Part shown: one piece after another, positions 1 through 64,000 of the stretch | Layout: each line of letters starts with the position of its first letter | Position numbering within the stretch: the stretch's first letter is position 1 | Sequence record: PV660452 | DNA: 64,000 nucleotides | Direction: 5' to 3' (one strand) | Origin: Escherichia phage LF82-9 | Notes under the pieces: model-generated | What the model saw: only the letters and a program-made list of their open reading frames with translations | Databases searched by the model: none | What the model was told of the DNA's origin: nothing | Made by a program: the position numbers and the translations under genes

Positions 1-498
1 AGAATACTTAGGACGAGTTAGACCAGAATCTTCAACTTTATTATAGCCATTGATAACAATTTTACCATCTTTATTTGTAATAGCAATTGTATCAATCTGA
101 AGACCACGTGAAACTCGAAGCAATTGTTGAAGGTCTTCAGCTTTAATTTCAGTAATCACAGAAGCCACTGGGAATTGAATTGGCTTATTAGGAAAAACAA
201 TGGTGCTCTTGTCGGCAGCAGGCCAATAAACTGTGGAACGTGTGTCCGCAATTTTAATATTGCCATCAGTGTGCATTGAAATTTCAGCATCGTCAGACAC
301 TAGACTCAAAATGCTTAAGAAGCTATTCAAATCATAAAGTGCTACGTCAAAATCAATTTCATCAGAGATATTTGCTTCCGCATAAGTGGTGCCATTAACT
401 GCACGAGTCATAATAAATTTACCTTGACTCAGCAGAATGCCGGAGTTAATAGAGGCAAAGTTTTTCAGAATAGCGATAGTATCTTTAGACAGTTTCAT
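1..498 (-). CDS. 45: Sliding clamp gp45, N-terminal portion; gene continues beyond window start
   Basis: Minus-strand translation from ATG at 498 reads MKLSKDTIAILKNFASINSG..., matching the T4 gp45 N-terminus from memory; SD AAGGAAA upstream. Confidence 0.85.
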   Translation of the reverse strand, partial: MKLSKDTIAILKNFASINSGILLSQGKFIMTRAVNGTTYAEANISDEIDFDVALYDLNSFLSILSLVSDDAEISMHTDGNIKIADTRSTVYWPAADKSTIVFPNKPIQFPVASVITEIKAEDLQQLLRVSRGLQIDTIAITNKDGKIVINGYNKVEDSGLTRPKYS

Positions 499-540
499 TT
501 TATTTCCTTTCAAGACAATTCAAAGTTTATAACAAATTTA

Positions 541-957
541 TTATGCAGCAACCATCTGCTTTTTAATAGCTTCAGGCAGTGATTCAATATATTCTGGAAT
601 TTTAGAAGCAACAATTTCGCCAGCTGCAATTAATTGTTCATCGGCATCAACGCAGTAGAAATCTTCCAGGCGCTCAGAACCATCTTTATCAAGAACGATT
701 TTTCCACCTGCTTCAATAGAATCTTTAAAGTGCTTACGCATCAGATGAATCCACATATCAGATACATCGTTATCAATAAAACCATAAATCATAAAACGAG
801 TTTCTTGTGGCAAAGATTGAAGCTTTTTAGCACTTGCGTCATCACAATGCAGGACCCATGCTTTACGAACACGATTATGGTTATGCGGGTTAGCGTCAGT
901 ACGGATAGAAGTAACTTTCAGATCAGCAGCAGTGAAACCTTTAGCAGTAGTAAACAT
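541..957 (-). CDS. Hypothetical 138 aa protein at the position of T4 rpbA (RNA polymerase-binding protein); identity not verified
   Basis: ORF track; ATG at 957 with upstream GAGAGAAA; sits between genes 46 and 45 as rpbA does in T4. Confidence 0.5.
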   Translation of the reverse strand: MFTTAKGFTAADLKVTSIRTDANPHNHNRVRKAWVLHCDDASAKKLQSLPQETRFMIYGFIDNDVSDMWIHLMRKHFKDSIEAGGKIVLDKDGSERLEDFYCVDADEQLIAAGEIVASKIPEYIESLPEAIKKQMVAA

Positions 958-969
958 ATTATTTCTCTC

Positions 970-1158
970 TTATTCGTAGAAGTCAGTAACTGTCCATGCG
1001 GAATTGCGATTAGACATTATTTTATTATACTCATCTTTAAAAGCAGATTTGAGCATTTGTTCAGTAACAATATGTTCTTCACCTGAAAACGTATTGGTCA
1101 AAACATATTTTTTAATTTCAGGGACAACAAGAAGATGTTGTCCGGTTGAATACTCCAT
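970..1158 (-). CDS. Hypothetical small protein (62 aa from second ATG)
   Basis: ORF track 970..1170; start moved to ATG at 1158, which has SD GGAG 6-7 nt upstream. Confidence 0.45.
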   Translation of the reverse strand: MEYSTGQHLLVVPEIKKYVLTNTFSGEEHIVTEQMLKSAFKDEYNKIMSNRNSAWTVTDFYE

Positions 1159-1212
1159 GTTGTTCTCCATTTAATTTGATGTGGTCATTATAACCACATC
1201 GTGTTAAAGCGT

Positions 1213-2901
1213 TTATGAAACAGTCATTACAGTAAATCGTCCAACTTTACTCATCTGAAGATGTTGTCCATAACGTTGAGGGTCATGGTCTCGATGAGAG
1301 ATAATGAACACGTTAGTATTTTGTAAACTTCCAAGAATGGTATCTATAGCCTTAACAGCTTCAGAATCTACAGCGCCGTCAAAAACCTCATCAAGAATCA
1401 ACGTGTTGATTTTAACACCAGAAACTTTTTCAGCAATATCTCGCCATGTAAACAACAATGCGATATCGATACGTGCCTTTTCACCTTGACTAAATGAAGC
1501 ATAACTAAAATCTTCACGACCACGTGATTTTATAGATTCATTGAATTCTTCGTCAATAGAAAACACATAATCAGCTTCCATGATTTTAAGGTAATGGTTA
1601 ATCTGCTTGTTGAACAGAGGCACATATTTTTTAATGATAGCACCTTTAATACCAGAATCTTTTAACATATCTGTTATAATACCACGATGGTATTTTTCAA
1701 GAACGTTATCCGATTTTGTTTTAATGATTTTATCAAGTTCTTTTTGAAGCAAAGCTATCTCATCGGCATGGTCGATAAATTCCGCCGAGGCTTGTTCTAT
1801 TGCAGCTTTAACTTTCTTAGCTTTATCAATAGTGGCAATCATTGCTTGTTTCTTGGTACGAATATCAGATGCAAGGTCCTGTTTAGTCTTAACATTAGCT
1901 CTATATTCGTCCACTAGGACACTCAGATTATCTCTGTGACAGGTAAGTTGCTCGAATGAGTGATTACATTCATGAAGCTTATCGGTAATCTTAGAGACAA
2001 TAGGATCACCCTGGTGCAACTGTGATGCACAAGTAGGACATGTGCCACCGTCATGATACATCTTAATAACTTTGTTGTATGAGTCGATTTTAGATTTAAT
2101 CAAGAATGCTTCTTGTCCTATCTTGTTGAATGCCTCAGTAGGGTCTTCATCAAGAACGATATTAAGTAGTCGCTCATTAGCTTCTTCGATTTCCGCTTTT
2201 AATGAACGAGCTTCTTTGGCTAGGTCGTCATACATATTCTGTAGACGCGCTACATTATCACCAGATAATTTCTTTTGACGTTCGATATTCTCGTTATAAA
2301 TCTTAATTTGTTGGATAACACCATCTTTCTTAGCATCGAGAACTTGTCCCTGGGAATTAAGTTCTCGAACTTGAGACTTATTGATTTTATCCATTTCAGC
2401 GAGTGTGCCGACTTCTAAAAGGTCTTCGACAAGTTTTCTACGAGCAGGGGTGCTAAGAGCCATGAAAGGGGTATACCCTGCCGTCCCAAGCACAACGATC
2501 TGTTTAAAAGACGCGTATGACATTCCGATGCTACGTTCAAATTCTTCTTGGAAGTCACGACTGCTGGCAGATTCATCGAGACGAACACCGTCAACGGAGA
2601 TTTCGAAAATATTGGGCTTTTGGCCTCGTTTAATGAAGTATTTTTTATCATCGAATTCCATCCAAAGCTCAACTAAGAGCTCTTTCTTGTTCGTGCTATT
2701 AATGATTTGTCCTTTCTTAACATCACGAAATGGTTTACCGAAAAGTCCGAAAGTAATGGCTTCTAACATCGTAGATTTACCACCGCCATTTTTACCAGTG
2801 ATTAATGTCTTTTGGACTTTATCTAATTGGATATCAATAGGATTCCCACCTACCGACATGATGTTTTGATAACGAACACGATTTAATTTAAATGATTTCA
2901 T
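1213..2901 (-). CDS. 46: Recombination endonuclease subunit gp46 (Rad50/SbcC-like ATPase)
   Basis: 562 aa; N-terminus MKSFKLNRVRYQNIMSVG and Walker A GKNGGGKST match T4 gp46; coiled-coil middle; C-terminal FIISH motif. Confidence 0.92.
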   Translation of the reverse strand: MKSFKLNRVRYQNIMSVGGNPIDIQLDKVQKTLITGKNGGGKSTMLEAITFGLFGKPFRDVKKGQIINSTNKKELLVELWMEFDDKKYFIKRGQKPNIFEISVDGVRLDESASSRDFQEEFERSIGMSYASFKQIVVLGTAGYTPFMALSTPARRKLVEDLLEVGTLAEMDKINKSQVRELNSQGQVLDAKKDGVIQQIKIYNENIERQKKLSGDNVARLQNMYDDLAKEARSLKAEIEEANERLLNIVLDEDPTEAFNKIGQEAFLIKSKIDSYNKVIKMYHDGGTCPTCASQLHQGDPIVSKITDKLHECNHSFEQLTCHRDNLSVLVDEYRANVKTKQDLASDIRTKKQAMIATIDKAKKVKAAIEQASAEFIDHADEIALLQKELDKIIKTKSDNVLEKYHRGIITDMLKDSGIKGAIIKKYVPLFNKQINHYLKIMEADYVFSIDEEFNESIKSRGREDFSYASFSQGEKARIDIALLFTWRDIAEKVSGVKINTLILDEVFDGAVDSEAVKAIDTILGSLQNTNVFIISHRDHDPQRYGQHLQMSKVGRFTVMTVS

Positions 2902-3152
2902 ATGTATTCTCTTCGAATGAAGTCCTCTACATATTTTAACATGTCATCCCTATCAGCAAAATATTCATCTAGTTCTGCATACATAACAACACCTGGTGCG
3001 TACTCACAGGTAACATACATTGTTCCAAAGAAACGAGGAGTTGATTCCTCGTAATTCTCAGTCCATTCAACGATACCAATATAACCGTCACCAATACTAA
3101 ATTCATGACGATGGATTTCATAATCAGTCTTCGTCATTATACGCATCCTCAA
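2898..3152 (-). CDS. Hypothetical acidic protein (84 aa), translationally coupled between 47 and 46
   Basis: ORF track; 4-nt overlaps with both neighbours. Confidence 0.5.
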   Translation of the reverse strand: MRMRIMTKTDYEIHRHEFSIGDGYIGIVEWTENYEESTPRFFGTMYVTCEYAPGVVMYAELDEYFADRDDMLKYVEDFIRREYI

Positions 3153-3381
3153 TACACGCTTCAGCCATTTTAAGAATAGAGCCAGGAGTATCGTTGTCCA
3201 TTATATTAAAGCTAAATTCAACAGCCCAGTCGGTGCAGACATGAACTGCTTTAACTTCATTGCCTTCAACACGTAATGGCTCAATCCAATACTTGATAGT
3301 GTTCTCGAATCCATCATCATCTTTAACGTCTATTTCAACTTCAAGCCCGAGCCCAGCATTGTTAAATTCATCTAAAGTCAT
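3124..3381 (-). CDS. Hypothetical acidic protein (85 aa) between 47 and 46
   Basis: ORF track; start overlaps the gp47 stop. Confidence 0.5.
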   Translation of the reverse strand: MTLDEFNNAGLGLEVEIDVKDDDGFENTIKYWIEPLRVEGNEVKAVHVCTDWAVEFSFNIMDNDTPGSILKMAEACIEDAYNDED

Positions 3382-4397
3382 TGTGTTGCCTCAATATAAA
3401 GTTCGTTGGAATATTTAACCAGCGCTTCTCTGTCTTCGTTTGAGATATCTGGAATCGCGTCAATATATTCTTTAATGATATCTTGAAGTGATTTAATCTC
3501 GATTTCCTGGTCGTCATCAGATTCAACACTGTTATCAACTTTAGAAACCATACGAAGAGAGTGAACTACTTTTTCAAGTTCAGATTCAAATTTAGTCAAC
3601 TCTGAATCAATTTCTGATACTATAACACGTACGGCTAGATTAGTATAATCAGAATAATTGATTTTGCCTTTAAATGGATAAGTGATTCGTCGATGCCATG
3701 TTGTTTCATTAGGAATAAATTCCATACGTTCAACATCAGTGTCAAATACCCAGAATCCGCGAGGGTCGTTCTCGTCACCTGCAGTAAGGGTCCATGGTGT
3801 CCCAATATATTTGACGTTAGCAGCTTCAGAGATTGTGTGGAAGTGGCCAGACCAGACTTGTTTATAGGTCTTTAAGAAATCAGGTTCAAGCCCATGAGAC
3901 TTCATTCCTTTATAGAAATAAAAGCCGTTCAGTTCCCAGTGGCCAACACAATACGCGGCAGAAGAAGTCTTGATGTGCTCTAAGATTTCACCTGTATTTT
4001 CTTCACACATCCATGGAACGATATCAATCAGACATCCGTCAAAATCTACAGTAGTTGGATGCTCGTAAATAGTAAAGTTTTCAAATTGAGTCAACAATTC
4101 AGAAACAGTGTTAGGTGTTATTGTATTCTTAAACGCCATGTCATGGTTTCCTATCGTGACATGAACGTGAATGCCTGCTTTAGAAATCATATCAACGATT
4201 TCACGATTGAATTCCATTGTACGATGTGTTATTGCTTTACGGACGTCAAACCAATCACCGTACTGAATCCAAGTTTTAATCCCGTGTTTCTTAGAGTATT
4301 CAATTGCTTGACGAATACCATCACGTTGAATATCTTGGACCCATGGGTCGTCTTGTTTGACTCCGATATGGAAGTCGCCTAAGTGCAAAATTTTCAT
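3378..4397 (-). CDS. 47: Recombination endonuclease subunit gp47 (Mre11/SbcD-like nuclease)
   Basis: 339 aa, same length as T4 gp47; phosphoesterase motifs GDFH, GDWFD, GNHD, GHWE, GHFH. Confidence 0.92.
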   Translation of the reverse strand: MKILHLGDFHIGVKQDDPWVQDIQRDGIRQAIEYSKKHGIKTWIQYGDWFDVRKAITHRTMEFNREIVDMISKAGIHVHVTIGNHDMAFKNTITPNTVSELLTQFENFTIYEHPTTVDFDGCLIDIVPWMCEENTGEILEHIKTSSAAYCVGHWELNGFYFYKGMKSHGLEPDFLKTYKQVWSGHFHTISEAANVKYIGTPWTLTAGDENDPRGFWVFDTDVERMEFIPNETTWHRRITYPFKGKINYSDYTNLAVRVIVSEIDSELTKFESELEKVVHSLRMVSKVDNSVESDDDQEIEIKSLQDIIKEYIDAIPDISNEDREALVKYSNELYIEATQ

Positions 4398-4443
4398 ATT
4401 ATTTCCTCATTAGTTAATTCATTCTATCATCCGTTTATAAAGC

Positions 4444-4467
4444 AAAAAAGGAACTCCGAAGAGTTCC
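4444..4467 (-). terminator. Intrinsic terminator hairpin (GGAACTC-ttcg-GAGTTCC) plus U-run on the minus-strand transcript
   Basis: Perfect 7-bp inverted repeat at 4450-4467 followed on the minus strand by TTTTTT (plus-strand AAAAAA 4444-4449). Confidence 0.6.
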
Positions 4468-4640
4468 TATCCACATAGTACACCGTACAGAGGCTCATTT
4501 GAACTTTTAAATCGAATGGGCTTGTACGTAATAGTTCCTTCGGCTTTAGCTTTATCATAAGACTCTTTAAAACGTCTCATTCTTTCTGCTTTGCCTTTAC
4601 GGATTTTATCGAAATTTTCAGAAGTCGGGATGTTCGTCAT
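4467..4640 (-). CDS. Hypothetical small basic protein (57 aa); below the ORF-track size cutoff
   Basis: Manual translation MTNIPTSENFDKIRKGKAERMRRFKESYDKAKAEG...; SD GAGGTG upstream; terminator directly after the stop. Confidence 0.45.
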   Translation of the reverse strand: MTNIPTSENFDKIRKGKAERMRRFKESYDKAKAEGTITYKPIRFKSSNEPLYGVLCG

Positions 4641-4679
4641 GCATAAGCACCTCTCAGAAAATGCCTAAATCGATTTCTC

Positions 4680-4901
4680 TCATCGTTTCCACCATTTCTT
4701 AACTTGAAATGAATCAACCCACACGAGTTGTTTTGGGTCTGCCTTTACAATAGGCGGACAAATTTCTGTAATAGAACCGTCGTGATATTCCTTTTCGGAA
4801 ATTTTAACACAAAGAGGACCTCCCAATTTAAGGGAGAACCCTGCGTTCAGCTTCAGACGTTTAAACTTTGTTTGAACTAGCGCCATTAATGATGTCCTCA
4901 A
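4680..4901 (-). CDS. Hypothetical protein (73 aa)
   Basis: ORF track only; start uncertain. Confidence 0.35.
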   Translation of the reverse strand: MRTSLMALVQTKFKRLKLNAGFSLKLGGPLCVKISEKEYHDGSITEICPPIVKADPKQLVWVDSFQVKKWWKR

Positions 4902-5184
4902 TAGCCTGACGAGTAGTAATCCACTGGATTTTAATTAACTTGTCATTGTATGGTTGTCGTAGAATATCCCGAGATTTCTTAATAGCATATTCGTAAGCTT
5001 CGAAGTTGTTTTGAATTGCTGCTTCTTGAGCATGTGCATAAAGACGGTTTAGTTCAAAACGATTCTTTTTAAGAATCTTTTCGGATTTTTTACGTGCTTC
5101 AGCTTCATTTTTCTTTTGGATTTCTTGTAGCATTTTAGCTACTGCATCTTCTGCTTCTTTATTTTCAATAATCTCGGTAGTCAT
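4861..5184 (-). CDS. Hypothetical protein (107 aa), K/E-rich helical
   Basis: ORF track; lies where alpha-glucosyltransferase sits in T4. Confidence 0.45.
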   Translation of the reverse strand: MTTEIIENKEAEDAVAKMLQEIQKKNEAEARKKSEKILKKNRFELNRLYAHAQEAAIQNNFEAYEYAIKKSRDILRQPYNDKLIKIQWITTRQAIEDIINGASSNKV

Positions 5185-5185
5185 A

Positions 5186-5401
5186 TTATCTCATTAAATT
5201 AAAATAAAAACGTCCATCCTCTTCAATACAGAACTCGTACTCAACTGGAGTCCCATTTATTGAAAATGACACGTCATGTGGGTTCAAAGGGTCGATGTCA
5301 AAATTAATTTTAAATTCACGACCCAACAGTTTTACCAAATAAGGGATTGCTTCGTCAAAAGGTTCTTCTAAGTAGTTAGAGATGTCAATTGTCATCCTCA
5401 T
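5186..5401 (-). CDS. Hypothetical protein (71 aa)
   Basis: ORF track 5186..5479 trimmed to the internal ATG (MRMTIDIS...) so it no longer overlaps gene 55. Confidence 0.4.
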
Positions 5402-5942
5402 ATAAAAAATCCAAACTAGGCGAATCGCTAACAACTTCCTTCTTTTCAGCCCCAGGAGCTTTATAAGCGGATTCTTCATAATGCGTCATTTTATCGTAGA
5501 TGTCTTGAATAAACGTTTCATCTACCAACGCTACCATATCATCGTCATGACTGTCGTAGACATTATGAACGAAGTAACTATATTTCTTTGCAACTTCCTT
5601 ACGTTCTTTTTTGATACGTTGGACAAAAGCATTAAAACAAGCTCGAGTTATGTATGCATGTGGGTTATTGTACTTAGTTTCGTCGAAATTATGAAGTCCC
5701 TTAATAGAGGCTTCAATCCCATCTGCAATCATCTCCTGCTTCCAAGACTGGGTATATCCTGAAAAGTTGAAACGTTTGGACAGGCCTTCGGCGATAAGCA
5801 TAATTGCTAAACCGATGGTATCATTCTGACGAATAATTTTGTTTGGGTCTTTATTATTTAAGAGCTCCTTTTTCCACTCGATTATAGCGGCGAGAAGCTC
5901 TTTATTATTCACATAGTTATTTTTAGGTTTTTGTTCAGTCAT
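5385..5942 (-). CDS. 55: Late-transcription sigma factor gp55
   Basis: 185 aa from ATG at 5942 (SD AGAGG); sequence ...[23 protein letters not shown]...[39 protein letters not shown] matches T4 gp55 from memory. Confidence 0.9.
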
Positions 5943-5963
5943 AAGTACCTCTTGGCTCAATTC

Positions 5964-5996
5964 ATAGGTCTATTATATCATAATATTTAGAGACCT
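5964..5996 (-). promoter_or_regulatory. Stem-loop-embedded TATAAT element upstream of gene 55 (promoter-stem-loop cassette; -35 weak)
   Basis: 8-bp inverted repeat ATAGGTCT/AGACCTAT enclosing minus-strand TATAAT. Confidence 0.35.
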
Positions 5997-6014
5997 ATCT
6001 TAAAGCACGAGATA

Positions 6015-6284
6015 CTATCGGAGCAAACAATAAGCCTGGAATACTTTTTCCATTAAACGTTTGAACTCATGGATATCGATATAAAGCTCGGTTAATCCAG
6101 CTCCATAAAGAAAATCTAAAAAGTTCTCATGTGTTTCGTTATAGTCGCCTTCGTTTAATTGAGATACATGAGTTTCCCAAAAACCGACACCTTTAACAAA
6201 TGGAAAATACGTAACTTTCATAAAGTTGTCGACGTAAAATTCGCCCAGCTTTTCTTCAGTTATACTGATTCGAGTTAATTTCAT
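6015..6284 (-). CDS. Hypothetical protein (89 aa)
   Basis: ORF track; coupled 4-nt overlap with the upstream gene. Confidence 0.45.
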   Translation of the reverse strand: MKLTRISITEEKLGEFYVDNFMKVTYFPFVKGVGFWETHVSQLNEGDYNETHENFLDFLYGAGLTELYIDIHEFKRLMEKVFQAYCLLR

Positions 6285-6508
6285 TCTAGTTCCTTTGCTG
6301 CAAATAAGGCAGCATCCAATGAATCAAATTGGTCAACGAAATCAATATTCAACGCATCGTCAACCGTAGCATATAACCACCATTGTTTGAATTCGTATTC
6401 TAGAATAAATCCAGGACCTTCAATCTGAGGAAGACCTAGGCTATTTGTACCAACTTCGTAACCAGCTAGACGCAGGTCATTAATCAAAGTTTCTGTTAAT
6501 ACGCTCAT
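6281..6508 (-). CDS. Hypothetical acidic protein (75 aa)
   Basis: ORF track. Confidence 0.45.
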   Translation of the reverse strand: MSVLTETLINDLRLAGYEVGTNSLGLPQIEGPGFILEYEFKQWWLYATVDDALNIDFVDQFDSLDAALFAAKELE

Positions 6509-6837
6509 TTTGCCGCCTTAACAATTTTCAGGTCAACGAATTTTTTCTTACGTTGATTTTTCATACGACGGATAGTCTTTTCAGAGATTTCATGTTTCTG
6601 ATAAGCTTTAGATTCAACACCAAATGCAGCAACGTCAAATTCAGAAAGAATATATTGTACTAGAATTTCACGAATAGAATTACGTCCAATTTTCTGGTCG
6701 TGTTTTTGCATGATTTCATAAAGACGGAATTCCCACGCGTCAAGAACTTGAGGAGTAACAATACCACCTTTTTCTAGAAGACTAACAACTTTATCGAAAG
6801 CGAAAGAGTTCACTACGTTTTTGATTTTAGTAGACAT
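6505..6837 (-). CDS. Hypothetical protein (110 aa from ATG MSTKIKN)
   Basis: ORF track 6505..6876 begins at a TTG; ATG at 6837 is preceded by GAGGAAAATAAT. Confidence 0.5.
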   Translation of the reverse strand: MSTKIKNVVNSFAFDKVVSLLEKGGIVTPQVLDAWEFRLYEIMQKHDQKIGRNSIREILVQYILSEFDVAAFGVESKAYQKHEISEKTIRRMKNQRKKKFVDLKIVKAAK

Positions 6838-6868
6838 ATTATTTTCCTCTGTTATTTTATTATCCAAC

Positions 6869-6905
6869 GAGAGCATTATACTCTGCTCTCAAGAGTTTGT
6901 GCGTT
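6869..6905 (-). promoter_or_regulatory. Promoter-stem-loop cassette (TATAAT inside 7-bp stem GAGAGCA/TGCTCTC); near-identical copy at 36955-36998
   Basis: Minus-strand TATAAT; 44-nt segment repeated with one mismatch 30 kb away. Confidence 0.45.
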
Positions 6906-7143
6906 ATTTCGTGATAAGATAATGTAAATAGTTTGCTTGACGAACACTGATATCAACACCCATATCAAAGATACCTTTATAGAACGGGTATTTGTTTTCA
7001 GTAGAATCTAGACTAAAAGCCTTTCCGCCACAACTAACGGTAATAGCATCAGTTAAAGTGTCATATACAAACTTAATAGTTGAGCCGTTCACTACAACTT
7101 CAAGACGTTTTTTCGATGTAATAATGTCTAATTCTTGTTCCAT
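6904..7143 (-). CDS. Hypothetical protein (79 aa)
   Basis: ORF track. Confidence 0.45.
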   Translation of the reverse strand: MEQELDIITSKKRLEVVVNGSTIKFVYDTLTDAITVSCGGKAFSLDSTENKYPFYKGIFDMGVDISVRQANYLHYLITK

Positions 7144-7198
7144 GATATTCTCCTCAAATTGGTAGGAAGAAGTGTTATCTTCCTACCATCATAAACTA

Positions 7199-7411
7199 TT
7201 AACCGAACTTTTTAGCGCCTTTCCAGCCTTCGTACATAATTGCGCAAGTCAATAGCACAGCATGTTGGCATTCTTTGTATTTGTAAATCCAGAACCAGCG
7301 TAAAAAGTCTTCATCCTCAACACCGTTGAGTTTCATATTGGCAAAGAATTCGGCACGTTCTTCACGAAGCTTTTGCGATAACATAGATTCAGGATTCATT
7401 TTGTATTCCAC
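7199..7411 (-). CDS. Hypothetical protein (70 aa)
   Basis: ORF track. Confidence 0.45.
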   Translation of the reverse strand: MEYKMNPESMLSQKLREERAEFFANMKLNGVEDEDFLRWFWIYKYKECQHAVLLTCAIMYEGWKGAKKFG

Positions 7412-7530
7412 GCCCCATTTTCATCGATGAACTTAATCCAGTCATTTACAGACCATTTAGTTGTATCACCCTTTGGATTAACATTTAAAGTATATAATCC
7501 TTGCTTAAAAAGCATTCGTTTGATATTCAT
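7396..7530 (-). CDS. Hypothetical small protein (44 aa)
   Basis: ORF track 7396..7623 trimmed to the internal ATG after the stop of the upstream gene. Confidence 0.25.
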   Translation of the reverse strand: MNIKRMLFKQGLYTLNVNPKGDTTKWSVNDWIKFIDENGAWNTK

Positions 7531-7537
7531 AATTTCC

Positions 7538-7831
7538 TCAACTGTAACGATAACATTCGTTAGCTTTACGTTTGGCTTCAGTATGAGAAGTATTATAATC
7601 ATACTCTTCTTTACTGTAAACATCTTTTTTCAACTTACGAACTTCTTTGCGGAGTTGTCGATTCATTTCATTCTTGACTTCAGAATCAACACCTTTCATA
7701 CGTTTCCATTTATCTGAGCGGAAGATGTTTTCAACCATGTCTTTGTGGCTAACACCGTCAGGAGCTTTACGCTTACCAAAATAGTCGTAATCGCGAACTT
7801 TCAAATCTTTACGACGATATGTTTTACCCAT
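7538..7831 (-). CDS. Hypothetical basic protein (97 aa)
   Basis: ATG at 7831 with SD GAGG; the ORF-track start at 7858 is non-ATG. Confidence 0.45.
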   Translation of the reverse strand: MGKTYRRKDLKVRDYDYFGKRKAPDGVSHKDMVENIFRSDKWKRMKGVDSEVKNEMNRQLRKEVRKLKKDVYSKEEYDYNTSHTEAKRKANECYRYS

Positions 7832-7838
7832 AAGTACC

Positions 7839-8087
7839 TCAGAGGTTGATTGATACAATGCGTTTGATAAAATTCACTTCACTTACTGAAAGGTCTTTAA
7901 GTCCGATTGATTCTAAACGCTGAGTAAGCGTCAACATCGGGATATAGTCCCAATGAGTTTTATTTGCTTGATAAGTACGGACGCCATTAGCAATTTCAAC
8001 ATGTAAATCGGAAATGGTAATGAATACCGGATGCTCGTCATTAACTTTAAGGGTTAGAACAACCTTCTTTGAATCTAAACTAATCAT
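7839..8087 (-). CDS. Hypothetical protein (82 aa)
   Basis: ORF track. Confidence 0.45.
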   Translation of the reverse strand: MISLDSKKVVLTLKVNDEHPVFITISDLHVEIANGVRTYQANKTHWDYIPMLTLTQRLESIGLKDLSVSEVNFIKRIVSINL

Positions 8088-8266
8088 GGCTTAATTTCCT
8101 TCGCAATTGAACAGAAGATACTACGGTCACAAAGCATTTCACCAATTTCTGGGTATTTGATTGAACGGTACCAAACATCCAGGCTTGAAACTCTGGTTAT
8201 CTGTACTGCATTACCGTTGACAGAATAGTACTGGTCAACCTTAATTTCTTTATCTTCAATTGTCAT
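8084..8266 (-). CDS. Hypothetical small protein (60 aa)
   Basis: ATG at 8266 with SD GAGGAAAA; ORF track gives a longer upstream extension. Confidence 0.4.
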   Translation of the reverse strand: MTIEDKEIKVDQYYSVNGNAVQITRVSSLDVWYRSIKYPEIGEMLCDRSIFCSIAKEIKP

Positions 8267-8294
8267 TTTGTTTTCCTCTATAGCAGATGGTTTA

Positions 8295-8323
8295 ATCTTA
8301 ACATATCTATCGAGGATGTAAAC
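8295..8323 (-). promoter_or_regulatory. Candidate early promoter (GTTTAC-N17-TAAGAT)
   Basis: Minus-strand GTTTAC -35 motif with a weak -10. Confidence 0.3.
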
Positions 8324-8416
8324 TGTTTTATGAAAATATTTTTGATTTGAGAGGGGCACAAGGAGATAGTGAAGTGAAGATTCCAATGGATTATATTAGA
8401 AATGAGATAAAGAAGA

Positions 8417-8431
8417 CCAGGCGGCACCTGG
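8417..8431 (-). terminator. Hairpin CCAGG-cggca-CCTGG directly after the redoxin gene stop, followed by a U-rich tract
   Basis: 5-bp perfect inverted repeat; minus-strand downstream sequence is U-rich. Confidence 0.4.
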
Positions 8432-8755
8432 TCAATCTTCTATGATATCAGAGTCGTATCCTAATGAAATCAAGGACTTTTTAAACTCTGCAATATTCTT
8501 TTGTTTCTTATCATTTAAAAATATGACAGGATAACGAATATTAAGTGAAGTGAATCCTGCACGTTTAGCAAGAGATACGATTAAAGGACGGTCATATTCA
8601 ATCTTACCATTATTAGTGAGGACTTTATAAAATGTATAAGGAGCATTGAGCTCCTTTAAAAGTTTTGTAACAGTATAACATCCTGGACAACGTCCAACTT
8701 CTTCAGGGATGCCATAAATTTCAATCTTGTTCTTTAAGTTCGAGTTTTGTTCCAC
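8432..8755 (-). CDS. Glutaredoxin/NrdH-like redoxin (107 aa, GTG start inferred)
   Basis: CPGC dithiol motif in a thioredoxin-fold-sized protein near nrdG/nrdD; GTG at 8755 with AAGGA upstream; ATG-only reading would overlap the upstream ORF. Confidence 0.5.
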   Translation of the reverse strand: MEQNSNLKNKIEIYGIPEEVGRCPGCYTVTKLLKELNAPYTFYKVLTNNGKIEYDRPLIVSLAKRAGFTSLNIRYPVIFLNDKKQKNIAEFKKSLISLGYDSDIIED

Positions 8756-9038
8756 GAGAAATAATTCCTTGGTAAGCCCAATAAGGAGGATTAACCGAAT
8801 CCTCACCCGAGTTTTCTTCAGGAAAATAAACCTGGATAACGAAGCCGGATTCATCAAATGTAAAATAAACTGTAGGCAGTTCACCTAACAATTCGGCACG
8901 AGCATTAATTTCTTCGAGGTCTTGTTCACGTCCAGCCCAAAAACTAGGATTTAGATTACATTCGTAAAAATAATAGTCATTACCGAACATATCAAACCCC
9001 TTCCAACTCTCTACCACGTACCGCTCAAAACTAATCAT
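8721..9038 (-). CDS. Hypothetical protein (105 aa)
   Basis: ORF track. Confidence 0.45.
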   Translation of the reverse strand: MISFERYVVESWKGFDMFGNDYYFYECNLNPSFWAGREQDLEEINARAELLGELPTVYFTFDESGFVIQVYFPEENSGEDSVNPPYWAYQGIISRGTKLELKEQD

Positions 9039-9040
9039 AA

Positions 9041-9256
9041 TTAAGCCTTTTTATCAAGAACAGAATTCAGTTTGTTAGTAATTTTATCCAGACGCTCATT
9101 GAACTCATTAGAAGATAAGCCCTTTTCTGGAGAAATTAAACTAATCACGAAAAATACACCAGTAAAAGGAATAAGAAAAATAGCTCCAACTGCCATAAAC
9201 AGAAAGAATGTTACAGTTGTAAGAAAATCAGCTAAACCTTTACGAAATTTATACAT
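9041..9256 (-). CDS. Hypothetical small membrane protein (71 aa)
   Basis: ORF track; central hydrophobic stretch FFLFMAVGAIFLIPFTGVFFVISLI. Confidence 0.5.
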   Translation of the reverse strand: MYKFRKGLADFLTTVTFFLFMAVGAIFLIPFTGVFFVISLISPEKGLSSNEFNERLDKITNKLNSVLDKKA

Positions 9257-9367
9257 ATTTACCCTTAATTAATTAACCAAGCGTTGATAAGCAAACCATA
9301 TTGCGAATAAAATTCTGGGCCAAAATGAAAAATCATATCATTTATAGTATCCATAATATAATTCAAT

Positions 9368-9838
9368 TTAATCATGTTTCCACACCCCATCGGTATTTGA
9401 CCAAAGTCGCTGATTATCTGATCCTCGCCACAGCTTTTTGGTCGGAAGATTTTTCTCATACTTCCCATCAATAATAACATCAACATATTTAAGCATTTTT
9501 AGTTGTTTAATATCTTCAAACTTATATCCTGTCCACAACCAAATGCTTTTATTGGGATAAAGATTTTTAATAGTTTGAACCACAGAGTGAATCACATCTC
9601 GGTTATCAGGATAGAGAGGGTCACCTCCGGTTATAGTCAATCCTTCTATATAATCATTATTCAAACATTCAATTAATTGTTCTAGTGTTTCACCAGTGAA
9701 TGGAATACCATTTCTAGCATTCCATGTTGATTTATTATAACACCCTTCGCATTTATGCAAACAACCTGTGACGAAAAGAACGACCCTACAACCAGGGCCA
9801 TTCACAAAATCGCAAGGATAAAATCTATCATAATTCAT
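9368..9838 (-). CDS. nrdG: Anaerobic ribonucleotide reductase activating protein NrdG (radical SAM)
   Basis: 156 aa; cysteine cluster CRVVLFVTGCLHKCEGC typical of glycyl-radical activases; adjacent to nrdD. Confidence 0.88.
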   Translation of the reverse strand: MNYDRFYPCDFVNGPGCRVVLFVTGCLHKCEGCYNKSTWNARNGIPFTGETLEQLIECLNNDYIEGLTITGGDPLYPDNRDVIHSVVQTIKNLYPNKSIWLWTGYKFEDIKQLKMLKYVDVIIDGKYEKNLPTKKLWRGSDNQRLWSNTDGVWKHD

Positions 9839-11652
9839 TGGTGTTTAACCCTATGCATGATTTCTTTATTTTTGCCGAGATTAAATCCACGTTCGTTCGG
9901 GTTCCCCAAATAACCGCACGTTCTTCTTATGGTGTTCATCTTTTTAGGATCAGTTTCTCCACAAACTGAACAAACAAATCCATTTTCAGTAGGAGTCATC
10001 TCATGGGTACTTCCACACGTAAAACATTTATCTACTGGCATGTTAACACCAAAATAATCTAAATGTTGTGCAGCATAATCCCACACGGCCTCAAGACCTT
10101 TTAAGTTATTTTTCATATCAGGAAGTTCAACATAAGAAATGTGACCACCTGTCGCAATGAAATGATATGGCGCTTCACGAGAAATCTTTTCAAACGGAGT
10201 AATATTTTCTTCTACTGAAACATGGAAACTATTAGTGTACCAGCCTTTATCAGTAACATCCTTTACACTTCCATATTTTTCTGTATCAAGTTTACAGAAG
10301 CGATAACAAAGGTTTTCAGCAGGAGTAGAATACAAGCTAAAAGCAAATCCGGTTCTTTCAGTCCACTGTTTAAGACGAGCATTCATTTTAGTTAAAATTT
10401 CTTGCCCAATATCACGACCGACAAGAATATTCAATTCGTGAATACCAATGTATCCTAAAGACACTGAACTTCTACCGTTTTTAAATAACTCAATTATGTC
10501 GTCATCAGGTTTAAGACGAACCCCGAATGCACCTTCTTGGTAAAGAATAGGAGCAACAGTCGCTTTAACACCCTTTAAAGAACTAATTCTACACATCAAG
10601 GCTTCAAAACACAGATCCATTCGTTCATTAAATAATTCGATAAATTTCTGTTCATTGAACTGTGTTCCAATATAAGAATCTAATGCGATACGAGGAAGAT
10701 TCAGTGTTACAACACCAAGATTATTACGTCCATCAAGAATTTCATTACCAGTCGAATCTTTCCATACGCTCAAGAAACTACGGCAGCCCATTGGAGAAAC
10801 TGGAACTGAAGAACCGGTAATAGCTTTATTATTCTTAACAGAAATAATGTCAGGATACATTCTTTTGCTTGCACATTCTAACGCAAGTTGTTTAATATCA
10901 TAGTTCGGATCATCTTTATAAAGATTAACACCTTCTTCAACAAACATAACAAGTTTAGGAAAAATAGGAGTTATTCCATCACGACCAAGACCTTTAATCC
11001 GATTTTTCAGAATTGCCTTCTGAATCATTCGTTCAGTCCAATCGGTTCCCGTACCAAATGTAATTGTTACAAAAGGCGTTTGTCCGTTTGAACTAAAGAG
11101 AGTATTTACTTCATATTCATAAGCTTGGAACGCATCGTATACGTCTTTTTCTGTTTTAGATTGGGCATAATTCAACGCATCAGCGATTTGCCATTTTTCT
11201 GCATCCTCAATATGTTTTGCATAGGTGCGTTTAACATAAGGAGAAAGAACTTTATCGACATTCGCAAATGTAGTTCCGCCATACTGATGTGAAGCAACTT
11301 GTGCAGTAATTTGTGCCATAATTGCAGTAGCAACACCAATCGATTTAGGCGTTTCAATTTGAGCATTGCCTAATTTAAATCCATTCTCAAGCATCCCCTT
11401 TAAATCGACTAAACAGCAATTAGTAAATGGAAGAGCAGGAGAATAATCAATATCATGCATATGAATGATTCCGCTTTCATGCGCATTCATAATAAAAGAC
11501 GGGACCATATTTTTGGCAATGTGCTTAGACACAATACCAGCCATAAGGTCCCGTTGAGTTGGAAAAACACGAGAATCTTTATTAGCATTCTCGTTCAAAA
11601 GATCTTTATTAGTTTTATAAATTAATCCTTCAATTTCTTTTTCAATTTTCAT
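9835..11652 (-). CDS. nrdD: Anaerobic ribonucleotide reductase NrdD (class III, glycyl radical), uninterrupted
   Basis: 605 aa continuous ORF; C-terminal glycyl-radical motif RRTCGYLG and zinc-ribbon cysteines CFTCGS...CSVCG. Confidence 0.92.
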   Translation of the reverse strand: MKIEKEIEGLIYKTNKDLLNENANKDSRVFPTQRDLMAGIVSKHIAKNMVPSFIMNAHESGIIHMHDIDYSPALPFTNCCLVDLKGMLENGFKLGNAQIETPKSIGVATAIMAQITAQVASHQYGGTTFANVDKVLSPYVKRTYAKHIEDAEKWQIADALNYAQSKTEKDVYDAFQAYEYEVNTLFSSNGQTPFVTITFGTGTDWTERMIQKAILKNRIKGLGRDGITPIFPKLVMFVEEGVNLYKDDPNYDIKQLALECASKRMYPDIISVKNNKAITGSSVPVSPMGCRSFLSVWKDSTGNEILDGRNNLGVVTLNLPRIALDSYIGTQFNEQKFIELFNERMDLCFEALMCRISSLKGVKATVAPILYQEGAFGVRLKPDDDIIELFKNGRSSVSLGYIGIHELNILVGRDIGQEILTKMNARLKQWTERTGFAFSLYSTPAENLCYRFCKLDTEKYGSVKDVTDKGWYTNSFHVSVEENITPFEKISREAPYHFIATGGHISYVELPDMKNNLKGLEAVWDYAAQHLDYFGVNMPVDKCFTCGSTHEMTPTENGFVCSVCGETDPKKMNTIRRTCGYLGNPNERGFNLGKNKEIMHRVKHQ

Positions 11653-12122
11653 TTTAAACTCTTTCTAAGCTGCTTTTTGAATGAAGCTATTAATTGTGTT
11701 TTAGTATCAGATTCATTATATTCAAATCCTCTTTGAAGCATCTCGGTCATCATTTCCTCTTTACCTAGTCTTGAGAACTCTTTAGTTTTGTCTGGAACAA
11801 AATTAGGATGGATATTATTATCAGAATAATCTTGTTTCAAATAAGCAAGAAGAGCTTCAAGCCATTCGAGGTAGTCGACATCACGTCCTTTAAGACCGGA
11901 ACGGTTGAACTTATGCTTCATTTGACCTTCTGCTGCGTTGCACAGATTACAGAGTAATCCACGAACTCTACCGGCTTTTGGCCCGTTTAATTCATGGTCG
12001 TGGTCAAGATGGTTACCTTGAACATCAGGGTCTAATTCACGGTGGCAAATAGGACACTTACCATTCTGTGCATCATAAAATTTTTGTTTTTCTTCTTTAT
12101 ATTTTGCGCCTGATAATAACAT
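11649..12122 (-). CDS. 49: Endonuclease VII (Holliday junction resolvase) gp49
   Basis: 157 aa; ...GKCPICHRELDPDVQGNHLDHDHELNGPKAGRVRGLLCNLCNAAEG... matches T4 EndoVII. Confidence 0.92.
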   Translation of the reverse strand: MLLSGAKYKEEKQKFYDAQNGKCPICHRELDPDVQGNHLDHDHELNGPKAGRVRGLLCNLCNAAEGQMKHKFNRSGLKGRDVDYLEWLEALLAYLKQDYSDNNIHPNFVPDKTKEFSRLGKEEMMTEMLQRGFEYNESDTKTQLIASFKKQLRKSLK

Positions 12123-12157
12123 GATAAACCCTTACCTTAAATAGATAAGGGTATTTA

Positions 12158-12583
12158 TTAACTTAAACGTCTTTCTAAATATTCAATGTATTCTGCGGCT
12201 GCTTGCATCAGGTTACCTTCATAGCCGTCGTTATTTTCTTGTCCAGCTAATTTAGCTAATGCATAAGAAATTCGTTCACCTTCGAATTCACCAAGTTTAC
12301 TACCTAGCACATCAGCAATATCAGCCGAATCAATTTCTTCGAGTTCATCTATTGAATGGGATTCCCAGAAGCACCAAAGAGAAGTATCACGGTCATAGAT
12401 GCAAAGTTTCTCACCTGTGTTCAACATCACTTCGATAATGCCATGGTCGCCATAACCATCTTCGGTAGTAGTACCAATTACCTTGAGGATTGTTCCTTTC
12501 TTTAATTCAGGAAACTTGACTTGTAGTTCTTCGTCTTCTTTAACAATCTTGAACCATTTACCGCGAGTTTCAGAAATATTCAT
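12158..12583 (-). CDS. Hypothetical protein (141 aa); positional candidate for pin (Lon protease inhibitor), not verified
   Basis: ORF track 12158..12721 trimmed to ATG MNISETRGKWF...; lies between 49 and nrdC as pin does in T4. Confidence 0.45.
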   Translation of the reverse strand: MNISETRGKWFKIVKEDEELQVKFPELKKGTILKVIGTTTEDGYGDHGIIEVMLNTGEKLCIYDRDTSLWCFWESHSIDELEEIDSADIADVLGSKLGEFEGERISYALAKLAGQENNDGYEGNLMQAAAEYIEYLERRLS

Positions 12584-12584
12584 A

Positions 12585-12755
12585 TCAATATTCTCTATAA
12601 AAGTTACGATGAGAACGTTTAGCTTTGCGAAGCTGACGTTTAGTAGGACGAACTGTAAATAGTTGTCCAGAGAAAAAATTCGAATCGGTTTTAATAAGCA
12701 AATACCAATCATGCTTGCCATTTTTTAATAAACGGTACAATAATTTAACTTGCAT
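12585..12755 (-). CDS. Hypothetical small basic protein (56 aa)
   Basis: ORF track 12585..12782 trimmed to ATG at 12755. Confidence 0.3.
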   Translation of the reverse strand: MQVKLLYRLLKNGKHDWYLLIKTDSNFFSGQLFTVRPTKRQLRKAKRSHRNFYREY

Positions 12756-12903
12756 AATAATCTCTTCCCATTTCCATATCAATTAATTCATTTATTGAAG
12801 GTTCATCATAACATGGTTCTTCGTCGTTGTAAACCGTTTCGACGTCTGGCTCGACAGTCTCCCATCGAGCAGAATACCACGGTTTAACCCCGGAGTTTAT
12901 TGA
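12745..12903 (-). CDS. Hypothetical small acidic protein (52 aa); below ORF-track cutoff
   Basis: Manual translation MKSSINSGVKPWYSARWETVEPDVETVYNDEEP... Confidence 0.3.
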   Translation of the reverse strand, partial: SINSGVKPWYSARWETVEPDVETVYNDEEPCYDEPSINELIDMEMGRDYYAS

Positions 12904-13219
12904 GCTCTTCATAATCAATCCAGGATTCTAGCCCTGACGGCAGGTCACATTCAATGTTCCACAGAAGCTCTTCAATGGCTTGCAGGCGATTATATTCTTC
13001 AACAGTAATAGTAACCATTGTTTCAGGCTTTTTAACCATCATGTCATTCATCAGAATGTACAGATCTTCACAAACAGCCGGGTCGTCCCATGTCCATATT
13101 TCAGCATCTCGAACCAATGAAGTCGGAATAGAATTTAAAACTTCAAGCTTAGTAGGAGCGTCAGGACCGAGAAGAGTTGCTACAAATTTATATGCTTTGG
13201 CGAAATCAATATCGTTCAT
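12884..13219 (-). CDS. Hypothetical acidic protein (111 aa)
   Basis: ORF track; start region duplicates the nrdC-end/next-gene junction sequence. Confidence 0.5.
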   Translation of the reverse strand: MNDIDFAKAYKFVATLLGPDAPTKLEVLNSIPTSLVRDAEIWTWDDPAVCEDLYILMNDMMVKKPETMVTITVEEYNRLQAIEELLWNIECDLPSGLESWIDYEELNKLRG

Positions 13220-13238
13220 TTAAAATATTCTCGCAGTT
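13216..13238. repeat. 23-bp direct repeat, copy 1 (TCATTTAAAATATTCTCGCAGTT)
   Basis: Exact match to 13530-13552; each copy spans a start codon and its leader. Confidence 0.8.
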
Positions 13239-13534
13239 TATTGTTCTACCCAGGCACAGGAAACTTCGAAATCAGGACCACCGTATTCCCAGTGATATTC
13301 ACCAACAGGAATCCAGTCACCGTGCTCGTTTTCTTCGTAGTCTTCAGGTTCAAGACCAACGAATCGCCATTGAACACCTATGATTCGATTACCCATTAAT
13401 ATACGAAATTCACCCCATGGATTATCGATAGCATATTGGATATCGTTCTTAGCACGAGAACACATTTCTTGATATAACAAAGCTTCTAATTCGCCCTGAT
13501 CATAAGGGCCCGGGAAAGTTAAATCAATACTCAT
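13238..13534 (-). CDS. Hypothetical protein (98 aa) bounded by 23-bp direct repeats
   Basis: ORF track; ATG overlaps the nrdC stop (ATGA); W/E/Y-rich. Confidence 0.5.
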   Translation of the reverse strand: MSIDLTFPGPYDQGELEALLYQEMCSRAKNDIQYAIDNPWGEFRILMGNRIIGVQWRFVGLEPEDYEENEHGDWIPVGEYHWEYGGPDFEVSCAWVEQ

Positions 13535-13552
13535 TTAAAATATTCTCGCAGT
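13530..13552. repeat. 23-bp direct repeat, copy 2 (overlaps the nrdC 3-prime end)
   Basis: Exact match to 13216-13238. Confidence 0.8.
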
Positions 13553-13794
13553 TGGTCAAATCCACCAATATGACTTCCATCAGGAGCAAATACTTGAGGC
13601 ATAGTCAATCCAACTTGTGATTCACGTCCTAGTTTATTCAGAAGCTCGTCAATTTTTTCTTCATCAAATACACCTTTCTCTGGCATAACATTAATGAATT
13701 CGAATGGCTGTTTCTTAACAGTCAGCAATCGTTTCGCATTATCACAATAAATGCATTTATGAATAGTAGAGTCATACCCGTACACTTTAAACAT
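13531..13794 (-). CDS. nrdC: Thioredoxin/glutaredoxin NrdC
   Basis: MFKVYGYDSTIHKCIYCDNAKRLL...MPQVFAPDGSHIGGFDQLREYFK matches T4 NrdC from memory; start set at the ATG giving 87 aa. Confidence 0.9.
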   Translation of the reverse strand: MFKVYGYDSTIHKCIYCDNAKRLLTVKKQPFEFINVMPEKGVFDEEKIDELLNKLGRESQVGLTMPQVFAPDGSHIGGFDQLREYFK

Positions 13795-14200
13795 TATTTT
13801 TCCTTTCATCGATTAAATATGCAATGCCAAATACAATACATGTAATAAAACCTGTGATACAGATAGAAACCAACAACACTGTACCAAAGAACCAAATCAA
13901 GTTATCTTTAGTAGTTTGTTTGATATCCATCTCACGAATTTCTATAGCTATCGTATCACCTTTATTCAGAAGCGTATAAAACGACGGTGATACACGCCTG
14001 TCAAAAACTCGTCCTTGCTCATCTTTATAGACTGCAATAAATTCTAATTTAGAATATTTTCCTGTAGATTGGCCTGAGATTAATTCCACTACCTCCACAG
14101 GAATTACTTTAGTTTCCATGTAAGTATTCTGACTGTTCCAAATGAATGGAATAACGGCAAAAACTAAAGCTGCGATAAAACAACGAAGGCTATATCTCAT
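13787..14200 (-). CDS. Hypothetical membrane protein (137 aa; N- and C-terminal hydrophobic segments)
   Basis: ORF track; hydrophobic stretches at both ends. Confidence 0.5.
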   Translation of the reverse strand: MRYSLRCFIAALVFAVIPFIWNSQNTYMETKVIPVEVVELISGQSTGKYSKLEFIAVYKDEQGRVFDRRVSPSFYTLLNKGDTIAIEIREMDIKQTTKDNLIWFFGTVLLVSICITGFITCIVFGIAYLIDERKNNV

Positions 14201-14505
14201 TATAATATTCTCTCAAATTTGTGGAAGCATTTACGGCATTTCAATTTCAAGTTATCAGTGGTCCAGTTAACCAGTTGGACTTGGATAGTTCCACATTCCG
14301 GGCATGGATGTTTTGCTGCTGATTTGGCAGCATTTTCACGTCGTTCAACCATTTTCATTATTTCGTTCCATGCTGGAGGAACGAACTCTTCTTCACCGTG
14401 GATTTTATCTCGCTGAACAAATTCAATCTTTGAACTATCGTCAATAAACTTAACCAAGCCATGATTAGTGCTCATATCAATATCCTCTAAAAGACGTAGT
14501 TTCAT
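14200..14505 (-). CDS. Hypothetical zinc-ribbon protein (101 aa)
   Basis: CPECG...CRKCFHKF four-cysteine motif at the C-terminus. Confidence 0.5.
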   Translation of the reverse strand: MKLRLLEDIDMSTNHGLVKFIDDSSKIEFVQRDKIHGEEEFVPPAWNEIMKMVERRENAAKSAAKHPCPECGTIQVQLVNWTTDNLKLKCRKCFHKFERIL

Positions 14506-15455
14506 TATAACACCTCAATGGCATTTCGTAAACCGTCCGCTTTCGCATTCAGAGCTTTTAACGATTTAGTCTGTTCTTTAATCTGGGCTTCGACTTCTTT
14601 CAGACGAGATTTGAGATATTCACGTTCTTCGCTCAAGTTGTCAACTTTTTCTACTTTAGGTTCTTTAATAGTCTTAAGTTTATACTCGTTAGGGTTCTTC
14701 AGCTTAATTCGGGTGCGAGAACTGTATAACATTGAACCGTTATCTTCGGATTCGTCGAACGTTTCAACAACATCCATAGTCTCTAACAATGTAATAAGTT
14801 TATAAGACAATGAACGAACGGTTTTGTTATGCTTATTAATTTCTTCAGCTTTCATGGTACCGAGATTACGTGAGTAGTAATAAGGAACCTGGATATCAAT
14901 TGATAATGATGCGTTACCATTACCGGTCGGTTTGAATACTGCAGTAACCCAATCTTTAACATGAACTTTATTTGTACGACCATCACCGCCCGTGAATAAT
15001 TTACGAGAATGTTTAAAAAGCATATTCACTTGGTTATTGAATTCACAAGCAAATTTATCAGCGAATTTAGTTTCAGGAATGGTAGATAACCAATCAGCCA
15101 AATGAGTCTTTTTAACATCATTAATAATAGTGAATTCAACCAAATCAGTTTTAGATGTCACAGATTTAATAAAGCTCGGTTTCATAAAGTTTTTAATGTT
15201 ATCGCGAGCTACAGTAGAAGATAATAAACGAGAACGTTTGAACCATTGAAGCAGTGTCCCTAATGAATGAGAATACGCATTCTGAGTATCTTTACAGATA
15301 TGATTTTCTTGACCTGTGTATGTACCAAAATCGCGAAGAATACCACTTACTACATCTCGGTGTGGAACATCAAATCCTAGTGCACCAACAGCGCGCTGGG
15401 CACGAACGTTAGCGATAAGACCGGCAAAGTATTCAATGTAATGTGAACGTGTCAT
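14505..15455 (-). CDS. Hypothetical protein with C-terminal coiled coil (316 aa); first of three similar-sized genes
   Basis: ORF track; C-terminal ~60 aa K/E/L heptad-like; own upstream promoter cassette. Confidence 0.6.
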   Translation of the reverse strand: MTRSHYIEYFAGLIANVRAQRAVGALGFDVPHRDVVSGILRDFGTYTGQENHICKDTQNAYSHSLGTLLQWFKRSRLLSSTVARDNIKNFMKPSFIKSVTSKTDLVEFTIINDVKKTHLADWLSTIPETKFADKFACEFNNQVNMLFKHSRKLFTGGDGRTNKVHVKDWVTAVFKPTGNGNASLSIDIQVPYYYSRNLGTMKAEEINKHNKTVRSLSYKLITLLETMDVVETFDESEDNGSMLYSSRTRIKLKNPNEYKLKTIKEPKVEKVDNLSEEREYLKSRLKEVEAQIKEQTKSLKALNAKADGLRNAIEVL

Positions 15456-15480
15456 AATATTTTCCTCTCGTTAAGATAGA

Positions 15481-15513
15481 TTTATTATACTCCAACCATC
15501 CTTGGTTGTAAAC
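15481..15513 (-). promoter_or_regulatory. Early-promoter cassette (TTTACA-N17-TATAAT with spacer hairpin); 30-bp exact repeat of 16501-16530
   Basis: Minus strand reads GTTTACAACCAAGGATGGTTGGAGTATAAT; CAACCA/TGGTTG inverted repeat. Confidence 0.6.
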
Positions 15514-15517
15514 CGTT

Positions 15518-16477
15518 TTATGATTTTAATGCATTCATTGCATTAAAAAGTTTAGAGTACTGCAACTGGAGATTCGTTACAACACTTTGAGCATCACGAA
15601 GCTTAGCTTGTGCTTTGTCAAGTTCAACGGACAGTTGGTCTGCAGTAGCCTTGATTTGGTTGTAATGATAATCTTCGGCCGGAAGAAGGTCATTAGAAAC
15701 ATTTAGTTTTACTGCCGACAGTTTGCACACATTTGGCAAACCTTTAAACATACCGGGTTGTGTCGGAGAATATGCGCTTAGAACCTCTGCATTACCGACT
15801 GGTGTTGCTGTAATATTGCCTTCAAACAATGCATTTTCCTTTTTAAGATTTTGATAGTATTCAGAGTCTTTGTGCCACCATGGCGCAGGAACCTTTTTAC
15901 CAATAGATACACGAGCCTGGATAGCGATATGGCCCTTATTCTTGATAGGGTCGATAATATTAAGCTCACGAGAATAAATTGCTTTAATTTGGTGAATATT
16001 ATCACCTAACACTTCCAACGCTTGGTGGAATACACGAGCAACGTTATCGTTCTTAGGTTTATATGTAAGAGTGAACTCGTTCTCACTGATAACCATGATT
16101 TCTAACTTATCGTAAGTATATTTCAAATGTTTCATGTTAATTGCTTGAGGACGAATACGAGAAGCAATGGCCATCAGATTGTTAAGGTTATTTCGGAACT
16201 GTTTAGCGAAATATTGTCCTTCACCGCCGATACAAAAATTACGAAGTTTCTGTTTGGCTAATAAACGGCTGAACTCACCATTTTTAATGAACTCTTTAAC
16301 GGGTGTGTTAGTAATGCATTCAAATTGAGTAAACATACGAGAATTAATCCCATAATATGAACAGATTTCCTCAATCTCTTCAGGAGTCTTTACAGGCATA
16401 CGGATAGGATTAGGTCCTGGAGTATATGCGTTCGAGGTAAATTCTTTGATAAGTTCTCTACGTGTAATAAAAGCCAT
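15518..16477 (-). CDS. Hypothetical protein with C-terminal coiled coil (319 aa); second of three
   Basis: ORF track; flanked by 30-bp direct repeats. Confidence 0.6.
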   Translation of the reverse strand: MAFITRRELIKEFTSNAYTPGPNPIRMPVKTPEEIEEICSYYGINSRMFTQFECITNTPVKEFIKNGEFSRLLAKQKLRNFCIGGEGQYFAKQFRNNLNNLMAIASRIRPQAINMKHLKYTYDKLEIMVISENEFTLTYKPKNDNVARVFHQALEVLGDNIHQIKAIYSRELNIIDPIKNKGHIAIQARVSIGKKVPAPWWHKDSEYYQNLKKENALFEGNITATPVGNAEVLSAYSPTQPGMFKGLPNVCKLSAVKLNVSNDLLPAEDYHYNQIKATADQLSVELDKAQAKLRDAQSVVTNLQLQYSKLFNAMNALKS

Positions 16478-16500
16478 TTTATATTCCTCATGTTGAAAAA

Positions 16501-16532
16501 TTTATTATACTCCAACCATCCTTGGTTGTACA
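16501..16532 (-). promoter_or_regulatory. Early-promoter cassette (TGTACA-N17-TATAAT); 30-bp exact repeat of 15481-15510
   Basis: Sequence identity with 15481-15510; sigma70-like spacing. Confidence 0.5.
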
Positions 16533-17528
16533 TCATTCCTTAAGAAGTTTTACTACTTGAATAAGATTAGCTCGTTCTGTTTTATTTTTACCGTTTAAGC
16601 CTGCTAATCGTGAGATTTCATCGTCAGTCTGTTGAATAGTTACATTAAGTTCGTTAATCAAAGCTTCAAAGTATTTGATTTGCTCAGCATGTTTTGATTC
16701 AAATTTCTGAACCGGAATAACGTCTTGGTTCAGTCCATCAATAAGGTCTTTAAGAGCATCTTCTTGGTTGATATCATATTCAACTTCCTTTATTTCTTCA
16801 ACGAGCTCGTCTTTATATCTAACGTCTTTTAGTCCTGGTGCTGGTCCTGAAATCTCTTCTTTAAGAGTACAAACATACCCAATACGGTATCCAATGCCGT
16901 CTCGCTTGATATCAACTTCGTCGATAAATCCACAATGTTTAAGTCCAGAGCCGATTATGTCAAAATATCCTTGACGACGTCCTTCAAACGTTACACGAAC
17001 TACTAAGACAGTTTTGCCACCGACCTTTTGAAGCTCACATTTATAAAAGTCCGTTGAACCTGAATAACGTGGATGAGTTTTAAAGTTCATCTGACGATCT
17101 AGGCCCATTTGTAAACGTGCTGTTACGGCCATAAAACGTGTTTGGTTCTCGTTAAGATGAGCAACAATCCATTTCAAAGGCATTTTACACTGTTCACGAC
17201 CGAACAAATCAGTACGTCCTAGATTACGCAGGATGTTGTTAGAGTTAATCATCGACAGAACGTTAAGTTTATTCAACGCGCTGAAGATTCCGTCAGCCAT
17301 TGATTTTCCATAACCTTTACACGCTTTAATAAGTGCTCGCGGCAGATTAGTATAGATTTCAGACGGCATATGAAAATCAAATTTACTAGTCAGTAATTGA
17401 TGAACTTGGATAGCAATTTGCTCATAATTAAGTGCTCTGCGATCGTTATGGTCTTTAAACCACACTTTAATCTGTGAAGCACATAAACCGTTAATTTCAT
17501 GTTTTACCGCATCAGATGTAATGCTCAT
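16533..17528 (-). CDS. Hypothetical protein with C-terminal coiled coil (331 aa); third of three
   Basis: ORF track; C-terminal heptad-like region. Confidence 0.6.
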   Translation of the reverse strand: MSITSDAVKHEINGLCASQIKVWFKDHNDRRALNYEQIAIQVHQLLTSKFDFHMPSEIYTNLPRALIKACKGYGKSMADGIFSALNKLNVLSMINSNNILRNLGRTDLFGREQCKMPLKWIVAHLNENQTRFMAVTARLQMGLDRQMNFKTHPRYSGSTDFYKCELQKVGGKTVLVVRVTFEGRRQGYFDIIGSGLKHCGFIDEVDIKRDGIGYRIGYVCTLKEEISGPAPGLKDVRYKDELVEEIKEVEYDINQEDALKDLIDGLNQDVIPVQKFESKHAEQIKYFEALINELNVTIQQTDDEISRLAGLNGKNKTERANLIQVVKLLKE

Positions 17529-17563
17529 AACTATTTCCTCAGATTGAATTGGAACTCAAAACC

Positions 17564-17590
17564 ATTATAACCCGTCCTTGGGTAAAGCGT
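17564..17590 (-). promoter_or_regulatory. Candidate middle-type promoter (MotA-box-like GCTTTA ~13 nt upstream of TATAAT)
   Basis: Minus strand AAACGCTTTACCCAAGGACGGGTTATAAT; spacing matches T4 middle promoters, box has one mismatch to TGCTT. Confidence 0.3.
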
Positions 17591-18118
17591 TTATGCGTGA
17601 ACCGTCTTTAAACGTTCTTCAAATTTCCGAAGAGTACTAATACGTTCTGCTTTCTGTTTTGTATAGTTTGCAATACGTTCTGAAGTGAGAGCGTATCGTT
17701 CGTTTACTGTTTCTTTCATGAAGTCAGGGATTTCACGAGAAGCTTTAATTTCATCAAACTTGTCGAGTACTGCCTGGTCTTCAGCGATTAAATTTTCGTA
17801 CATCTCGATATCTTTCTTGATAAACTCGATATCTTCCTGGGTTACTTTGGATAAACGAGACGCTTTATCCTTTTTGTACTGCTCGTTAGTTTCACGAGAC
17901 CAGAATAATGTACGTTTTTTGTTAGTGTTTTTGTAGACTTCCACAATTCCAACTGAATCGATGATAACAATCCAATTCCAGCGAGATTTGAAAATCTGAC
18001 CTCCGTCCACGGTAATCTCGTTATCATAAGCAACGTCATTAAAGAACTTGCTCTGTGCTTCAGATTTAAATTTACCGTCGTTATAATTTACCAGGTTGAA
18101 AATATCTTTAGCGTTCAT
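17591..18118 (-). CDS. Hypothetical protein (175 aa)
   Basis: ORF track; promoter cassette upstream. Confidence 0.5.
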   Translation of the reverse strand: MNAKDIFNLVNYNDGKFKSEAQSKFFNDVAYDNEITVDGGQIFKSRWNWIVIIDSVGIVEVYKNTNKKRTLFWSRETNEQYKKDKASRLSKVTQEDIEFIKKDIEMYENLIAEDQAVLDKFDEIKASREIPDFMKETVNERYALTSERIANYTKQKAERISTLRKFEERLKTVHA

Positions 18119-18145
18119 GTTTTACCTCCAGTAGTTGATAGGTCT

Positions 18146-18174
18146 ATAATAACACAACCATAGACCTTGTAAAC
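18146..18174 (-). promoter_or_regulatory. Early promoter with stem-loop (GTTTAC-N17-TATTAT; AGGTCTAT/ATAGACCT stem)
   Basis: Minus strand GTTTACAAGGTCTATGGTTGTGTTATTATAGACCTATCAAC. Confidence 0.6.
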
Positions 18175-18176
18175 AA

Positions 18177-18464
18177 CTAAAAGAAACTTTTTTCAGTATT
18201 TTTTCCACTGAACCAAACCGACTTCGGGGTTTTCTGTAACTTTTCAGATTTAAGTTTCTCTTCCTGTTCTTTCTTATATACACTCTTGTCGTACTGGAGC
18301 ATCTCTATGGCATTCTTTTGCAAACGATCTAAGGTAATTAAGGCTTTAGTTTTTCCTTTCAAGGAAGAGTCCTGGCGAACCTCCTCGCTATATTGCATTG
18401 TAGAACTAACCATACGATGAGCATAGAGTTCGACTGCGGCTTTAATTTTTTGCATAAAATCCAT
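18177..18464 (-). CDS. Hypothetical protein (95 aa), K/E-rich
   Basis: ATG at 18464 with SD AGAGGA. Confidence 0.5.
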   Translation of the reverse strand: MDFMQKIKAAVELYAHRMVSSTMQYSEEVRQDSSLKGKTKALITLDRLQKNAIEMLQYDKSVYKKEQEEKLKSEKLQKTPKSVWFSGKNTEKSFF

Positions 18465-18565
18465 AACATATCCTCTTTGATTTGTACATCATTATTTTTA
18501 AATATTTCTATGCCCTCAGTAGGTTCCTGGTGTCCTTCTTTGAGGTAAGCCATATGATTATTCAT
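18359..18565 (-). CDS. Questionable small ORF (68 aa) overlapping the previous gene
   Basis: ORF track only; 106-nt out-of-frame overlap and weak RBS. Confidence 0.2.
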   Translation of the reverse strand: MNNHMAYLKEGHQEPTEGIEIFKNNDVQIKEDMLWILCKKLKPQSNSMLIVWLVLQCNIARRFARTLP

Positions 18566-18602
18566 CTTTATGGCTTTTGTTACCTCAGGACTTCCTGTAA
18601 GC

Positions 18603-19583
18603 TTATTTCAGTAAAGTTACTTCAGAGATTTCCTCCCAACCATCTTTATCAGTTGAAATAAAATCTGCCACATAAAGAGCCGTACGTAATGATACATTGC
18701 GAAGACGAGACACGTTAGCCTTCATCCAGGACAATGCTTTGTACGTTTCAGCATTAGTCAAGCCACGTTTCTGCATCATGTCAGTAGATAATATTACATC
18801 TTCAACTCGAACCATAATCTCTTCATTAGAGTGTACTCCAAGGTCGAGATACACTGAACGAGATACTAAAGCTTGAAGGTGCGGAGCAAGTTTCGAACCG
18901 CGTTCTAACTCTTTATCGATATCAACGTTTGTAATGAAAACAATAGTACCTTCAAACTCAAATTCTTTATCGATACCCTTATCATCAAGATAAGATGATG
19001 CAGTGCTCCAGCAAACTTTGCGTTTATCATCAGTATCTAATGCTGCTTTAAGAAGGTTCAAGATATCTATATCCGAGAATACATCAACATCGTCGATTAA
19101 GAGAACGCTGTCTGCATCACGGTTGAGCCAAAGTTGTTCGTAAAGGCCAATACCAGAGATTTTACCATTAATGCTTTTGTATTTGATGAAACCATTATCA
19201 TTAGCATTATTAAGCGCTTTATCCAGAGAATACGTCTTACCAATACCAGCTGCACCTGAAATAATGAGTGAACGAATTTTGCCATCGATAATGCCATTCG
19301 TCATCATGTTCATTACTTTAAAGCGTTTGTTGATACGAGTTTTCATATCTTCAGTGCTTTCAACAACTGCAACTGGTGTCGTCTCAACTCCTTCCATTAC
19401 GATGTCTGATTTGAAGACCCATACTCCACGTTCAGAACCATCAATCATAACGAAAATTTTACCGTCACCTAAGTGGGAACATTCAGGATTAAGCTTTGCT
19501 GGGAACCATGTCTTTGTGGCAACATAAGAACCGGAGATTTCATTATTACGATAGATACCTTTTTTGATTTGAACGTTGAACAT
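18603..19583 (-). CDS. AAA+-type P-loop ATPase (326 aa) with a ~110 aa N-terminal domain
   Basis: Walker A GAAGIGKT, Walker B VLLIDDVD, sensor-1-like VFITN; ATG at 19583 with SD GGAG. Confidence 0.7.
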   Translation of the reverse strand: MFNVQIKKGIYRNNEISGSYVATKTWFPAKLNPECSHLGDGKIFVMIDGSERGVWVFKSDIVMEGVETTPVAVVESTEDMKTRINKRFKVMNMMTNGIIDGKIRSLIISGAAGIGKTYSLDKALNNANDNGFIKYKSINGKISGIGLYEQLWLNRDADSVLLIDDVDVFSDIDILNLLKAALDTDDKRKVCWSTASSYLDDKGIDKEFEFEGTIVFITNVDIDKELERGSKLAPHLQALVSRSVYLDLGVHSNEEIMVRVEDVILSTDMMQKRGLTNAETYKALSWMKANVSRLRNVSLRTALYVADFISTDKDGWEEISEVTLLK

Positions 19584-19622
19584 TTTATTCTCCAAATTTA
19601 CTCATTTCGTTTTGATAGGTCT

Positions 19623-19651
19623 ATAATAACATATCCTAAAAACATGTACAC
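19623..19651 (-). promoter_or_regulatory. Candidate early promoter (GTGTAC-N17-TATTAT)
   Basis: Sigma70-like spacing upstream of the ATPase gene; degenerate -35. Confidence 0.4.
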
Positions 19652-19679
19652 TACTTTTTAAAAATATTTTGACCCCCTA

Positions 19680-19697
19680 AAGGGCCCGAAGGCCCTT
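19680..19697 (-). terminator. Hairpin AAGGGCC-ttcg-GGCCCTT after the nucleotidyltransferase gene; U-run not immediately adjacent
   Basis: 7-bp perfect inverted repeat with TTCG loop just past the stop at 19699. Confidence 0.45.
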
Positions 19698-19698
19698 A

Positions 19699-20688
19699 TC
19701 ATTTATAGTATGAATTGTGGTTTTCTAAGTAGACTTGCTCAAGGAAGTCATCCCAGAAACTCATATCTACTTTTTGCTGCATACCATTCTTGGCAGCTTG
19801 TTCTGACGCATGTTCAACTTGGTCAACGATATCTTCTAGGAATTCTTGTACAGTTTTAAACGTATGTTTACCAAGCTTAACATCGAGAATAAATGGAGCA
19901 TCCTGAAGCGGGTAAACCAGGTCGCCGGTTTTGTAAATTTCTAAGAGCTGAAGTCCACCACGGCATGCGTGACTCAATGCTTTCCAATCAATGCCTTCAT
20001 TGGCTTCTGCCTTACGAGCACGTTCACCGTAGTTCTCTTCAAGTTTAACCAGGATGGCATTGAACTCTTTGTTAGTTAACGTATCTTGGAATTTACGGTC
20101 TAACAGACTATAGAATGTTTGCTTACCTGTTTTCTCGTTTTCAGTTTCAACCCATGAAGCAAATTCACCTATAGGCAAAACATTCTTCATATGTGATAAA
20201 CGAATTACTGCACCGTTATCAAAGTATTGTCCCCATTCATTAGAACGTTTAAGGGCTTGACGAAGAACAGCCAGCCGAGAACCCTTGACACCGTATTTAG
20301 AAGCTTGCTTACGGACATACCCTAAATAAGATTTCATGTTAGTGGTATAGAAACGAGACCTGTTATCTTGAATATACTTCCATACATCAGGCAAATCAGA
20401 TTTAACTACTAGACTTTGTGGAGTGTGAAGCATATCTAATGCGACGGTTTCACCATCCGCAGCTAGTTTAAAGAAATATTTGAGACTATATAACTCATGG
20501 TCTACGTCGTCTTTTGTGTTCTTAGAAGATGTGTTATTCGTGTTCTTGCTCATATGTTCTTTAACGTTACCGGTCAAGATATCACGAGCATGAGGGACAT
20601 AAATTTCTTTAAAATCGACGTCAGACTCAGGAGTAGACGTTCCATAAAGGTGGCTACCAAAGTAGCCTTTCATAATTGTTTTCATCAT
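19699..20688 (-). CDS. Pol-beta-superfamily nucleotidyltransferase-fold protein (329 aa)
   Basis: N-terminal motif YFGSHLYGTSTPESDVDF (GS-x10-DxD); ATG overlaps the upstream stop (ATGA). Confidence 0.65.
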   Translation of the reverse strand: MMKTIMKGYFGSHLYGTSTPESDVDFKEIYVPHARDILTGNVKEHMSKNTNNTSSKNTKDDVDHELYSLKYFFKLAADGETVALDMLHTPQSLVVKSDLPDVWKYIQDNRSRFYTTNMKSYLGYVRKQASKYGVKGSRLAVLRQALKRSNEWGQYFDNGAVIRLSHMKNVLPIGEFASWVETENEKTGKQTFYSLLDRKFQDTLTNKEFNAILVKLEENYGERARKAEANEGIDWKALSHACRGGLQLLEIYKTGDLVYPLQDAPFILDVKLGKHTFKTVQEFLEDIVDQVEHASEQAAKNGMQQKVDMSFWDDFLEQVYLENHNSYYK

Positions 20689-21158
20689 TTAGCCTTATAT
20701 TCAAGAGTAGGACAGACTTTTTCTTTATGAGCTTTAAGGTATTCACCTATTAATGATTTCTTACGTTCAATAGGCTCAAGTCCATTTTTAATTCGTTCTT
20801 GGTTTTGTGCAATGAGCTCAATTTCTTTATAATATTTTCTGTCGTTATATTTGTCTAACAACCAAGACGGACCAATTACCAACCCGGTAGCAATAAAAGC
20901 CATGACTGCTACAATTAAAATGCCTACACCAATTGAGGCTGGAACTAATGTCCATAGACTGCTAAAAACAAAGAATTTAGTTAAAATTTCCTGGCCAATG
21001 ATTGTGACTGCTGCTAAAATCGCAAATCCAATAATTGAAGCAGCCAATACCGGGATTAACGTTTTCCAAAAATAAGCACACAACGTTTTAGGACGATTCC
21101 ATGTACTATTGAATGCAGCATAAATTTTATAGTGCCAAGAGTTTTCATTGATAATCAT
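20685..21158 (-). CDS. Hypothetical integral membrane protein (157 aa)
   Basis: Multiple hydrophobic helices (IPVLAASIIGFAILAAVTIIG; LVPASIGVGILIVAVMAFIATGLVIG). Confidence 0.55.
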   Translation of the reverse strand: MIINENSWHYKIYAAFNSTWNRPKTLCAYFWKTLIPVLAASIIGFAILAAVTIIGQEILTKFFVFSSLWTLVPASIGVGILIVAVMAFIATGLVIGPSWLLDKYNDRKYYKEIELIAQNQERIKNGLEPIERKKSLIGEYLKAHKEKVCPTLEYKAK

Positions 21159-21167
21159 AATAATTCC

Positions 21168-21704
21168 TTATTTCAAAGTCGGGATAATAGAATCAAGATA
21201 AGCTTTAAGAGCAACTGCTTCGTCTTTGGTAAACGTAGTAATATGTGAACGTAAATCATCAATTTGACGAATAGTTACGACATCACCATCTTCATAAGAA
21301 TTCCGTACATCCAACGTCGTGGTATAGTTTAGAGCTACCGGATTAATAATAAAAGCACCACGTCCTTTACCCCATTGAAGTTTAGCCTTTTCGGGTGTTT
21401 CAGGTGTTTCAGAATTCAAGAATTCTTTAACCTTATCAACGAATGTTTTCCAATTATCAATAGAAAGACACATATCTTCAGTTTCGATATTAGCACCACG
21501 TTCCCCACGATAAAAACGAACTTGTAGCTCATTGCCAATACTAGTTACGCTATTAAATCCTGAAGGAGCATAAGATAAAATCTCTTCCAATTCCATAGGA
21601 AGAATAGTAATACTATCATCTTCTTGAGTGAAAAGATAGGTATTACCGAGTTTTTCGATAGTCAAGTCACCGAACATTTCAGTTGTTTCAATTACAGTTT
21701 TCAT
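21168..21704 (-). CDS. Hypothetical protein (178 aa)
   Basis: ORF track 21168..21716 trimmed to the ATG at 21704. Confidence 0.5.
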   Translation of the reverse strand: MKTVIETTEMFGDLTIEKLGNTYLFTQEDDSITILPMELEEILSYAPSGFNSVTSIGNELQVRFYRGERGANIETEDMCLSIDNWKTFVDKVKEFLNSETPETPEKAKLQWGKGRGAFIINPVALNYTTTLDVRNSYEDGDVVTIRQIDDLRSHITTFTKDEAVALKAYLDSIIPTLK

Positions 21705-21705
21705 A

Positions 21706-21885
21706 TTATTCACCAATTAAAGTTTCAACAAAATTCACCAAATCATTCTGACGAGCATCAACTTGCTTTTCATAGAAGTCTCCGCTATCATTTACTGCGT
21801 GATAAGCTACATCATTTAAATCAGTATCGGCTTCACGCAAGTCATGGATAAGGTCCATCAATTTATTAGCTTGTTCACGGGTCAT
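21706..21885 (-). CDS. Hypothetical small protein (59 aa); below ORF-track cutoff
   Basis: Manual translation MTREQANKLMDLIHDLREADTDLNDVAYHAV... Confidence 0.4.
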   Translation of the reverse strand: MTREQANKLMDLIHDLREADTDLNDVAYHAVNDSGDFYEKQVDARQNDLVNFVETLIGE

Positions 21886-22021
21886 TTTACCATACTCGTT
21901 TCAATAAGATTCACTATGCCGTTTACCATGTTATAAGTAAACATCGGATAATTGTATTGTACTACAACATAAGCGATAAGCAAAAGTTTCATTTTGTTCT
22001 CCGTTCGTTTTGGTAGGACTA

Positions 22022-22050
22022 CTATAACATAGTCCTACCAAGATGTAAAC
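22022..22050 (-). promoter_or_regulatory. Early-promoter cassette with stem (GTTTAC; GGTAGGACTA/TAGTCCTACC)
   Basis: Minus-strand GTTTAC and 10-bp inverted repeat flanking the -10 region. Confidence 0.45.
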
Positions 22051-22283
22051 TACCGATTGTGTTTTAAATGTTGATAAAGTTCTTCAACTTGTTTAGGGTC
22101 CAAAACAATTAGGTCATTTTCTTGGCGAAGATAAAGCCATCCCTTATCCCCAGGACCATTTTTACAAAACATCGCCACCATATCATCATCTTCAGCGCTT
22201 TCAGGTAAAAGTTCAAGCACACCGTCTTCAGATTTTCCAGTATAATCGTAAAGCATAATATCCTCACATAATCTCGTTAACAT
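22050..22283 (-). CDS. Hypothetical acidic protein (77 aa)
   Basis: ORF track. Confidence 0.45.
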   Translation of the reverse strand: MLTRLCEDIMLYDYTGKSEDGVLELLPESAEDDDMVAMFCKNGPGDKGWLYLRQENDLIVLDPKQVEELYQHLKHNR

Positions 22284-22443
22284 ACATTTGCAATTCGGTG
22301 TGAGCGTCGGCCATCTTTTTCATAGCTCTGTTAATGTCGATGTCTCCATCTTCGCAACCATGAGCATTTTCCCAATCAGATACCGCATTAGCGTACTCTT
22401 CAATCAAAAACATCAACTTAGAAATCTTTTCTTTACGTGTCAT
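22264..22443 (-). CDS. Hypothetical protein (59 aa from ATG MTRKEKISK)
   Basis: ATG at 22443 with SD GAGGAGAA; ORF-track start lies inside the promoter. Confidence 0.45.
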   Translation of the reverse strand: MTRKEKISKLMFLIEEYANAVSDWENAHGCEDGDIDINRAMKKMADAHTELQMYVNEIM

Positions 22444-22470
22444 AACGTTCTCCTCTAGTAAGTAAGGTCT

Positions 22471-22499
22471 ACTATAACACAACCTGAGGAGAAGTAAAC
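22471..22499 (-). promoter_or_regulatory. Early promoter (GTTTAC-N17-TATAGT) with CTCCTC/GAGGAG stem pairing RBS to spacer
   Basis: Minus strand GTTTACTTCTCCTCAGGTTGTGTTATAGTAGACCT. Confidence 0.55.
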
Positions 22500-22515
22500 T
22501 GCTAAATGCAAAAAA

Positions 22516-22537
22516 GCCCCAACCTTTCGGAAGGGGC
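22516..22537 (-). terminator. Intrinsic terminator (GCCCC...GGGGC stem plus U6); member of a 4-copy family
   Basis: Plus-strand AAAAAGCCCCAACCTTTCGGAAGGGGCTTT. Confidence 0.7.
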
Positions 22538-22542
22538 TTTGA

Positions 22543-23100
22543 TTAGTTTTTGTAATATCGTAAAGGGTTGATATGGAATGAAAGCATTGCGCGTGGAATA
22601 GGACGTCTCAAAAGACTCTTAAGTTTCCAACCACAGTAAACACGCAGATAAAATGTAATACCACCAACCTTAAGATAAGGTATAGCAGCGAATAATCCCC
22701 ATGCAGACTCGTTCCAAACTAAAAGATATCCATGATGTGCTGGGTCAGGAGATCCTGATTTAGTTTCGGCGTTGCCTTTATAGTGCCATTTTGATGAAGC
22801 TTCGCGACCTAAAACATGATACGAAAAATTATATGCTTTGTTGCGCCATAACCAAGCTACGCGTTGAGCATATTTACCTATAACAGGAATTTTACGTATT
22901 TTAGACCAACGTTCAACATGGCCACGGTCACCATCGATAGGATTATCGTAAGTCATCATCCAGTCAAAGCCATAAGGTAGTTTACCGGTTTTTTCACTAT
23001 GGAATGGAACTACAAATGGTGCTAGAATAATTGCTAAAATCGCTGCGATCCAATCTATAGGAACAAGAACAACCCAACTTACATATTTTAAAAATTTCAT
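22543..23100 (-). CDS. Hypothetical membrane protein (185 aa) downstream of rI; late-promoter driven
   Basis: N-terminal transmembrane segment WVVLVPIDWIAAILAIILAPFVV; TATAAATA upstream. Confidence 0.55.
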   Translation of the reverse strand: MKFLKYVSWVVLVPIDWIAAILAIILAPFVVPFHSEKTGKLPYGFDWMMTYDNPIDGDRGHVERWSKIRKIPVIGKYAQRVAWLWRNKAYNFSYHVLGREASSKWHYKGNAETKSGSPDPAHHGYLLVWNESAWGLFAAIPYLKVGGITFYLRVYCGWKLKSLLRRPIPRAMLSFHINPLRYYKN

Positions 23101-23124
23101 ATATCCTCTCTTAGTTTACAAGGA

Positions 23125-23132
23125 TATTTATA
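23125..23132 (-). promoter_or_regulatory. T4-type late promoter TATAAATA
   Basis: Exact consensus on the minus strand ~25 nt upstream of the start at 23100. Confidence 0.5.
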
Positions 23133-23135
23133 CAA

Positions 23136-23160
23136 AAAGCCCCAACCTTTCGGAAGGGGC
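23136..23160 (-). terminator. Intrinsic terminator (same GCCCC/GGGGC family)
   Basis: AAAAAGCCCCAACCTTTCGGAAGGGGC; U-run on the minus-strand RNA. Confidence 0.7.
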
Positions 23161-23167
23161 TAGTAAA

Positions 23168-23470
23168 TTAGATAGATGTAGGCTCTAATTTTATTTTCAT
23201 GAACTCGGCAAATTGTCTGGCGGTTTTTATGCCTTGTTCATGACATTCAAATGCATCATCACAGGGGCTATTTTTGTAATGCTTTGCCATATACTTATAG
23301 AATTTTTCAGAGTTCTCGACATTTTGAATTTCAAACAAAGTATATACGTTTTTAATCCCTGATTCCATAAAGTTATCAAAGTATGGGTCAATATGTGCAG
23401 TACCAACGATAGGAGTTGTTGCTGCAAAAAACCCCAGCATCGCCATGACAGCTATCGCTCTTAAGGCCAT
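23168..23470 (-). CDS. rI: Lysis-inhibition regulator rI (antiholin)
   Basis: 100 aa; MALRAIAVMAMLGFFAA...DPYFDNFMESGIKNVYTLFE...KNSPCDDAFEC matches T4 RI. Confidence 0.85.
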   Translation of the reverse strand: MALRAIAVMAMLGFFAATTPIVGTAHIDPYFDNFMESGIKNVYTLFEIQNVENSEKFYKYMAKHYKNSPCDDAFECHEQGIKTARQFAEFMKIKLEPTSI

Positions 23471-23482
23471 ATAGGCCTCCTG

Positions 23483-23695
23483 TTAATTTTGGCCAGTATT
23501 TATTTTTCGCCTTTGGACGGCCTTAACATCTGTGAGGTATTTTTCCAGCTTGCGCTTGCGTGTATAATCAGCTTTAGAACCAGTTTGACGGATATCCTCG
23601 TTTAAATGAGAAATAGAATGTCCTAATTCTCTTCGGATTTCATCCAATTGGGTTACAGTAAGATTACGAAGTTGTCTTTCGTTTAATTGCTGCAT
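23483..23695 (-). CDS. Hypothetical protein (70 aa)
   Basis: ORF track. Confidence 0.45.
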
Positions 23696-23722
23696 ATATA
23701 CCTCTTGGTTAGATATTAGTAT

Positions 23723-24304
23723 TTATAACAACCCTGTCAAATCATTCCAATGCTTCCGGCATAATGACACATATCTATCGGTATCACCAATTTCAATTTG
23801 ACTGCCATCTGTAATTGGAAGTCCGTCTTCCGTGACTCTAGCTACCATTGTGGCCTTTTTACCACAATGACAGACACCTTTAAGTTCAACAAGCTTATCG
23901 GCAATAGCCATTAATGCTTGAGAACCTTCAAATAGATTACCTTTAAAATCTGTTCGTAGTCCATATGCCATTACCGGCACATTGTATACGTCAACAATAC
24001 GACTAAGTTGATACACCTTTTCAGTAGTTAAGAACTGAGCTTCGTCAACAAATACGCAGTGAATATCCTTTTGTGCTGCAGCCCATTTATAGAATTCAAA
24101 GATATCCATGTCTTTTGTAATTATATTGGCATCCTGACGAATACCAATACGAGAGACTATTTCACCTTTTGAATTACGAGTATCAATAGCCGGTTTAAGA
24201 ACTAATACACCCATGCCACGTTCTTTATAGTTATGTGCGGCAGTAAGTAATGAAGCAGACTTACCAGCGTTCATAGCGGCATAGGTAAAAATTAAACTAG
24301 CCAT
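23723..24304 (-). CDS. tk: Thymidine kinase
   Basis: 193 aa; P-loop AAMNAGKS, VFVDEAQF, zinc-ribbon cysteines CHCG...CRKH; same length as T4 Tk. Confidence 0.92.
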   Translation of the reverse strand: MASLIFTYAAMNAGKSASLLTAAHNYKERGMGVLVLKPAIDTRNSKGEIVSRIGIRQDANIITKDMDIFEFYKWAAAQKDIHCVFVDEAQFLTTEKVYQLSRIVDVYNVPVMAYGLRTDFKGNLFEGSQALMAIADKLVELKGVCHCGKKATMVARVTEDGLPITDGSQIEIGDTDRYVSLCRKHWNDLTGLL

Positions 24305-24494
24305 AAGAGTCCTTAGTTAAATTTTCTAAATATGTTTCTAAATCATTTTCAGCTTTATTGATAGATTTTACTAATTCGTAGTATGTTTCGGCATCTCCAT
24401 ATTCAGAAGATATTTCAAAAGACAAATCCTTTTCTAAACTAATAATTTCACCAACTAAAAATAATATTTCGTTCTTTTGTTCGCGAGTAATCAT
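24297..24494 (-). CDS. Hypothetical small acidic protein (65 aa)
   Basis: ORF track; coupled overlap. Confidence 0.45.
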   Translation of the reverse strand: MITREQKNEILFLVGEIISLEKDLSFEISSEYGDAETYYELVKSINKAENDLETYLENLTKDSYG

Positions 24495-24682
24495 AATGAA
24501 TTTATATAATCAATAAGTTCTTGCTCTTTATCGTCAAAATCTTTACACAGTTCTTCGTATTCGTCAGTATTAAAAGGACCGCATTCATTACAAACTTTTT
24601 CCAATTCGCTATTTTTATCCATAACTTCGTGGATAAGAGAAAAGAGTTTGTCTTTTTGTTCTTTACTTAAACTCATAACCAT
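24491..24682 (-). CDS. Hypothetical small acidic protein (63 aa)
   Basis: ORF track. Confidence 0.45.
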   Translation of the reverse strand: MVMSLSKEQKDKLFSLIHEVMDKNSELEKVCNECGPFNTDEYEELCKDFDDKEQELIDYINSL

Positions 24683-24900
24683 GTCACCTTTAAACAGTAT
24701 TCTTCTACATGCTGTTTACGACCTTTCTTATCAATAAAGGTATATTCAACGAATGTTCCAATGTAGTCTTTATCGACATCATGTGGACTATTAATTGGAC
24801 ATTTAGTACGACAAATGCGTTCCCATTGACGAATAATTACTGCTTTATTTTTAGGATCAAACGGATGTGGGTAATGCACATTCATAATAATGGTTCCCAA
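24673..24900 (-). CDS. Hypothetical protein (75 aa)
   Basis: ORF track. Confidence 0.45.
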   Translation of the reverse strand: MGTIIMNVHYPHPFDPKNKAVIIRQWERICRTKCPINSPHDVDKDYIGTFVEYTFIDKKGRKQHVEEYCLKVTWL

Positions 24901-25379
24901 TCAACAATCACAATTTCTAGTTTAGTGGAATATGTATCAAGAATTTCTTCAATGATATCCCAGTTTCCACCACCTATACCTGCACCAATTCTTGGCATGT
25001 AAATCACAGGCTTTGCTATCTTATTCTTTCCGAATTTATTTAATTCTATTATACAATTCATTAAAGCAGAGTACTCAAAATTAGGTCCGGGCTCAAACTG
25101 TGTATAAAGATTAAAGCAATAAGCTTTATGGGTCTTAAAATATTTTTCATAAACCGAATAGGAACCGAGTTTAGACTCGTCTCCGAATTCGGTTTGAAGT
25201 TTATCGGCTTCTAAAATTTTTGGATAAGCCTTTGCTAATTGTCCTGCTACACCAGCGCCCATTGTATGAAAACAATTGCACCCATGAGCAATATTATTAC
25301 CTTTAGAAAACAGGGCGACAATATCGCCCTTGATATAGTTTTTAATCACTTGCTGCAAGTCCTCTAGTATAAGAGTCAA
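24882..25379 (-). CDS. Macro-domain protein (ADP-ribose binding/processing), 165 aa
   Basis: Macro signature motifs HGCNCFHTMGAGVAGQ and PRIGAGIGGG. Confidence 0.65.
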   Translation of the reverse strand: MTLILEDLQQVIKNYIKGDIVALFSKGNNIAHGCNCFHTMGAGVAGQLAKAYPKILEADKLQTEFGDESKLGSYSVYEKYFKTHKAYCFNLYTQFEPGPNFEYSALMNCIIELNKFGKNKIAKPVIYMPRIGAGIGGGNWDIIEEILDTYSTKLEIVIVDWEPLL

Positions 25380-25689
25380 CTAGACGGTCCACCATAGAAT
25401 TGCATGCTGCCTTATCTTTAGGTTCCGCCACCGAGCATTCTAATATTTGCCATTTTTTATAGTATCTTTTAATTAAGGTAGACGCCTTGAACCTACTAGA
25501 CGCCCCATCTTTTTCTCCGTCTTTATATGCATATAACAATTTTTGTGAAAAATCTACTTTACACTCTTGACTTTTACCACAATAATCAGACGCCGTTCTG
25601 TTTGTATACTCCGTTACATCAGTATATGTAGTATTAGCAAGAGCGTTAAATGAAACCAAGCCAACTATTAAAGCCAACATTTTGGTCAT
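25342..25689 (-). CDS. Hypothetical secreted protein (115 aa) at the T4 vs position
   Basis: N-terminal signal-peptide-like MTKMLALIVGLVSFNALA; four cysteines. Confidence 0.5.
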   Translation of the reverse strand: MTKMLALIVGLVSFNALANTTYTDVTEYTNRTASDYCGKSQECKVDFSQKLLYAYKDGEKDGASSRFKASTLIKRYYKKWQILECSVAEPKDKAACNSMVDRLVDSYTRGLAASD

Positions 25690-26228
25690 TCTTTTATTTC
25701 CAGTAGTTTATTTGATTTAAGGTAATTAGCCTTTTCTAGGACTTCAGAAGCATATTTACTTCCAGCACTTGTCTTCCATCCAGCATTATATGAGGATATG
25801 GCTTTCCTTATATCCCCGTTATGTATATTTAACCAATAAGAAAATTCGATATAAGCCCATCTTGCTGAATTAGACCGCTTAGATAGCATTTTCTTAATTT
25901 GGGCATCAGTCATATTATAACCAAGCTGGTTAATTCTTGCCCTCATTGTTGGTAGATAATTTTGGAACATTCCATACGCATGGTGACCTTTCTTATCTTT
26001 AAGATTAATACCGGCAGATGATTCCTGCCATAGTATTGCGGCCATTATGTATCCAAGTCCTTTCTTATGCATATTTTCATGCGTTTTAAATTTTCCATCC
26101 TTAGAAAACTGTTCCCCAAACTGATAAGCATAATTCAAGTTATCGAGTTGGACATTACTAAAAGTATGCTCGGAGCTATGTGCTGATAACGAAAGAGCAA
26201 ATAGACCAGCGAGTAGTGCTTTTCTCAT
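25686..26228 (-). CDS. Secreted lytic-transglycosylase-like protein (SLT-domain motifs), 180 aa
   Basis: Signal peptide MRKALLAGLFALSLSAHS; motifs WQESSAG, GMFQ, SYNAG resemble family-1 lytic transglycosylases. Confidence 0.5.
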   Translation of the reverse strand: MRKALLAGLFALSLSAHSSEHTFSNVQLDNLNYAYQFGEQFSKDGKFKTHENMHKKGLGYIMAAILWQESSAGINLKDKKGHHAYGMFQNYLPTMRARINQLGYNMTDAQIKKMLSKRSNSARWAYIEFSYWLNIHNGDIRKAISSYNAGWKTSAGSKYASEVLEKANYLKSNKLLEIKE

Positions 26229-26236
26229 GTTTACCT

Positions 26237-26695
26237 CTAGATTTTAATCACTGCTTTAGAAGCTTTTCCTGGTAGTCGTTTACTGTTAATAATAGCCATT
26301 CTGCATTGAAGAGTCTTCATTTTGAATGCTGGATTTTCGCGACAAACTGTAAGTCCTAACCAAAGATTTCCATCAGTTATTTCTAAACGGCCTGGGCGAT
26401 ATTCGACACCTTCGACAAAATCTTCATCAACATCTGGACGTGCCGGCATTGATAAAAATTCTGCAACTTCTTTAGCATGATTTTTTACTTTATGAAATAA
26501 TTCAAAAACGTAATTCTCATCTATTTCTCTCTGGATGGCACGATCTAAGAGATGTTGAGAATACTTGATATGAAAGCCTGGTAGTCCAAGAGACTTTGCA
26601 GCATCTTTTATACCGGCATTTATTTTGCGGAACTCCGTTTCAAAGATTCGACGGAGTTTATTACGGCGGATAAAAACTTCCGAATTGATAGTCAT
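26237..26695 (-). CDS. regB: RegB sequence-specific endoribonuclease
   Basis: MTINSEVFIRRNKLRR...HLLDRAIQREIDENYVFELFHK...GRLEITDGNLWLG...QCRMAIINSKRLPGKASKAVIK matches T4 RegB; 152 aa. Confidence 0.9.
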   Translation of the reverse strand: MTINSEVFIRRNKLRRIFETEFRKINAGIKDAAKSLGLPGFHIKYSQHLLDRAIQREIDENYVFELFHKVKNHAKEVAEFLSMPARPDVDEDFVEGVEYRPGRLEITDGNLWLGLTVCRENPAFKMKTLQCRMAIINSKRLPGKASKAVIKI

Positions 26696-26723
26696 TTTGA
26701 TTTCTCCTCTAGTTGACAAGTCT

Positions 26724-26752
26724 ATAGTAACACAACTAGAGGAGAAGTAAAC
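26724..26752 (-). promoter_or_regulatory. Early promoter (GTTTAC-N17-TACTAT) inside a 13-bp stem that pairs the regB RBS with the spacer
   Basis: Inverted repeat TCTCCTCTAGTTG / CAACTAGAGGAGA flanking the -10. Confidence 0.6.
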
Positions 26753-27051
26753 TACTCTTTGAAAGGAATTAACTTTTTAACTGCTTTAGATACTTCGTCA
26801 CGAACCTGATGGAAGTTCTTGAGCTGTTCAAGGCGTTGTTCGTAATACGCAATCTCATCTTCTTCAAGACAATCGTCAGCGTCTTCTTTCAGATATGCCT
26901 TGTACTCATTAAAGAGGGCCCATAGGCGGTTCTCAAAGTCATCAAGGCTTTGAATTTTCTTGTGCTTCGGAACAAGGCCAAAAGGATTGCTTTCAGTTAT
27001 GCGTCTAGATGCTTCATAATGAGTTCCAAAGCCTGATAGGATTTGAGCCAT
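26752..27051 (-). CDS. Hypothetical protein (99 aa)
   Basis: ORF track. Confidence 0.5.
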
Positions 27052-27317
27052 TAGTATTTTTCCTCAGGTCGAAATACTGCACGACAGGCCCACATGCTGG
27101 CTTCTTTTAGATGTTGCTTAGCATACTTAAGAGCCTGTACTGCATCCATATCTTCTTTGGTTTGTTGCTCTGTTTCATTTTCTTTCAAGATATATGCTTC
27201 TTCAATCAGAGCATCAAACAACAATCCAAGACGGACTTCTGCATCTTTAATAGCGTTCACTTTACCGATTTTATCGTCGGTATGCGGCTTGTAGCCTTTG
27301 ATGTCTTCAATCGACAT
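27051..27317 (-). CDS. Hypothetical protein (88 aa) at the T4 vs.4 position; possible Acb2-type cyclic-nucleotide sponge, not verified
   Basis: ATG at 27317 with SD GAGGAA; synteny only (regB, vs.3, vs.4 ... glycyl-radical ORF). Confidence 0.4.
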
Positions 27318-27531
27318 AAGGAATTTCCTCATCGGTGACAAGGTCATATTCGACCAATTGGATAGGCTCGTTAATACCATATCCACGTACAGTGATATCG
27401 GTTGTCGGATATTTTCCAGTAATATCACCCATTCTAAATGCTTCAGTGAATGATTGCTCACCTGAGCAACTAAACCAGGCGGCAAAACATTTTAAAACAT
27501 CTTCAGACCCTTCTATAATCAATTTAGCCAT
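27307..27531 (-). CDS. Hypothetical protein (74 aa)
   Basis: ORF track. Confidence 0.45.
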   Translation of the reverse strand: MAKLIIEGSEDVLKCFAAWFSCSGEQSFTEAFRMGDITGKYPTTDITVRGYGINEPIQLVEYDLVTDEEIPYVD

Positions 27532-27893
27532 TATAGACTCTCAGTAAAGGTACGAGCGATAACGTCGCGCTGCTGTTCCGGAGTCAGAGAGTTAAAGCGA
27601 ACTGCATAACCGGATACACGAATGGTCAGCTGAGGATATTTTTCCGGATGCTTAACTGCATCTTCCAGAGTTTCACGACGCAGAACGTTAACGTTCAGGT
27701 GTTGACCACCTTCAATTTTAACTTTAGGTTGATGTTCAATTTCAATTTCACGGGCATGTAAACCGTAGAAAATTTCCGGGTCTACAATAGCGTCTTCTTT
27801 AAAAGTCTTAGAGACGATAATCCGGGCTTGAGTACCATCTTCAAAATAAATAGTGCCTTTATGTACACCTTCAAGAATTTGATATGCTTTCAT
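27531..27893 (-). CDS. Autonomous glycyl-radical cofactor (GrcA/YfiD-like; T4 Y06I-type)
   Basis: C-terminal ~65 aa ...[60 protein letters not shown] carry the RVSGY glycyl-radical motif and match E. coli YfiD/PflB C-termini from memory; N-terminal half unrelated. Confidence 0.8.
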
Positions 27894-27899
27894 ATAACC

Positions 27900-28208
27900 T
27901 CAATTAGAAAATAAATTTATCCAAGTTTTTTCTTTAATCAAAAATGGGTCGGAATTAAACGCCATTAAACTTTGAGTGATTAATCCCTTAAACGGCCCAT
28001 CAATAAATTCCATTTTGAAATGCGGAATACTAGTCATCAACCGTGCATTAGGAGCAGTACAAAGAACCTGCTGCCCCGCGAAAGGACCTTTAGTCAAACT
28101 GTATCGTTTAGGTTTAAAATGGTAAATCTCATAATTTTCTACAAGAGCCCTTTTATTGCATACTGGGCTGTTATAACAATATTCAAAAACTTCAATAGTG
28201 GTCATCAT
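27900..28208 (-). CDS. Hypothetical protein (102 aa)
   Basis: ORF track. Confidence 0.45.
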   Translation of the reverse strand: MMTTIEVFEYCYNSPVCNKRALVENYEIYHFKPKRYSLTKGPFAGQQVLCTAPNARLMTSIPHFKMEFIDGPFKGLITQSLMAFNSDPFLIKEKTWINLFSN

Positions 28209-28745
28209 TGCATTCCAATCACAAAAAATTGAGGACGAGCATTACCGCCGATGCAATATTTGCTTTTGCAACAGTGTTGGACTGTTTTAATATGGACATT
28301 GTAAATCTTATCCATATCAGGAGCTTTAATAGGCTCGTCAATTATGTACAGAATACGAGAAAGCGTTAATCCACGGAATTTAGAACCTTCATTGCCAATA
28401 AAACTACGGACAGAATCGGTAAATAAACGGAATCGAATATCATCGCTAGAATAACGAGAAAATTCTTTTTTTAATGTTGCCAGCAGAAATTTTAGCATAG
28501 GCTGAAGTATTAGAAAGAACAATAACTGTTCCACCATCATACAGCCAATTAGCAGCAAAGTTAGTCACAGCAATTGATTTACCTGATTGTCGGCCGCCGT
28601 CTAAACGAAGTGTACAGTACTGCTTGAGTACGTCTTCAAACGGTGGGATATAACCGTTCTTACAAATTTCTTCTACTCTAGCATCAGAATGGTGTGTAAA
28701 AGCATTCATCAGGGATAGATAAGGTCCAGTTAAAAATGTTCTCAT
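28205..28745 (-). pseudogene. P-loop NTPase gene split by a frameshift at an A7 run (Walker A and Walker B in different frames)
   Basis: Frame 1 (28446..28745) ends ...GGRQSGKSIAV...GNIKKRIFSLF*; frame 2 continues ...EFSRYSSDD...ILYIIDEP...; switch at the T7/A7 homopolymer 28476-28482. Confidence 0.5.
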
Positions 28746-28826
28746 TTAGTTTCTCTTTTAGGTTGGGCCATTCCGTGGCGCATGAATTGTCCATTTCTGT
28801 ATTTACCCCTCTAAGTAATTATGAAT

Positions 28827-28856
28827 ATACTATCACAATTCTAGGAGAAAGTAAAC
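28827..28856 (-). promoter_or_regulatory. Early promoter (GTTTAC-N18-TAGTAT)
   Basis: Minus strand GTTTACTTTCTCCTAGAATTGTGATAGTAT. Confidence 0.5.
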
Positions 28857-28858
28857 TG

Positions 28859-29161
28859 TTATTTACCTTTAATTACTTTAGCTGCTTCGATAGCCGCTTG
28901 CTGAAGGTCATCCATAGACATACCGAATTTAGAAGCAAAGTTATCAATTTTCTTTTCGACAGCATTCAAAGGCTTGGCCTGTTTACCTTCATTAGCGCCA
29001 GGAAGAGCGAGAATACGCTCTTTGTCAATATAAAGGCTTACAAGTTTCTTACGGTCTTTATCGGACAAATCATGAAATGAATGGGCCTTTTTATTTATAG
29101 CGGCTTCTAATTTACCTGCACTCACTCGCGCTTCAGTAATAAATTCTTGATATGTTTTCAT
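28859..29161 (-). CDS. Internal-protein-like (IPII/IPIII-type) with N-terminal capsid-targeting leader, 100 aa
   Basis: N-terminus MKTYQEFITEARVSAGKLEAA resembles the T4 internal-protein leader cleaved by the prohead protease. Confidence 0.65.
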   Translation of the reverse strand: MKTYQEFITEARVSAGKLEAAINKKAHSFHDLSDKDRKKLVSLYIDKERILALPGANEGKQAKPLNAVEKKIDNFASKFGMSMDDLQQAAIEAAKVIKGK

Positions 29162-29192
29162 TTTTTGTTTCCTTGTTTGTTTTGATAGAGTA

Positions 29193-29222
29193 ATTATACC
29201 ATATTAATACTTAAGCGTAAAC
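29193..29222 (-). promoter_or_regulatory. Early promoter (GTTTAC-N18-TATAAT)
   Basis: Minus strand GTTTACGCTTAAGTATTAATATGGTATAATTACTCTATCAAAAC. Confidence 0.6.
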
Positions 29223-29225
29223 AAT

Positions 29226-29486
29226 TTAAGCTTTACCGCCAGAAATAATTCCGAAGTTGTTAAAATCGTATCCAATATCGTCAACATCTACTTTAGGATT
29301 TACTACAACATAAGCAATTTCACTACGTTTTGCATAGGTGTTGATTTCTTTACCATCGCCACCTAAGAAAGAATACCCATTACGTTTTAATGAGCCAAAG
29401 TCTTCGGCATCACCAATGAAAGCTTTAACTTTAAATTTAGGACCTTTGGCATCTGCTTCAATGATAAATTCTTGATACATTTTCAT
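29226..29486 (-). CDS. Internal-protein-like with capsid-targeting leader (MKMYQEFIIEA), 86 aa
   Basis: Leader similarity to T4 internal proteins; body unrelated. Confidence 0.55.
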   Translation of the reverse strand: MKMYQEFIIEADAKGPKFKVKAFIGDAEDFGSLKRNGYSFLGGDGKEINTYAKRSEIAYVVVNPKVDVDDIGYDFNNFGIISGGKA

Positions 29487-29492
29487 TTTTCC

Positions 29493-29906
29493 TTAGTAAA
29501 TTGATTTACCATAGTATTTGTACCAAGTAGGACGTTGAGCAATTTTTTCATCTAAGCGTGCTTGACTTATCGCAACGGACGCTTCGGACGGGACATAATT
29601 ATTACGAAATTCGGCAGGGATGTCGGAAATATCCTGGACTGTCGTGTCCTTGATTTTGAAACCACGTTTCAAGCATTCAGCGATTAGCTCGATTTGTCGT
29701 AAACGTAAAAATTCAAGTTTGTCGTAAAAGAATGTTACGTGACCTGTGCCTAAGATAAATGTTGGAGAGATTTTAAAATCCTTTACACGTTTACCGTTTT
29801 GGACATGTTTACGGACTGCACTAAATACGCGTGGTAATTCACGATACTCAGCCATAAGATGTTGATCGGTCAGTTCAGAAACAAGTGTTAAATTGATACG
29901 AGTCAT
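29493..29906 (-). CDS. denV: Endonuclease V (pyrimidine-dimer DNA glycosylase) DenV
   Basis: [28 protein letters not shown]...[22 protein letters not shown] matches T4 DenV; 137 aa from ATG at 29906. Confidence 0.92.
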
Positions 29907-29933
29907 AATTTCCTCCAAGTAGTTGATGAATGT

Positions 29934-29963
29934 ATAGTATCAAAACCCTTGGAGGAAGTAAAC
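29934..29963 (-). promoter_or_regulatory. Early promoter (GTTTAC-N18-TACTAT) with CCTCCAAG/CTTGGAGG stem
   Basis: Inverted repeat pairs the denV RBS region with the promoter spacer. Confidence 0.6.
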
Positions 29964-29964
29964 A

Positions 29965-30246
29965 CTATTTTTCTGAAGCGCCTGAAATATATTTTTCAAG
30001 ACGTTGTTTCATCAGCGAGCCGTTCTTAGCGATTTCTTCCGGTTTATCGCACATACGTAACAAGGCTTCAAGCTTAGCGATATCGCTGGTACGTTCAAAT
30101 TTGCGAGTATCTATCTTACTAGCAAGTTCAGAAATACGTGCTAATAGACTTTCGGCTTCAACCAAAGCTGCACCTAGCTTAGTTGCAAATGTGTCAGTAG
30201 CTTCGTTAAGAATAGATTCTGATAAAAATTCACTATATGTTTTCAT
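29965..30246 (-). CDS. Internal-protein-like with capsid-targeting leader ([11 protein letters not shown]), 93 aa
   Basis: ATG at 30246 overlaps the lysozyme stop (ATGA); leader similarity. Confidence 0.55.
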
Positions 30247-30731
30247 ATATACGCTTTCCAAGTTCCTGTTTTAAATGTTGAGATTACGCGTTTCGCGCGA
30301 TTAGGTGTCTGACGATACCATTTAGATTGGGCGAGATTTACTGCCGCTTCATCCCAACGTTTCTGTTGAAGCATACGAAGAGAATTAGTAAAACCAGCAA
30401 CGCCTGCTACACCCATTTGGAAGACCATATTGACCAATGCACACCGACGAACTGCATCTAAAGAATCATATACCGGTTTAAGTTTAGCATTACCCAAGAT
30501 TCCGCGAACGGCTTTATCGACGTCTTCATTAAATAGCTTTTCAGCCTCATCAAGGGTAATTGTACCGTTGCATTTACGACCGATCATTCTGTCAAGTTCA
30601 GCTTTAGCTACGGCTAAAGACGGGTTCTTTGTTACCAAGTGGCCTATGCCAATCGTCCAAAAGCCTTCAGTGTCTTTGTATAAAGTCAGTCTAAGACCTT
30701 CGTCATTACGAAGCATTTCAAATATATTCAT
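30243..30731 (-). CDS. e: Lysozyme (endolysin) e
   Basis: [32 protein letters not shown]...[22 protein letters not shown] matches T4 lysozyme; SD GGGAGG. Confidence 0.93.
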
Positions 30732-30763
30732 AATACCTCCCACGTTTATAGGAGGTATTTATT
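30732..30763 (-). promoter_or_regulatory. RBS-sequestering hairpin of the lysozyme gene with an embedded late-promoter-like TATAAACG
   Basis: 9-bp inverted repeat AATACCTCC/GGAGGTATT covers the e Shine-Dalgarno; TATAAACG lies in the loop. Confidence 0.55.
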
Positions 30764-30765
30764 AC

Positions 30766-31224
30766 TTATAGGATGGTAGTGAGCACCTTATATAATGATT
30801 TGCCCATTACATATTCCCATTGAGAAGGTTTAATTAAAGCGAATGCATCAAATTCAGGAATCTGTCGTCCGTCCTGGAATGTATGATATGAATTACAAAC
30901 ACTGTTTCTGAATTGCTCGTGCTCTACAGGGATGGTATATAGGAACAGATGAATATTCTTATTGTCTGAGTAATGATGTTCACCTAGGTCTTTCAGGAAG
31001 GCAGGGTCATATTGTGTAAACCCAGTTTCTTCTTCGCATTCACGAATAGCGGCTTCGATAGGAGATTCGCCAGGTTCGACACGGCCTTTAGGAATATCCC
31101 ACCGATGAGCTAATGCACCTTTAGGACGAGAACCAGTTACACGACCCATGAATAATTCTTTATCTTTTGTCATGAAGATAATACCGGCTGATAGTTCTTT
31201 CACTTTATTTTTCTTACTCATCAT
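30766..31224 (-). CDS. Nudix hydrolase (T4 e.1/NudE-like)
   Basis: Nudix box GRVEPGESPIEAAIRECEEETG. Confidence 0.8.
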   Translation of the reverse strand: MMSKKNKVKELSAGIIFMTKDKELFMGRVTGSRPKGALAHRWDIPKGRVEPGESPIEAAIRECEEETGFTQYDPAFLKDLGEHHYSDNKNIHLFLYTIPVEHEQFRNSVCNSYHTFQDGRQIPEFDAFALIKPSQWEYVMGKSLYKVLTTIL

Positions 31225-31465
31225 CTCGGTCCCATGATTTGGCCATTAATTCGGACATAAATTCTTCAATACGCGTTTCTTTAGATGGACTTTCACTATT
31301 AGAGACCGCAAGTTTGTAATCTGCAATAGGACTGAACAAATCAAGGTCCGTATTAAGGTCGTCTTTGATTTTTTCTTCTGACACATCTTTATCATATGTG
31401 TACAGATAACTATCACATGATTCTGATTTAATGTAAATTGCTATACTCATCTCAAATTCCTGCAT
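31214..31465 (-). CDS. Hypothetical acidic protein (83 aa or shorter)
   Basis: ORF track; internal ATG MSIAIY has the better RBS. Confidence 0.45.
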   Translation of the reverse strand: MQEFEMSIAIYIKSESCDSYLYTYDKDVSEEKIKDDLNTDLDLFSPIADYKLAVSNSESPSKETRIEEFMSELMAKSWDRDDE

Positions 31466-31830
31466 TCGGTAATAAAACGTTCAACTTCGTTATTCTTGGC
31501 CTTTATCTTGTCTTTACGTTCCTGTAAACTACTTTTAACAAGATTAATAATGATGCCTATAGTACCTCCACCAATTATACCACCAATTATACTTACGATA
31601 GTAGATGCCAATAAGATAGCGATAATATCTGGTATGGCAAAGGCACTTACTTTAGTACTAAAAAACCATACCGACGGTACAAATATAATCCATCCTGTTA
31701 TCCATTGGCACTTATTGAAAAACTTTTCAAGATCAGCTTGAGTTGTTCGTATTACTTCATCGATAGGTTGATATCCATTAATGTATCTGTTCACGATAAT
31801 ACCTTCGTTGCCATCGTCTATATTAACCAA
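31447..31830 (-). CDS. Hypothetical membrane protein (127 aa) ending in the FITECR junction motif
   Basis: Two hydrophobic helices; C-terminus ...ERFITECRNLR. Confidence 0.5.
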   Translation of the reverse strand: MVNIDDGNEGIIVNRYINGYQPIDEVIRTTQADLEKFFNKCQWITGWIIFVPSVWFFSTKVSAFAIPDIIAILLASTIVSIIGGIIGGGTIGIIINLVKSSLQERKDKIKAKNNEVERFITECRNLR

Positions 31831-31846
31831 TATGTTTTGTTAATCA

Positions 31847-32533
31847 TTACCAGCCTTCCATAGGGAATTCCAGATAAACTTGGGCATTGACGCGAATTTC
31901 ATTGGTAATCTTTTTAACTCGGTCTGTATTACGAGATACACGTCCGAACCAACGCCATCCATTACTAATTGCACGAGAACCAGTGTGCCATGTTTGCCAA
32001 TCAAACTGAAGAAGAGTACGGTCTGGAGCTTCCCATTTCTCTAGTTCACCTTTTTCAATTTTTTCGAGGACTTCTTTGTGCCATTGGCGATAGATAAGTT
32101 CGCCATCAGGAATCTGACTGAACTCTGCAGTTCCTGTTGCAAAATGAGTAGGACACACGTCAGCGTTAACAAGACCAAGAATATGTTCAGACAAATAGCG
32201 AGGATTGTCATAGTCAGGTTGTCCTGCAGTAATAAAATGTTGACCAACCGGAATATCCGGGCGTGGTACATCATCATGGTGATAACCTGGGATAGCAGGG
32301 TACCAACCAGGCATCAGCATGTGGACTCGTGAATCAAATACAACCTGGTCGGTGTTCCAATCATCCGGCAAGTTCATGATGAAGCTGCGAGTAATAGGAC
32401 CGCCGTTATTATAAGCAAATTCTAAACTACAGTTGAAGAACATAGGCTCGTTCTTGATTTTATCATTAGAAATACCGCCGGCAAAACCACCTACTGCACG
32501 AGCTTGACTATTAAACACTTTAGAACTATTCAT
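31847..32533 (-). CDS. Hypothetical protein (228 aa), H/W-rich
   Basis: ORF track; SD GAGGAAAATAAT upstream. Confidence 0.55.
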   Translation of the reverse strand: MNSSKVFNSQARAVGGFAGGISNDKIKNEPMFFNCSLEFAYNNGGPITRSFIMNLPDDWNTDQVVFDSRVHMLMPGWYPAIPGYHHDDVPRPDIPVGQHFITAGQPDYDNPRYLSEHILGLVNADVCPTHFATGTAEFSQIPDGELIYRQWHKEVLEKIEKGELEKWEAPDRTLLQFDWQTWHTGSRAISNGWRWFGRVSRNTDRVKKITNEIRVNAQVYLEFPMEGW

Positions 32534-32534
32534 A

Positions 32535-32840
32535 TTATTTTCCTCGACATTCTTTAATGAAATTTTCTAGATTGGTAGATTCAATAGCTTTTTTACGAGC
32601 TTCTGCATGTTCTTCTTCAGACAATTTACATTTATAATTAACCCAGACGTTATGGTCAAAACTAGTCGTGGCATATAATAACAAAGCCCCGACGAATAAT
32701 AAAAATGGCGATAAGAATACAAAACCAGGAACACCATCCATATCGTAAGCCTTTTGTAATACTGCAACAGAAAGAGCTGCGTAAAAAAGTGATACAAATA
32801 TTGTTAAAAGACCAATTCGGTTGGTTTCTGTTAATTTCAT
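32535..32840 (-). CDS. Hypothetical membrane protein (101 aa) ending in ENFIKECRGK
   Basis: Two hydrophobic helices; shared C-terminal motif. Confidence 0.5.
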   Translation of the reverse strand: MKLTETNRIGLLTIFVSLFYAALSVAVLQKAYDMDGVPGFVFLSPFLLFVGALLLYATTSFDHNVWVNYKCKLSEEEHAEARKKAIESTNLENFIKECRGK

Positions 32841-32868
32841 AATATTCTCCTCATGTTTTAATAGGACT

Positions 32869-32898
32869 ACTATAACATAGTCCTATAATTGTGTAAAC
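32869..32898 (-). promoter_or_regulatory. Early-promoter cassette (GTTTAC; ATAGGACTA/TAGTCCTAT stem)
   Basis: Minus strand GTTTACACAATTATAGGACTATGTTATAGTAGTCCTATT. Confidence 0.5.
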
Positions 32899-32910
32899 AG
32901 TTTTGTGAAA

Positions 32911-33867
32911 TTATTTGAAAGGTTTTACCATATGAAAGTTTTGTTTGAAACGCTTGACGTAATCGTCGTGTCCTAAGCTTTGGTACATACTTACTACTTT
33001 GCTATAATTTTCCCAAGCGAACTCACGGAACCATCCTGATGTGATTGATGTACAGACCTTTTCAAGGGCCATCATAAAACTATCACGTGGATGGATTTCA
33101 AAGTTATTAGGAATCTGAGAACGTTCTAACGCTAGTACACATGATTCTTCGTATACGCCGGCCAATTTGACCATTTCTGGTAATGATTCGAACTTCTCGC
33201 GTGAGGTCATGACTTCAGAACCATCTTTCATATAAAATGTATACGCTGGACGGTCCGTTAGTGCAATGGCTTCGTGAATAGTATCATGGTCATACGTATA
33301 GATGTCATCTTTAAAGAATGCGCTTTTAGAAGTGTCAAGAACTGGGTGAGCATAGTTCAAGGTTTCTTTCTGGCGTTTCAGCATAATTTCATTAAGTTCA
33401 TCGTTCAGTGTAACACCTTTACCACGAAGATACTGAATATGGTTCATAGTCTTTAAAAAGAATGGATTATTTTTCTTGAAACGATGGGACATCTTAATTG
33501 CAAGGCACATCTCAGGAGTTGCCCAGTAAAACCCGTTCAAACGGTCTTTAGTCAAATTTTTCTTGGCGTATTTTAAAAGGTCATAAGAAGACGTGAAATC
33601 TTCAGGAGTGAGTTCACCGACTAATTCACGGACATTAGTGATTGCCGGAACAATATATGCTTCAAAATGAGTTTCGCGCCCATTATGGAAGCATTTGAAA
33701 ACTTGGACATCAGGGTTATCTTGGTGAACATATACACCCATCATTTGATTTTTGAATGCATTCCAAGAACCTTGGTCCGCAATAAAGTCCCAATCACTAT
33801 TTTTAATAGCGCTAGAATCAATAAGACCGTGATAGTGAAGTGCACGAGAACCAATAACTAACATCAT
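32911..33867 (-). CDS. Hypothetical protein (318 aa) with nucleotidyltransferase-like N-terminal motif
   Basis: N-terminus MMLVIGSRALHYHGLIDSSAIKNSDWDFIAD (GS ... SDWDF); spacing longer than canonical, assignment tentative. Confidence 0.5.
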   Translation of the reverse strand: MMLVIGSRALHYHGLIDSSAIKNSDWDFIADQGSWNAFKNQMMGVYVHQDNPDVQVFKCFHNGRETHFEAYIVPAITNVRELVGELTPEDFTSSYDLLKYAKKNLTKDRLNGFYWATPEMCLAIKMSHRFKKNNPFFLKTMNHIQYLRGKGVTLNDELNEIMLKRQKETLNYAHPVLDTSKSAFFKDDIYTYDHDTIHEAIALTDRPAYTFYMKDGSEVMTSREKFESLPEMVKLAGVYEESCVLALERSQIPNNFEIHPRDSFMMALEKVCTSITSGWFREFAWENYSKVVSMYQSLGHDDYVKRFKQNFHMVKPFK

Positions 33868-33895
33868 AATATTTTCCTCGGATTAATTCATTAAC

Positions 33896-34147
33896 TTAAA
33901 TTTCACGACATGCGATATTATATTCATCCCAGAGGTCATCATGTGAAGCCTCTACCAATGGAACGATTGTACCGTTTATGTCTTCATTATAAGGGCAAAT
34001 TGTACAGTGCGCATCTTCGAATCGGATGCCTTTGTGTTCAGATTTTTTATAACGCATATCGAATATCTTTGCAAACTTTTCACGAGTAATGGTTTTACCA
34101 ACCACTTTGGTTCCGATACTTTCGTAATAAATCATTGTGGACTCCAT
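33896..34147 (-). CDS. Hypothetical protein (83 aa)
   Basis: ORF track. Confidence 0.45.
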   Translation of the reverse strand: MESTMIYYESIGTKVVGKTITREKFAKIFDMRYKKSEHKGIRFEDAHCTICPYNEDINGTIVPLVEASHDDLWDEYNIACREI

Positions 34148-34163
34148 TTGTTTTGATAGGACT

Positions 34164-34193
34164 ACTATAACATAGCCCTATCTTGTTGTAAAC
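34164..34193 (-). promoter_or_regulatory. Early-promoter cassette (GTTTAC; ATAGGACTA / TAGCCCTAT stem)
   Basis: Near-duplicate of the cassette at 32869-32898. Confidence 0.5.
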
Positions 34194-34197
34194 TGTT

Positions 34198-34395
34198 TTA
34201 GCAAGAATAACTAGATGATACCCAGCCTTGAACAGTGATACTATTGTGGGATAATGAGATCGCGTCCTGGAGATTCAGACCTGCGTTATCTTCAATCCAT
34301 AATGTAACTTCTTCGCGTTCTTCTGTTGCAATTTGGAACAGGTTTTCCAGAGCAGCTACTGCCGTACGTACAGCACAATCTAATTCACGAGACAT
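34198..34395 (-). CDS. Hypothetical protein (65 aa)
   Basis: ORF track. Confidence 0.4.
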   Translation of the reverse strand: MSRELDCAVRTAVAALENLFQIATEEREEVTLWIEDNAGLNLQDAISLSHNSITVQGWVSSSYSC

Positions 34396-34404
34396 ATGAT
34401 TTCC

Positions 34405-34677
34405 TTAGCATTCCATAGAAGATGCAACCCAACCACCTGATTCGAGGCTGGTGTAATATGAGTGTTGGTTGACAGTGGCCCAATTCGGATTGCCTTGTTC
34501 GGTATAATGCTCAAGTTCTTTTTTCAAGAATCCAGGAGAATAATACGTTCCACCCATACCATAAGCTGGATACAAGTCGAATGTTGTGTTTTGTTTATCA
34601 GCAATTTCTTTGGCAGCCTCAATAGCTGCATAGATTTTTGCTACAGCTTCAGCCAGTTCGGTTTGTTCTTTAGACAT
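34405..34677 (-). CDS. Hypothetical protein (90 aa); paralog of the next gene (shared C-terminus GGWVASSMEC)
   Basis: Both start MSK..., share YYSPG/YYPKG and end WVASS-x-x-C. Confidence 0.5.
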   Translation of the reverse strand: MSKEQTELAEAVAKIYAAIEAAKEIADKQNTTFDLYPAYGMGGTYYSPGFLKKELEHYTEQGNPNWATVNQHSYYTSLESGGWVASSMEC

Positions 34678-34686
34678 AATGATTCC

Positions 34687-34992
34687 TTAGCACAACGCAG
34701 AAGACGAAACCCAAGCACCTTCAGTAATAACGTAACCATTACCTTCACGCTTAACATCGCCACCATTATTTTCAATTTCATCTTTCATCCACTGGGATAC
34801 GATTTCACCCTTAGGATAATAAGTACGACCGCTACCATAATCACCTACAGAAAACGATACAGCGTATTGGTCTGCAATCTTTGTAGCTTCTTCTTCGATA
34901 CGTTCAGCTTGATTCAGAAGTTTATAAATTGCATCTGAAGCGGATTTGGCATCATTAAACTCTGGTACTTTAATTTCAATAATCTTACTCAT
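34687..34992 (-). CDS. Hypothetical protein (101 aa); paralog of the previous gene (C-terminus GAWVASSALC)
   Basis: Shared N- and C-terminal motifs with 34405..34677. Confidence 0.5.
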   Translation of the reverse strand: MSKIIEIKVPEFNDAKSASDAIYKLLNQAERIEEEATKIADQYAVSFSVGDYGSGRTYYPKGEIVSQWMKDEIENNGGDVKREGNGYVITEGAWVSSSALC

Positions 34993-35348
34993 TTTCTACA
35001 TTCCTTAATAAAGTTTTCTATTGTTTCATTTTCACGTCTAGCTAGGAGTTCATTATAACTAATCATTTGAGAAGCGTAAACCTTTTTATTTTTCTTGTTA
35101 TGGTTTATAAAATCGTAGTAAAAATAGACTACAGTACAAAATGATGCGATGGATGCAAAGGCTTGAGTATATCGTAAGTCCTGCCATTGGTCTGTGAATC
35201 CACCGGTGTTCCCTATAAATCCTAACACAACTCCGTCAATAAGAAATCCAACTAATCCAAAGGCAAATCCCATGCCAATACTCATAATAAAAATTAGAAT
35301 GTTCTCACCGAGAGAAGGCCGTACGGTTAAGAGTTGAGGCTTTTGCAT
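34989..35348 (-). CDS. Hypothetical membrane protein (119 aa) ending in ENFIKECRK
   Basis: Two hydrophobic helices; shared C-terminal motif. Confidence 0.5.
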   Translation of the reverse strand: MQKPQLLTVRPSLGENILIFIMSIGMGFAFGLVGFLIDGVVLGFIGNTGGFTDQWQDLRYTQAFASIASFCTVVYFYYDFINHNKKNKKVYASQMISYNELLARRENETIENFIKECRK

Positions 35349-35722
35349 CTTATTTCCTTAACGAATTCCATAGCTTCTTCATATTCATACTTTTTAACAG
35401 CTTCAACATACTGAGCTTGGGCTTTTGCGCACTGAACTTTCCACTCGCGAACTCGAGCTCTGTGATGACGGCCTTGGTGCCAATATCCTGCCCAATTAAT
35501 AGGCATTAATAAAAACGGTACAATAAGTGGTGCGACGAACATTAATGAAAACGCTGCATCAGACGTTATAACTTTATTGGAATCTAAAATAGCTCCTATA
35601 ATCATAAAGATTAAAAATGCTAAAGCTAAAATAGGGCCAAATAGTACTTCGTTTGGGATTAATTTACGTTTGTATTCGTATGCCCAGGGCTTAATTGGCA
35701 TGTACAGGGTTGGCTTTGACAT
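35327..35722 (-). CDS. Hypothetical membrane protein (131 aa) ending in MEFVKEIRC...
   Basis: ORF track 35327..35752 trimmed to ATG at 35722; hydrophobic helices. Confidence 0.45.
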   Translation of the reverse strand: MSKPTLYMPIKPWAYEYKRKLIPNEVLFGPILALAFLIFMIIGAILDSNKVITSDAAFSLMFVAPLIVPFLLMPINWAGYWHQGRHHRARVREWKVQCAKAQAQYVEAVKKYEYEEAMEFVKEIRCKSLNS

Positions 35723-36308
35723 ATTCTCTACATTCCATAATAAATTGCTCAAGGATTAAATTGTTAGTGAAATTAGGACTAACAACCATAGTTTCATAAA
35801 GCGCATCAATAGCACTTAAAGCATCAACTCTTTTAAGCAAAGGCTTGCCTTCATACATAGTTTCAGAATCGATGATTAACGTAAAGTAATATTTTTTATT
35901 ATCGACTAGAACTTCTGTATCGATATAAAACATATTAGACCTCAGAAGCTTATCTCTAAAACCATAATAATCTTCTGAACGTTCGCTGATATATTCCCAT
36001 TCAGTGTTTAAACAACAAACAGACCATGTAGGAGCAACGAAATCAGTGAATCTAATATCATGGTCTGCAACTAGTTTAGCAATAGCTCCGATATCATGAA
36101 TCATAATACCTGGGGCTAATAAAGATTTTCGGCGATTTGCGTATTCAGTTGTCTCATAAGAAGCTGACCAGTACCATTTACGTCCAGTTGCAACATATCG
36201 TAATGAATCAACTAAAGACGTAGGTGGATTTACCTTATCTCGGAACTCTTCGAACATTGAGTCAATATCATTATTTTGGTTTCGCATGTTAACTCCTTTA
36301 TTATCCAA
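35691..36308 (-). CDS. Hypothetical protein (205 aa) ending in EQFIMECREY...
   Basis: ORF track. Confidence 0.55.
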   Translation of the reverse strand: MDNKGVNMRNQNNDIDSMFEEFRDKVNPPTSLVDSLRYVATGRKWYWSASYETTEYANRRKSLLAPGIMIHDIGAIAKLVADHDIRFTDFVAPTWSVCCLNTEWEYISERSEDYYGFRDKLLRSNMFYIDTEVLVDNKKYYFTLIIDSETMYEGKPLLKRVDALSAIDALYETMVVSPNFTNNLILEQFIMECREYVKANPVHAN

Positions 36309-36336
36309 AAGGAGGACCGGAGTCCTCCGTATTATT

Positions 36337-36930
36337 TTATTTCAAAGAGTTAATATATTCTTGTACATCAGCAGAAGTGGTTTCGACACCGGCTGGAGTA
36401 CCATTGAACGTTTCAACACGAGTCAGAGTGTCTTCGATATCAACCTTAGTCAGTGCAGCGATTTCAATTACATCATCGGCCGTAGAGATACCAAGGGCAT
36501 TGGCTGCTCGAGTTTCACGAATGTATTCGAGTTTGATTGCCAGGTTCTGACGAGCATCGTCAAGTTCAACCACCTTACGAGCAATTTCAATTCGCATAGC
36601 GGCATACCCGTCAGCTTTTGTATTAAGTTGTTCGGCAGTTCGACGATACAGAAGACCAAGCTTAGCATGCATGGTAACATCTTGTCCTTCAGCCAGGAGC
36701 TTACGAATTTCACGTTCCTTAGAAGCGGCTTGCTTGTTCTTTTCATTAACAAGTTCGCGAATACGTTTTTCTTCATTAATAGATTTAACAGAAGCCGTTT
36801 TTAGTTCTTTGATCTGGGTAATCAACTTATCTGCAGCTGCGTTATACTGTTCTTCGACAGTCAGATTTTTAGCCATAGCAGTACCCAGTTTAGTGCGGAT
36901 AAATTCAACAAGTTTCTTCAGTGTGTTCAT
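36337..36930 (-). CDS. PspA/IM30-like all-helical coiled-coil protein (197 aa); assignment tentative
   Basis: Length and continuous heptad-rich composition resemble the PspA/Vipp1 family; ATG at 36930 with SD AAAGGTAA. Confidence 0.4.
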
Positions 36931-36971
36931 ATTATTACCTTTCAATTGGTGGTTTATTATCCAATGAGAGC

Positions 36972-37000
36972 ATTATACTCTGCTCTCAAGAGTTTGTAAA
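36972..37000 (-). promoter_or_regulatory. Early promoter (TTTACA-N17-TATAAT inside GAGAGCA/TGCTCTC stem); near-identical to 6869-6905
   Basis: Minus strand TTTACAAACTCTTGAGAGCAGAGTATAATGCTCTC. Confidence 0.55.
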
Positions 37001-37228
37001 TTATTTTTTAATCAAATTGACATAAAACTTGGCGTCTTCGGGGTGCATGCCTTCGCAGTATTCTTCAACCATGAAATTCTTAACAGCTTCATAAGGACCA
37101 CTCAGATTAAGCTCAGTTGTCCAAAACTTGGAATCTTGGACTGAATCGATACGAACTTCAGGATGACGATTGCGAATAACTTCTTCGGTGTATTCATAAT
37201 CAACGACATCAATACTAACTTTAGCCAT
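37001..37228 (-). CDS. Hypothetical protein (75 aa)
   Basis: ORF track. Confidence 0.45.
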   Translation of the reverse strand: MAKVSIDVVDYEYTEEVIRNRHPEVRIDSVQDSKFWTTELNLSGPYEAVKNFMVEEYCEGMHPEDAKFYVNLIKK

Positions 37229-37258
37229 TTTGTTTCTCCTCTTGATTTGATGTGATTA

Positions 37259-37287
37259 CTATAACATAAACGTACTTAGATGTAAAT
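37259..37287 (-). promoter_or_regulatory. Early promoter (TTTACA-N17-TATAGT)
   Basis: Minus strand TTTACATCTAAGTACGTTTATGTTATAGT. Confidence 0.5.
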
Positions 37288-37441
37288 TATTTCAACGTCA
37301 CCTTTAGCGGCTTTATAACCTTCAGCCCAAGATACAACAGAGTTTTTATCTGAGGATTCAAATTCAGGCATTGGACTTTCACCAATATTCACACAGTATG
37401 TTTCTTCATTTTCATCGAACCAAATAATTAAAGTAGTCATT
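37277..37441 (-). CDS. Hypothetical small protein (54 aa); below ORF-track cutoff
   Basis: Manual translation MTTLIIWFDENEETYCVNIGESPMPEFESSDKNSVVSW... Confidence 0.35.
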
Positions 37442-37470
37442 TTGTTTACTCCTTTGTAGTTGATAAGTCT

Positions 37471-37499
37471 ATAGTATCACCATCCTTGGTGCTTGTACA
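37471..37499 (-). promoter_or_regulatory. Early promoter (TGTACA-N17-TACTAT)
   Basis: Minus strand TGTACAAGCACCAAGGATGGTGATACTATAGACTTATC. Confidence 0.45.
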
Positions 37500-37502
37500 C
37501 AA

Positions 37503-37766
37503 TTATTTCATATTATTGAAATATTCTTCTGCGATTTCGTCGTTATCATGGTAAACTTTAGAAGACAGTTTAACATAACCTTCTGCCGTGAACATGTTAA
37601 TCACAACCTTTACAGTATACCACTGACCGTCTTCATTACCCATTACTGCGTAAGTTTCAAACATCGGATGATCAGGACCAATAACTTTAATATCATTCAC
37701 TGTACGACCGAAATCTTCTGAAACACATTTCATAAAGAAGTTGAACAGTTCGCCGTAATTATCCAT
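37503..37766 (-). CDS. Hypothetical protein (87 aa)
   Basis: ATG at 37766 with SD GGAG. Confidence 0.45.
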   Translation of the reverse strand: MDNYGELFNFFMKCVSEDFGRTVNDIKVIGPDHPMFETYAVMGNEDGQWYTVKVVINMFTAEGYVKLSSKVYHDNDEIAEEYFNNMK

Positions 37767-37809
37767 TTCATTCTCCAAATTGTTTTCTGTATCAGTAGTT
37801 GATAGTTGT

Positions 37810-37839
37810 ATAGTACCATGGAAGAACAGGGATGTAAAC
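37810..37839 (-). promoter_or_regulatory. Early promoter (GTTTAC-N18-TACTAT)
   Basis: Minus strand GTTTACATCCCTGTTCTTCCATGGTACTATACAACTATC. Confidence 0.5.
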
Positions 37840-37975
37840 AGTTTTGTGAAAAAATTTTTTAAAAAGTTTTAGGGAATTCTAGGGTCAGGAGGGACAATTA
37901 AAAGGTAGGATAATATATTATAAAGGGTATAAACTAAATGATGCCCAGAGAGGCCCGGAAAGGCCTAGATACCAA

Positions 37976-38000
37976 AAAGCCCCAACCTTTCGGCTGGGGC
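37976..38000 (-). terminator. Intrinsic terminator (GCCCC/GGGGC family) after the internal-protein gene
   Basis: AAAAGCCCCAACCTTTCGGCTGGGGC; U-run on the minus-strand RNA. Confidence 0.7.
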
Positions 38001-38008
38001 TAAGAATG

Positions 38009-38482
38009 TTATATGATTTGTTTAGCAGACCAAATGCGGTCTTTAATAATTTTTTGGATGTCTTCAACATATTCAAGAGAGTGAACATGTGGGTTATCTT
38101 TGAAACTATAAGCACGAGCTAGCTTTTGGCCTTCAGTTTTGATTATCAAAAGTTCTTTAAGAATTGCTTCATACCTAGAGATAATTCCTTTAGCAATATT
38201 TTTTTCTTGTGCTGCTTTAGGGTCAGCCTTAGGAGCAGGTTTACCTGAAGCCTTTGCAAAAGCAGCTCCAGTAGCAACTAAACTTTTCCAAGCCATACTA
38301 ACTGCATTCCCTGTAAATCCTTCGGCTTTCATATCACGAGCAAATTGGAATCGTGATTCATCGGAAGCATCTTTATAGGAATATTTACCCGCGGCAATGG
38401 CAGCTTTTGCAACAGCTTGAATTTCAGTGCTAGATGCTTCATTTAACACCGCTTCATTTAAAAATTGAGCATATGATTTCAT
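38009..38482 (-). CDS. Internal-protein-like with capsid-targeting leader (MKSYAQFLNEA), 157 aa; late-promoter driven
   Basis: Leader similarity; A/K-rich body; TATAAATA upstream. Confidence 0.6.
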   Translation of the reverse strand: MKSYAQFLNEAVLNEASSTEIQAVAKAAIAAGKYSYKDASDESRFQFARDMKAEGFTGNAVSMAWKSLVATGAAFAKASGKPAPKADPKAAQEKNIAKGIISRYEAILKELLIIKTEGQKLARAYSFKDNPHVHSLEYVEDIQKIIKDRIWSAKQII

Positions 38483-38518
38483 CTTATTTCCTGTTTTAAT
38501 TCGTGGTTTTAATATACT

Positions 38519-38526
38519 TATTTATA
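38519..38526 (-). promoter_or_regulatory. T4-type late promoter TATAAATA
   Basis: Exact consensus on the minus strand ~37 nt upstream of the ATG at 38482. Confidence 0.5.
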
Positions 38527-38529
38527 CTA

Positions 38530-38556
38530 AAAAGCCCCAACCTTTCGGTCGGGGCT
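38530..38556 (-). terminator. Intrinsic terminator (GCCCC/GGGGC family)
   Basis: AAAAAGCCCCAACCTTTCGGTCGGGGC; U-run on the minus-strand RNA. Confidence 0.7.
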
Positions 38557-38560
38557 AAGC

Positions 38561-38760
38561 CTTGCGGCAACCTTGTCGGGGTTCCACCTGCTAAGGCAAG
38601 TGTTTGTACGAAACGCCGGGATTCGAACCCGGTTATTAAGCAGTTGACGCTACTCAATATTTTTAAAAGGCCATATCTCGACCATATCCGAACGTTCCGT
38701 CAAAAACGCTACTCGGCTTACGGCAAAGATATTTCCTCGAATCGATAATTCGGTGCGCCG
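38561..38760 (-). ncRNA. Candidate small stable RNA / tRNA-like remnant (T4 species-1/2 RNA region analogue)
   Basis: No plausible ORF; canonical tRNA T-arm CCGGGTTCGAATCCCGG at 38616-38632 (minus) without a full cloverleaf; ends at a terminator. Confidence 0.3.
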
Positions 38761-38843
38761 TTTCTGCTGTGATGTAAGAGGGCATCAATAAACGCAAAGA
38801 TTATTAACGCAATTCCTTACTCAGGGAACATCAGTCCGACGAC

Positions 38844-39398
38844 TTACCGGTAGCGACCCGGTTTCTCATTTGGTATTTCAAATTGTGTAGATTTAGTATC
38901 TAATTTTTTAACTATGGAACTTATGTCATGAAAGAAAAACCATTCACCATTTATATGGTCCTGATTATAAATGCTGTGCATATATTTTTCAAGTTCTACT
39001 GCATCCTGGGAATATCTAAATGATACTATTTTAAAACTTTTAAACGGTGAAAATGTATTTGCTGTTATAACTCTAACATCAGGTTCTATACTTCTTCCTA
39101 TTTTATAATAATTAGGATTTGTAGTATCTACCATTATGTATACGAAAGCCTGTCGATAGCTTTTTTCTATATCAAATTCATCTTTAAATTTCAAAAGATT
39201 TAGGGCGGCAGTCCTACAAAATACTTTCCATTTTGACAAGCGTTTGGCTTCAGTCATAGAAAAGAATTTTTTCTTATCTGTTATTTTAAGAAAAGCAACA
39301 TTTTCAATTAGTTCTTGTGTTATTTCAAAATTACCATGGTATATTAATCCAGCTTTTATAGCCAAATTAATTTGGTCCCAGTCTACATCACTTCTCAT
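38844..39398 (-). CDS. T5orf172/GIY-YIG-like domain protein (184 aa) adjacent to the tRNA cluster; possible seg-type endonuclease relative
   Basis: Motif FVYIMVDTTNPNYYKIGRS resembles the GIY...YIG/T5orf172 core, but in the middle of the protein. Confidence 0.4.
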   Translation of the reverse strand: MRSDVDWDQINLAIKAGLIYHGNFEITQELIENVAFLKITDKKKFFSMTEAKRLSKWKVFCRTAALNLLKFKDEFDIEKSYRQAFVYIMVDTTNPNYYKIGRSIEPDVRVITANTFSPFKSFKIVSFRYSQDAVELEKYMHSIYNQDHINGEWFFFHDISSIVKKLDTKSTQFEIPNEKPGRYR

Positions 39399-39419
39399 AA
39401 TATTATTCTCTCAATAATT

Positions 39420-39496
39420 TGGTCAGGGTGAAAGGATTCTAACCTTTAACCTGCGGTTTAGAGGACCGCTACTCTATACAATTGAGTTACACCCCG
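39420..39496 (-). tRNA. tRNA-Arg (anticodon UCU)
   Basis: Manual cloverleaf: anticodon stem GCGGT/ACCGC, loop CCUCUAA, T-arm AAAGG-TTAGAAT-CCTTT, encoded CCA. Confidence 0.7.
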
Positions 39497-39622
39497 TAAT
39501 TAGTTCACAGCAATACCTACTCCAACAATCAAGATGTCTTCACACGAAATTAAGAGAAGTGTGATCAGTTCAACCCCTATAATCGCGTCAAGTAGATATT
39601 AATGTGACAGTTGTCACAAGTT

Positions 39623-39697
39623 TGGCGGACATGCATGGATTCGAACCATGGACCAATTGATTAACAGTCAACTGCTCTACCACTGAGCTACACATCC
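39623..39697 (-). tRNA. tRNA-Asn (anticodon GUU)
   Basis: Manual fold: D-arm GCTCAGTGGTAGAGC, anticodon loop CUGUUAA, T-arm CATGG-TTCGAAT-CCATG, encoded CCA. Confidence 0.65.
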
Positions 39698-39701
39698 AAA
39701 T

Positions 39702-39788
39702 TGGTGGGGAGTGGTGGAGTCGAACCACCCGAGTCGCAATGACAATGAATTTACAGTCCACACCGCTACCTCTACGGGATAACTCCCC
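39702..39788 (-). tRNA. tRNA-Tyr (anticodon GUA), long variable arm
   Basis: 87 nt; acceptor GGGGAGT/ACTCCCC, anticodon loop CUGUAAA, T-arm GGTGG-TTCGACT-CCACC. Confidence 0.55.
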
Positions 39789-39794
39789 TTAATT

Positions 39795-39869
39795 TGGTGG
39801 CCCTGGGTGGAATTGAACCACCATCTGGCGATTATGAGTCGCTTGCTTGAACCTTCCAGCTACAGGGCC
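39795..39869 (-). tRNA. tRNA with CAU anticodon (Met or lysidine-modified Ile)
   Basis: Acceptor GGCCCTG/CAGGGCC, anticodon loop CUCAUAA, T-arm GGTGG-TTCAATT-CCACC, CCA encoded. Confidence 0.65.
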
Positions 39870-39870
39870 T

Positions 39871-39946
39871 TGGTGCTGATTAACGGAATCGAACCGCCGA
39901 CCTTCTCATTACAAGTGAGTTGCTCTACCTACTGAGCTAAATCAGC
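39871..39946 (-). tRNA. tRNA-Thr (anticodon UGU)
   Basis: GCTGATTTAGCTCAGTAGGTAGAGC...CUUGUAA...GGCGG-TTCGATT-CCGTT; matches T4 tRNA-Thr architecture. Confidence 0.8.
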
Positions 39947-39951
39947 AAAAC

Positions 39952-40041
39952 TGGCGGAGGCGATAGGATTTGAACCTATGAGTCGCCGGAGCGACTGCCG
40001 GTTTTCAAGACCGGTGCATTAAACCACTCTGCCACGCCTCC
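39952..40041 (-). tRNA. tRNA-Ser (anticodon UGA), long variable arm
   Basis: GGAGGCGTGGCAGAGTGGTTTAATGCACCGGTCTTGAAAACCGG... matches T4 tRNA-Ser. Confidence 0.85.
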
Positions 40042-40043
40042 AG

Positions 40044-40117
40044 TCTCCATACAAGGATTTGAACCTTGGACCTCCTGATCCCAAATCAGGCGCTCTACCA
40101 AACTGAGCTACACGGAG
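40044..40117 (-). tRNA. tRNA-Pro (anticodon UGG); 3-prime CCA not encoded
   Basis: Anticodon stem-loop CCTGA-TTTGGGA-TCAGG; T-arm CAAGG-TTCAAAT-CCTTG. Confidence 0.75.
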
Positions 40118-40127
40118 TAAATTAAAT

Positions 40128-40201
<74 letters not shown>

Positions 40202-40206
40202 AAATT

Positions 40207-40293
40207 TGGTGCGAGAAGTGGGACTCGAACCCACAAGGAAATCATTCCGCAGCATTTTAAGTGCTGTGCCTTTACCAATTTGACCATTCTCGC
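40207..40293 (-). tRNA. tRNA-Leu (anticodon UAA)
   Basis: GCGAGAATGGTCAAATTGGTAAAGGCACAGCACTTAAAATGCTGCGG...GGGTTCGAGTCCCACTTCTCGCACCA matches T4 tRNA-Leu. Confidence 0.88.
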
Positions 40294-40294
40294 G

Positions 40295-40367
40295 CTGGGA
40301 ATAAAGGACTCGAACCTTTGCATCCTGGAATCAAAATCCAGTGCCTTACCAACTTGGCTAATTCCCA
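40295..40367 (-). tRNA. tRNA-Gln (anticodon UUG); CCA not fully encoded
   Basis: TGGGAATTAGCCAAGTTGGTAAGGC...CTGGA-TTTTGAT-TCCAG...GGTTCGAGTCC resembles T4 tRNA-Gln. Confidence 0.8.
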
Positions 40368-40453
40368 ATTATTAACAAAGGCTCTCAAACAAGAACCCTT
40401 GATGATAGAGGGTATTAATCAGTGCGGTATAAGTTAATAATAACAAATAATTC

Positions 40454-40969
40454 TTAAAGCAAATTAAACATCTTAACGGTCGGCAAAACAATTTCTTCTT
40501 CTATATAAGAGTATTTAACACTCTCAACTACACGCAAAAAATCATAATCATAATACTCAGAAGCATTACCTAAAATATTAATAAGTCCTTCAAGCACTTT
40601 ATTACCATTCACAAAGAATAAGTCAAATACACGTTCTTCATCTTCTTCAGATTTATTACCAAGGTCAACTTCTATATCAAAGACCTTTTTAATGAATTCT
40701 GGATAAAGTTGGTCTGAGAACAGTCCTTCAACCAAGTATTCATAGATAAAAAGCGATTGCTCACTGAACGAAGCATTACCACAATAGTGATCAACTTTTG
40801 TGCTAGAATGACGGCTTTTAAACTTCTTTAAAAGATATTGGAATTGTAAGATTTCATGCTCTTCTACACCAAACAATGTTTTGGTTTTATAGTTGTCACC
40901 GTCATTTTCCCATGTAGTTACATCAATCACATAACCCTGCGGAATTGTAGTACCTAAACAAATATTCAT
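40454..40969 (-). CDS. Hypothetical acidic protein (171 aa)
   Basis: ORF track. Confidence 0.5.
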   Translation of the reverse strand: MNICLGTTIPQGYVIDVTTWENDGDNYKTKTLFGVEEHEILQFQYLLKKFKSRHSSTKVDHYCGNASFSEQSLFIYEYLVEGLFSDQLYPEFIKKVFDIEVDLGNKSEEDEERVFDLFFVNGNKVLEGLINILGNASEYYDYDFLRVVESVKYSYIEEEIVLPTVKMFNLL

Positions 40970-41259
40970 TTGCTCACCATATTAATGTAAGTATATTCAA
41001 TACATTCAAGACCCAAAGGATTCTTGAAAATATCATATTCAAGAGGACCTTTTTCCGTTTCAATAAAGAAATCAAAATTTACTGTATTAAATTTACGGTC
41101 TTCCTTCACTAATTTAACTTGAGAAGATGAACGGTCAACATAAACCTTTTCAACTTCAAAACACGTTAAAACGCCATAATCATCAATCAAGGCTTTAGCT
41201 GCTTCTTGATCATATTTATATCCATTTTCAATGGATGATACTTTTGCATAAAGAATCAT
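40966..41259 (-). CDS. Hypothetical protein (97 aa)
   Basis: ORF track; coupled overlap. Confidence 0.45.
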   Translation of the reverse strand: MILYAKVSSIENGYKYDQEAAKALIDDYGVLTCFEVEKVYVDRSSSQVKLVKEDRKFNTVNFDFFIETEKGPLEYDIFKNPLGLECIEYTYINMVSK

Positions 41260-41261
41260 TG

Positions 41262-41672
41262 TCAGCCTCTATCAACGATAGCATGAGTATGGGCATTTAC
41301 GATTTGCCACCAGTCGAAACGATTGGAACCATAATCTGGTTTATTTTCATTTTCTTTAATGATATCACGCAGCTTATCTTCTGTTTCAGCATACGCAATT
41401 AAATCATCATATCCACCGCAAGGATAATAATTATCACCTGCGAATAAAAGAAAATTTACCTTAGATGGATTTACGTAATAATGGTCTTTAGGATATTTAG
41501 TTCCTCTCCAATCAGTTACTTCAACATAACGGTAAGAAAATCCATTTTTACTTTCAATCCAACTCCACGCTTCAAAAGGAGTATTAAAAACTTTATCAGG
41601 TATTAAATTACCTTCAAAATGAGAAGGATTTGCATAATCCCCAGCATAAACATAATATTCGTTAATACTCAT
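41262..41672 (-). CDS. Hypothetical protein (136 aa), Y/W-rich
   Basis: ORF track. Confidence 0.5.
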   Translation of the reverse strand: MSINEYYVYAGDYANPSHFEGNLIPDKVFNTPFEAWSWIESKNGFSYRYVEVTDWRGTKYPKDHYYVNPSKVNFLLFAGDNYYPCGGYDDLIAYAETEDKLRDIIKENENKPDYGSNRFDWWQIVNAHTHAIVDRG

Positions 41673-41858
41673 TTATTCACCTTTAGAAATTTTATCCATA
41701 ACGATAGTGATTAAACCAATTAAAAATGCTACTACAAGTGAAAAAACATTTTCTGCTGTAGTTAATAATCCGCATATAAATCCAACAAACATTGAAAAAC
41801 TAAAAGCAGAAGCAGAAATTGCAATAGCAACATTTCGAATTAATTCACAGCGTTTCAT
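41673..41858 (-). CDS. Hypothetical small membrane protein (61 aa)
   Basis: Two hydrophobic helices. Confidence 0.45.
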   Translation of the reverse strand: MKRCELIRNVAIAISASAFSFSMFVGFICGLLTTAENVFSLVVAFLIGLITIVMDKISKGE

Positions 41859-41886
41859 TTTATTCTCCTCAGTAGTTGATAGGGTA

Positions 41887-41916
41887 ATAGTATCACAACT
41901 AAAACCCTATGTAAAC
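41887..41916 (-). promoter_or_regulatory. Early promoter (GTTTAC-N18-TACTAT) with TAGGGT/ACCCTA stem
   Basis: Minus strand GTTTACATAGGGTTTTAGTTGTGATACTATTACCCTATCAAC. Confidence 0.55.
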
Positions 41917-41934
41917 AACTTTGTGAAAAATTTA

Positions 41935-42222
41935 TTACAAAAGATTTTTAGCAATAATTTTAAGCTGAGCTACTGAAATATGCTTGGCTTTAAACAAAGC
42001 AGTTTCTTCAGCAGGGGAGATAACGATTGTAGCACCATCTTTCTTAGCGGACCATCCATCACCAAGGTAAACAGTACCTTTGACTTCTTCTCCATCAACC
42101 AGGCTAATCATCGGTTTACCTTCACGTCCTTTGTTTGCTTTAATAACTTCGGAAGTAAGGGTCGCTTCGGTCAGAGTAGAAACGTTAGCATCAGGTGATA
42201 TAAATTCTTTATAGGTTTTCAT
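41935..42222 (-). CDS. Internal-protein-like (IPI-position) with capsid-targeting leader (MKTYKEFISP), 95 aa
   Basis: Leader similarity; sits just upstream of 57B as ipI does in T4. Confidence 0.6.
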   Translation of the reverse strand: MKTYKEFISPDANVSTLTEATLTSEVIKANKGREGKPMISLVDGEEVKGTVYLGDGWSAKKDGATIVISPAEETALFKAKHISVAQLKIIAKNLL

Positions 42223-42256
42223 TTTATTTCCTTGAGGTTGTTTATTTTATAGGATG

Positions 42257-42286
42257 ATAGTAACACACCATCATCCTTATGTAAAC
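42257..42286 (-). promoter_or_regulatory. Early promoter (GTTTAC-N18-TACTAT) with AGGATGATG/CATCATCCT stem
   Basis: Minus strand GTTTACATAAGGATGATGGTGTGTTACTATCATCCTAT. Confidence 0.6.
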
Positions 42287-42299
42287 TGTTTTGTGAAAA

Positions 42300-42985
<686 letters not shown>

Positions 42986-42989
42986 TTTA

Positions 42990-43724
42990 TTACCTTAAGA
43001 TTTTTTCAATTTTAGAATAAAGCTCTTCTAACGAGCCGTCGTTTGTAATAACTAAGTCGCCTTCTTCAATAGGCAACCCAGCTTCTGTAATATGTTTATC
43101 AGTGGATTCCGTACCAGAGCGAACCACATGAATAACTGTAGCACCCATCGCTCTAGCGGTTTCCATTTCATGGACTTGTCGTGTATCGGTCACAACGTAG
43201 TAATCGAAATCACTTCCAATATAATCCATATAGTTTAATGCAAAAAGCTTAACCCAATACATACGGTCAAATAAATTAACGACAACATCCGTACCGAGGG
43301 CTTGCATAAGACGGCGGATCGACCATGTGTCGTTGATATTATTTATAGCTTCACGCAGGGCTTCATATGGTTTAATATCTAGATATGAATATCCACCTTC
43401 TAACGATGATAATACTTTAACATTATTAATTGGTAAATATTGACTTTGCAAATAAATTAGCGCTTCTTCCAATAATTCAATAACATCCAACTTATTGAGA
43501 TTTAATGGTGTTTCACGGTCGTATCCAATGCCTTCAAAGTATTCGTATTTCAACTCTGTGAATACATCAGGATTTTCAGCATGTCTACGTCCCCAGGCTA
43601 TTGCTAGAGCGTCTTTAATTGGATATGCTAATTGGTATTTTACGGATTTAAAGTTTGAATTGATGTAATCAGCAGTAGTGTCTTTACCACTACGTTTGAT
43701 GCCACTTAAAAAGATTAGCTCCAT
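42990..43724 (-). CDS. 1: Deoxynucleoside monophosphate kinase gp1
   Basis: 244 aa; MELIFLSGIKRSGKDTTADYI...RMYWVKLFALNYMDYIGSDFDYYVVTDTRQVHEMETARAMGATVIHVVR matches T4 gp1. Confidence 0.92.
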   Translation of the reverse strand: MELIFLSGIKRSGKDTTADYINSNFKSVKYQLAYPIKDALAIAWGRRHAENPDVFTELKYEYFEGIGYDRETPLNLNKLDVIELLEEALIYLQSQYLPINNVKVLSSLEGGYSYLDIKPYEALREAINNINDTWSIRRLMQALGTDVVVNLFDRMYWVKLFALNYMDYIGSDFDYYVVTDTRQVHEMETARAMGATVIHVVRSGTESTDKHITEAGLPIEEGDLVITNDGSLEELYSKIEKILR

Positions 43725-43777
43725 AGGTTTTCCTCATATAATTTATAAGTGATTATAACATACGGAGCTAGAAGCGA

Positions 43778-44362
43778 TTAACGCAAGGAAGGGTGTCTAG
43801 AAATGGATTTAGATTCGGCTGCTTGACGAGGCTGTTGAGATACAATGACTTCGCCGTCTTTTTCTATCGTCATATACGCGTAGTGAATAGTTGCTACGCA
43901 CGTAACGGCAGGATCAGAATCTTCAGTGTAACTAAATTCAATTTCGCTCAAATCAGAAATCCATGGTTTATAGAAATTTGCCGTCAAAACGACTTCAGTC
44001 TTATTGTTGTTTAAAATGTGCAAAGTAACAAACTCAGGACCATCGGCATGGGCTGTATTATGACCGGTTATATAGTTATTAGTGCTGAGCATCCATTTAT
44101 ACATGTTCATCCAGGACGTCATGTCTTCATCAACTATAAATCGTACAATAAAAGGGTCATATTCAAATGTAGTGCCTGCGCGCATTGCACGTCCTAACCC
44201 CATTGTGCCTGTCACAGTTTCAACAACAGGAATTCTCACACCTGGCAATGGTGCCGTTTGGGCATTGAGCACAAAACCTGAAGTTCGTGTACTATCTGGG
44301 ATATCCACAACAAAGTTTGTTATATTTGTTTGGTTAAAAATCTGTCTCGTTGGACGAGTCAT
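43778..44362 (-). CDS. 3: Tail completion / tail-tube terminator protein gp3
   Basis: Position between genes 1 and 2; start placed at ATG 44362 (ORF-track start is GTG); N-terminal extent uncertain. Confidence 0.7.
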   Translation of the reverse strand: MTRPTRQIFNQTNITNFVVDIPDSTRTSGFVLNAQTAPLPGVRIPVVETVTGTMGLGRAMRAGTTFEYDPFIVRFIVDEDMTSWMNMYKWMLSTNNYITGHNTAHADGPEFVTLHILNNNKTEVVLTANFYKPWISDLSEIEFSYTEDSDPAVTCVATIHYAYMTIEKDGEVIVSQQPRQAAESKSISRHPSLR

Positions 44363-44464
44363 AAGCACCTCAAAAACGCTTTAATAAAAATACAGTATAA
44401 TGGTTTTAGGTCTCTTCCATTAATCCGGTTCAACAGAATATCAGAAGAACGGAAGAGAATAGAA

Positions 44465-45286
44465 TTAAGATTTCCAAACAGTATTCGCAGAGAAACGTTT
44501 TCCTTTTGACATAAATTGCTGAGTAGGTAACATGATTATGTTAGCCCAGTCTTTAGGAGCGATTTCTGTTATTGTTCCTCTAATGTGGCCTGGCAGGTAT
44601 GCTTTAATCATTTTGTCAGCACCTTGAAATCCTTTCACCTTGCTCCAGTCTATCTTCAACTTTGTGTTATTAGTAATAGTAGTTGTGCTAGCATATTGCT
44701 TCAGCAATTCTTCAAGAAACTGTTGACGTGCTTTAGGTGGGATATAGTGCAAGTTTAACCCGTACATCAAATTATGTTTACCTAATCCTAAATAAATAAT
44801 CAAAGGATATCGGTCCCAGTATGGCAGAGTATCTTTATGTTTAGCATCATACACGTAAGTATAAATTTTGCCTGGTGTAGGCTTGACTACTTTGTGACCT
44901 TTTACACTTTTCTTAATTGTTTCAACAAACCACTTAGATGATTTGTTGTTTACTGCTGCGCCTTCATTTCTAATCTTTTCTCGTATTGAACTGCGAAACG
45001 AGTTTATCATCAGAAGTTGTCGTTCTTGCTTATTGAGTTTATTTTTAGGTTTGGATTCAAGCGTTTCAATTTTCTGTGCAGTCTTAATAGATGATGCATA
45101 TCTAGACATTGCAGATGTAAACGACGAGTATTTTATTCCTTTTGATTCTGCAAATGCTTTTGCAGTGATTCCTTTCTCTTTAGCTTTCTTGTATTCTAAT
45201 CCTATCTCAATCCATTTTCTTTCATTCATAGACTGAGCAATCTTAGGGGCTTGTACGCCTTCAGATATAATTTGGAATATGCTCAT
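44465..45286 (-). CDS. 2: DNA-end protector protein gp2
   Basis: 273 aa (T4 gp2 is 274 aa); basic; synteny 3-2-4. Confidence 0.8.
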
Positions 45287-45288
45287 AA

Positions 45289-45738
45289 TTACCCCTTGTA
45301 TCCGAGTTTCCTAAGTCCGTCTTCGGTTAGAACTCGAAATTTTATATTTCTCTTTTCTGCGACAGCAGAAGCAGCTTTCCATTTGTCGCAGTTCACAGAC
45401 CAGGTGTATATTTCATTCATATAACGTTTCTTTGCTGCGGTCGTAAGATTTGCAGGCTTAATAGGTGGTTGAGTTTCTTTCTTTGGTTTTATTTCTACAA
45501 AGAACTCTTGACCTGATGCATCTTTCATCCATATGTCCATATAGTATCGACGTTTCTTACCTTCAGCATTACAAAAATATGGAATTACGGCTGTTTCACT
45601 ACCCCATGCAATAATTTCCGGATTTTTATCCAACCATTCGAAAAAGAATTTTTCCCAGTTTGAACGATACGTTATTTTGGTATGGTCTCCACGGTATTTT
45701 TTTAAATTTTTTGGGACCCATTTACCAGAGTAGGCCAT
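45289..45738 (-). CDS. 4: Head completion protein gp4
   Basis: 149 aa; synteny; late promoter TATAAATA 27 nt upstream. Confidence 0.8.
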
Positions 45739-45749
45739 GTTGTCCTCCT

Positions 45750-45757
45750 TATAAATA
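45750..45757 (+). promoter_or_regulatory. T4-type late promoter TATAAATA for gene 53 and downstream baseplate genes
   Basis: Exact consensus in the divergent intergenic region. Confidence 0.5.
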
Positions 45758-45764
45758 GTATTAT

Positions 45765-45772
45765 TATTTATA
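45765..45772 (-). promoter_or_regulatory. T4-type late promoter TATAAATA (minus strand) for gene 4
   Basis: Exact consensus on the minus strand. Confidence 0.5.
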
Positions 45773-45799
45773 CCAATTTAATATTGGAAGGAGACTATT

Positions 45800-46375
45800 T
45801 TGTTATTTACATTCTTCGACCCAATAGGATATAGTGCTAAAACAGTTGATAAGAATGCACCTACTATTCCTATGACAGACATATTTCGTAACTATAAAGA
45901 GTACTTTAAACGTGTTGCTGCCAATTATAGATTACGTTCTTATTACATTAAAGGCTCTCCACGTCCTGAAGAACTAGCAAACATAATTTATGGCAACCCT
46001 CAATTATACTGGGTCCTTTTGATGTGTAATGATAACTATGATCCGTATTATGGTTGGATTACATCTCAGGAAGCAGCGTATCAAGCGTCTATTCAGAAAT
46101 ATGCAAATGCTGGCGGAGACCAAATTCTTTACCATATTAACGAGAATCGTGAGAAATTTTACAATTTAGTTTCATACCCAGACGAGCCTTTAGTGTGGTA
46201 TGATAAAGGTGATGAAGCTCGTAAGTATCCGCAATATAAAGGACCTTTAGCTGCAGTAGATACTTATGAAGCGGCAATATTAGATAATGAAAAACTTCGT
46301 AAAATAAAAATTGTTGCAAAAGAAGATATAAACTCGTTTATTACTGATTTGATTCGTGAGATGGAGATTGCATAA
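45800..46375 (+). CDS. 53: Baseplate wedge protein gp53 (apparent TTG start)
   Basis: MLFTFFDPIGYSAKTVDKNAPTIPMTDIFRNYKEYFKR... matches T4 gp53; first codon TTG with SD AAGGAG 7 nt upstream; no in-frame ATG. Confidence 0.88.
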   Translation: MLFTFFDPIGYSAKTVDKNAPTIPMTDIFRNYKEYFKRVAANYRLRSYYIKGSPRPEELANIIYGNPQLYWVLLMCNDNYDPYYGWITSQEAAYQASIQKYANAGGDQILYHINENREKFYNLVSYPDEPLVWYDKGDEARKYPQYKGPLAAVDTYEAAILDNEKLRKIKIVAKEDINSFITDLIREMEIA

Positions 46376-48108
46376 TGGAAATGATTAGCAGTAGCCTTAA
46401 TTGGTTCGTGGGTGTTGTTGAGGACAGAATGGACCCATTAAAACAAGGGCGAGTTCGAGTTCGAGTCGTTGGTCTTCATCCAGCACAGAGAGCACAAGGT
46501 GATGTACAAGGTATTCCTACAGAAAAACTTCCGTGGATGACTGTTATTCAACCTATTACGTCTGCATCAATTTCAGGTATTGGTGGTTCTGTTACAGGTC
46601 CTGTTGAAGGAACTCGAGTATATGGTCATTTCTTAGACAAATGGAAAACAAACGGGATTGTACTTGGTACATACGGCGGAATCGTACGTGAAAAGCCTAA
46701 TAGACTTGAAGGTTTTTCAGACCCGACTGGCCAATATCCGCGACGTTTAGGTAATGATACGAACGTATTAAACCAAGGTGGTGAAGCTGGTTATTATTCA
46801 AACTCTAACGTAATTCAAGATAACAACTTGGATTATGGTATAAACCCAGATGATACAGATTTGGCAAATATTCCAGAAGATGATGACCCTAATTTTACAA
46901 TAACAGAAATGTTACGTCGTGACGAAGGACTTCGTGATAAAGTGTATTGGGACCATCTAGGGTATCCTACAGTAGGTATTGGACACCTTATCGTAATGGA
47001 AAAGACCCGAGATATGTCTCGAATTAATAAATTGTTATCTGACCAAGTAGGGCGTGAAGTAACAGGAAATCCAGGGACTATTACATTAGAAGAAGCAACA
47101 GCGTTATTTGAGAAAGACCTTGCTAAGATGCAGAAAGATATTCGTTCTAATTCTAAAGTAGGTCCTGTTTATGCCAAAATGAATAGGTCTCGCCAAATGG
47201 CATTAGAAAACATGTGCTTCCAAATGGGTGTTGGCGGTGTAGCAAAATTCAATACTATGCTTAAAGCAATGGCCGCAGGCGATTGGAAAACTGCATACAA
47301 ATCTGGGCGTGATTCGTTATGGTTCCAACAGACTAAAGGACGTGCTTCACGCGTAACAACAATTATTTTAACTGGTAACATGGAATCATACGGTGTTCCT
47401 GTTAAAACACCACCTTCGCCTGGTGTTGGTGCCGATTTAGTTACTAGAAATACAGATCCAGAAGATCCGGCTAGTCCTCCTGTTCCATTAGATTCACGTA
47501 TCCTTTTTAAAGAACCGGAATCAAGTTATCGTGGTGAATACCCGTATGTTCATGCTATGGAAACAGAAAGCGGACATATCCAAGAGTTTGACGACACTCC
47601 AGGTAATGAACGTTATCGCTTAGTTCATCCGACAGGGTCATATGAGGAAGTTTCTCCATCCGGTCGTCGTACTCGTAAAACTGTAGAAGACCTTTTTGAC
47701 ATCACTAATGGCGATGGGAACTTCTTGATTTCTGGTGATAAACTTGTTAACGTTGGTGCTAATGAAATATATTATAACATGGCAGACCGCCTCCATCAAA
47801 TAGATGGCAGCGACACAATCTTTATTCGTGGTAACCAAACTAAAACTGTTGAAGGCGATGGAACTCTTTACGTTAAGGGCAATATCAAAATAGTTGTTGA
47901 CGGAAATGCAGATATTCTTGTTAAAGGTGATGCTAAGACTCAAGTTGAAGGGAATCATGACTATACTGTCAATGGTAATGTTAAATGGACTGTCAATGGT
48001 AATGTTGATATGACTGTTGCTGGCAATTGGTCTGAGACAATGACTACAATGAGCTCAATAGCTTCAGGACAATATACTGTTGACGGATCTCGTATTGATA
48101 TTGGGTAA
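46375..48108 (+). CDS. 5: Baseplate hub / tail-associated lysozyme gp5 (cell-puncturing device)
   Basis: 577 aa; MEMISSSLNWFVGVVEDRMDPLKQGRVRVRVVGLHP... plus lysozyme domain (RRDEGLRDKVYWD..GYPTVGIGHL) and C-terminal beta-helix VxGxxxxx repeats. Confidence 0.95.
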   Translation: MEMISSSLNWFVGVVEDRMDPLKQGRVRVRVVGLHPAQRAQGDVQGIPTEKLPWMTVIQPITSASISGIGGSVTGPVEGTRVYGHFLDKWKTNGIVLGTYGGIVREKPNRLEGFSDPTGQYPRRLGNDTNVLNQGGEAGYYSNSNVIQDNNLDYGINPDDTDLANIPEDDDPNFTITEMLRRDEGLRDKVYWDHLGYPTVGIGHLIVMEKTRDMSRINKLLSDQVGREVTGNPGTITLEEATALFEKDLAKMQKDIRSNSKVGPVYAKMNRSRQMALENMCFQMGVGGVAKFNTMLKAMAAGDWKTAYKSGRDSLWFQQTKGRASRVTTIILTGNMESYGVPVKTPPSPGVGADLVTRNTDPEDPASPPVPLDSRILFKEPESSYRGEYPYVHAMETESGHIQEFDDTPGNERYRLVHPTGSYEEVSPSGRRTRKTVEDLFDITNGDGNFLISGDKLVNVGANEIYYNMADRLHQIDGSDTIFIRGNQTKTVEGDGTLYVKGNIKIVVDGNADILVKGDAKTQVEGNHDYTVNGNVKWTVNGNVDMTVAGNWSETMTTMSSIASGQYTVDGSRIDIG

Positions 48109-48111
48109 TAT

Positions 48112-48627
48112 ATGGCACAAATACTTCCTTTAAATACCGACTTAGGAGAAGACATGGAAGTGGCGTCTATTGACGTCCTTTTTACTCCTCAGCTAGAAAC
48201 GTCCGAAACTTTAGTGTCAATAAATATAACAGATTATGAACCGACACAAGGCATTACGGTAGATGGTAATCGTTTATATGGAACATATGAAAGTGTGTTT
48301 AGCTTTTCTTCGGATGCATTGAAATATCGATTAAATGATGATTTTAAAACTGCATCTTCATGGGATGATTTACCGAAAGATGAATCCGCACAGTTATATT
48401 TGTGGAGAGCTCCTCAGAATCTTCGTAAAGTGTTTAGTTATACGGTTGAAATGATTTATAACTACCAAGAAGAAAGTTCATCAGGCGGCACAAGAAGTGA
48501 CTCTGGTGCAGAACCTCCACCGGCTCCAGTACAAAAAACTCTTACTAAGGTTTATACAAAAACTATAGTAGGAAATTGGAGCAAATGGGCACAACAATTA
48601 CGAAACTATGTTTATATGAGGCCATAA
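48112..48627 (+). CDS. 5.1: gp5.1-like hypothetical protein
   Basis: 171 aa ORF immediately after gene 5; synteny. Confidence 0.7.
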
Positions 48628-48629
48628 AA

Positions 48630-48923
48630 ATGTCTGGCTTAAGTTACGACCAGTGCGTTACAACAGGTCATGAAGCATGGCCTCCTACGGTAATTAACGC
48701 TTCTCAATCTAAAGTATTCACCGGTGGTATTCCTGTTCTTGTAGCAGGAGACCAAATAACACCTCATACAGAAATTAAAAAACCATACGAGACTCATGGT
48801 GGTGTTACTGAACCTCGTACATCTAAAGTATATGTCACCGGTAAAAAGGCCGTTCAAATGGCTGACCCAATTTCATGCGGGGATACTGTTTCTCAGGCCT
48901 CGTCAAAAGTCTTTATCAAATAG
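48630..48923 (+). CDS. 5.4: gp5.4 PAAR-repeat spike-tip protein
   Basis: 97 aa from ATG at 48630 (same length as T4 gp5.4); ORF-track start extends upstream in frame. Confidence 0.8.
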
Positions 48924-48931
48924 GAATTAAA

Positions 48932-50902
48932 ATGGCAAACACTCCTGTAAATTATCAATTAACCCGAACAGCGAATGCTATTCCCGAGATTTTTATCGGG
49001 GGCACATTTGCCGAAATCAAACAAAACATTATCGAATGGCTCAATGGACAGAACGAATTTCTTGATTATGATTTTGAAGGTTCGCGTTTAAACGTATTGT
49101 GCGACCTTTTAGCATATAATACTCTTTATATCCAACAGTTCAGTAATAGTGCGGTGTATGAAAGCTTTATGCGCACTGCAAACTTGCGTAGCTCTGTTGT
49201 ACAAGCGGCTCAAGATAACGGATACCTGCCTGCATCTAAATCGGCAGCACAAACAGAAATTATGCTCACATGTACGGATGCGTTAAATAGAAACTATATC
49301 ACTATTCCGCGTGGTACTCGTTTCCTGGCGTATGCTAAAGGTACTTCTGTTAACCCGTATAACTTTGTTTCCACCGAAGACGTCATTGTAGTTAAAGACA
49401 AAAATAATCAATATTTCCCACGTCTTAGGTTAGCTCAGGGACGTATTGTTCGTACTGAATTAACATTTGATAAATTAAAACCTATCATTATTCGTGATAA
49501 GAACATTGACCGTAATTTGGTTAAATTGTATGTTGACGGAGCAGAATGGATTAACTGGACTCGCAAATCGATGGTTCATGCTGGTTCTACTTCAACCATT
49601 TATTATATGCGAGAAACTGTTGACGGGAACACTGAATTTTATTTTGGTGAAGGTGAAATCTCTATTAACACATCAGAAGGTGCTTTAACATCTAACTACG
49701 TTGGCGGCCTTAAACCTGTCCAGGGTTCTAAAATCGTAATTGAATATATTTCTACTAATGGTGCTGAAGCAAATGGTGCAGTAGGATTCTCTTATGCTGA
49801 TACATTAGCTAATATCACAGTTATTGGAATTAATGAAAACCCAAGTAATAACCCTGACTTCGTTGGTGCGGATGGCGGTGGCGACCCTGAAGATATTGAA
49901 CGTATCCGTGAATTAGGTACAATTAAACGCGAAACTCAACAACGATGTGTGACTGCGACAGATTACGACACATTCGTCTCTGAACGATTTGGTTCTATTA
50001 TTCAAGCGGTTCAGACATTTACGGATTCATCTAAGCCTGGGTACGCATTTATTGCTGCTAAACCTAAGTCTGGGTTATATTTGACTTCCGTCCAACGAGA
50101 CGATATTAAAAATTATCTTAATGAGTATAACTTAGGGACGATAACTCCTGTTGTTATTTCTCCTGATTATTTGTTTATTAAAATGAATATTCGCGTTACG
50201 TATGCATTGAACAAATTACAGGAATCTGAACAATGGTTAGAAGGCCAAATTATTAATAAAATCGACCGGTATTATATTGAAGACGTGGAAATTTTTAACT
50301 CGTCATTCGCAAAATCTAAAATGCTAACGTATGTCGATGACGCAGATATTTCTATCATTGGTTCGTCTGCGACTATTCAAATGGTTCGCGAGGTACAGAA
50401 CTTCTACAAAACACCTGAAACAGGTATTAAATACAATAACCAGATTAAAGATAGAACATTAGAATCTAACGTGTTTTCATTTGATAGTTTACGCGTTGAC
50501 CCTGAAACGGAAGCTACTATTAAATACGACGTTCGCATTGTAGGTTCAGATAGAAATGACCGTGGCATTGGACAAGTTATCATTGGCCCGTTTGCAGATG
50601 GCGACGTTATAGAAAATGCTTATATTCAACCATATACTGGTGACGATTTTAATAAACTTCATGTTACGGACGGAAGAAACAAATATTACTCTATAGGTGA
50701 AGTAAATTATCCTGCTGATTCAATTTATTGGAATATAGCTAAAATTGATTTAACTTCTGATAGGTTTGAAGTTCAAACTATTGAACTCTATTCAGACCCA
50801 GCTGATGATGTTATCTTTACTAAAGACGGGTCATTAATTGTATTTGAAAATGACTTACGTCCGCAATATTTAACCATAGATTTGGAGCCTATTTCACAAT
50901 GA
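48932..50902 (+). CDS. 6: Baseplate wedge protein gp6
   Basis: MANTPVNYQLTRTANAIPEIFIGGTFAEIKQNIIEWLNGQ... matches T4 gp6; 656 aa. Confidence 0.93.
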   Translation: MANTPVNYQLTRTANAIPEIFIGGTFAEIKQNIIEWLNGQNEFLDYDFEGSRLNVLCDLLAYNTLYIQQFSNSAVYESFMRTANLRSSVVQAAQDNGYLPASKSAAQTEIMLTCTDALNRNYITIPRGTRFLAYAKGTSVNPYNFVSTEDVIVVKDKNNQYFPRLRLAQGRIVRTELTFDKLKPIIIRDKNIDRNLVKLYVDGAEWINWTRKSMVHAGSTSTIYYMRETVDGNTEFYFGEGEISINTSEGALTSNYVGGLKPVQGSKIVIEYISTNGAEANGAVGFSYADTLANITVIGINENPSNNPDFVGADGGGDPEDIERIRELGTIKRETQQRCVTATDYDTFVSERFGSIIQAVQTFTDSSKPGYAFIAAKPKSGLYLTSVQRDDIKNYLNEYNLGTITPVVISPDYLFIKMNIRVTYALNKLQESEQWLEGQIINKIDRYYIEDVEIFNSSFAKSKMLTYVDDADISIIGSSATIQMVREVQNFYKTPETGIKYNNQIKDRTLESNVFSFDSLRVDPETEATIKYDVRIVGSDRNDRGIGQVIIGPFADGDVIENAYIQPYTGDDFNKLHVTDGRNKYYSIGEVNYPADSIYWNIAKIDLTSDRFEVQTIELYSDPADDVIFTKDGSLIVFENDLRPQYLTIDLEPISQ

Positions 50903-53900
50903 CAGTAAAAGCGCCAGCAGTCACGAGTCTCAGATTATCTAAATTGTCCGCAAACCAAGTTCAAATTCGCTGGGATGAGGTTGGCGCTAATTTCTACTAT
51001 TTTGTGGAAATAGCTGAGACCAAAACAGCTAACGGGGAAGCAATTCCCCGTAATAGCTATAGATGGACTAATTTAGGATATACCGCTGATAACAATTTCT
51101 TTGAGTCTGGTTTAAATTCATTAACAACATATATGATGCGTGTGGCTACAGCAGCGGAGGGATTTGAGCAGTCTGATTGGAGATACACCGAAGAGTTTGA
51201 AACATTTGAAATAAACGCTTACACATTCCAACATATGATTGAAATGCAATTAGCTAACGAGTTTATTTCTGAAAAATTTACAAAAAATAATACAAACTAC
51301 GTTGATTTTAATAATGACACGATCATGGCAGCACTGATGAGCGAGTCGTTCCAATTTAGTCCTGCATACACCGATGTGTCATCGATTAGAAATTTTATAA
51401 TTGGTGAAAATCAGTATCATGAAATCCAGGGGCATATCCAGGATGTATGTAAAGATATAAATCGAGTATATCTAATGGAATCTGAAGGAATTCTTTACCT
51501 TTTTGAAAGATTCCAACCTATTGTAAAAGTGTCTAATGATAAAGGCCAAACATGGAAAGCGGTTAAATTGCTTAATGACCGTGTAGGATATCCACTTTCA
51601 CGAACCGTATATTACCAATCAGAATATACGACGTATTTGCTCGGCTATGATAAGATTTTTTACGGGCGTAAATCATCCGATATTCGTTGGTCTGCTGATG
51701 ATGTTCGTTTCAGTTCACAAGACGTAACATTTGCTAAAATCGGGGACCAATTAAATTTAGGTTTTGATGTAGAGATTTTCGGTACATACGCGTCATTGCC
51801 AGGAAACGTATCACGTATTGCAGAAGCTATTACTTGTAATGATGACTATGTTTATATTGCGGCCAGAGATAAAGTTCGCTTCGTTAAAACCAGTAACGCT
51901 CCTATTGATTCAGATCCATTATCTCCGACCTATTCCGAACGGTTGTTTGAACCTGAGATGTTTACAATAACAGGCAACCCTAAAGCAGTTTGTTATAAAA
52001 TGGATTCTGTTGGTGGAAGAATATTCGCTCTTATTATTGGTGAAGTCGAAAACGTTAATGACGACCCAAGAACAAAGCCTATTTTGGATTCTGTTGATAA
52101 AGGTGTATACGTTTTAGACCATGACGCTGGAACATTTAAAAGGATATTTGGTAATACTGAAGAAGAACGCCGTCGTATAGAACCGGCTTTCACCAATATG
52201 TCTACTGACGGTGTTGAGCTTTATATCTCTTCTAGTAATTTTAAATTTTTAGAATCTGATATTGTTGACGACCCGGAAACGCAATCTAAGTATGGACTTT
52301 TAGGAGCGGTTAAGTATGAATATCCTAGAGAATGGCTCGCAGATAAACATTACCATATGATGATTTTCGCATCAAACGAAGAAAGTAATTGGGAAACTTT
52401 TTCACCAACTCCTATGCAGTATTATGCAGAACCTTTCTTTAGTTATTCTAGAAAATCAGGCACACGTTCTTGGATTAATAACTCTGATAGAGCGGTAGTG
52501 ATTTATTCTGATTTGCTTTACACAAAGGTAGTGGAAAGCTACCCTAGCACTTCACCTGATCGTAAAGTTCACGAATACTGGAATGATGGCGATTGTAAGA
52601 TTGTTATGCCGAATATAGAATTCACTGGATTTAAAAAATACGCGTCTGGTATGTTGTTTTATAAATCATCAGGTGAAATAATTTCATATTATGATTTTAG
52701 TTATCGTGTTAGAGATAACGTTTCTATAATTTGGAAGCCCACTAACGTATTTTTGACCGCCTCATTACAAAACCAAGAAAAAGAAACTTCTTGGGTTCCT
52801 GTTGAAGAGACAGGTCTAGCTGACCCGGATTTACGCCCATTACTCACTACAATGATGCCAGAGTCTTATCTGTTGGATAATACAAACTTTGAAGCATTTT
52901 GTGAAGCGTATATTCAATATCTTTCTGATGGATATGGGACTCATTATAATAACTTATTGAATTTGATTAAAAATAAATACCCGCGAGAAGAACACGCATG
53001 GGAATATCTTTGGTCTGAAATTTATAAACGGAACATTTATTTGAATGCTGAGAAACGTGATTTAGTTTCTAGGTTCTTTGAGTCCAGAAGTTATGATTTT
53101 TATTCTACTAAAGGAACTGAAGCATCGTATAAGTTTTTGTTTAAAGTTCTTTATAACGAAGACGTTGAAGTAGAAATCGAGTCATCTGCTGGAACAGAGT
53201 ATGATATCATAATTCAATCTGATTCTATAAGTGAAGATTTGGTTGGACAAACTATATACACCGCTACAGGTAGATGTAATGTTACATATTTAGAAAGAAG
53301 CTATTCTAAAGGTAAATTACAATGGACTGTGACTATTCATAACCTTTTAGGTAGGCTTTTAGTCGGTCAAGAAGTAAAAGCCGAAAGACTAGCAGATTTT
53401 GAAGGTGAAATAGTTCGCGGTATTAAAGGTAAAGAACTTGCCCAAAACACTATCGATTATTTTAATCGTGGTAGAGCTTATTACGTCATGAAAATAAAGT
53501 CAAATCTTCCATCCTCTCGTTGGAAATCTGACGTACTACGTTTTGTACATCCGGTAGGATTTGGATTTATTGCAATAACCTTATTAACAATGTTTATTAA
53601 TACAGGATTAACGCTTAAACATGTTGAAACTATTATTAATAAATATAAAAATTATAAGTGGGATTCCGGACTGCCTACGGAATATGCAGACCGCGTCGCT
53701 CGTTTAGACCCTCAAGGTAATGTAGAATTCAATCCTGTTACAGGTGAAGTAATTTATGATGCTGGTCCTTATGCCGGTATCGAATACCCTTTACCTGCAA
53801 ATTATAATGAAGAAAATGATAACTCTATTTTCCAAGGACAATTACCGTCCGAACGACGCAAGCCGATGAGCCCATTATTTGATGCATCAGGTACAACGTT

Positions 53901-53997
53901 CTCTAGATTTAGAGAGCTTGTTAATGAAAGATTGTTAGATAACGTGGGAAATCCTAGAGACCCGATTAATCCACCACAGGTTAAATTAGATGAATGA
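50899..53997 (+). CDS. 7: Baseplate wedge initiator gp7
   Basis: 1032 aa, identical in length to T4 gp7; synteny 6-7-8. Confidence 0.93.
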   Translation: MTVKAPAVTSLRLSKLSANQVQIRWDEVGANFYYFVEIAETKTANGEAIPRNSYRWTNLGYTADNNFFESGLNSLTTYMMRVATAAEGFEQSDWRYTEEFETFEINAYTFQHMIEMQLANEFISEKFTKNNTNYVDFNNDTIMAALMSESFQFSPAYTDVSSIRNFIIGENQYHEIQGHIQDVCKDINRVYLMESEGILYLFERFQPIVKVSNDKGQTWKAVKLLNDRVGYPLSRTVYYQSEYTTYLLGYDKIFYGRKSSDIRWSADDVRFSSQDVTFAKIGDQLNLGFDVEIFGTYASLPGNVSRIAEAITCNDDYVYIAARDKVRFVKTSNAPIDSDPLSPTYSERLFEPEMFTITGNPKAVCYKMDSVGGRIFALIIGEVENVNDDPRTKPILDSVDKGVYVLDHDAGTFKRIFGNTEEERRRIEPAFTNMSTDGVELYISSSNFKFLESDIVDDPETQSKYGLLGAVKYEYPREWLADKHYHMMIFASNEESNWETFSPTPMQYYAEPFFSYSRKSGTRSWINNSDRAVVIYSDLLYTKVVESYPSTSPDRKVHEYWNDGDCKIVMPNIEFTGFKKYASGMLFYKSSGEIISYYDFSYRVRDNVSIIWKPTNVFLTASLQNQEKETSWVPVEETGLADPDLRPLLTTMMPESYLLDNTNFEAFCEAYIQYLSDGYGTHYNNLLNLIKNKYPREEHAWEYLWSEIYKRNIYLNAEKRDLVSRFFESRSYDFYSTKGTEASYKFLFKVLYNEDVEVEIESSAGTEYDIIIQSDSISEDLVGQTIYTATGRCNVTYLERSYSKGKLQWTVTIHNLLGRLLVGQEVKAERLADFEGEIVRGIKGKELAQNTIDYFNRGRAYYVMKIKSNLPSSRWKSDVLRFVHPVGFGFIAITLLTMFINTGLTLKHVETIINKYKNYKWDSGLPTEYADRVARLDPQGNVEFNPVTGEVIYDAGPYAGIEYPLPANYNEENDNSIFQGQLPSERRKPMSPLFDASGTTFSRFRELVNERLLDNVGNPRDPINPPQVKLDE

Positions 53998-54994
53998 TTC
54001 AAGTGTTGTCTATCGTGCGATAGTTACTTCAAAATTTAGAACTGAAAAAATGTTGAATTTCTACAATTCAATAGGTGATGGTGATAATAAAAACACCATC
54101 TTTATAACGTTTGGTCGGTCTGAACCATGGGCTGCTAATGAAAATGAGGTGGGCTTCGCCCCACCGTATCCAACAGACTCGGTTTTAGGTGTAACAGATA
54201 TGTGGACTAACATGATGGGTTTAGTTAAAGTTATCCCATCTATGTTAGACTCGGTTATTCCTAGACGTGACTGGGGAGATATTCGTTATCCGGACCCTTA
54301 TACATTCAAAATAAATGATATAGTCGTATGTAATACAGCCCCATATAATGCCACTGAAGTCGGAGCTGGATGGTTAGTATACCGTTGCGTAGATGTTCCT
54401 GATGTTGGGATATGTTCTATTGAGTCTCTCGACAACAAAGAAGAATGTCTTAAATTAGGCGGTAAATGGACTCCATCTGTTAGGTCTTTAACCCCTCCTG
54501 AAGGCCGTGGAGATGCTGAAGGGATTATCGAAGTTGGTGATGGATATATATGGGAGTATCTTTATGAGATTCCACCTGATGTGTCTATAAACCGATGTAC
54601 TAATGAATATATAGTCGTTCCATGGCCGGAAGAAGTTAAAGAAGACCCTGCTCGTTGGGGATATGAAAACAATCTAACCTGGCAACAAGATGATTTTGGC
54701 CTTGTGTATAGAGTTAAAGCAAACATAATTCGTTTTAAAGCCTATTTAGACTCAGTTTATTTCCCTAATGCAGCACTGCCTGGTAATAAAGGATTTAGAC
54801 AAATTTCTATTATCACAAACCCGTTGGAAGCTAAACTCCGTCCTAATGACCCTAATATAAAAGCTGAAAAGGATTATTATGACCCCAGAGATTTACAGCG
54901 TCATTCCGGTGAAATGATTTATATGGAAAACCGTCCACCTATTATTATGGCAATGGACCAAACCGAAGAGATCAATATTTTGTTTATGTTCTAA
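53990..54994 (+). CDS. 8: Baseplate wedge protein gp8
   Basis: 334 aa, same length as T4 gp8; synteny. Confidence 0.92.
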   Translation: MNDSSVVYRAIVTSKFRTEKMLNFYNSIGDGDNKNTIFITFGRSEPWAANENEVGFAPPYPTDSVLGVTDMWTNMMGLVKVIPSMLDSVIPRRDWGDIRYPDPYTFKINDIVVCNTAPYNATEVGAGWLVYRCVDVPDVGICSIESLDNKEECLKLGGKWTPSVRSLTPPEGRGDAEGIIEVGDGYIWEYLYEIPPDVSINRCTNEYIVVPWPEEVKEDPARWGYENNLTWQQDDFGLVYRVKANIIRFKAYLDSVYFPNAALPGNKGFRQISIITNPLEAKLRPNDPNIKAEKDYYDPRDLQRHSGEMIYMENRPPIIMAMDQTEEINILFMF

Positions 54995-54997
54995 TTT

Positions 54998-55016
54998 AGG
55001 GAGACTTCGGTCTCCC
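54998..55016 (+). terminator. Hairpin GGGAGAC-ttcg-GTCTCCC followed by UUUCGU, after gene 8
   Basis: Perfect 7-bp stem with UUCG tetraloop just past the gp8 stop. Confidence 0.6.
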
Positions 55017-55023
55017 TTTCGTG

Positions 55024-55031
55024 TATAAATA
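55024..55031 (+). promoter_or_regulatory. T4-type late promoter TATAAATA for gene 9
   Basis: Exact consensus 26 nt upstream of the gene 9 ATG. Confidence 0.55.
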
Positions 55032-55056
55032 GTATAAACTATTAAGGATTAGCCAC

Positions 55057-55920
55057 ATGTATATTCAAACTCCAAAACAATTGATTGACGTTGGCGAAAT
55101 TGGTAACGCTTCTACAGGCGATATCCTTTTTGACGGCGGTGTTAAAATAAACAATGATATAAATGCTATTTACAATGCGTTTGGCGACCAACGAAAAATG
55201 GCAACTGCTAATGGGACAGGACCAAATGGACAAATAATCCATGCTACTGGATACTACCAAAAAGGAGGTCCTACTGATTATTTCACCCCTGTTCCAGTAG
55301 GAAGTAGACACGACATAGATGCTTCCACCGGTGGTGTTATTGTTACTGTTGCTAGAGGTGAACTCGGTGATTCCGTGGAATTTATAAATTCAAACGGGTC
55401 AATTTCGGTAAACAACCCATTAAGTATCCAAGCATTAGATTCTATTAAAGGTGTTGCAGGTAATTTAGTTATAACCACACCTTATACTAAAGTTACTCTT
55501 CGTTGTATTTCTTCTGGTACAGGCGGCTCAATATGGGATTATTCTACAGAAAGTATGTTTAGTCATACCGAAATTCCTGTAGACGGGACATGGAATATTA
55601 TTTCAGACTATGTCAATATTCCTCTATTTTATAAAACTGAATATAATGCTGCTAAACTTTTGGTTACATGCCAATCTGCCAACGGCAGAAAAATTAAATC
55701 ATGCGAAATAAATATTCTAATAGATACAATTAATTCAAGAGTTATTTCAACCGAATACGCAGTGATGCGCGTTGGTAATGATAACGAAGAAGATGAAATT
55801 GCGAATATTAGTTTTTCGATAATTAACAATTTTGCCACTATGACAGTTTCTTCACATATAAATGGTCTTCGAGTGGCAGCTAAAGTTATTTCAACTCAGA
55901 AAATTAGGGTCGCTCAATAA
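55057..55920 (+). CDS. 9: Baseplate protein gp9 (long-tail-fibre socket)
   Basis: 287 aa; MYIQTPKQLIDVGEIGNASTGDILFDGGVKINNDINAIYNAFGDQRKMA... matches T4 gp9. Confidence 0.93.
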   Translation: MYIQTPKQLIDVGEIGNASTGDILFDGGVKINNDINAIYNAFGDQRKMATANGTGPNGQIIHATGYYQKGGPTDYFTPVPVGSRHDIDASTGGVIVTVARGELGDSVEFINSNGSISVNNPLSIQALDSIKGVAGNLVITTPYTKVTLRCISSGTGGSIWDYSTESMFSHTEIPVDGTWNIISDYVNIPLFYKTEYNAAKLLVTCQSANGRKIKSCEINILIDTINSRVISTEYAVMRVGNDNEEDEIANISFSIINNFATMTVSSHINGLRVAAKVISTQKIRVAQ

Positions 55921-57734
55921 TGAAACAAAATATTAAAATTGGGAACGTCGTTGATGACGGACAAGGCGATTACCTTCGTCGTGGTGGTGCAAAAATTAAT
56001 GAAAACTTTGATGAGTTGTATTATGAATTAGGCGATGGCGAAGTTCCATATTCCGCTGGTGCCTGGAAAACATACCATTCTTCAGATGGACTTAATTTAG
56101 CTGTTGAATGGGGTAAATCATACGCAATTGATACTTCAACAGGGCGTGTTTCTATAAATTTACCTAAAGGAACAGTGGAAGATTATAATAAAGTAATTAG
56201 AGCCCGTGATGTATTCGCCACGTGGAATATTAACCCTGTAACATTAATTGCTGCCAGCGGTGATACTATTAAAGGTTCTTCCAGCCCAGTAGAAATCAAT
56301 GTGCAGTTTTCAGACTTAGAATTAGTTTACTGTTCTCCTGGGCGCTGGGAATACGTTAAAAATAAACAAATAGACAAAATTACTAGTTCTGATATTAGTA
56401 GTGTAGCTCGTAAAGAATTTTTAGTCGAAGTTCAAGGTCAAACTGATTTTCTTGATGTATTTGGGTCTGTTTCTTATAATGTGAATAATATCCGTGTAAA
56501 ACATCGTGGTAACGAATTATACTACGGTGATGCGTTCAGTGACAATAGCGACTTTGGTTCTCCAGGAGCTAATCCCGGAGAAATCGTTGCATTAGATGGT
56601 AAAAACATCCGTTTAAGACAACCATGTAATATTGGCGACACCGTACAAATTGAAACCTTTTTGGATGGGATTACACAATTACGCAGTTCTTATTCTCGCC
56701 GCCAAATACGTATTTTAGATTCAAAATTAACAACCCGTCCTTCCTTAGAAGGAAGTGTATATGTCGCTGATTTGTCAACTTTGAAATCTATTCCTTTTTC
56801 CGCATTTGGAGTTAATCCTTCAGAACCGGTCAATACCAATTCTTTAGAAGTTCGTTTTAACGGTATTCTTCAAGAATTAGCTGGTACTGTTGGTTTACCT
56901 ATGTTCAGATGTGAAGGAGCTGACGCAGAAACTTCTACTGAGTGTTCAGCTTTAGGTGGGACTTGGGTTACATCTAACACAGATTATTCTATTGAATATG
57001 ATGATAACGATGCAACTATCGCACGTGCTTTAGTCTTTGACCGTAAGTTTGAAGACCAAGACATTATTGATATTACATGGTTTAATAACGATTTAGGCAC
57101 TTTATTAAGTATCGATGACATTTTAGATACAACTGATGAAAGGTATGTCGCACAAGGTGCAACCGTAAATGTGACAGGCGATGTGGCTTTGACCGATTTC
57201 AATAATATCGGATGGCCTAATGTAGAACCTGTTCCGACATATAGCAGGGAATTCTCGTCTATTGCAAATATTTTTAACACTATTTACCCTGTCGGTACTA
57301 TTTACGAAAATGCGGTGAACCCTAATAACCCAGCCACATATTTAGGATTTGGCTCTTGGAAATTATGGGGACAAGGAAAAGTATTAGTTGGATGGAATGA
57401 CGATATTAGCGATCCTAATTTTGCATTAAATAATAACGACCTTGATTCTAGCGGGAATCCTACACATACCGCCGGTGGAACAGTCGGAACAACGTCTAAC
57501 ACACTAACTAATTCTGATTTACCTCCTACTCAAACTGACGAGAAAGTTCTTATTTCCGATGAGAACGGTACAATTATTATTGGTGGTTGTCAATACGACC
57601 CTGATGCAGAAGGTCCTATATACACCAAATACCGTGAAGGCCACGCCACAACGAATAGTACACACATACCGCCTCAAGCTGTAAATAATATTCAACCGTC
57701 AATTACCGTATACCGTTGGGTAAGGATTGCATAA
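55920..57734 (+). CDS. 10: Baseplate wedge / short-tail-fibre attachment protein gp10
   Basis: 604 aa (T4 gp10 602 aa); synteny 9-10-11. Confidence 0.92.
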
Positions 57735-58393
57735 TGACCATACTTAGTACTAAAGCGGGAGTAATATCCCGCGAAGCAGATTTTTTAGGATTTAGAAAAA
57801 ATCCTACTCAAATTGATATTTTAAACAACCAAGGCGTAGGTTCTGTAACTATTTCTCAATTGGCAAAAGGATTCTATGATGATAACGTAGAATCTGCAAT
57901 AAACGATGTTCATAATATTGCTAGAGCAGATGTAGGAACAGTTACAATTAACACCTCAGGTGTATCTCCTGAAGGAACTTCACAGGTAGATTATTGGTCC
58001 TTTAGTGGAAGTGTAACTGACCCTAGTTTGCCCGATGGAAGCCCTGTTATTGTAAAAGTTTATGGACTTCCTGTTAATGCTACTGTAGGTATGACCGCCG
58101 ACGAATTTGTTGTACAATTACGTACTACTCTCCGGAATGCGATTTCCGACCAATTGGCTATTGCAGAGTATAAAGATGACCCCACTGTTGGGACTAAATT
58201 ACAAATAACATATTTAGATAACCAAAGACACGTACTCCCAACGTATTCCTCTTATGGTATCACGGTTTCTCAAGAAATAGTGTCTCAGGCTAAGTCCGGG
58301 TACGGCACTTGGAATTTACTAGGTGCGCAAACCATTACTCTTGACAACCATATTTCACCTACAACCTTTTATTATTTTGTGAGAACCGCATGA
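57734..58393 (+). CDS. 11: Baseplate wedge protein gp11
   Basis: 219 aa from ATG at 57734 (same length as T4 gp11); ...[42 protein letters not shown]... matches; ORF-track start is TTG. Confidence 0.92.
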
Positions 58394-59940
58394 GTAATAA
58401 TACATATCAACACGTTTCGAACGAATCTGTATATGTTGAATTTGACCCGGTAGGGTCAAATTTTGATAGTTCAATAACCAATGTCCAGGCAGCCTTAGCC
58501 TCAATTAGCGCGTATGGTGTTAAAGGTGTTCCGGACGCAAGTGAAGCAGAAAAAGGTGTAATTCAATTAGCGACAGAACAAGAAGTTCTTGATGGATTTA
58601 ATAGTACTAAAGCCGTTACACCCGCCACATTAAATGCAAGACTTCAGTATCCGAACGCGTCAGAAACACAATACGGTGTAACTAAATATGCAACACAAGA
58701 GGAAGCCATTGCCGGCACTTTAGACACTGTTTCTATTACTCCGCTTAAATTAGACAAAACTATTGATAACACGTTCTCTACTCGTTATTCCACCGAAACA
58801 ACTAATGGTGTTATTAAAATTGCAACTCAAACCGCTGCACTTGCCGGGTCTGATGATACCACGGCAATGACACCGCTTAAAACTCAGCAATTAGCAATAA
58901 AATTAATTTCTCAAATAGCTCCTAATAACGACCCGGCTTCAGAATCTATTACCGGTGTTGTGCGTTTAGCTACGGTGGCTCAAACACGTCAAGGAACTCT
59001 TCGCGAAGGATATGCAATTTCCCCATACACCTTTATGAATTCTGTTGCAACACAAGAATATAAAGGTGTTATACGTCTAGGAACACAAGCGGAAATTAAT
59101 AGTAATTTAGGAGATGTTGCTGTAACAGGTGAAACGCTAAATGGTAGAGGAGCTACCGGTTCTATGCGTGGAGTCGTAAAATTAACGACGCAGGCCGGTG
59201 TTGCACCCGAAGGCGATAGCTCTGGAGCATTAGCATGGAACGCAGATGTAATTAATACACGCGGTGGGCAAACTATTAATGGTTCTTTAAATTTAGACCA
59301 TCTAACAGCAAATGGAATTTGGTCACGTGGCGGAATGTGGAAAAACGGTGACCAGCCGGTTGCAACAGAGCGATATGCATCTGAACGTGTTCCTGTTGGA
59401 ACAATTCAAATGTTCGCAGGTGATAGCGCTCCTCCAGGTTGGGTTTTATGTCATGGCGGGACCGTTTCTGGGAACCAATTTCCAGACTATCGAAATGTGG
59501 TTGGAACGAGATTTGGCGGTGATTGGAATAATCCTGGAATTCCAGACATGCGCGGTCTTTTTGTTAGAGGAGCTGGTACAGGCAGCCATATTTTAAATAA
59601 TCGCGGTCAAGATGGCTATGGAAAGGATAGATTAGGTGTAGGATGTGACGGTATGCATGTTGGTGGTGTCCAAGCACAGCAAATGTCATATCATAAACAC
59701 GCTGGTGGATGGGGCGAATATCAACGTCATGAGGCACCATTCGGAGCATCCGTATATCAAGGTTATTTGGGTACTAGAAAATACGCTGATTGGGATAACG
59801 CGTCATATTTCACAAATGACGGCTTCGAATTAGGTGGTCACCGCGACGCAACAGGCACTCTTAACCGTGAAGGACTTATCGGATATGAGACTCGTCCATG
59901 GAATATATCTTTAAATTATATTATTAAAGTCCATTACTAA
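58390..59940 (+). CDS. 12: Short tail fibre protein gp12
   Basis: 516 aa; repetitive GV(I/V)(K/R)L(A/G)T(Q/V) units and C-terminal receptor-binding domain; synteny 11-12-wac. Confidence 0.9.
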
Positions 59941-59949
59941 GGGTAAAAA

Positions 59950-61392
59950 ATGATCGAATTAAAAAGTCTACCATACGTTGATGGCCCTCCTGATGTGGGT
60001 CAAAAACGCTTAAACTGGATTAAAAATTCAGAAGAAATAACTGGCGCTGATACGTTATACGGTTCTGAAGGAGTAATGAACCGTCCAATAACAGAAGTTC
60101 AACGAAATGTAGAAACAATTAACGATAACGTTAAGACTATCGCAGAATCTTTAGATACCGCTAATGCTGATATTGTCACAATTAAAAGTATCTTGGATGT
60201 TTCTGGTGATGTAGATGCTTTAGCACAAATTGGACATAACACTGATGATATTGAAGTATTAAAACACACTGTAAATTCACACGGTGTTGATATTTTAAAC
60301 ACTGAAGAAAAACTAGATGATACTATTGCTAATATCGGAGTAGTTAATCCAGAAACAGATTCGGTGTATCGTACGGTGCGTAACGACCTTCTTTGGATTA
60401 AAACCGAATTAGGGCAATATACTGGACAAGATATTAATGGTGTCCCAACCGAAGGTAATGAAAGCACCGGTATGAAACGACGTATTATTACTAACAGTTC
60501 AGTGTTGGTTGACCAAGGCGTTCGTTTAACCGAGTTAGAAAATAAATTTGCCGATTCTGATGTTGGGGCTCTGACAACCGAAGTTGAAAACCTCCGTCAA
60601 GAAATAGGTCCTAGACCATCGTTAACAGTACCGGTTTACACTCGTTTATCCGGTATTGATTCATCCATTTCTATCCAAACTAGAGATATTGCGGCATTAA
60701 AAGATTTTGTTGGATATCCTAATTCAACCGCTATTAAAACTCAAGTCGAGGCCAATCGTCTTTCTATATCAACAATAAATTCAGACATTAACTCGCCTGG
60801 CGGTATTAAACCACGTTTGACAACGTTAGAAACTACTATAGGCTCTCCAGATTTACCAACTACTCTTCAGGGTAAGATCAAATTAAATACCGATTCCATT
60901 TCAGGTATTAACACAGTTTTAGGTGTTGATTCTTCTAGTGGTTTACGTTTTAACGTAGAATGGCTTAATCAGGTGGTTGGCGTTGATTCAAACGGTGGAC
61001 AACCTGAACCGGCCGATTCACTTTTATATAGGACTCGTATTCTTGAAACTGGTGTTACCGACCTAGGCAATAACATTCAAAACGTTCAAACTGAATTGGG
61101 AACTAATTCGTCTGGTATTAAAGGACAAGTAACTAGTTTAAATAAACTTATAAGCGGCACCAACCCAAACGGTCAAACCATAGAAGAACGTGGTATATTG
61201 CCAACAGTTAAAAACCACGACACGACAATTACGGATTTAACTACGCGTGTTACCACTTTAGAAACAGACCTTGCTGCAGCAGAAGCAGAAATTCAAGCCC
61301 TTAAAGAGGCTGGATATATCGAAGATGCTCCTTCAGACGGTAAATTCTATGTTCGTAAAGATGGTGCTTGGGTTGAACTTCCTACAGCTTAA
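59950..61392 (+). CDS. wac: Fibritin (whisker antigen control) with C-terminal foldon
   Basis: 480 aa coiled-coil protein ending GYIEDAPSDGKFYVRKDGAWVELPTA, a foldon-like beta-hairpin motif. Confidence 0.9.
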   Translation: MIELKSLPYVDGPPDVGQKRLNWIKNSEEITGADTLYGSEGVMNRPITEVQRNVETINDNVKTIAESLDTANADIVTIKSILDVSGDVDALAQIGHNTDDIEVLKHTVNSHGVDILNTEEKLDDTIANIGVVNPETDSVYRTVRNDLLWIKTELGQYTGQDINGVPTEGNESTGMKRRIITNSSVLVDQGVRLTELENKFADSDVGALTTEVENLRQEIGPRPSLTVPVYTRLSGIDSSISIQTRDIAALKDFVGYPNSTAIKTQVEANRLSISTINSDINSPGGIKPRLTTLETTIGSPDLPTTLQGKIKLNTDSISGINTVLGVDSSSGLRFNVEWLNQVVGVDSNGGQPEPADSLLYRTRILETGVTDLGNNIQNVQTELGTNSSGIKGQVTSLNKLISGTNPNGQTIEERGILPTVKNHDTTITDLTTRVTTLETDLAAAEAEIQALKEAGYIEDAPSDGKFYVRKDGAWVELPTA

Positions 61393-61398
61393 TGAAAA

Positions 61399-61412
61399 GG
61401 GCCTTCGGGCCC
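61399..61412 (+). terminator. Hairpin GGGCC-ttcg-GGCCC after wac (no strong U-run; may be an RNA stability element)
   Basis: Perfect 5-bp GC stem with UUCG loop between wac and gene 13. Confidence 0.4.
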
Positions 61413-61424
61413 TAAAGGATTTAT

Positions 61425-62351
61425 ATGTCAGGTTATAATGCACAAAACCCTAAAGAATTAAAGGATGTAATATTACGTCGTTTAGGCGCTCCTATTGTAA
61501 ATGTTGAATTAACTACAGACCAAATTTATGATTGTATTTCACGAGCGTTAGAACTTTACGGCGAATACCATTTTGACGGGTTGAATAAAGGTTTCCATGT
61601 ATTTTTTGTTGATGACGAAGAAAAATACCGTCATGGCGTATTTGATATGCGTGGTTCTAATGTATTTGCTGTAACAAGAATTATAAGAACAAACGTTGGC
61701 TCTATTACTTCAATGGATGGTAACGCAACTTATCCATGGTTCACCGATTTCCTTTTAGGAATGGCTGGTGTTTCAGGTGGTATGGGCAGTAATTGTGGTA
61801 AATTCTACGGCCCGAACGCTTTTGGCGCTGACCTCGGATATTATTCTCAATTAGTATCTTATATGGGTATGCTTCAAGATATGATTGCTCCTCTTCCGGA
61901 TTTTTGGTTTAACTCTGCAAACGAGCAATTAAAAGTAATGGGTAACTTTAGACAGAAAGATGTCATTATCGTTGAATCGTATGTTCGCTCTTATATCGAG
62001 ACCCATAAGATGGTAGGAAATACAGTAGGGTACGGTCAGGACGGTCCTCGTGATTCATGGTCTATTTCTGAACGTTATGATAATCCAGACCATAATTTGG
62101 TAGGACGTCGAGTTGGTGAAGATCCTGCAACTAAACAAGGCGCATATAACAACCGCTGGGTTAAAGATTATGCAACTGCATTAGCTAAAGAGCTTAACGG
62201 ACAAATTCTTGCTAAACATCAAGGTATGATGTTACCAGGCGGTGTCACTGTTGATGGTGTTCGATTAATTGAAGAAGCCCGTTTAGAGAAAGAAGCTTTA
62301 CGAGAAGAGTTATATTTACTAGACCCTCCTGCAGGTATTTTGGTAGGTTAA
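61425..62351 (+). CDS. 13: Neck protein gp13
   Basis: 308 aa (T4 309 aa); synteny wac-13-14. Confidence 0.9.
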
Positions 62352-62352
62352 T

Positions 62353-63117
62353 ATGGCAACTTATGATAAAAATCTTTTCGCCAAACTAGAAAATCGTGGT
62401 GGGTATTCTAAGACAAATGAGACTGAAATCCTCAATCCATTTGTCAATTTTAATAACTACGAGAATAGTCAGACATTAGCTGATGTTCTAGTGGCAGAAA
62501 GCATACAAATGCGCGGTATTGAATGTTTTTATGTTCCACGTGAATATGTTGCTGTGGATCTTATCTTTGGTGAGGACCTTAAAAATAAATTTACTAAAGC
62601 ATGGAAATTTGCTGCGTATCTGAACTCTTTTGAAGGTTATGAAGGAGCGAAATCGTTCTTCAGCAACTTCGGAATGCAAGTTCAAGATGAAGTTACATTA
62701 TCTATTAACCCGGGTCTTTTCAAACACCAGGTCAACAATCAGGAGCCTAAGGAAGGTGATTTAATATACTTCCCAATGGACAACAGTTTGTTTGAGATTA
62801 ACTGGGTTGAACCATATGACCCGTTCTATCAAGTAGGTAAAAATGCGATTCGTAAAATTACTGCAGGCAAGTTTATTTACTCTGGCGAAGAAATCAATCC
62901 GGTGCTTCAGAAAAATGAAGGTATCAATATACCTGAATTTAGTGACTTGGAACTTAACCCTGTTAGAAATCTTGACGGTATCCATGACATTAATATCGAT
63001 GAATATTCTGAAGTTGAGCAAATCAATTCAGAGGCAAGTGAATACGTTGAACCATATGTAGTAGTTAACAACCGTGGTAGACAAAATTCACCATTTGACG
63101 ATGGGTTTATGAATTAA
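62353..63117 (+). CDS. 14: Neck protein gp14
   Basis: 254 aa (T4 256 aa); synteny. Confidence 0.9.
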
Positions 63118-63138
63118 TAAATAGATAAGATAAAGCAA

Positions 63139-63156
63139 ACACCGGTCGAAAGGCCG
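63139..63156 (+). promoter_or_regulatory. Stable hairpin CCGGTC-gaaa-GGCCGG upstream of gene 15
   Basis: 6-bp stem with GAAA tetraloop between genes 14 and 15. Confidence 0.35.
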
Positions 63157-63169
63157 GTTAGGAGAAATG

Positions 63170-63991
63170 ATGTTTGGTTATTTTTACAACTCGTCGTTCA
63201 GGCGATATATCACAATGATGGGCGATTTGTTTTCAAATATCCAAGTTAACCGTCAATTGACTACAGGCAATAAATTAATTAGAGTTCCTATTACGTATGC
63301 ATCTAAAGAGCACTTTATGATGAAACTTAATAAATGGACCTCTATAAACTCACAAGAAGATGTGGCTAAAGTCGAAACTATTCTACCACGTATAAATCTC
63401 CAAATGGTAGATTTCGTTTATAACCCGACTTTTAAAACGAATATATTGAATAACTCTCTTTTGAGTAAATCGACTAAGGATATTGTAGACCAATACAACC
63501 CATCACCAATTAAAATGATTTTTGAACTGAGCATCTTTACTCGTTACGAAGATGATATGTTCCAAATCGTTGAGCAAATTATTCCATATTTTCAGCCGCA
63601 TTTTAATACGACTATGATTGAGCAATATGGGCAGGATATTCCATTTGAAAGGGATATTAAAGTCGTATGGATGGCAGCAGCAATGGATGAACAAATAGAC
63701 GGTGATAATTTATCCCGTCGACGTTTAGAGTGGTCATTAACATTTGAAGTAAATGGATGGATGTATCCTCCGGTAGGCGCAGCTGAAGGCCTTATTAAAA
63801 CGACTTATCTTGATTTTCATGCTAATGAACGAGACCTTCAAACAGCCGCCAGCGTTTTTGAATCAGTTGATACAGAAATTAAACCGAGAGACGTTGAAGC
63901 ACAAGATTGGAATGGTGAAGTTGAACAAACTTATACTCATGATATTCCAATCCCGACTCCACCAACCCCTCCTGGTCCTAGAAAACAATAA
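63170..63991 (+). CDS. 15: Tail sheath stabiliser / tail terminator gp15
   Basis: MFGYFYNSSFRRYITMMGDLFSNIQVNRQL...VPITYASKEHFMMKLNKWTSINSQEDVAKVETILPRINL matches T4 gp15; start at the second ATG. Confidence 0.92.
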   Translation: MFGYFYNSSFRRYITMMGDLFSNIQVNRQLTTGNKLIRVPITYASKEHFMMKLNKWTSINSQEDVAKVETILPRINLQMVDFVYNPTFKTNILNNSLLSKSTKDIVDQYNPSPIKMIFELSIFTRYEDDMFQIVEQIIPYFQPHFNTTMIEQYGQDIPFERDIKVVWMAAAMDEQIDGDNLSRRRLEWSLTFEVNGWMYPPVGAAEGLIKTTYLDFHANERDLQTAASVFESVDTEIKPRDVEAQDWNGEVEQTYTHDIPIPTPPTPPGPRKQ

Positions 63992-64000
63992 GAGGTAAAT

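Follow-up and report, generated by a model that had tools for sequence, protein, structure and literature searches.

Phage T4 recombination genes 47 and 46, whose products are a core gene pair (PMC2993671), are not neighbors in the strict sense. In the T4 reference genome (NC_000866.4), gene 47 (35428-36447) is followed by 46.2 (35168-35431), 46.1 (34981-35187) and gene 46 (33302-34984), with 4-nt overlaps at both outer junctions (47/46.2 and 46.1/46). The two small genes are annotated and have their own Pfam and PHROG families, gp46.2 being listed as UniProt P13330 (Y03C_BPT4; PHROG 2192) and gp46.1 as P32268 (Y03B_BPT4; PHROG 2327). A literature search found no functional study of gp46.1, gp46.2, DUF5487, Y03B or Y03C. 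The T4 46.2 and 46.1 transcripts are early. Those of 46.2 and 47 have been classed as early and their proteins as middle, with gp46.2 seen by mass spectrometry at rising intensity from the middle period and gp46.1 absent from the mass spectrometry detections (PMC9697503 supplement). In HIDEN-SEQ (bioRxiv 10.1101/2025.11.20.689424), transposon insertions were recovered at 18 of 18 TA sites for 46.1 and at 23 of 24 for 46.2, both called 'Non-essential', and at 2 of 149 for gene 46, called 'Essential'. CRISPRi-ART scored 46.1 and 46.2 as 'Not Fit' (PMC11879866 supplement), and neither gene is required on E. coli K-12. In the text and the table rows examined, neither gene is named among those conditionally essential in HIDEN-SEQ with RexAB, RnlAB, CBASS, DarTG1 or DarTG2, in minimal medium, or on the clinical isolates that the text discusses (bioRxiv 10.1101/2025.11.20.689424).

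The DNA analyzed here is a 64,000-nt stretch of Escherichia phage LF82-9 (PV660452), a Mosigvirus with 100% identity to the Escherichia phage LF82 series, and is referred to as the window. Two small ORFs lie on its minus strand between gene 47 and gene 46 (Table 1). The flanking genes are adjacent and co-oriented and encode a phosphoesterase and an SMC/ABC-type ATPase, and so qualify as a Mre11/Rad50 (SbcCD-like) pair. The window gp47 is 76% identical to T4 gp47 and matches phrog_100 (1.8e-135) and Pfam Metallophos (30.6 bits against a cut-off of 21.5). Its partner gp46 matches phrog_77 (7.6e-194) and both Pfam AAA_23 (49.7 bits) and SMC_N (45.7 bits) above their cut-offs; the zinc-hook HMM score of 16.1 bits falls below the 24.3 cut-off, but the CPTC motif is nevertheless present. 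A mechanical ORF list starts ORF2 at a TTG at 3152 (84 aa), whereas the 79-aa start is preferred on the basis of RefSeq annotation of near-identical phages and family alignments. Mis-called starts at the 47-46 junction occur in at least two public records. ORF1 contains 22 acidic (D+E) and 5 basic (K+R) residues. Acidity is not distinctive, as about one in four small ORFs of the window has a pI below 4.5.

Table 1. Coordinates of features at the 47-46 locus of the window.
Feature	Position	Strand	Description
Terminator-like hairpin	4449-4468	-	AGGAACTCTTCGGAGTTCCT followed by a T-run; consensus scan and sequence reading
Middle-promoter-like site	4421-4447	-	MotA-box-like TTTGCTTTA, 11-nt spacer, TAGAAT; read from sequence
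Gene 47	3378-4397	-	339 aa; Mre11/SbcD-like nuclease subunit
Motif upstream of ORF1	3389-3392		GAGG, 7 nt 5' of the ATG
Gene 47/ORF1 overlap	3378-3381		4 nt, ATGA
ORF1 (T4 46.2 ortholog)	3124-3381	-	85 aa; ATG start; pI 4.05
Motif upstream of ORF2	3146-3150		GAGGA, 8 nt 5' of the 79-aa ATG
ORF1/ORF2 overlap	3124-3137		14 nt
ORF2 (T4 46.1 ortholog)	2898-3137	-	79 aa; ATG at 3135-3137; pI 4.31
ORF2/gene 46 overlap	2898-2901		4 nt, ATGA
Gene 46 Shine-Dalgarno			AAGAGAA, weak
Gene 46	1213-2901	-	562 aa; Rad50/SbcC-like ATPase subunit; CPTC zinc-hook-like motif

Judged by sequence and position, the two ORFs are the Mosigvirus orthologs of T4 46.2 and 46.1, lineage-restricted and protein-coding genes that have been retained in their slot. 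Profile searches, which a preliminary description of this locus had proposed as a check, placed both proteins in their T4 families. ORF1 matched Pfam PF25721 (T4_Y03C) at 151.8 bits (E = 6.2e-45), with residues 1-85 aligned to positions 1-85 of the 85-position model, as well as phrog_2192 (1.4e-43). ORF2 matched PF17589 (DUF5487) at 49.2 bits (E = 5.6e-13) over model positions 5-65 of 66, and phrog_2327 (2.1e-33); the Pfam gathering cut-off is 27 bits for both families. At 54% identity, ORF1 is only an orthologue-level variant of T4 gp46.2, which likewise follows gene 47 directly and has in common with it the ATGA overlap and the motifs TDWAVEFSFN...DDTP...MAE.CI.DAY. It is of similar length (85 aa against 87 aa in T4) and differs in its overlap with the next gene (14 nt against 20 nt). 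ORF2 is 43% identical to T4 gp46.1, with which it has in common the slot before gene 46, the 4-nt overlap and the core F.(I/L)GDG...G.MYVT.EY..GV...DEYF...M. It starts with ATG where T4 has GTG and is 11 aa longer, owing to an extended N-terminus and an EESTPR insertion specific to Mosigvirus. The 47/46.2 stop/start overlap also occurs in T4, fDHCT2, Q7622, SP18, PEi26 and metagenomic members, and that between 46.1 and 46 in T4 (as GTGA), Ent31, Merlin, S16, fDHCT2, Q7622 and P0029. P0013 carries a chimeric 46.1.

AlphaFold2 predicts a confident small α/β fold for each protein, of α-β4-α topology for ORF1 (pLDDT 91.5) and β4-α topology for ORF2 (pLDDT 90.1), without an informative structural neighbor. 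In general architecture, a small acidic protein with a four-stranded antiparallel sheet and one or two helices packed on it, they resemble type III secretion chaperones and small binders and inhibitors of phages that act stoichiometrically (AcrIF24 7dtr, SycT 2bsj, ExsC 3kxy, TriTu 7zhm, phiKZ Dip 5ft0 and T7 Gp1.2 7u65). While their similar β4-α topology suggested that 46.2 and 46.1 might be paralogs of each other, the hhalign probability was 0.3%, and neither ORF has a paralog elsewhere in the window. No match to either protein was obtained by sequence among solved structures, in NCBIfam or in PADLOC, and neither ORF contains a nuclease motif or other mobility motif. When 1.84 billion representative proteins were searched with the 46.2 profile, 11 matches were returned, of which seven are small proteins of the family and four are large. 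Of the large ones, P0048 was inspected and has a repetitive sequence that makes the match look spurious.

The locus is predicted to be transcribed as a unit. A terminator-like hairpin immediately before the promoter region of gene 47 appears to end the preceding 57-aa ORF unit. It is followed, some 20 nt ahead of the Shine-Dalgarno of gene 47, by a middle-promoter-like site (TTTGCTTTA/TAGAAT) that we take to resemble the T4 middle-promoter consensus and that likely starts a 47-46.2-46.1-46 transcription unit. An internal promoter or terminator splitting the operon was considered and rejected: promoter-like matches are at chance level (20 seen vs 17.2 expected), and the interior of ORF2 holds one weak terminator-like hairpin. 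Genes 46.2 and 46.1 would be carried on one mRNA with genes 47 and 46. From 47 to 46, the end of each reading frame overlaps the start of the next, by 4, 14 and 4 nt in turn, and gp46.2 and gp46.1 would be made simultaneously with the recombination nuclease. RNA folding at the three junctions revealed no start-occluding structure beyond that of shuffled sequence (z = 0.18, 1.51 and 0.23). The overlaps themselves suggest functional translational coupling. Transposon insertions in 46.1 and 46.2 are tolerated by T4, in which gene 46 is essential, and this argues against a strict dependence on coupling in that phage.

The preliminary description had taken gene 47 of T4 to be followed directly by gene 46 and had seen the two ORFs as an insertion relative to T4, a view that it would have given up if T4 and most relatives carried the same two ORFs. 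They do: T4 has 46.2 and 46.1 at this place, and each family is carried by about 70% of relatives with a gp47 at least 60% identical (46.2 in 755 and 46.1 in 719 of 1075 such records). These are also the totals for the phage collection, in which gp47 itself occurs in 2372 records. The presence of the ORFs at the same place in T4 and hundreds of relatives marks them as real, conserved and dispensable accessory genes and not as a new insertion. The preliminary description was correct in placing small acidic ORFs with tight overlaps within the operon, and in the 4-nt overlaps at 47/ORF1 and ORF2/46; the ORF1/ORF2 overlap is 14 nt. Each gene has one place per record, the exception being a single 46.2 record (756 places in 755 records), and members at 30-40% identity keep the same slot and the same overlap geometry. 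Among Klebsiella phages, at most three records contain either gene vs 323 with gp47. Gene 46.1 occurs without 46.2 in Karamvirus (vB_Ent31), Moonvirus (Merlin) and Gelderlandvirus (S16), and 46.2 without 46.1 in Gaprivervirus SP18 and Kanagawavirus PEi26. As either can be found alone, the two are best seen as independent cargo genes. Jiaodavirus PKO111 lacks both, and there the GTG start of gene 46 overlaps the gene 47 stop.

Comparison of the junction across T4-like genomes, which had also been proposed, was extended to 79 diverse T4-like IMG/VR loci. A direct 47 to 46 junction is the commonest state, found in 44 loci, with a 4-nt overlap in 31 of these and a 1-nt overlap in nine. The remaining 35 contain unrelated occupants, including DUF3110-like, HNH-like, methyltransferase-like and RB49-type ORFs. 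Such occupants, among them a cyanophage DUF3110-like protein of 82 aa, a 95-aa Slopekvirus/Pseudotevenvirus family and an RB49-type block of four ORFs, are often small and acidic and often overlap the flanking genes, as 46.2 and 46.1 do. They have no detectable homology to 46.2 or 46.1 and no Pfam match. The Slopekvirus/Pseudotevenvirus ORFs were considered as remote homologs and rejected, with an hmmsearch score of 7.8 bits and hhalign probabilities of only 2.4% and 0.1%. With direct junctions in 44 of 79 loci and unrelated cargo in the other 35, the picture that emerges is of a recurrent cargo slot in which a stop/start overlap is usually preserved. In the wider T4 superfamily the ancestral state may have been a direct 47 to 46 overlap coupling the synthesis of both nuclease subunits. 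Cargo that stays in the slot would usually keep the overlaps, so that ribosome hand-over to gene 46 may be unbroken; some cargo in other lineages does not keep them.

Both ORFs are under purifying selection, with dN/dS values among close relatives of 0.13-0.23 for 46.2 and 0-0.12 for 46.1, and invariant residues persist across members of each family that are about 30% identical. They evolve faster than the core genes, dN relative to T4 being 0.36 for 46.2 and 0.53 for 46.1 vs 0.18 for gp47. The 47-46 operon is mosaic: as compared to ST0 and phi25-307, the window gp47 has a dS of about 0.5, and 46.2 and 46.1 have a dS of about 0.1. The Pfam scores, the record counts, dN/dS, pLDDT and the mass spectrometry detection of the T4 ortholog of ORF1 set the two ORFs well apart from chance reading frames and bear out the preliminary description in that two small acidic ORFs do lie between 47 and 46.

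For these known T4 genes 46.2 and 46.1, the explanation that we consider probable is that they are occupants of a cargo slot and encode non-essential accessory factors that bind other proteins. Each product may be a small acidic single-domain α/β protein that binds another protein stoichiometrically, with a host- or condition-specific target likelier than gp46/gp47, a proposal we find plausible if not quite probable. A candidate target would be a defense or DNA-end-processing protein of enterobacterial hosts; neither protein matched an anti-defense or defense-related family in PADLOC or NCBIfam. On the other hand, that even members at 30% identity stay strictly beside 47 and 46 could reflect a functional link with the nuclease. 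As modulators or accessory subunits of gp46/gp47, a role that we judge unlikely, the two proteins would associate with the complex and adjust how it assembles, which DNA ends it chooses or when it acts; they might, for instance, hold back its nuclease activity against phage DNA. All members examined, down to about 30% identity, do occupy the 47-46 slot and keep the overlap geometry, their timing is that of T4 gene 47 (early RNA, middle protein), and the chain of overlaps would keep synthesis levels roughly in step. However, both genes are dispensable in T4 and 'Not Fit' by CRISPRi-ART while gene 46 is essential; one or both are missing from phages whose gp47 is still 64-74% identical (PKO111 and IMG/VR loci L031, L032, L034 and L038); the two assort independently; in other lineages the slot is filled by unrelated proteins, an HNH endonuclease and a methyltransferase among them; and homologs are confined to a Tevenvirinae sub-clade, while gp46/47 is a core pair (PMC2993671). 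An integral subunit would be expected to co-occur with gp46/gp47 and to be required, and what is found is 755 and 719 records against 2372, direct junctions in 44 of 79 loci and two non-essential genes. Dispensability, independent assortment, faster evolution, host-linked distribution, single-domain structure and the expression of at least gp46.2 argue, taken together, against such a subunit. The earlier suggestion of passengers or modulators therefore survives in its first half, given the direct junctions and the unrelated cargo elsewhere, and is weakened in its second, because T4 tolerates insertions and close gp46/gp47 relatives lack one or both ORFs.

If the ORFs were spacers that relay ribosomes, only translation from gene 47 to gene 46 would matter and the proteins would be functionless. 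Stop and start codons overlap at every junction, the window gene 46 has a weak Shine-Dalgarno, and elsewhere genes 47 and 46 most often overlap directly, but those same direct junctions show that no ORF is needed. This reading is made very unlikely by amino-acid purifying selection (dN/dS 0-0.23) with invariant residues at about 30% identity, by confident and compact predicted folds, by the accumulation of gp46.2 in infected cells, and by the tolerance of T4 to insertions disrupting the two ORFs ahead of gene 46, which is itself essential. It is also improbable, to a lesser degree, that the ORFs are remnants or cargo of a mobile element, introduced at the 47-46 junction by a homing-endonuclease-type insertion and then kept as selfish or neutral passengers. 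An HNH or homing endonuclease is annotated at or beside the junction in vB_EcoM_Lutter, KMB40, PhiZZ23 and HMGUkp2, L085 has an HNH-like ORF, and both the mosaic operon (gp47 dS of about 0.5 against about 0.1) and the chimeric 46.1 of P0013 are compatible with such a history. Against it stand the lack of mobility motifs, of any copy found outside the slot and of paralogs in the window, and purifying selection maintained over deep divergence.

In a more speculative reading, the junction may be a dedicated 'coupled cargo slot', where any inserted gene would share the expression timing of the recombination nuclease, with 46.2 and 46.1 as condition-specific DNA-end factors; this reading is tentative and, on balance, doubtful. 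Here the two proteins would inhibit a host nuclease or a defense system that senses phage recombination intermediates or, alternatively, would tune gp46/gp47 in a way that matters only on natural hosts.

As it was originally framed, the observation has little significance, since the supposed difference from T4 is absent. Genes 46.2 and 46.1 nonetheless lie within a well-studied recombination operon, and the data presented here narrow their candidate roles. The recurrent 47-46 insertion point, which usually preserves the stop/start overlap, is a useful annotation rule for T4-like genomes. If the coupled-cargo interpretation is true, it would provide a function for two T4 genes that have been annotated for decades (P13330 and P32268), and the junction would be a predictable place to look for counter-defense genes in other T4-like phages.

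The two small open reading frames between gene 47 and gene 46, the Mre11-like and Rad50-like subunits of the recombination nuclease, are the known T4 genes 46.2 (ORF1) and 46.1 (ORF2). ORF1 shares 54% identity with T4 gp46.2 and belongs to Pfam PF25721 'T4_Y03C' (6.2e-45) and phrog_2192; ORF2 shares 43% with T4 gp46.1 and belongs to PF17589 'DUF5487' (5.6e-13) and phrog_2327. The T4 reference has the order gene 47 (35428-36447), 46.2 (35168-35431), 46.1 (34981-35187), gene 46 (33302-34984). In both phages the frames at the two outer junctions overlap by 4 nt; the inner overlap is 20 nt in T4 and 14 nt in the window. The preliminary description had correctly seen two small, acidic, overlapping frames, but gave the inner overlap as 4 nt. 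Its claim of novelty, that gene 46 directly follows gene 47 in T4 and that the pair is an insertion relative to it, is mistaken: homologues of 46.2 occur in 755 phage records and of 46.1 in 719, including T4, T2, T6, RB3 and RB14 (tblastn), and gp47 at least 60% identical to that of the window occurs in 1075. Presence of the pair in T4 and most relatives is the very outcome that the description had named as refuting it. As a report of already known T4 genes, the finding is of low interest.

Features of the 47-46 region in the window and at comparison loci (L numbers; phage genomes or IMG/VR contigs)
Feature	Position	Strand	Details
Gene 46	1213-2901	minus	562 aa; phrog_77 (SbcC-like) 7.6e-194; Pfam AAA_23 and SMC_N above cut-offs
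ORF2	2898-3137	minus	79 aa; pI 4.31
Terminator-like hairpin in ORF2	3033-3052	minus	ACGAGGAATCAACTCCTCGT then TTCTTTGG
ORF1	3124-3381	minus	85 aa; pI 4.05
Gene 47	3378-4397	minus	339 aa; phrog_100 (SbcD-like) 1.8e-135; Pfam Metallophos above cut-off
MotA-box-like element	within 4421-4468	minus	TTTGCTTTA, 11 nt, TAGAAT; directly after hairpin, upstream of gene 47; read from sequence
Terminator-like hairpin	4449-4468	minus	AGGAACTCTTCGGAGTTCCT plus T-run
Gene 47 to gp55 sigma-factor gene	4467-5960	minus	small ORFs only: 57, 73, 107, 97 aa (ORF list)
PKO111 gene 46 start	L010 3520-3562		GTG overlapping gene 47 stop; VKTFKLNRVKYKNIM
S16 gp46.1	L011 3520-3726		68 aa; GTG start overlapping gene 47 stop
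S-CAM22 insert	L017 3532-3780		82 aa, acidic; DUF3110, Pfam 1.6e-14
Methyltransferase-like insert	L051 5038-5769		DPPY motif
HNH-endonuclease-like insert	L085 5052-5696
NAD-epimerase-like insert	L102 5059-5805

Both frames are genuine genes. Against five Mosigvirus relatives, dN/dS values (from small counts) were 0.13-0.23 for ORF1 and 0-0.12 for ORF2; against T4 they were 0.22 and 0.14. AlphaFold2 models were confident for ORF1 (pLDDT 91.5, 22-member alignment; one helix, then four strands and a long helix at the C-terminus) and ORF2 (pLDDT 90.1, 16-member alignment; four strands and a C-terminal helix). In a T4 time course both transcripts were classed as early; mass spectrometry picked up gp46.2 (Y03C_BPT4) at increasing intensity, placing it among the middle proteins, but found no gp46.1 (Y03B_BPT4) (PMC9697503 supplement). 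A mechanical ORF list begins ORF2 at TTG 3152. The better start is the ATG at 3135-3137: GAGGA lies 8 nt upstream, and RefSeq starts in near-identical phages and the family alignment agree with it.

Every gene in the region lies on the minus strand, and ATGA overlaps link 47 to ORF1 and ORF2 to 46. Over its 3.2 kb, the operon matches the Escherichia phage records LF82-1 to LF82-35 at 100% identity and those of other Mosigvirus genomes at 98-99%. The spaced TTTGCTTTA and TAGAAT elements before gene 47 resemble a T4 middle promoter, and together with the preceding hairpin they look like a candidate terminator and middle-promoter pair delimiting the 47-46 unit. No convincing promoter or terminator splits this unit, promoter-like matches being at chance level. 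None of the three junctions carries RNA structure more stable than shuffled sequence, so it is the overlaps that suggest translational coupling along 47-46.2-46.1-46. The hairpin within ORF2 falls in the 'EESTPR' insertion that is specific to Mosigvirus gp46.1; it may have arisen by chance or may act as an attenuator before gene 46. T4 47.1, alpha-gt and mobB are missing from the stretch separating gene 47 from the gp55 gene, where this phage has only small ORFs, as do other Mosigvirus records.

The two genes assort independently. Among annotated junctions compared across genera, both are present in T4, the window Mosigvirus, Kanagawavirus Q7622 and fDHCT2, only 46.1 in Karamvirus vB_Ent31, Moonvirus Merlin and Gelderlandvirus S16, only 46.2 in Gaprivervirus SP18 and Kanagawavirus PEi26, and neither in Jiaodavirus PKO111. 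In phages that lack 46.1, the gene 46 start lies 14 nt within the 3' end of 46.2, at the position used by 46.1 in two-ORF phages. This pattern resembles the precise gain or loss of a cassette at the start codon. Two public records likely misannotate start codons: the deposited 40-aa 'gp35.1' of Salmonella phage S16 is a full gp46.1, and in Klebsiella phage PKO111, deposited with an internal ATG, the upstream GTG restores the conserved N-terminus of gp46. Both families are small and narrowly distributed; when a 46.2 profile was run exhaustively against 1.84 billion representative proteins it gave 11 matches, seven of them real small proteins, and the most divergent metagenomic members (30-40% identity) keep the same position and overlaps. 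Among Klebsiella phage records, no more than three have either gene, versus 323 with gp47. Against window 2898-4397, gp47 of Mosigviruses ST0 (L018) and phi25-307 (L020) has a dS of ∼0.5, whereas their 46.2 and 46.1 have only 0.07-0.12, implying a mosaic operon with a putative recombination breakpoint near the 47/46.2 boundary. One gp46.1 (P0013) is itself chimeric, with 52 window-type N-terminal residues and a T4-type C-terminus.

In more distant T4-like phages, unrelated proteins occupy the junction: an 85-aa ORF and a 203-aa phosphoesterase-like ORF in Acinetobacter phage Konradin, four ORFs in Krischvirus, a common family of ∼95 aa in Pseudotevenvirus and a Slopekvirus-like phage, a 74-aa ORF in a KVP40-like phage and a DUF3110 protein in Synechococcus cyanophage S-CAM22, none with detectable kinship to 46.2 or 46.1. 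The DUF3110 protein is conserved there in S-CAM22 and 15 cyanophage-type IMG/VR loci (among L063-L106), abutting both neighbors, its start sharing one base with the gene 47 stop. In an IMG/VR sample of 79 loci, drawn from the best 80 of at least 586 gp47-profile hits and so giving indicative proportions only, 44 had a direct 47-46 junction (4-nt overlap in 31, 1-nt overlap in nine, 2-6-nt spacer in four) and 35 were interrupted by 100-1400 nt of inserted sequence belonging to many unrelated clusters. Larger inserts on environmental T4-like contigs resemble, by motif inspection, an HNH endonuclease, a DNA methyltransferase and an NAD epimerase. The simplest reading is that the nuclease subunits were originally coupled directly and that the junction repeatedly gains cargo; the insertion idea, wrong for T4, is thus reasonable for the superfamily.

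We found no functional study of gp46.1 or gp46.2 (DUF5487, Y03B, Y03C) in the literature. HIDEN-SEQ transposon sequencing of T4 recovered insertions at 18/18 TA sites in 46.1 and 23/24 in 46.2, both 'Non-essential', versus 2/149 in the 'Essential' gene 46, and the preprint's passages on conditionally essential genes (RexAB, RnlAB, CBASS, DarTG1, DarTG2, minimal medium, clinical isolates) name neither (bioRxiv 10.1101/2025.11.20.689424). Both were also 'Not Fit' by CRISPRi-ART (PMC11879866). The idea of an integral or obligate nuclease subunit is unsupported, because the genes are dispensable, assort independently and are absent beside closely related gp46/gp47. Selection on protein sequence, confident folds, a detected protein and the insertions that T4 tolerates ahead of essential gene 46 all contradict a role purely as ribosome relays.

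Two readings remain. Strict positional conservation would fit non-essential modulators of the nuclease, which we consider the less likely of the two. Because their distribution is linked to host, their non-synonymous sites change two to three times as fast as those of gp47 and the junction holds mixed cargo, we favor, tentatively and with just under even confidence, a different role: gp46.2 and gp46.1 would be accessory proteins acting against a host or condition-specific target, merely sharing the timing of the nuclease operon.

Follow-up and report, generated by a model that had tools for sequence, protein, structure and literature searches.

Introduction

In phage T4, genes 47 and 55 are separated by 3152 nt, with the gene order 47, 47.1, a-gt, mobB, a-gt.2, a-gt.3, a-gt.4, a-gt.5, 55. 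Edgell et al. (PMC2988022) list mobB among the free-standing HNH genes, with its insertion site between a-gt and a-gt.2. Phage RB69 lacks the glucosyltransferase genes a-gt, b-gt and ba-gt, its DNA carries arabinose and not glucose, and ORF003c was proposed as its transferase (Thomas et al. 2018, PMC6024577). Lee et al. 2026 (PMC13326640) revised the RB69 base to mono- and di-arabinosyl-5-hydroxycytosine, with ions of m/z 376.13 and 508.18, showed that gp48 converts dCMP to 5hodCMP, and identified which genes activate the sugar and which encode the transferases. Phage CC31 is reported to have homologues of b-gt and ba-gt (PMC6024577). The sugar on cytosine determines which restriction, type IV and CRISPR defences a phage escapes, and also its ability to recombine with T4-type phages. 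Stem-loops that are followed by promoters are a second known feature of these genomes and have been described as PeSL and PmSL cassettes (Arbiol et al. 2010, PMC2839356; Comeau et al. 2014, PMC4122927), the promoter-middle stem-loop (PmSL) elements having been defined by Comeau et al. 2014 (PMC4122927).

Here we describe the gene 47-gene 55 interval of Escherichia phage LF82-9 in a stretch of 64,000 nt (record PV660452), which is called the window below and corresponds to 64 kb of a genome of about 170 kb.

Organization of the gene 47-gene 55 interval

The interval between genes 47 and 55 covers positions 4398-5384 (987 nt), and all genes in the region lie on the minus strand. The following features were recognized:

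1213-2901, minus strand: gene 46
3378-4397, minus strand: gene 47, SbcD/Mre11-like recombination nuclease subunit, 339 aa (Pfam Metallophos)
4405-4408, minus strand: Shine-Dalgarno GAGG of gene 47, read from the sequence (...TGAGGAAATAATATG)
4421-4447, minus strand: putative MotA-dependent middle promoter of genes 47 and 46 (regular-expression match)
4444-4468, minus strand: predicted intrinsic terminator (terminator scan, fold, covariation count and alignment)
4467-4640, minus strand: a-gt.2 orthologue, 57 aa, DUF5486 (Pfam E = 4.5e-28; phrog_2140)
4680-4886, minus strand: a-gt.3 orthologue, 68 aa (homology; phrog_1648)
4861-5184, minus strand: a-gt.4 orthologue, 107 aa, DUF2654 (Pfam E = 1.6e-27)
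5186-5401, minus strand: a-gt.5 orthologue, 71 aa, DUF5491 (Pfam E = 1.4e-12)
5385-5942, minus strand: gene 55, late-transcription sigma factor, 185 aa from the annotated ATG (homology and annotation)

The two flanking genes are annotated as such in both LF82-1 and RB69; gp47 is 75.5% identical to T4 gp47 over 339 aa, and gp55 is 90.7% identical to its T4 counterpart. Gene 55 and the genes from a-gt.5 to a-gt.2 follow one another in tight packing. The a-gt.5 gene shares 17 nt with the 3' end of gene 55, and its longest reading frame extends to 5479 (97 aa). The a-gt.3 frame comprises 73 aa (4680-4901) if counted from a TTG at 4901, but the product is likely the 68-aa protein that starts from the ATG at 4886; a GAGGA Shine-Dalgarno sequence lies 9 nt upstream of this ATG, and the length of 68 aa is in line with the 68 aa of a-gt.3 in RB69 and the 67 aa in T4. 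Two open reading frames of 50 and 31 aa on the plus strand of the interval were unsupported and were dismissed. An Rfam scan of the whole window returned tRNAs only, none of them inside the interval.

The comparison with T4 revealed the same flanking genes 47 and 55, the same block from a-gt.2 to a-gt.5, and the same hairpin and MotA box after a-gt.2. What T4 has in addition amounts to 2165 nt, namely 47.1, a-gt (400 aa, a GT-B alpha-glucosyltransferase) and mobB (HNH homing endonuclease), together with a second copy of the hairpin and MotA box downstream of a-gt that the window lacks. The T4-type a-gt locus, i.e., an open reading frame of about 400 aa between a-gt.2 and 47 or 47.1, is absent from the window. 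RB69, the type Mosigvirus, shows the identical order 47, a-gt.2, a-gt.3, a-gt.4, a-gt.5, 55, with the a-gt.2 to a-gt.5 names used in its annotation, its intergenic hairpin and promoter differ from those of the window by one base, and there is no substantive difference between the two phages at this locus. The absence of a-gt from this site is shared by Dhakavirus JS98 and Karamvirus CC31, which keep a-gt.3 to a-gt.5 and one hairpin/MotA-box module; JS98 keeps 47.1, and CC31 has a different ORF of 82 aa in the position of a-gt.2.

The four small proteins show 76, 69, 58 and 47% identity to T4 a-gt.2, a-gt.3, a-gt.4 and a-gt.5, respectively (75.9% for a-gt.2), and 94.7, 98.5, 99 and 100% identity to those of RB69. 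Judged by these similarities and by their order, they are orthologues of T4 a-gt.2 to a-gt.5 and not replacements of a-gt, because T4 itself has them beside a-gt. The original prediction, which had placed no alpha-glucosyltransferase gene between genes 47 and 55 and had described an interval of less than 1 kb with four small ORFs, was thus correct on both points, apart from the likely shorter length of its 73-aa frame. Its wording that the small ORFs are present instead of a-gt does not hold, as they are the neighbours of a-gt in T4. The T4 gene order on which it was based was right in having a-gt (1203 nt) between genes 47 and 55 and incomplete in omitting 47.1, mobB and a-gt.2 to a-gt.5.

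Three of the four small proteins belong to Pfam DUF families, a-gt.3 having no Pfam match, and all four fall into PHROGs families of unknown function. A PHROGs family named "head maturation protease" that came up for a-gt.2 was judged to be mislabelled. No relatives of a-gt.2 to a-gt.5 were found among solved structures, and our literature search on these proteins found no papers on them. Since they are kept in glucosylating and arabinosylating genera alike, their occurrence is independent of the sugar chemistry.

The window belongs to an RB69-like phage

A megablast search with the interval and its flanks gave 100% identity to ten Escherichia phage LF82-n records and 99.3% identity to phage p000v, which is placed in Mosigvirus (ICTV). 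LF82-1, the closest complete genome, is 99.9% identical to the window over 1-35081 and 41935-64000 and differs only in the tRNA region (35-42 kb), which is also where the genome of the window mainly differs from RB69. Positions 34500-42500 of the window are covered to at most 78% by any GenBank phage record in the collection. Exact-protein look-ups found two Logan contigs in SRR33571397, a sample with a fragmented assembly; contig_66 (L015) is 100% identical to window positions 1-6898, and contig_69 (L023) is 100% identical to positions 36969-49398, including part of the tRNA region. The window was accordingly assigned to this sample as its source. The window is that of a Mosigvirus, an RB69-like T-even phage, and its gene 47-gene 55 interval is the standard layout of this genus, which lacks a-gt.

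Another explanation of the missing gene would be that it was deleted recently in this one isolate, or is lacking there through an artefact of the assembly. The hairpin/MotA-box module is present on both sides of a-gt in T4-type genomes and forms a short direct repeat, and recombination between its copies could remove the gene. Against this, the same 987-nt layout is present in RB69 and in independent Logan contigs, and 146 phage records cover at least 80% of the interval query in one piece, so that the layout is a trait of the lineage and not the deletion of one isolate. Neither a remnant of a-gt in the window (tblastn) nor a close relative (>98% identity in genes 47 and 55) with a-gt at this site among the best interval matches was found, and we regard an event restricted to this isolate as extremely improbable. 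Homologues of a-gt are present in 657 records, and in Tequatrovirus and Klebsiella Jiaodavirus (66% identity) the gene lies at this very site.

Search for glucosyltransferase genes

The standard layout by itself does not indicate which base modification a phage makes. JS98 and CC31 share the layout without a-gt, and CC31 is reported with b-gt and ba-gt; an empty a-gt slot is therefore not diagnostic of a different modification. It could be supposed that the slot reflects a relocation, in which a glucosyltransferase (a-gt, b-gt or ba-gt) outside the window glucosylates hydroxymethylcytosine, as the b-gt slot of T4, between uvsX and gene 42, lies outside the window and CC31-type phages without a-gt at the site still have b-gt and ba-gt reported (PMC6024577).

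The window and the complete LF82-1 genome were searched by tblastn (E <= 10) with T4 a-gt, b-gt, 47.1 and mobB and with RB27 ba-gt as queries. The three glucosyltransferase queries gave only chance matches in both sequences (E >= 0.04); the lowest E values for T4 a-gt, 0.53 (window) and 0.042 (LF82-1), both came from short matches at noise level. The a-gt homologue elsewhere in the genome, which the original prediction had named as the case that would speak against it, was thus sought in LF82-1 and not found. No glycosyltransferase families were found among the ten large unassigned window ORFs that were compared with Pfam or the six compared with PHROGs. The gene set for glucosylated hydroxymethylcytosine of T-even phages (b-gt or ba-gt with a gp42-type hydroxymethylase) was not found in LF82-1, in which it was judged. 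The uvsX-42 slot of LF82-1 is filled by homologues of the nucleotide kinase and arabinosyltransferase 1 of RB69, and its gene-42 position by a gene of the 5hodCMP-synthase type whose product is 25% identical to T4 gp42. As LF82-1 is nearly identical to the window and has no a-gt, b-gt or ba-gt homologue in its whole genome, a relocated glucosyltransferase is scarcely credible.

The 47.1 and mobB queries likewise returned noise, with the exception of a mobB-like HNH gene in LF82-1 at about 44.2-44.5 kb. This gene, annotated as "homing endonuclease" at 43854-44495, lies in the nrdA/nrdB region and is unrelated to the gene 47-gene 55 locus.

Genes for arabinosylation of 5-hydroxycytosine

All arabinose genes lie outside the window. 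Contig_66, which is linked to the window by its 6.9-kb overlap at 100% identity, extends 9.4 kb to the left of the window edge, and the arabinose cluster begins on it about 5 kb left of position 1. The RB69 cluster that corresponds to this adjoining region is 96-100% identical, with values of 99.5% for gp55, 99-100% for gp52:53, 98% for gp51 and 99.5% for gp50. The genes for UDP-arabinofuranose synthesis (isomerase, bifunctional kinase/uridylyltransferase and HAD phosphatase) are all present on this contig, the gp52:53 homologue being intact with 561 aa. The contig ends inside the gp48 homologue, of which it holds the first 26 codons (gene call of 238 aa, Pfam Thymidylat_synt). The complete gp48 homologue was found in LF82-1 in the gene-42 position, with 99.2% identity to RB69. 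In LF82-1, genes with 98-99.5% identity to those of RB69 fill the positions of T4 b-gt and gene 42. The relevant genes of LF82-1 are:

gp45 homologue: nucleotide kinase, uvsX-42 slot
gp46:47 homologue: arabinosyltransferase 1, uvsX-42 slot, intact, 299 aa
gp48 homologue: 5hodCMP synthase, followed by gp50
gp51 homologue: phosphatase
gp52:53 homologue: bifunctional kinase/uridylyltransferase, intact, 561 aa
gp55 homologue: arabinose-5-phosphate isomerase
gp3 homologue: arabinosyltransferase 2, between rIIA.1 and gene 39, 366 aa

The homologues of the two transferases, gp46:47 and gp3, were seen in LF82-1 (98-99% identity) but not on the contigs of sample SRR33571397, and the gp3 homologue lies farther from the window than the cluster does. 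A homologue of arabinosyltransferase 1 is held by 348 records in all, 153 of them at 95% identity or more; separately counted, 153 records match the gene 47-gene 55 interval at 90% identity or more.

The reference record of RB69 has split ORFs for gp46/47 and gp52/53.

These genes outline how the modification would be made. The thymidylate-synthase homologue, which replaces T4 gene 42, would make 5-hydroxy-dCMP, phage enzymes would convert ribulose-5-phosphate to UDP-arabinofuranose, and the two GT-B arabinosyltransferases (the gp46:47 and gp3 homologues) are predicted to attach one or two arabinoses. Membership of the RB69-like genus implies DNA that would be arabinosylated rather than glucosylated, and the modified base of this lineage is not hydroxymethylcytosine; by analogy with RB69, it would be arabinosyl-5-hydroxycytosine in this isolate as well. 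We may also consider that the base of the isolate is unglycosylated or otherwise different (bare 5-hydroxycytosine, 5hmC or C), with the transferases absent or inactive, as no transferase gene was observed on the contigs matched to the window and RB69 itself has the split frames on record. The splits in RB69 were, however, attributed to sequencing errors (Lee et al. 2026, PMC13326640), the sugar-activation genes are conserved at 98-100% identity, and both transferase homologues in LF82-1 and the gp52:53 homologue on contig_66 are intact, so that we consider a missing or different sugar very unlikely.

Our results very probably describe an RB69-like phage with the standard interval, whose lineage arabinosylates 5-hydroxycytosine and makes no glucosyl-hydroxymethylcytosine, and which for that reason has no need of an alpha-glucosyltransferase; the DNA of this isolate presumably carries the same base modification as that of RB69. 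The hypermodification unlike that of T4 that had been predicted from the empty slot is supported by the lack of glucosyltransferase homologues, the adjacent arabinose genes and the published chemistry of RB69. The search for homologues that was proposed along with it gave only noise for a-gt and b-gt in the window and LF82-1, and it found arabinosyltransferase homologues in LF82-1. The difference from T4 was thus rightly deduced, but it is already known for the RB69-like genus. The missing a-gt brings no new biology; it is of use for genome annotation and for the choice of phages for therapy cocktails.

A hairpin and MotA box upstream of gene 47

The 69-nt spacer between a-gt.2 and gene 47 contains, in this order, the a-gt.2 stop codon, a hairpin, a run of six U residues that leads into a MotA box, 11 nt, a -10 element, GAGG and the ATG of gene 47. 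The terminator scan placed the hairpin on the minus strand at 4468-4449 (AGGAACTC-TTCG-GAGTTCCT, then TTTTTTGCTTT) with the U-tract reaching 4444, in agreement with the terminator that had been predicted at 4444-4467. The hairpin begins within the a-gt.2 stop codon and is composed of an 8-bp stem (AGGAACUC/GAGUUCCU) and a UUCG tetraloop, which are followed by U6. Its folding energy is -15.4 kcal/mol with z = -2.1, a z value that is modest when taken alone. Nine distinct homologous sequences from six phages all keep the five shared stem pairs paired (100%), and three of the five pairs show compensatory changes; the covariation of the stem is above chance, being matched by no column shuffle and by no partner shift of 1-3 columns. 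This hairpin probably ends the transcription unit that runs from gene 55 through a-gt.5 to a-gt.2.

The promoter was found with the expression (A/T)3TGCTT(T/C)A-N10-13-TAnnnT, which follows the MotA-box consensus of T4. The MotA box TTTTGCTTTA at 4447-4438 overlaps the U-tract of the terminator and is separated by an 11-nt spacer from the -10 element TAGAAT at 4426-4421. A middle promoter of the MotA type would drive genes 47 and 46, and transcription may restart into these genes from a promoter that overlaps the U-tract. The same succession of hairpin, Mot box and -10 element precedes gene 47 or 47.1 in RB69, JS98, CC31, T4, RB27 and the Klebsiella phage Mineola.

As far as its sequence allows a comparison, the window hairpin with its promoter fits a PmSL cassette and lies at an indel boundary, where whole genes are gained or missing between related phages. 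It shares with the PeSL and PmSL cassettes the stem-loop that is followed by a promoter. PeSLs, in contrast, are known mostly from hyperplastic regions and mostly with early promoters, whereas the module of the window lies between core genes and is of the Mot-box type.

Copies of the module and cassette exchange

The module is single in the window, RB69, JS98 and CC31. T4, RB27 and Mineola each have two copies, one following a-gt.2 and the other following a-gt, and these enclose a-gt between them. The left side of the window module matches the first T4 copy, after a-gt.2 (GGATAGGA...GCTTTATAAA), and on the right CGGATGATAGAAT is similar to the second T4 copy, before 47.1 (CGGAGTTTGATATAAT). 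Recombination within the shared core GCTTTATA, in either direction, would yield the single module of the window. It is possible, though we propose this only tentatively, that the junction of a-gt.2 and gene 47 is a recurrent site of cassette exchange that is defined by the hairpin and MotA-box module. If true, recombination at the module would mediate the gain and loss of DNA-sugar transferases in T-even phages, and the point at which the type of hypermodification switches would be predictable from the module. This reading is the only part of our analysis that goes beyond the literature found, and it would be mildly new.

The sister phage LF82-4 (PV660448) has a different gene at this junction, an ORF of 271 aa between the hairpin and gene 47. 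This ORF has a GIY-YIG-like N-terminus (YIVYF...FYIGST), is annotated as "HNH endonuclease", and has no Pfam match; it is preceded by TTTACA-N17-TATAGT, a promoter of the early type. The first approximately 330 nt of gene 47 in LF82-4 are 63% identical to the window, as compared to 96.5% for the remainder. These features suggest that the slot may hold a homing endonuclease with a co-converted flank. Seven of the nine Logan contigs with an identical RpbA protein are reported to have the LF82-4-type arrangement.

Predicted terminator-promoter modules around the a-gt gene

The module composed of a UUCG hairpin and a Mot box, of the promoter-middle stem-loop (PmSL) type, is found in two copies in T4, RB27 and Klebsiella phage Mineola, whose genomes encode alpha-glucosyltransferase (a-gt), at the following positions, counted within the locus compared for each phage.

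T4, 8690-8745 and 6583-6640: two copies, bracketing a-gt and mobB
RB27, 2920-2975 and 4188-4245: two copies, bracketing a-gt
Mineola, 2915-2960 and 4190-4250: two copies, bracketing a-gt

Only one copy is present in genomes that lack a-gt (the window, RB69, JS98 and CC31). This distribution is consistent with gain or loss of a cassette mediated by the PmSL modules. In Mineola (NC_055748), the annotated start of a-gt (region 2947-3000) yields a protein of 416 aa and lies just 15 nt beyond a-gt.2, similarity to T4 a-gt begins at locus position 3001, and the hairpin and Mot box fall within the 5' extension of the gene as annotated. The real start is probably located about 50 nt downstream of the annotated one.

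The slot between a-gt.2 and gene 47 is occupied by an ORF in the sister phage LF82-4.

PV660448.1, 112214-113026 (region 2441-3635 of Logan SRR33571401 contig_38): 271-aa ORF

This ORF is annotated as 'HNH endonuclease', has a GIY-YIG-like N-terminus, gave no match in Pfam and is preceded by a putative TTTACA-N17-TATAGT promoter. In LF82-4 gene 47, identity to the window is just 63% over the first ~330 nt, as compared to 96.5% for the remainder, a pattern suggestive of homing in which the flank was co-converted. N-terminal relatives, 62% identical, were found in Tequatroviruses, where their positions fit the neighbourhood of 46, 47 and a-gt; the one in HMD-9 is ~190 nt from the a-gt of that phage.

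Arabinose genes of RB69-like phages, and two regions of the window

Two arabinose-pathway genes are each split into two ORFs in the RB69 reference (NC_004928).

RB69, 24597-25497: arabinosyltransferase 1, two ORFs (gp46/gp47)
RB69, 28094-29780: kinase/uridylyltransferase, two ORFs (gp52/gp53)
LF82-1, 45852-46751: arabinosyltransferase 1, single intact ORF, 299 aa
Logan SRR33571397 contig_66, 12712-14397: kinase/uridylyltransferase, single intact ORF, 561 aa

Both splits have been attributed to sequencing errors (PMC13326640), and the intact ORFs of LF82-1 and the Logan contig agree with this.

Two further parts of the window were analyzed.

14505-20688, minus strand: downstream of nrdC, a run of ORFs, five of ~320 aa and a sixth of 175 aa
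38844-39398, minus strand: 184-aa ORF adjoining tRNA-Arg
39420-40367, minus strand: cluster of 10 tRNA genes (Arg, Asn, Tyr, Met, Thr, Ser, Pro, Gly, Leu, Gln)

By sequence, no glycosyltransferase was detected with Pfam or PHROGs among the ORFs downstream of nrdC, which gave matches to DUF7235, weak AAA/HTH hits and an RlaP-type nucleotidyltransferase, two of them matching PHROG 'unknown' families only. The tRNA genes lie in 35100-41900, the sole part of the window that diverges from LF82-1, for which only tRNA Arg and Met are annotated in this region, in contrast to the 10 genes of the window. The 184-aa ORF carries MUG113/T5orf172 (GIY-YIG-like) domains and looks like a tRNA-region homing endonuclease of the SegB type; an identical protein is encoded in several further T-even genomes and metagenome contigs.

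Follow-up and report, generated by a model that had tools for sequence, protein, structure and literature searches.

Predicted early promoters with site-specific hairpins at the accessory-gene joints of the T-even phage LF82-9

Promoter-plus-stem-loop elements were described early on at the internal-protein loci of T-even phages (Repoila et al. 1994) and later as the promoter-early stem-loop (PeSL) cassette (Arbiol et al. 2010, PMC2839356; Comeau et al. 2014, PMC4122927). In the PeSL papers, the cassette unites stop codon, AT-rich region, -35, -10, Shine-Dalgarno sequence, and ATG in one intergenic unit, has its stem-loop between -35 and -10 or overlapping -10, is concentrated in hyperplastic regions at indel or replacement joints, and yields chimeras by crossover. 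The cassettes of Escherichia phage LF82-9, an RB69-like (Mosigvirus) T-even type, are alike in these respects within the window, the whole 64,000-nt stretch analyzed (PV660452). For RB49-type PeSL, the promoters are near-consensus (TTGACA) and the stems are G/C runs reported to act as terminators, whereas the stems of the window are AT-rich, lack a U-tract, and often include the Shine-Dalgarno sequence. Of the words "translation" and "ribosome," neither occurs in the main text of Arbiol et al. 2010 (PMC2839356).

Hairpins that hide the initiation region and have an internal promoter are known from T4 e, soc, 49, I-TevI, and segB and from Aeh1 mobE. As in the window, their 5' arm precedes the proximal start, and long transcripts alone hide the Shine-Dalgarno sequence; their internal promoter is late (gp55), the description given for the genes being "all late genes." The window also contains the classical gene e hairpin, at 30732-30759.

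The earlier note had claimed more than 20 copies of a cassette of the form GTTTAC-N17/18-TA(C/T)TAT followed by a conserved leader. The motif GTTTAC-N16-19-TANNAT had 14 exact matches versus 1.23 expected, all 14 on the minus strand, and its stricter TAYTAT form had 6 versus 0.10 expected. The position weight matrix scan that the note had proposed, carried out with a two-block matrix and a cutoff of at least 14 bits, gave 23 minus-strand sites, 22 of them credible, spanning 7621 to 42286 and located 20 to 55 nt 5' of start codons; in the window it returned no plus-strand site and none past 45.8 kb or in the late-gene block. The claimed copy number was confirmed and the motif was enriched, but TAYTAT is the -10 element at 6 sites only, the others having TATAAT, TATAGT, or TATTAT. 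The leader was only partly borne out: AGACCTATCAAC was found with at most three mismatches at just 10 of the 22 sites, and this 12-mer by itself was weakly enriched (12 versus 4.8 expected), whereas true conservation was confined to CCTATCAA (about -3 to +5), which belongs to the promoter consensus as its initiation region. Each cassette almost wholly occupies a 52- to 77-nt intergenic gap in the order stop codon with A-rich UP region, GTTTAC, 17- to 18-nt spacer with a TGn end, TAnnAT, CCTATCAA, leader of about 20 nt, GGAG, A-rich stretch, and ATG. All sites given below are on the minus strand.

The early promoters of T4 have been located experimentally, and the same motif was present in T4 at regB, denV, ipI, and trna.4. 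When RB69 was scanned with the same matrix, all 25 sites obtained were in the list of early promoters (Pe) predicted and catalogued by Nolan et al. 2006 (PMC1524935). The Pe of T4 and RB69 share with the window sites the A-rich -40 region, GTTTAC, GT-rich extended -10, TAnnAT, and C-rich -3 to -1, and the genes and orientation are alike; compared with RB69, there was no essential difference, a few cassettes having been gained, lost, or made chimeric in this phage. The identification of the cassettes as early promoters, put forward in the earlier note, is supported by the RB69 agreement and by the T4 motif at the same genes, and they are predicted from sequence to be T-even early promoters that depend on sigma-70. 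The transcription start was taken as 7 nt past the -10, an assumed position.

Several sites resembled promoters with no associated stem. The weak site upstream of 55.4 (7528..7621; 20.8 bits), which has a long leader and itself lies within the 3'-terminal part of the 55.5 CDS, matches RB69 Pe:43242 and had no significant stem (P = 0.11), and the early-promoter-like site inside the 49.1 CDS (12753..12834; 27.9 bits), matching Pe:48639, had none either (P = 0.86). At the site upstream of an internal-protein gene (29159..29222), GCTT follows GTTTAC directly, no stem was detected (P = 1.0), and the corresponding RB69 position is listed as both Pe:64193 and Pm:64182; this site probably functions as both an early and a middle promoter. 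The stemless site inside the 3' end of e.3 (34990..35081), with RB69 Pe:70143 and Pm:70132 at the equivalent position, is probably dual as well, since GCTT follows its -35. Stems were likewise absent upstream of frd.3 (37226..37287; 39.5 bits; P = 1.0) and not significant upstream of e.8 (37764..37839; 50.3 bits; P = 0.93).

Incomplete or degraded forms were found at the start of the block. The first site listed in the earlier note, at 5964-6010 upstream of gene 55 (5943..6010), has the -10 (TATAAT after TGa) and the hairpin ATAGGTCT/AGACCTAT but no GTTTAC -35, and is in neither the early nor the middle promoter list of RB69. Upstream of 55.2, a degraded cassette (6838..6920; family D12), 81% identical to the e.6 cassette, whose degraded copy spans 6843-6920, has its -35 decayed to ACGCAC and corresponds to the weak RB69 Pe:42515. 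At 7141..7198, an 11-bp TGGTAGGAAGA/TCTTCCTACCA stem 4 nt 5' of the Shine-Dalgarno sequence, with no intact -10, is a hairpin-only remnant of a cassette represented in RB69 by Pe:42816.

The earlier note had described the cassettes as usually having an inverted repeat that pairs with the ribosome-binding site (RBS). Stems exceeded composition-keeping shuffles (P ≤ 0.05) at 11 of 22 sites and reached the Shine-Dalgarno sequence at 4 (regB, denV, 55.6, and mobD.2a), or 5 including a weak one, so that the stem stood at half of the sites and its reach to the RBS was overstated. In the regB cassette (26693..26752), the note's own example, the loop of the 14-bp stem TTCTCCTCTAGTTG/CAACTAGAGGAGAA (P = 0.003), the strongest inverted repeat in the 40.8 kb searched, contains both the -10 and the predicted transcription start, and the Shine-Dalgarno sequence forms the 3' arm. 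The Shine-Dalgarno sequence is also included where spacer TTCCTCCAAG pairs with CTTGGAGGAA at denV (29904..29963; P = 0.003), TCCTCGATAG with CTATAGAGGA upstream of 55.6 (8264..8323; 39.6 bits; P = 0.037), and TTCTCCTC with GAGGAGAA upstream of mobD.2a (P = 0.017). In the cassette at 28792..28856 (29.3 bits), which may serve vs.8 or a 36-codon ORF, there is weak pairing between spacer TTTCTCCTAG and the region of TAGAGGGG (duplex, -12.9 kcal/mol).

At seven sites, the spacer was paired with the -7 to +5 region, leaving the -10 in the loop. Such stems were found upstream of nrdC.8 (18116..18174; 49.1 bits; AGGTCTAT/ATAGACCT, P = 0.027), where the leader AGACCTATCAAC is exact, of a mobD.2-like ORF (21990..22050; 12-bp TTGGTAGGACTA/TAGTCCTACCAA, P = 0.003), which ranked second among the inverted repeats of the 40.8 kb, of the RB69ORF133c homolog (32838..32898; 51.7 bits; ATAGGACTA/TAGTCCTAT, P = 0.007), of e.6 (36928..37001; -35 ATTTAC; family D12; TGAGAGCA/TGCTCTCA, P = 0.01), and of trna.4 (41856..41916; ATAGGGT/ACCCTAT, P = 0.05). 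The stem upstream of the ORF135c homolog (34133..34193; 48.4 bits; GATAGGGCTA/TAGTCCTATC, P = 0.02) has one G-U pair, and that of an ipI-type internal-protein gene (42220..42286; 50.9 bits; AGGATGATGGT/ACTATCATCCT, P = 0.007) overlaps the -10. A short hairpin within the spacer was present at three sites, among them those upstream of nrdC.3 (15453..15513; CAACCAaggaTGGTTG; repeat family D9) and of the ORF145c homolog (37438..37500; CACCAaggaTGGTG).

The sites might be plain early promoters whose inverted repeats are a by-product of composition and shared consensus, a T/C-rich spacer facing a purine-rich RBS and GTTG...CAAC being common to the sites. The shuffle test, applied to all 22 sites, found no stem at about 7 (7 or 8), from which it follows that the hairpin is dispensable for promoter function, and mismatched spacer-leader pairs still reached -8.2 kcal/mol, so some complementarity is generic. 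Nevertheless, each spacer paired better with its own leader (-11.45 kcal/mol) than with that of another site (-8.18; permutation P = 5e-5), as in T4 (-13.98 versus -8.77; P = 5e-5) and RB69 (P = 5e-5), and the composition-keeping shuffles were exceeded at half of the sites. Cassettes, 3.8% of the sequence, contained 7 of the 36 strongest inverted repeats (P = 3.5e-4; 40.8 kb searched). Across lineages, each of six positions in the regB stem was occupied by two to four kinds of canonical pair, the stem covarying in T4, where it has two G-U pairs, and in IMG/VR orthologs; denV and trna.4 orthologs had changed arm sequences with pairing kept, to the Shine-Dalgarno sequence in denV and with arm cores GGGAT/ATCCC, GGGCT/AGCCC, and AGGACT/AGTCCT in trna.4. 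The stem pairing is site specific and covaries across phages, which speaks for selection on the hairpins, and the by-product explanation is already disfavored and quite improbable.

Repeats that straddle the -10 could also be bound as operators by a dimeric DNA-binding protein of phage or host in early-promoter shut-off, a mechanism described as incompletely understood (Uzan and Miller 2010). The arms differ wholly between sites (AGGATG, TAGGACTA, GGTCTAT, and TCTCCTCTAGTTG), leaving no common recognition sequence, and the repeat is absent at one third of the promoters; this explanation, already disfavored by the absence of a shared arm sequence, is extremely unlikely.

In the original PeSL interpretation, the stem-loops terminate or attenuate transcription, insulating each gene from transcription that begins upstream. 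An RB49 PeSL stem-loop was assayed for termination with a reporter, and the abstract of the same paper credits PeSL stem-loops with effective termination of transcription (Arbiol et al. 2010, PMC2839356). Separate GC-rich hairpins do lie upstream of the cassettes at 8323, 19651, and 22499, the second, upstream of nrdC.10 (19581..19651), being preceded by one at 19671-19697 and the third, upstream of mobD.2a (22441..22538), being a composite of a family D6 terminator (22511-22538) and a cassette. The composite fits the description of promoter-coupled terminators in bacteria, in which end and start signals of adjacent transcription units overlap on one DNA stretch (Fletcher et al. 2026, preprint, 10.64898/2026.08.19.745784). 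These are intrinsic terminators whose sequence aids promoter function, whereas most hairpins of the window are no terminators: the AT-rich spacer-leader stems are followed by ATCAAAAC or ACTAC and no U-tract, the true terminators of the window are a distinct repeated element, AGCCCC...GGGGCTTTTT (family D6), and a terminator adjoins only 3 of 22 cassettes. Termination as the role of the spacer-leader stems is therefore unlikely.

Because the 5' arm sits upstream of the predicted transcription start, only read-through RNA can fold the hairpin, and RNA begun at the cassette's own promoter would be unable to form it. The earlier note's suggestion that the hairpin masks the RBS in read-through transcripts is supported computationally by predicted accessibility and by the covariation of the regB stem. 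The predicted unpaired probability of the Shine-Dalgarno sequence in cassettes was 0.29 in read-through and 0.57 in own-promoter RNA (P = 5e-5), compared with 0.37 and 0.41 for the same RNA types in 59 control genes (Mann-Whitney P = 1.5e-4). The respective values were 0.00 and 0.61 for regB, 0.00 and 0.41 for denV, 0.01 and 0.67 for 55.6, 0.00 and 0.53 for mobD.2a, and 0.15 and 0.80 for the cassette at 28792..28856. A strict accessibility switch was predicted for 5 of 21 cassettes and none of the 59 controls; for the whole initiation region (-15 to +3), the difference from controls was marginal (P = 0.07). In these predictions, clear masking is limited to roughly a quarter to a third of cassettes. 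In about half of all cassettes, the spacer is complementary to sequence 3' of the -10. The Shine-Dalgarno sequence is the 3' arm in some of these, namely regB, denV, 55.6, mobD.2a, and probably one or two others, so that the immediate-early transcript of each such gene would be the main source of its translation. Where the -10 is in the loop, the stem stops a few nucleotides 5' of the Shine-Dalgarno sequence, and the hairpin in read-through RNA may be a stability or processing boundary or an attenuator.

The cassettes were the largest direct-repeat families of the region, and their 25 to 65 nt of similar sequence lets them act as homology patches for gene deletion, insertion, and exchange. Comparison with related phages showed this and showed that they mark joints where accessory genes were swapped. 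Cassette intervals, 4.9% of the region, contained 16 of 64 indel-breakpoint clusters (P = 6e-8), and the odds of a breakpoint were 4.6 times higher at gene junctions with a cassette (P = 0.003); limited to intergenic gaps of at least 40 nt, the enrichment weakened to P = 0.055, and it may partly reflect breakpoints falling between genes or incoming genes carrying their own promoter. An AV110 deletion junction falls in the nrdC.3 cassette, a JK36 insertion breakpoint at 32895 in that of the RB69ORF133c homolog, and several indel breakpoints at 37471-37532 in that of the ORF145c homolog; LF82-1 homology stops exactly at 35081, the e.3 promoter, and the trna.4 cassette is flanked on both sides by mosaic joints. 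The cassette upstream of an nrdC.5-like gene (16475..16533; -35 ATGTAC) has a 27-nt core identical to that at 15513, with the same spacer and -10. Two cassettes were chimeric, with crossovers within the conserved core in 19 to 27 identical bases; that of nrdC.10 combines a 5' part matching RB69 Pe:55296 with a 3' part matching Pe:55018. The breakpoint enrichment and the two chimeras support the PeSL-like shuffling role proposed in the earlier note.

Clustered breakpoints would also be expected if the hairpins acted in DNA, as cruciforms or single-strand hairpins drawing recombination or resolution enzymes, e.g., endonuclease VII; in that case, the cassettes would be active sites of recombination instead of passive homology. 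A single RB49 mini-circle crossover (n = 1) was mapped within a PeSL stem-loop, and a stem-loop-recognizing protein was raised as a possibility by the authors (Arbiol et al. 2010, PMC2839356). Both crossovers resolved here are explicable by ordinary T4 homologous recombination in their identical bases, and the 3' arms show a preference for the Shine-Dalgarno sequence, an RNA signal. Non-Watson-Crick stem positions were G-U in 41 cases and A-C in 23, a weak difference (P about 0.03 to 0.05) among interrelated sequences; tolerance of G-U and less of A-C points to sense-strand RNA. Action in DNA is accordingly rated very unlikely.

Taken together, the cassettes are probably early promoters that carry a read-through-only hairpin in about half of the cases and serve as homology patches for shuffling. 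The finding is real and mostly known biology, that of T4 early promoters and PeSL-type cassettes, and the sole point that is possibly new is RBS masking applied to early genes. Unlike in hairpins of the T4 e, soc, and 49 type, the internal promoter of the window cassettes is early, so the predicted effect is reversed: translation would take place only in the opening minutes of infection.

Searches of the window for GTTTAC-N16-19-TAYTAT gave 6 matches against 0.10 expected, and for the relaxed form GTTTAC-N16-19-TANNAT 14 matches against 1.23 expected, all 14 of them on the minus strand. A two-block weight matrix, iteratively refined and applied with a threshold of at least 14 bits, found 23 minus-strand sites; the one at 18489 was discarded as not credible, leaving 22, and no matrix site occurred on the plus strand or in the late region at 45.8-64 kb. 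All 22 sites are co-oriented with the early genes and located 20-55 nt before a start codon, and the matrix scan thus bears out the claim of the earlier note that the motif is real and present in more than 20 copies. The first site listed there, which lies 5' of gene 55, lacks the GTTTAC element. A generic TTGACA/TATAAT sigma-70 scan was not enriched (66 and 64 matches vs 71 and 68 in shuffles); the signal is therefore specific to the phage motif, and only the GTTTAC model is informative. In an independent repeat search of 5-45.8 kb, the largest direct-repeat families were the same cassettes, 53-65 nt long with 60-88% identity.

The consensus opens with an A-rich stretch and GTTTACa; a spacer of 17-18 nt with TGn at its end leads to TAtaAT, and CCTATCAA follows at about -3 to +5. 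Within the -35 element, the two flanking T's and AC were found at 22/22 sites each, the G and the middle T at 19/22, and the positions just 5' of it form a UP-like region with A at 15-20 of the 22 sites. In the -10 element, T-12, A-11, and T-7 are invariant (22/22 each), and G at -14, typical of an extended -10, is present at 18/22. The spacer measures 18 nt at 17 sites and 17 nt at the other 5. The conserved 12-mer leader proposed with the motif held up only in part, with weak enrichment (12 vs 4.8 expected) and only 10 of the 22 sites matching it with 3 or fewer mismatches. Intergenic gaps carrying cassettes are uniformly 52-77 nt, and the upstream stop codon usually lies 0-15 nt 5' of the -35 element; the cassette is hence essentially the entire intergenic region, as published for the promoter-early stem-loops (PeSLs) (Arbiol 2010, PMC2839356).

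For RB69, 58 early promoters were predicted with published coordinates by Nolan et al. (2006, PMC1524935). The same matrix run on the syntenic 49 kb of RB69 gave 25 sites, and all 25 are on that list of predictions when a fixed 14-nt offset in the model of Nolan et al. is allowed for. Two sites of the window, 29193-29222 and 35052-35081, read GTTTACGCTT with a MotA-box-like GCTT at about -30, directly after the -35 element; their RB69 equivalents are listed both as early and as middle promoters, and neither site has a hairpin. The same motif is carried by T4 before regB, denV, ipI, trna.4, and other genes. Early promoters of T4, the reference phage, have been mapped by experiment; the T4 GenBank record has no promoter features annotated in the 40-kb stretch inspected. 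Judged by sequence, the sites are predicted to be the early promoters (T4-type Pe) of this phage group.

The first 35,081 bases of the window share 99.95% identity with Escherichia phage LF82-1, and the remainder is a patchwork of RB69-like (Mosigvirus) sequences. Genes were named after their counterparts in the RB69 and T4 records. Those on the minus strand are 45, rpbA, 46, 47, 55, nrdH/G/D, 49, pin, nrdC.x, and tk, followed by vs, regB, denV, e, nudE, the tRNA array, ipI, 57B/A, 1, 3, 2, and 4; on the plus strand, the baseplate genes 53, 5, 6 onwards begin at ~45.8 kb. The LF82-1 match stops exactly at 35081, where a -35 element begins, and resumes from 41935 at 99.7% identity, adjoining another cassette; the 6.9 kb between them are mosaic and nearer to JK36, RB69, and T4 than to LF82-1. 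An array of ten tRNAs (Arg, Asn, Tyr, Met, Thr, Ser, Pro, Gly, Leu, and Gln) is located at 39420-40367, where LF82-1 and RB69 have two tRNAs and JK36 has ten, and its flanks rank among the most mosaic stretches of the window. A search of the window against Rfam returned tRNAs and no other family.

Joints between relatives were located by aligning the window to LF82-1, RB69, JK36, AV110, ST2, and PhAPEC2, with breakpoint clusters defined as block ends beside gaps of at least 40 nt. Cassette intervals, which cover 4.9% of the region, contained 16 of the 64 clusters (p=6e-8). A breakpoint was present at 13 of 21 cassette-bearing gene junctions compared to 20 of 76 others (odds ratio 4.6, p=0.003), and at 13/17 compared to 8/18 when only junctions with gaps of at least 40 nt were counted (p=0.055). 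The crossover could be resolved in two cases, both chimeric cassettes. The cassette at 19651 (nrdC.10) corresponds in its 5' part to RB69 Pe:55296 and in its 3' part to Pe:55018, with the join inside their common ATGTTATTATAGACCTATC core, and RB69ORF102c, located between these two promoters in RB69, is missing from the window. In AV110, a single cassette combines the 5' part of the cassette at 16533 (nrdC.5-like) with the 3' part of that at 15513 (nrdC.3), the join lying within 27 identical bases, and the intervening nrdC.5-like gene is lost. This topology matches the one drawn for PeSL-mediated excision (Arbiol 2010, PMC2839356). The idea of such cassettes as shuffling joints is put forward in Arbiol 2010 (PMC2839356) and Comeau 2014 (PMC4122927), where Repoila 1994 is cited for the same idea at T-even internal-protein loci. 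Breakpoint enrichment and the two chimeras place the cassettes at insertion, deletion, and replacement joints of close relatives, in agreement with the PeSL-like shuffling role suggested previously.

Two other repeats accompany the accessory genes. One is an intrinsic terminator rich in GC, AGCCCC(n)GGGGCTTTTT, present on the minus strand in four copies with 68-80% identity (22495-22538, 23118-23161, 37958-38001, and 38513-38556), bracketing two unrelated inserted genes at 22543-23100 (DUF7338) and 38009-38482 (internal-protein-like N-terminus). A 594-bp segment is absent from five relatives with a junction overlap of 29 nt inside the terminator, so that this second kind of repeat also acts as an indel joint. 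The other is shared by five small genes at their 5' ends, with 72-89% identity (29130-29165, 29455-29490, 30215-30250, 38451-38486, and 42191-42226). These copies encode MKTYQEFI-like N-termini, which look like the capsid-targeting leaders that internal head proteins have in common, and offer extra homology for shuffling at internal-protein loci.

Inverted repeats were scored as the best ungapped stem with the 5' arm starting upstream of the predicted transcription start, against 300 shuffles in which spacer and leader were shuffled separately. Stems exceeded the shuffles at 11 of the 22 sites (p<=0.05; six at p<=0.01); adding the short intra-spacer hairpins brings the sites with a stem-loop to 14, and about 7 of the 22 cassettes had no stem. 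The Shine-Dalgarno sequence (SD) is covered by four stems, at 8323 (55.6), 22499 (mobD.2a), 26752 (regB, 14 bp), and 29963 (denV, 10 bp), and by a weak fifth at 28856. At seven sites, namely, 18174 (nrdC.8), 22050 (mobD.2-like), 32898, 34193, 37001 (e.6), 41916 (trna.4), and 42286 (ipI-type), the spacer pairs with -7 to +5, leaving the -10 element in the loop, and three sites have a short hairpin within the spacer. With stems reaching the SD at only 4-5 of the 22 sites, the description of the repeats as usually pairing with the ribosome-binding site (RBS) was an overstatement that is right for these few sites. The pairing of each spacer with its own leader was stronger than with leaders of other sites (-11.45 vs -8.18 kcal/mol, permutation p=5e-5), and the same preference was present in T4 (-13.98 vs -8.77) and RB69. 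Of the 36 short-range inverted repeats that ranked strongest in a scan of 40.8 kb, 7 lay in cassettes (p=3.5e-4), the top two among them, although cassettes make up 3.8% of that sequence. Spacer-leader complementarity thus exceeds what composition gives and is site-specific.

A role of the repeats as operators for a repressor was rejected, since each site has arm sequences of its own. The terminator or attenuator function of the PeSL stem-loop is not matched here by sequence: the cassette stems are AT-rich, no U-tract follows the hairpins with the -10 element in the loop or the other stems, and a separate GC-rich hairpin lies upstream of 3 cassettes only. At 7160-7188 (minus strand), a perfect 11-bp hairpin is located 4 nt upstream of the SD of the gene at 6904-7143; its loop reads TAACAC, without a -10 element, and RB69 has at this position the predicted early promoter Pe:42816 with a co-varying stem. 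Here the stem has outlived the promoter.

Conservation of the stems was followed in orthologous cassettes taken from IMG/VR; a loose pattern scan of that resource (GTTTAC..TANNAT..GGAG..ATG) returned mostly unrelated contigs and so was not used. Among regB cassettes from five lineages, the arm sequences differ and complementarity is kept: CTAGTTG/CAACTAG in the RB69 type, CTTGACTG/CAGTTAAG with two G-U pairs in T4, CTTTATG/CATAAAG and TCTCCTGTAAG/CTTACAGGAGA in two others, and two helices in the fifth. MAFFT with RNAalifold placed the regB arms out of register and recovered the anti-SD/SD core alone; the alignment used instead was anchored on the SD with its anti-SD partner. It showed two to four different canonical pairs at six stem positions, and shifting the register reduced the number of pairs in most lineages. 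In denV orthologues, the SD is paired in every case, with the anti-SD occupying either the spacer or the short interval from -10 to +1, both 5' of the transcription start. The trna.4 orthologues retain the hairpin that has the -10 element in its loop; their arm cores are AGGGT/ACCCT, GGGAT/ATCCC, GGGCT/AGCCC, AGGACT/AGTCCT, and GGGTT/AACCC. Among non-canonical pairs in 58 unique stems, G-U outnumbered A-C (41 vs 23, p about 0.03-0.05), which weakly favors folding of the sense RNA.

Accessibility of the SD core was compared between read-through RNA, folded from 40 nt upstream of the -35 element to +30 in the open reading frame, and own-promoter RNA, folded from the predicted +1. The mean unpaired probability in cassettes was 0.29 in read-through and 0.57 in own-promoter RNA (Wilcoxon p=5e-5); in 59 cassette-free control genes with the same geometry it was 0.37 and 0.41, and the difference between cassettes and controls was significant (p=1.5e-4). 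A strict switch from below 0.3 to above 0.6 was found in 5 of 21 cassettes and in none of the 59 controls. Accessibility of the whole -15 to +3 region separated cassettes from controls marginally (p=0.07); in these models, the effect is specific to the SD core. The suggestion that the hairpins mask the RBS in read-through transcripts is therefore supported, as a prediction, for some cassettes only, mainly those of regB, denV, 55.6, and mobD.2a. Folding predicts a paired SD in the long transcript and a free one in the own-promoter transcript, and the regB stem also covaries.

A promoter located inside the 5' arm of an RBS-hiding hairpin is a textbook mechanism for T4 e, soc, 49, I-TevI, and segB. 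Upstream of gene e in the window, the classical hairpin of the lysozyme gene, which conceals the initiation region, was found at 30732-30759 (minus strand; AATACCTCC...GGAGGTATT-ATG), and a late-promoter-like AATAAATA shares bases with the beginning of its 5' arm; this hairpin serves as a positive control for the promoter-inside-hairpin logic. According to one review, the cases known so far "are all late genes". The e, soc, 49, and I-TevI type combines a late promoter with a late gene, whereas the cassettes described here have the early consensus and precede early genes (regB, denV, 55.6, and mobD.2a). The same logic with an early promoter is not described in the reviews consulted, older primary papers may remark on the regB or denV hairpins, and Arbiol 2010 (PMC2839356), the first PeSL paper, does not use the words "translation" and "ribosome" in its main text.

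The RBS at the 3' ends of cassettes, among them those at 19583-19600, 41858-41875, and 37766-37783, reads GGAGAATAAAATG in many cases. This is GGAG plus the A-rich AAUAAAA element, reported in Durand 2006 to be the efficient context for RegB/S1 cleavage; hairpin-masked copies of GGAGAATAAAATG would be expected to resist RegB. It is conceivable, though we would sooner expect otherwise, that the anti-SD in the non-transcribed part of T-even early promoters (the spacer or the bases from -10 to +1) forms a general gate by transcript origin. In that case, translation of early genes such as regB and denV would be confined to the immediate-early transcript of each gene, and the genes would be silent, and protected from RegB at GGAG, on delayed-early and middle read-through RNA. 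Such gating of early genes is possibly the sole new aspect of the cassettes, and the support for it comes from covariation and folding predictions only.

The motif and its interpretation are sound, but the elements were already known as promoters (Nolan 2006) and as shuffling joints (Arbiol 2010; Comeau 2014). The finding as such has little weight, re-identifying the early promoters and the PeSL-type cassettes in a group of phages that is well studied, and the clean chimeric cassettes confirm these as joints for accessory-gene exchange. The part worth pursuing is the complementarity of the spacer to its own leader or SD, which is site-specific, covaries across phages, and is also present in T4. 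If transcript origin does gate translation, the timing of early genes such as that of the RegB nuclease would be under a further control, the conservation of the stems would be explained, and synthetic operons could draw on a compact design. Were the gate a general one in T-even phages, a mechanism limited to late genes in the reviews would reach the opposite temporal class, and some PeSL stem-loops would gain a function.
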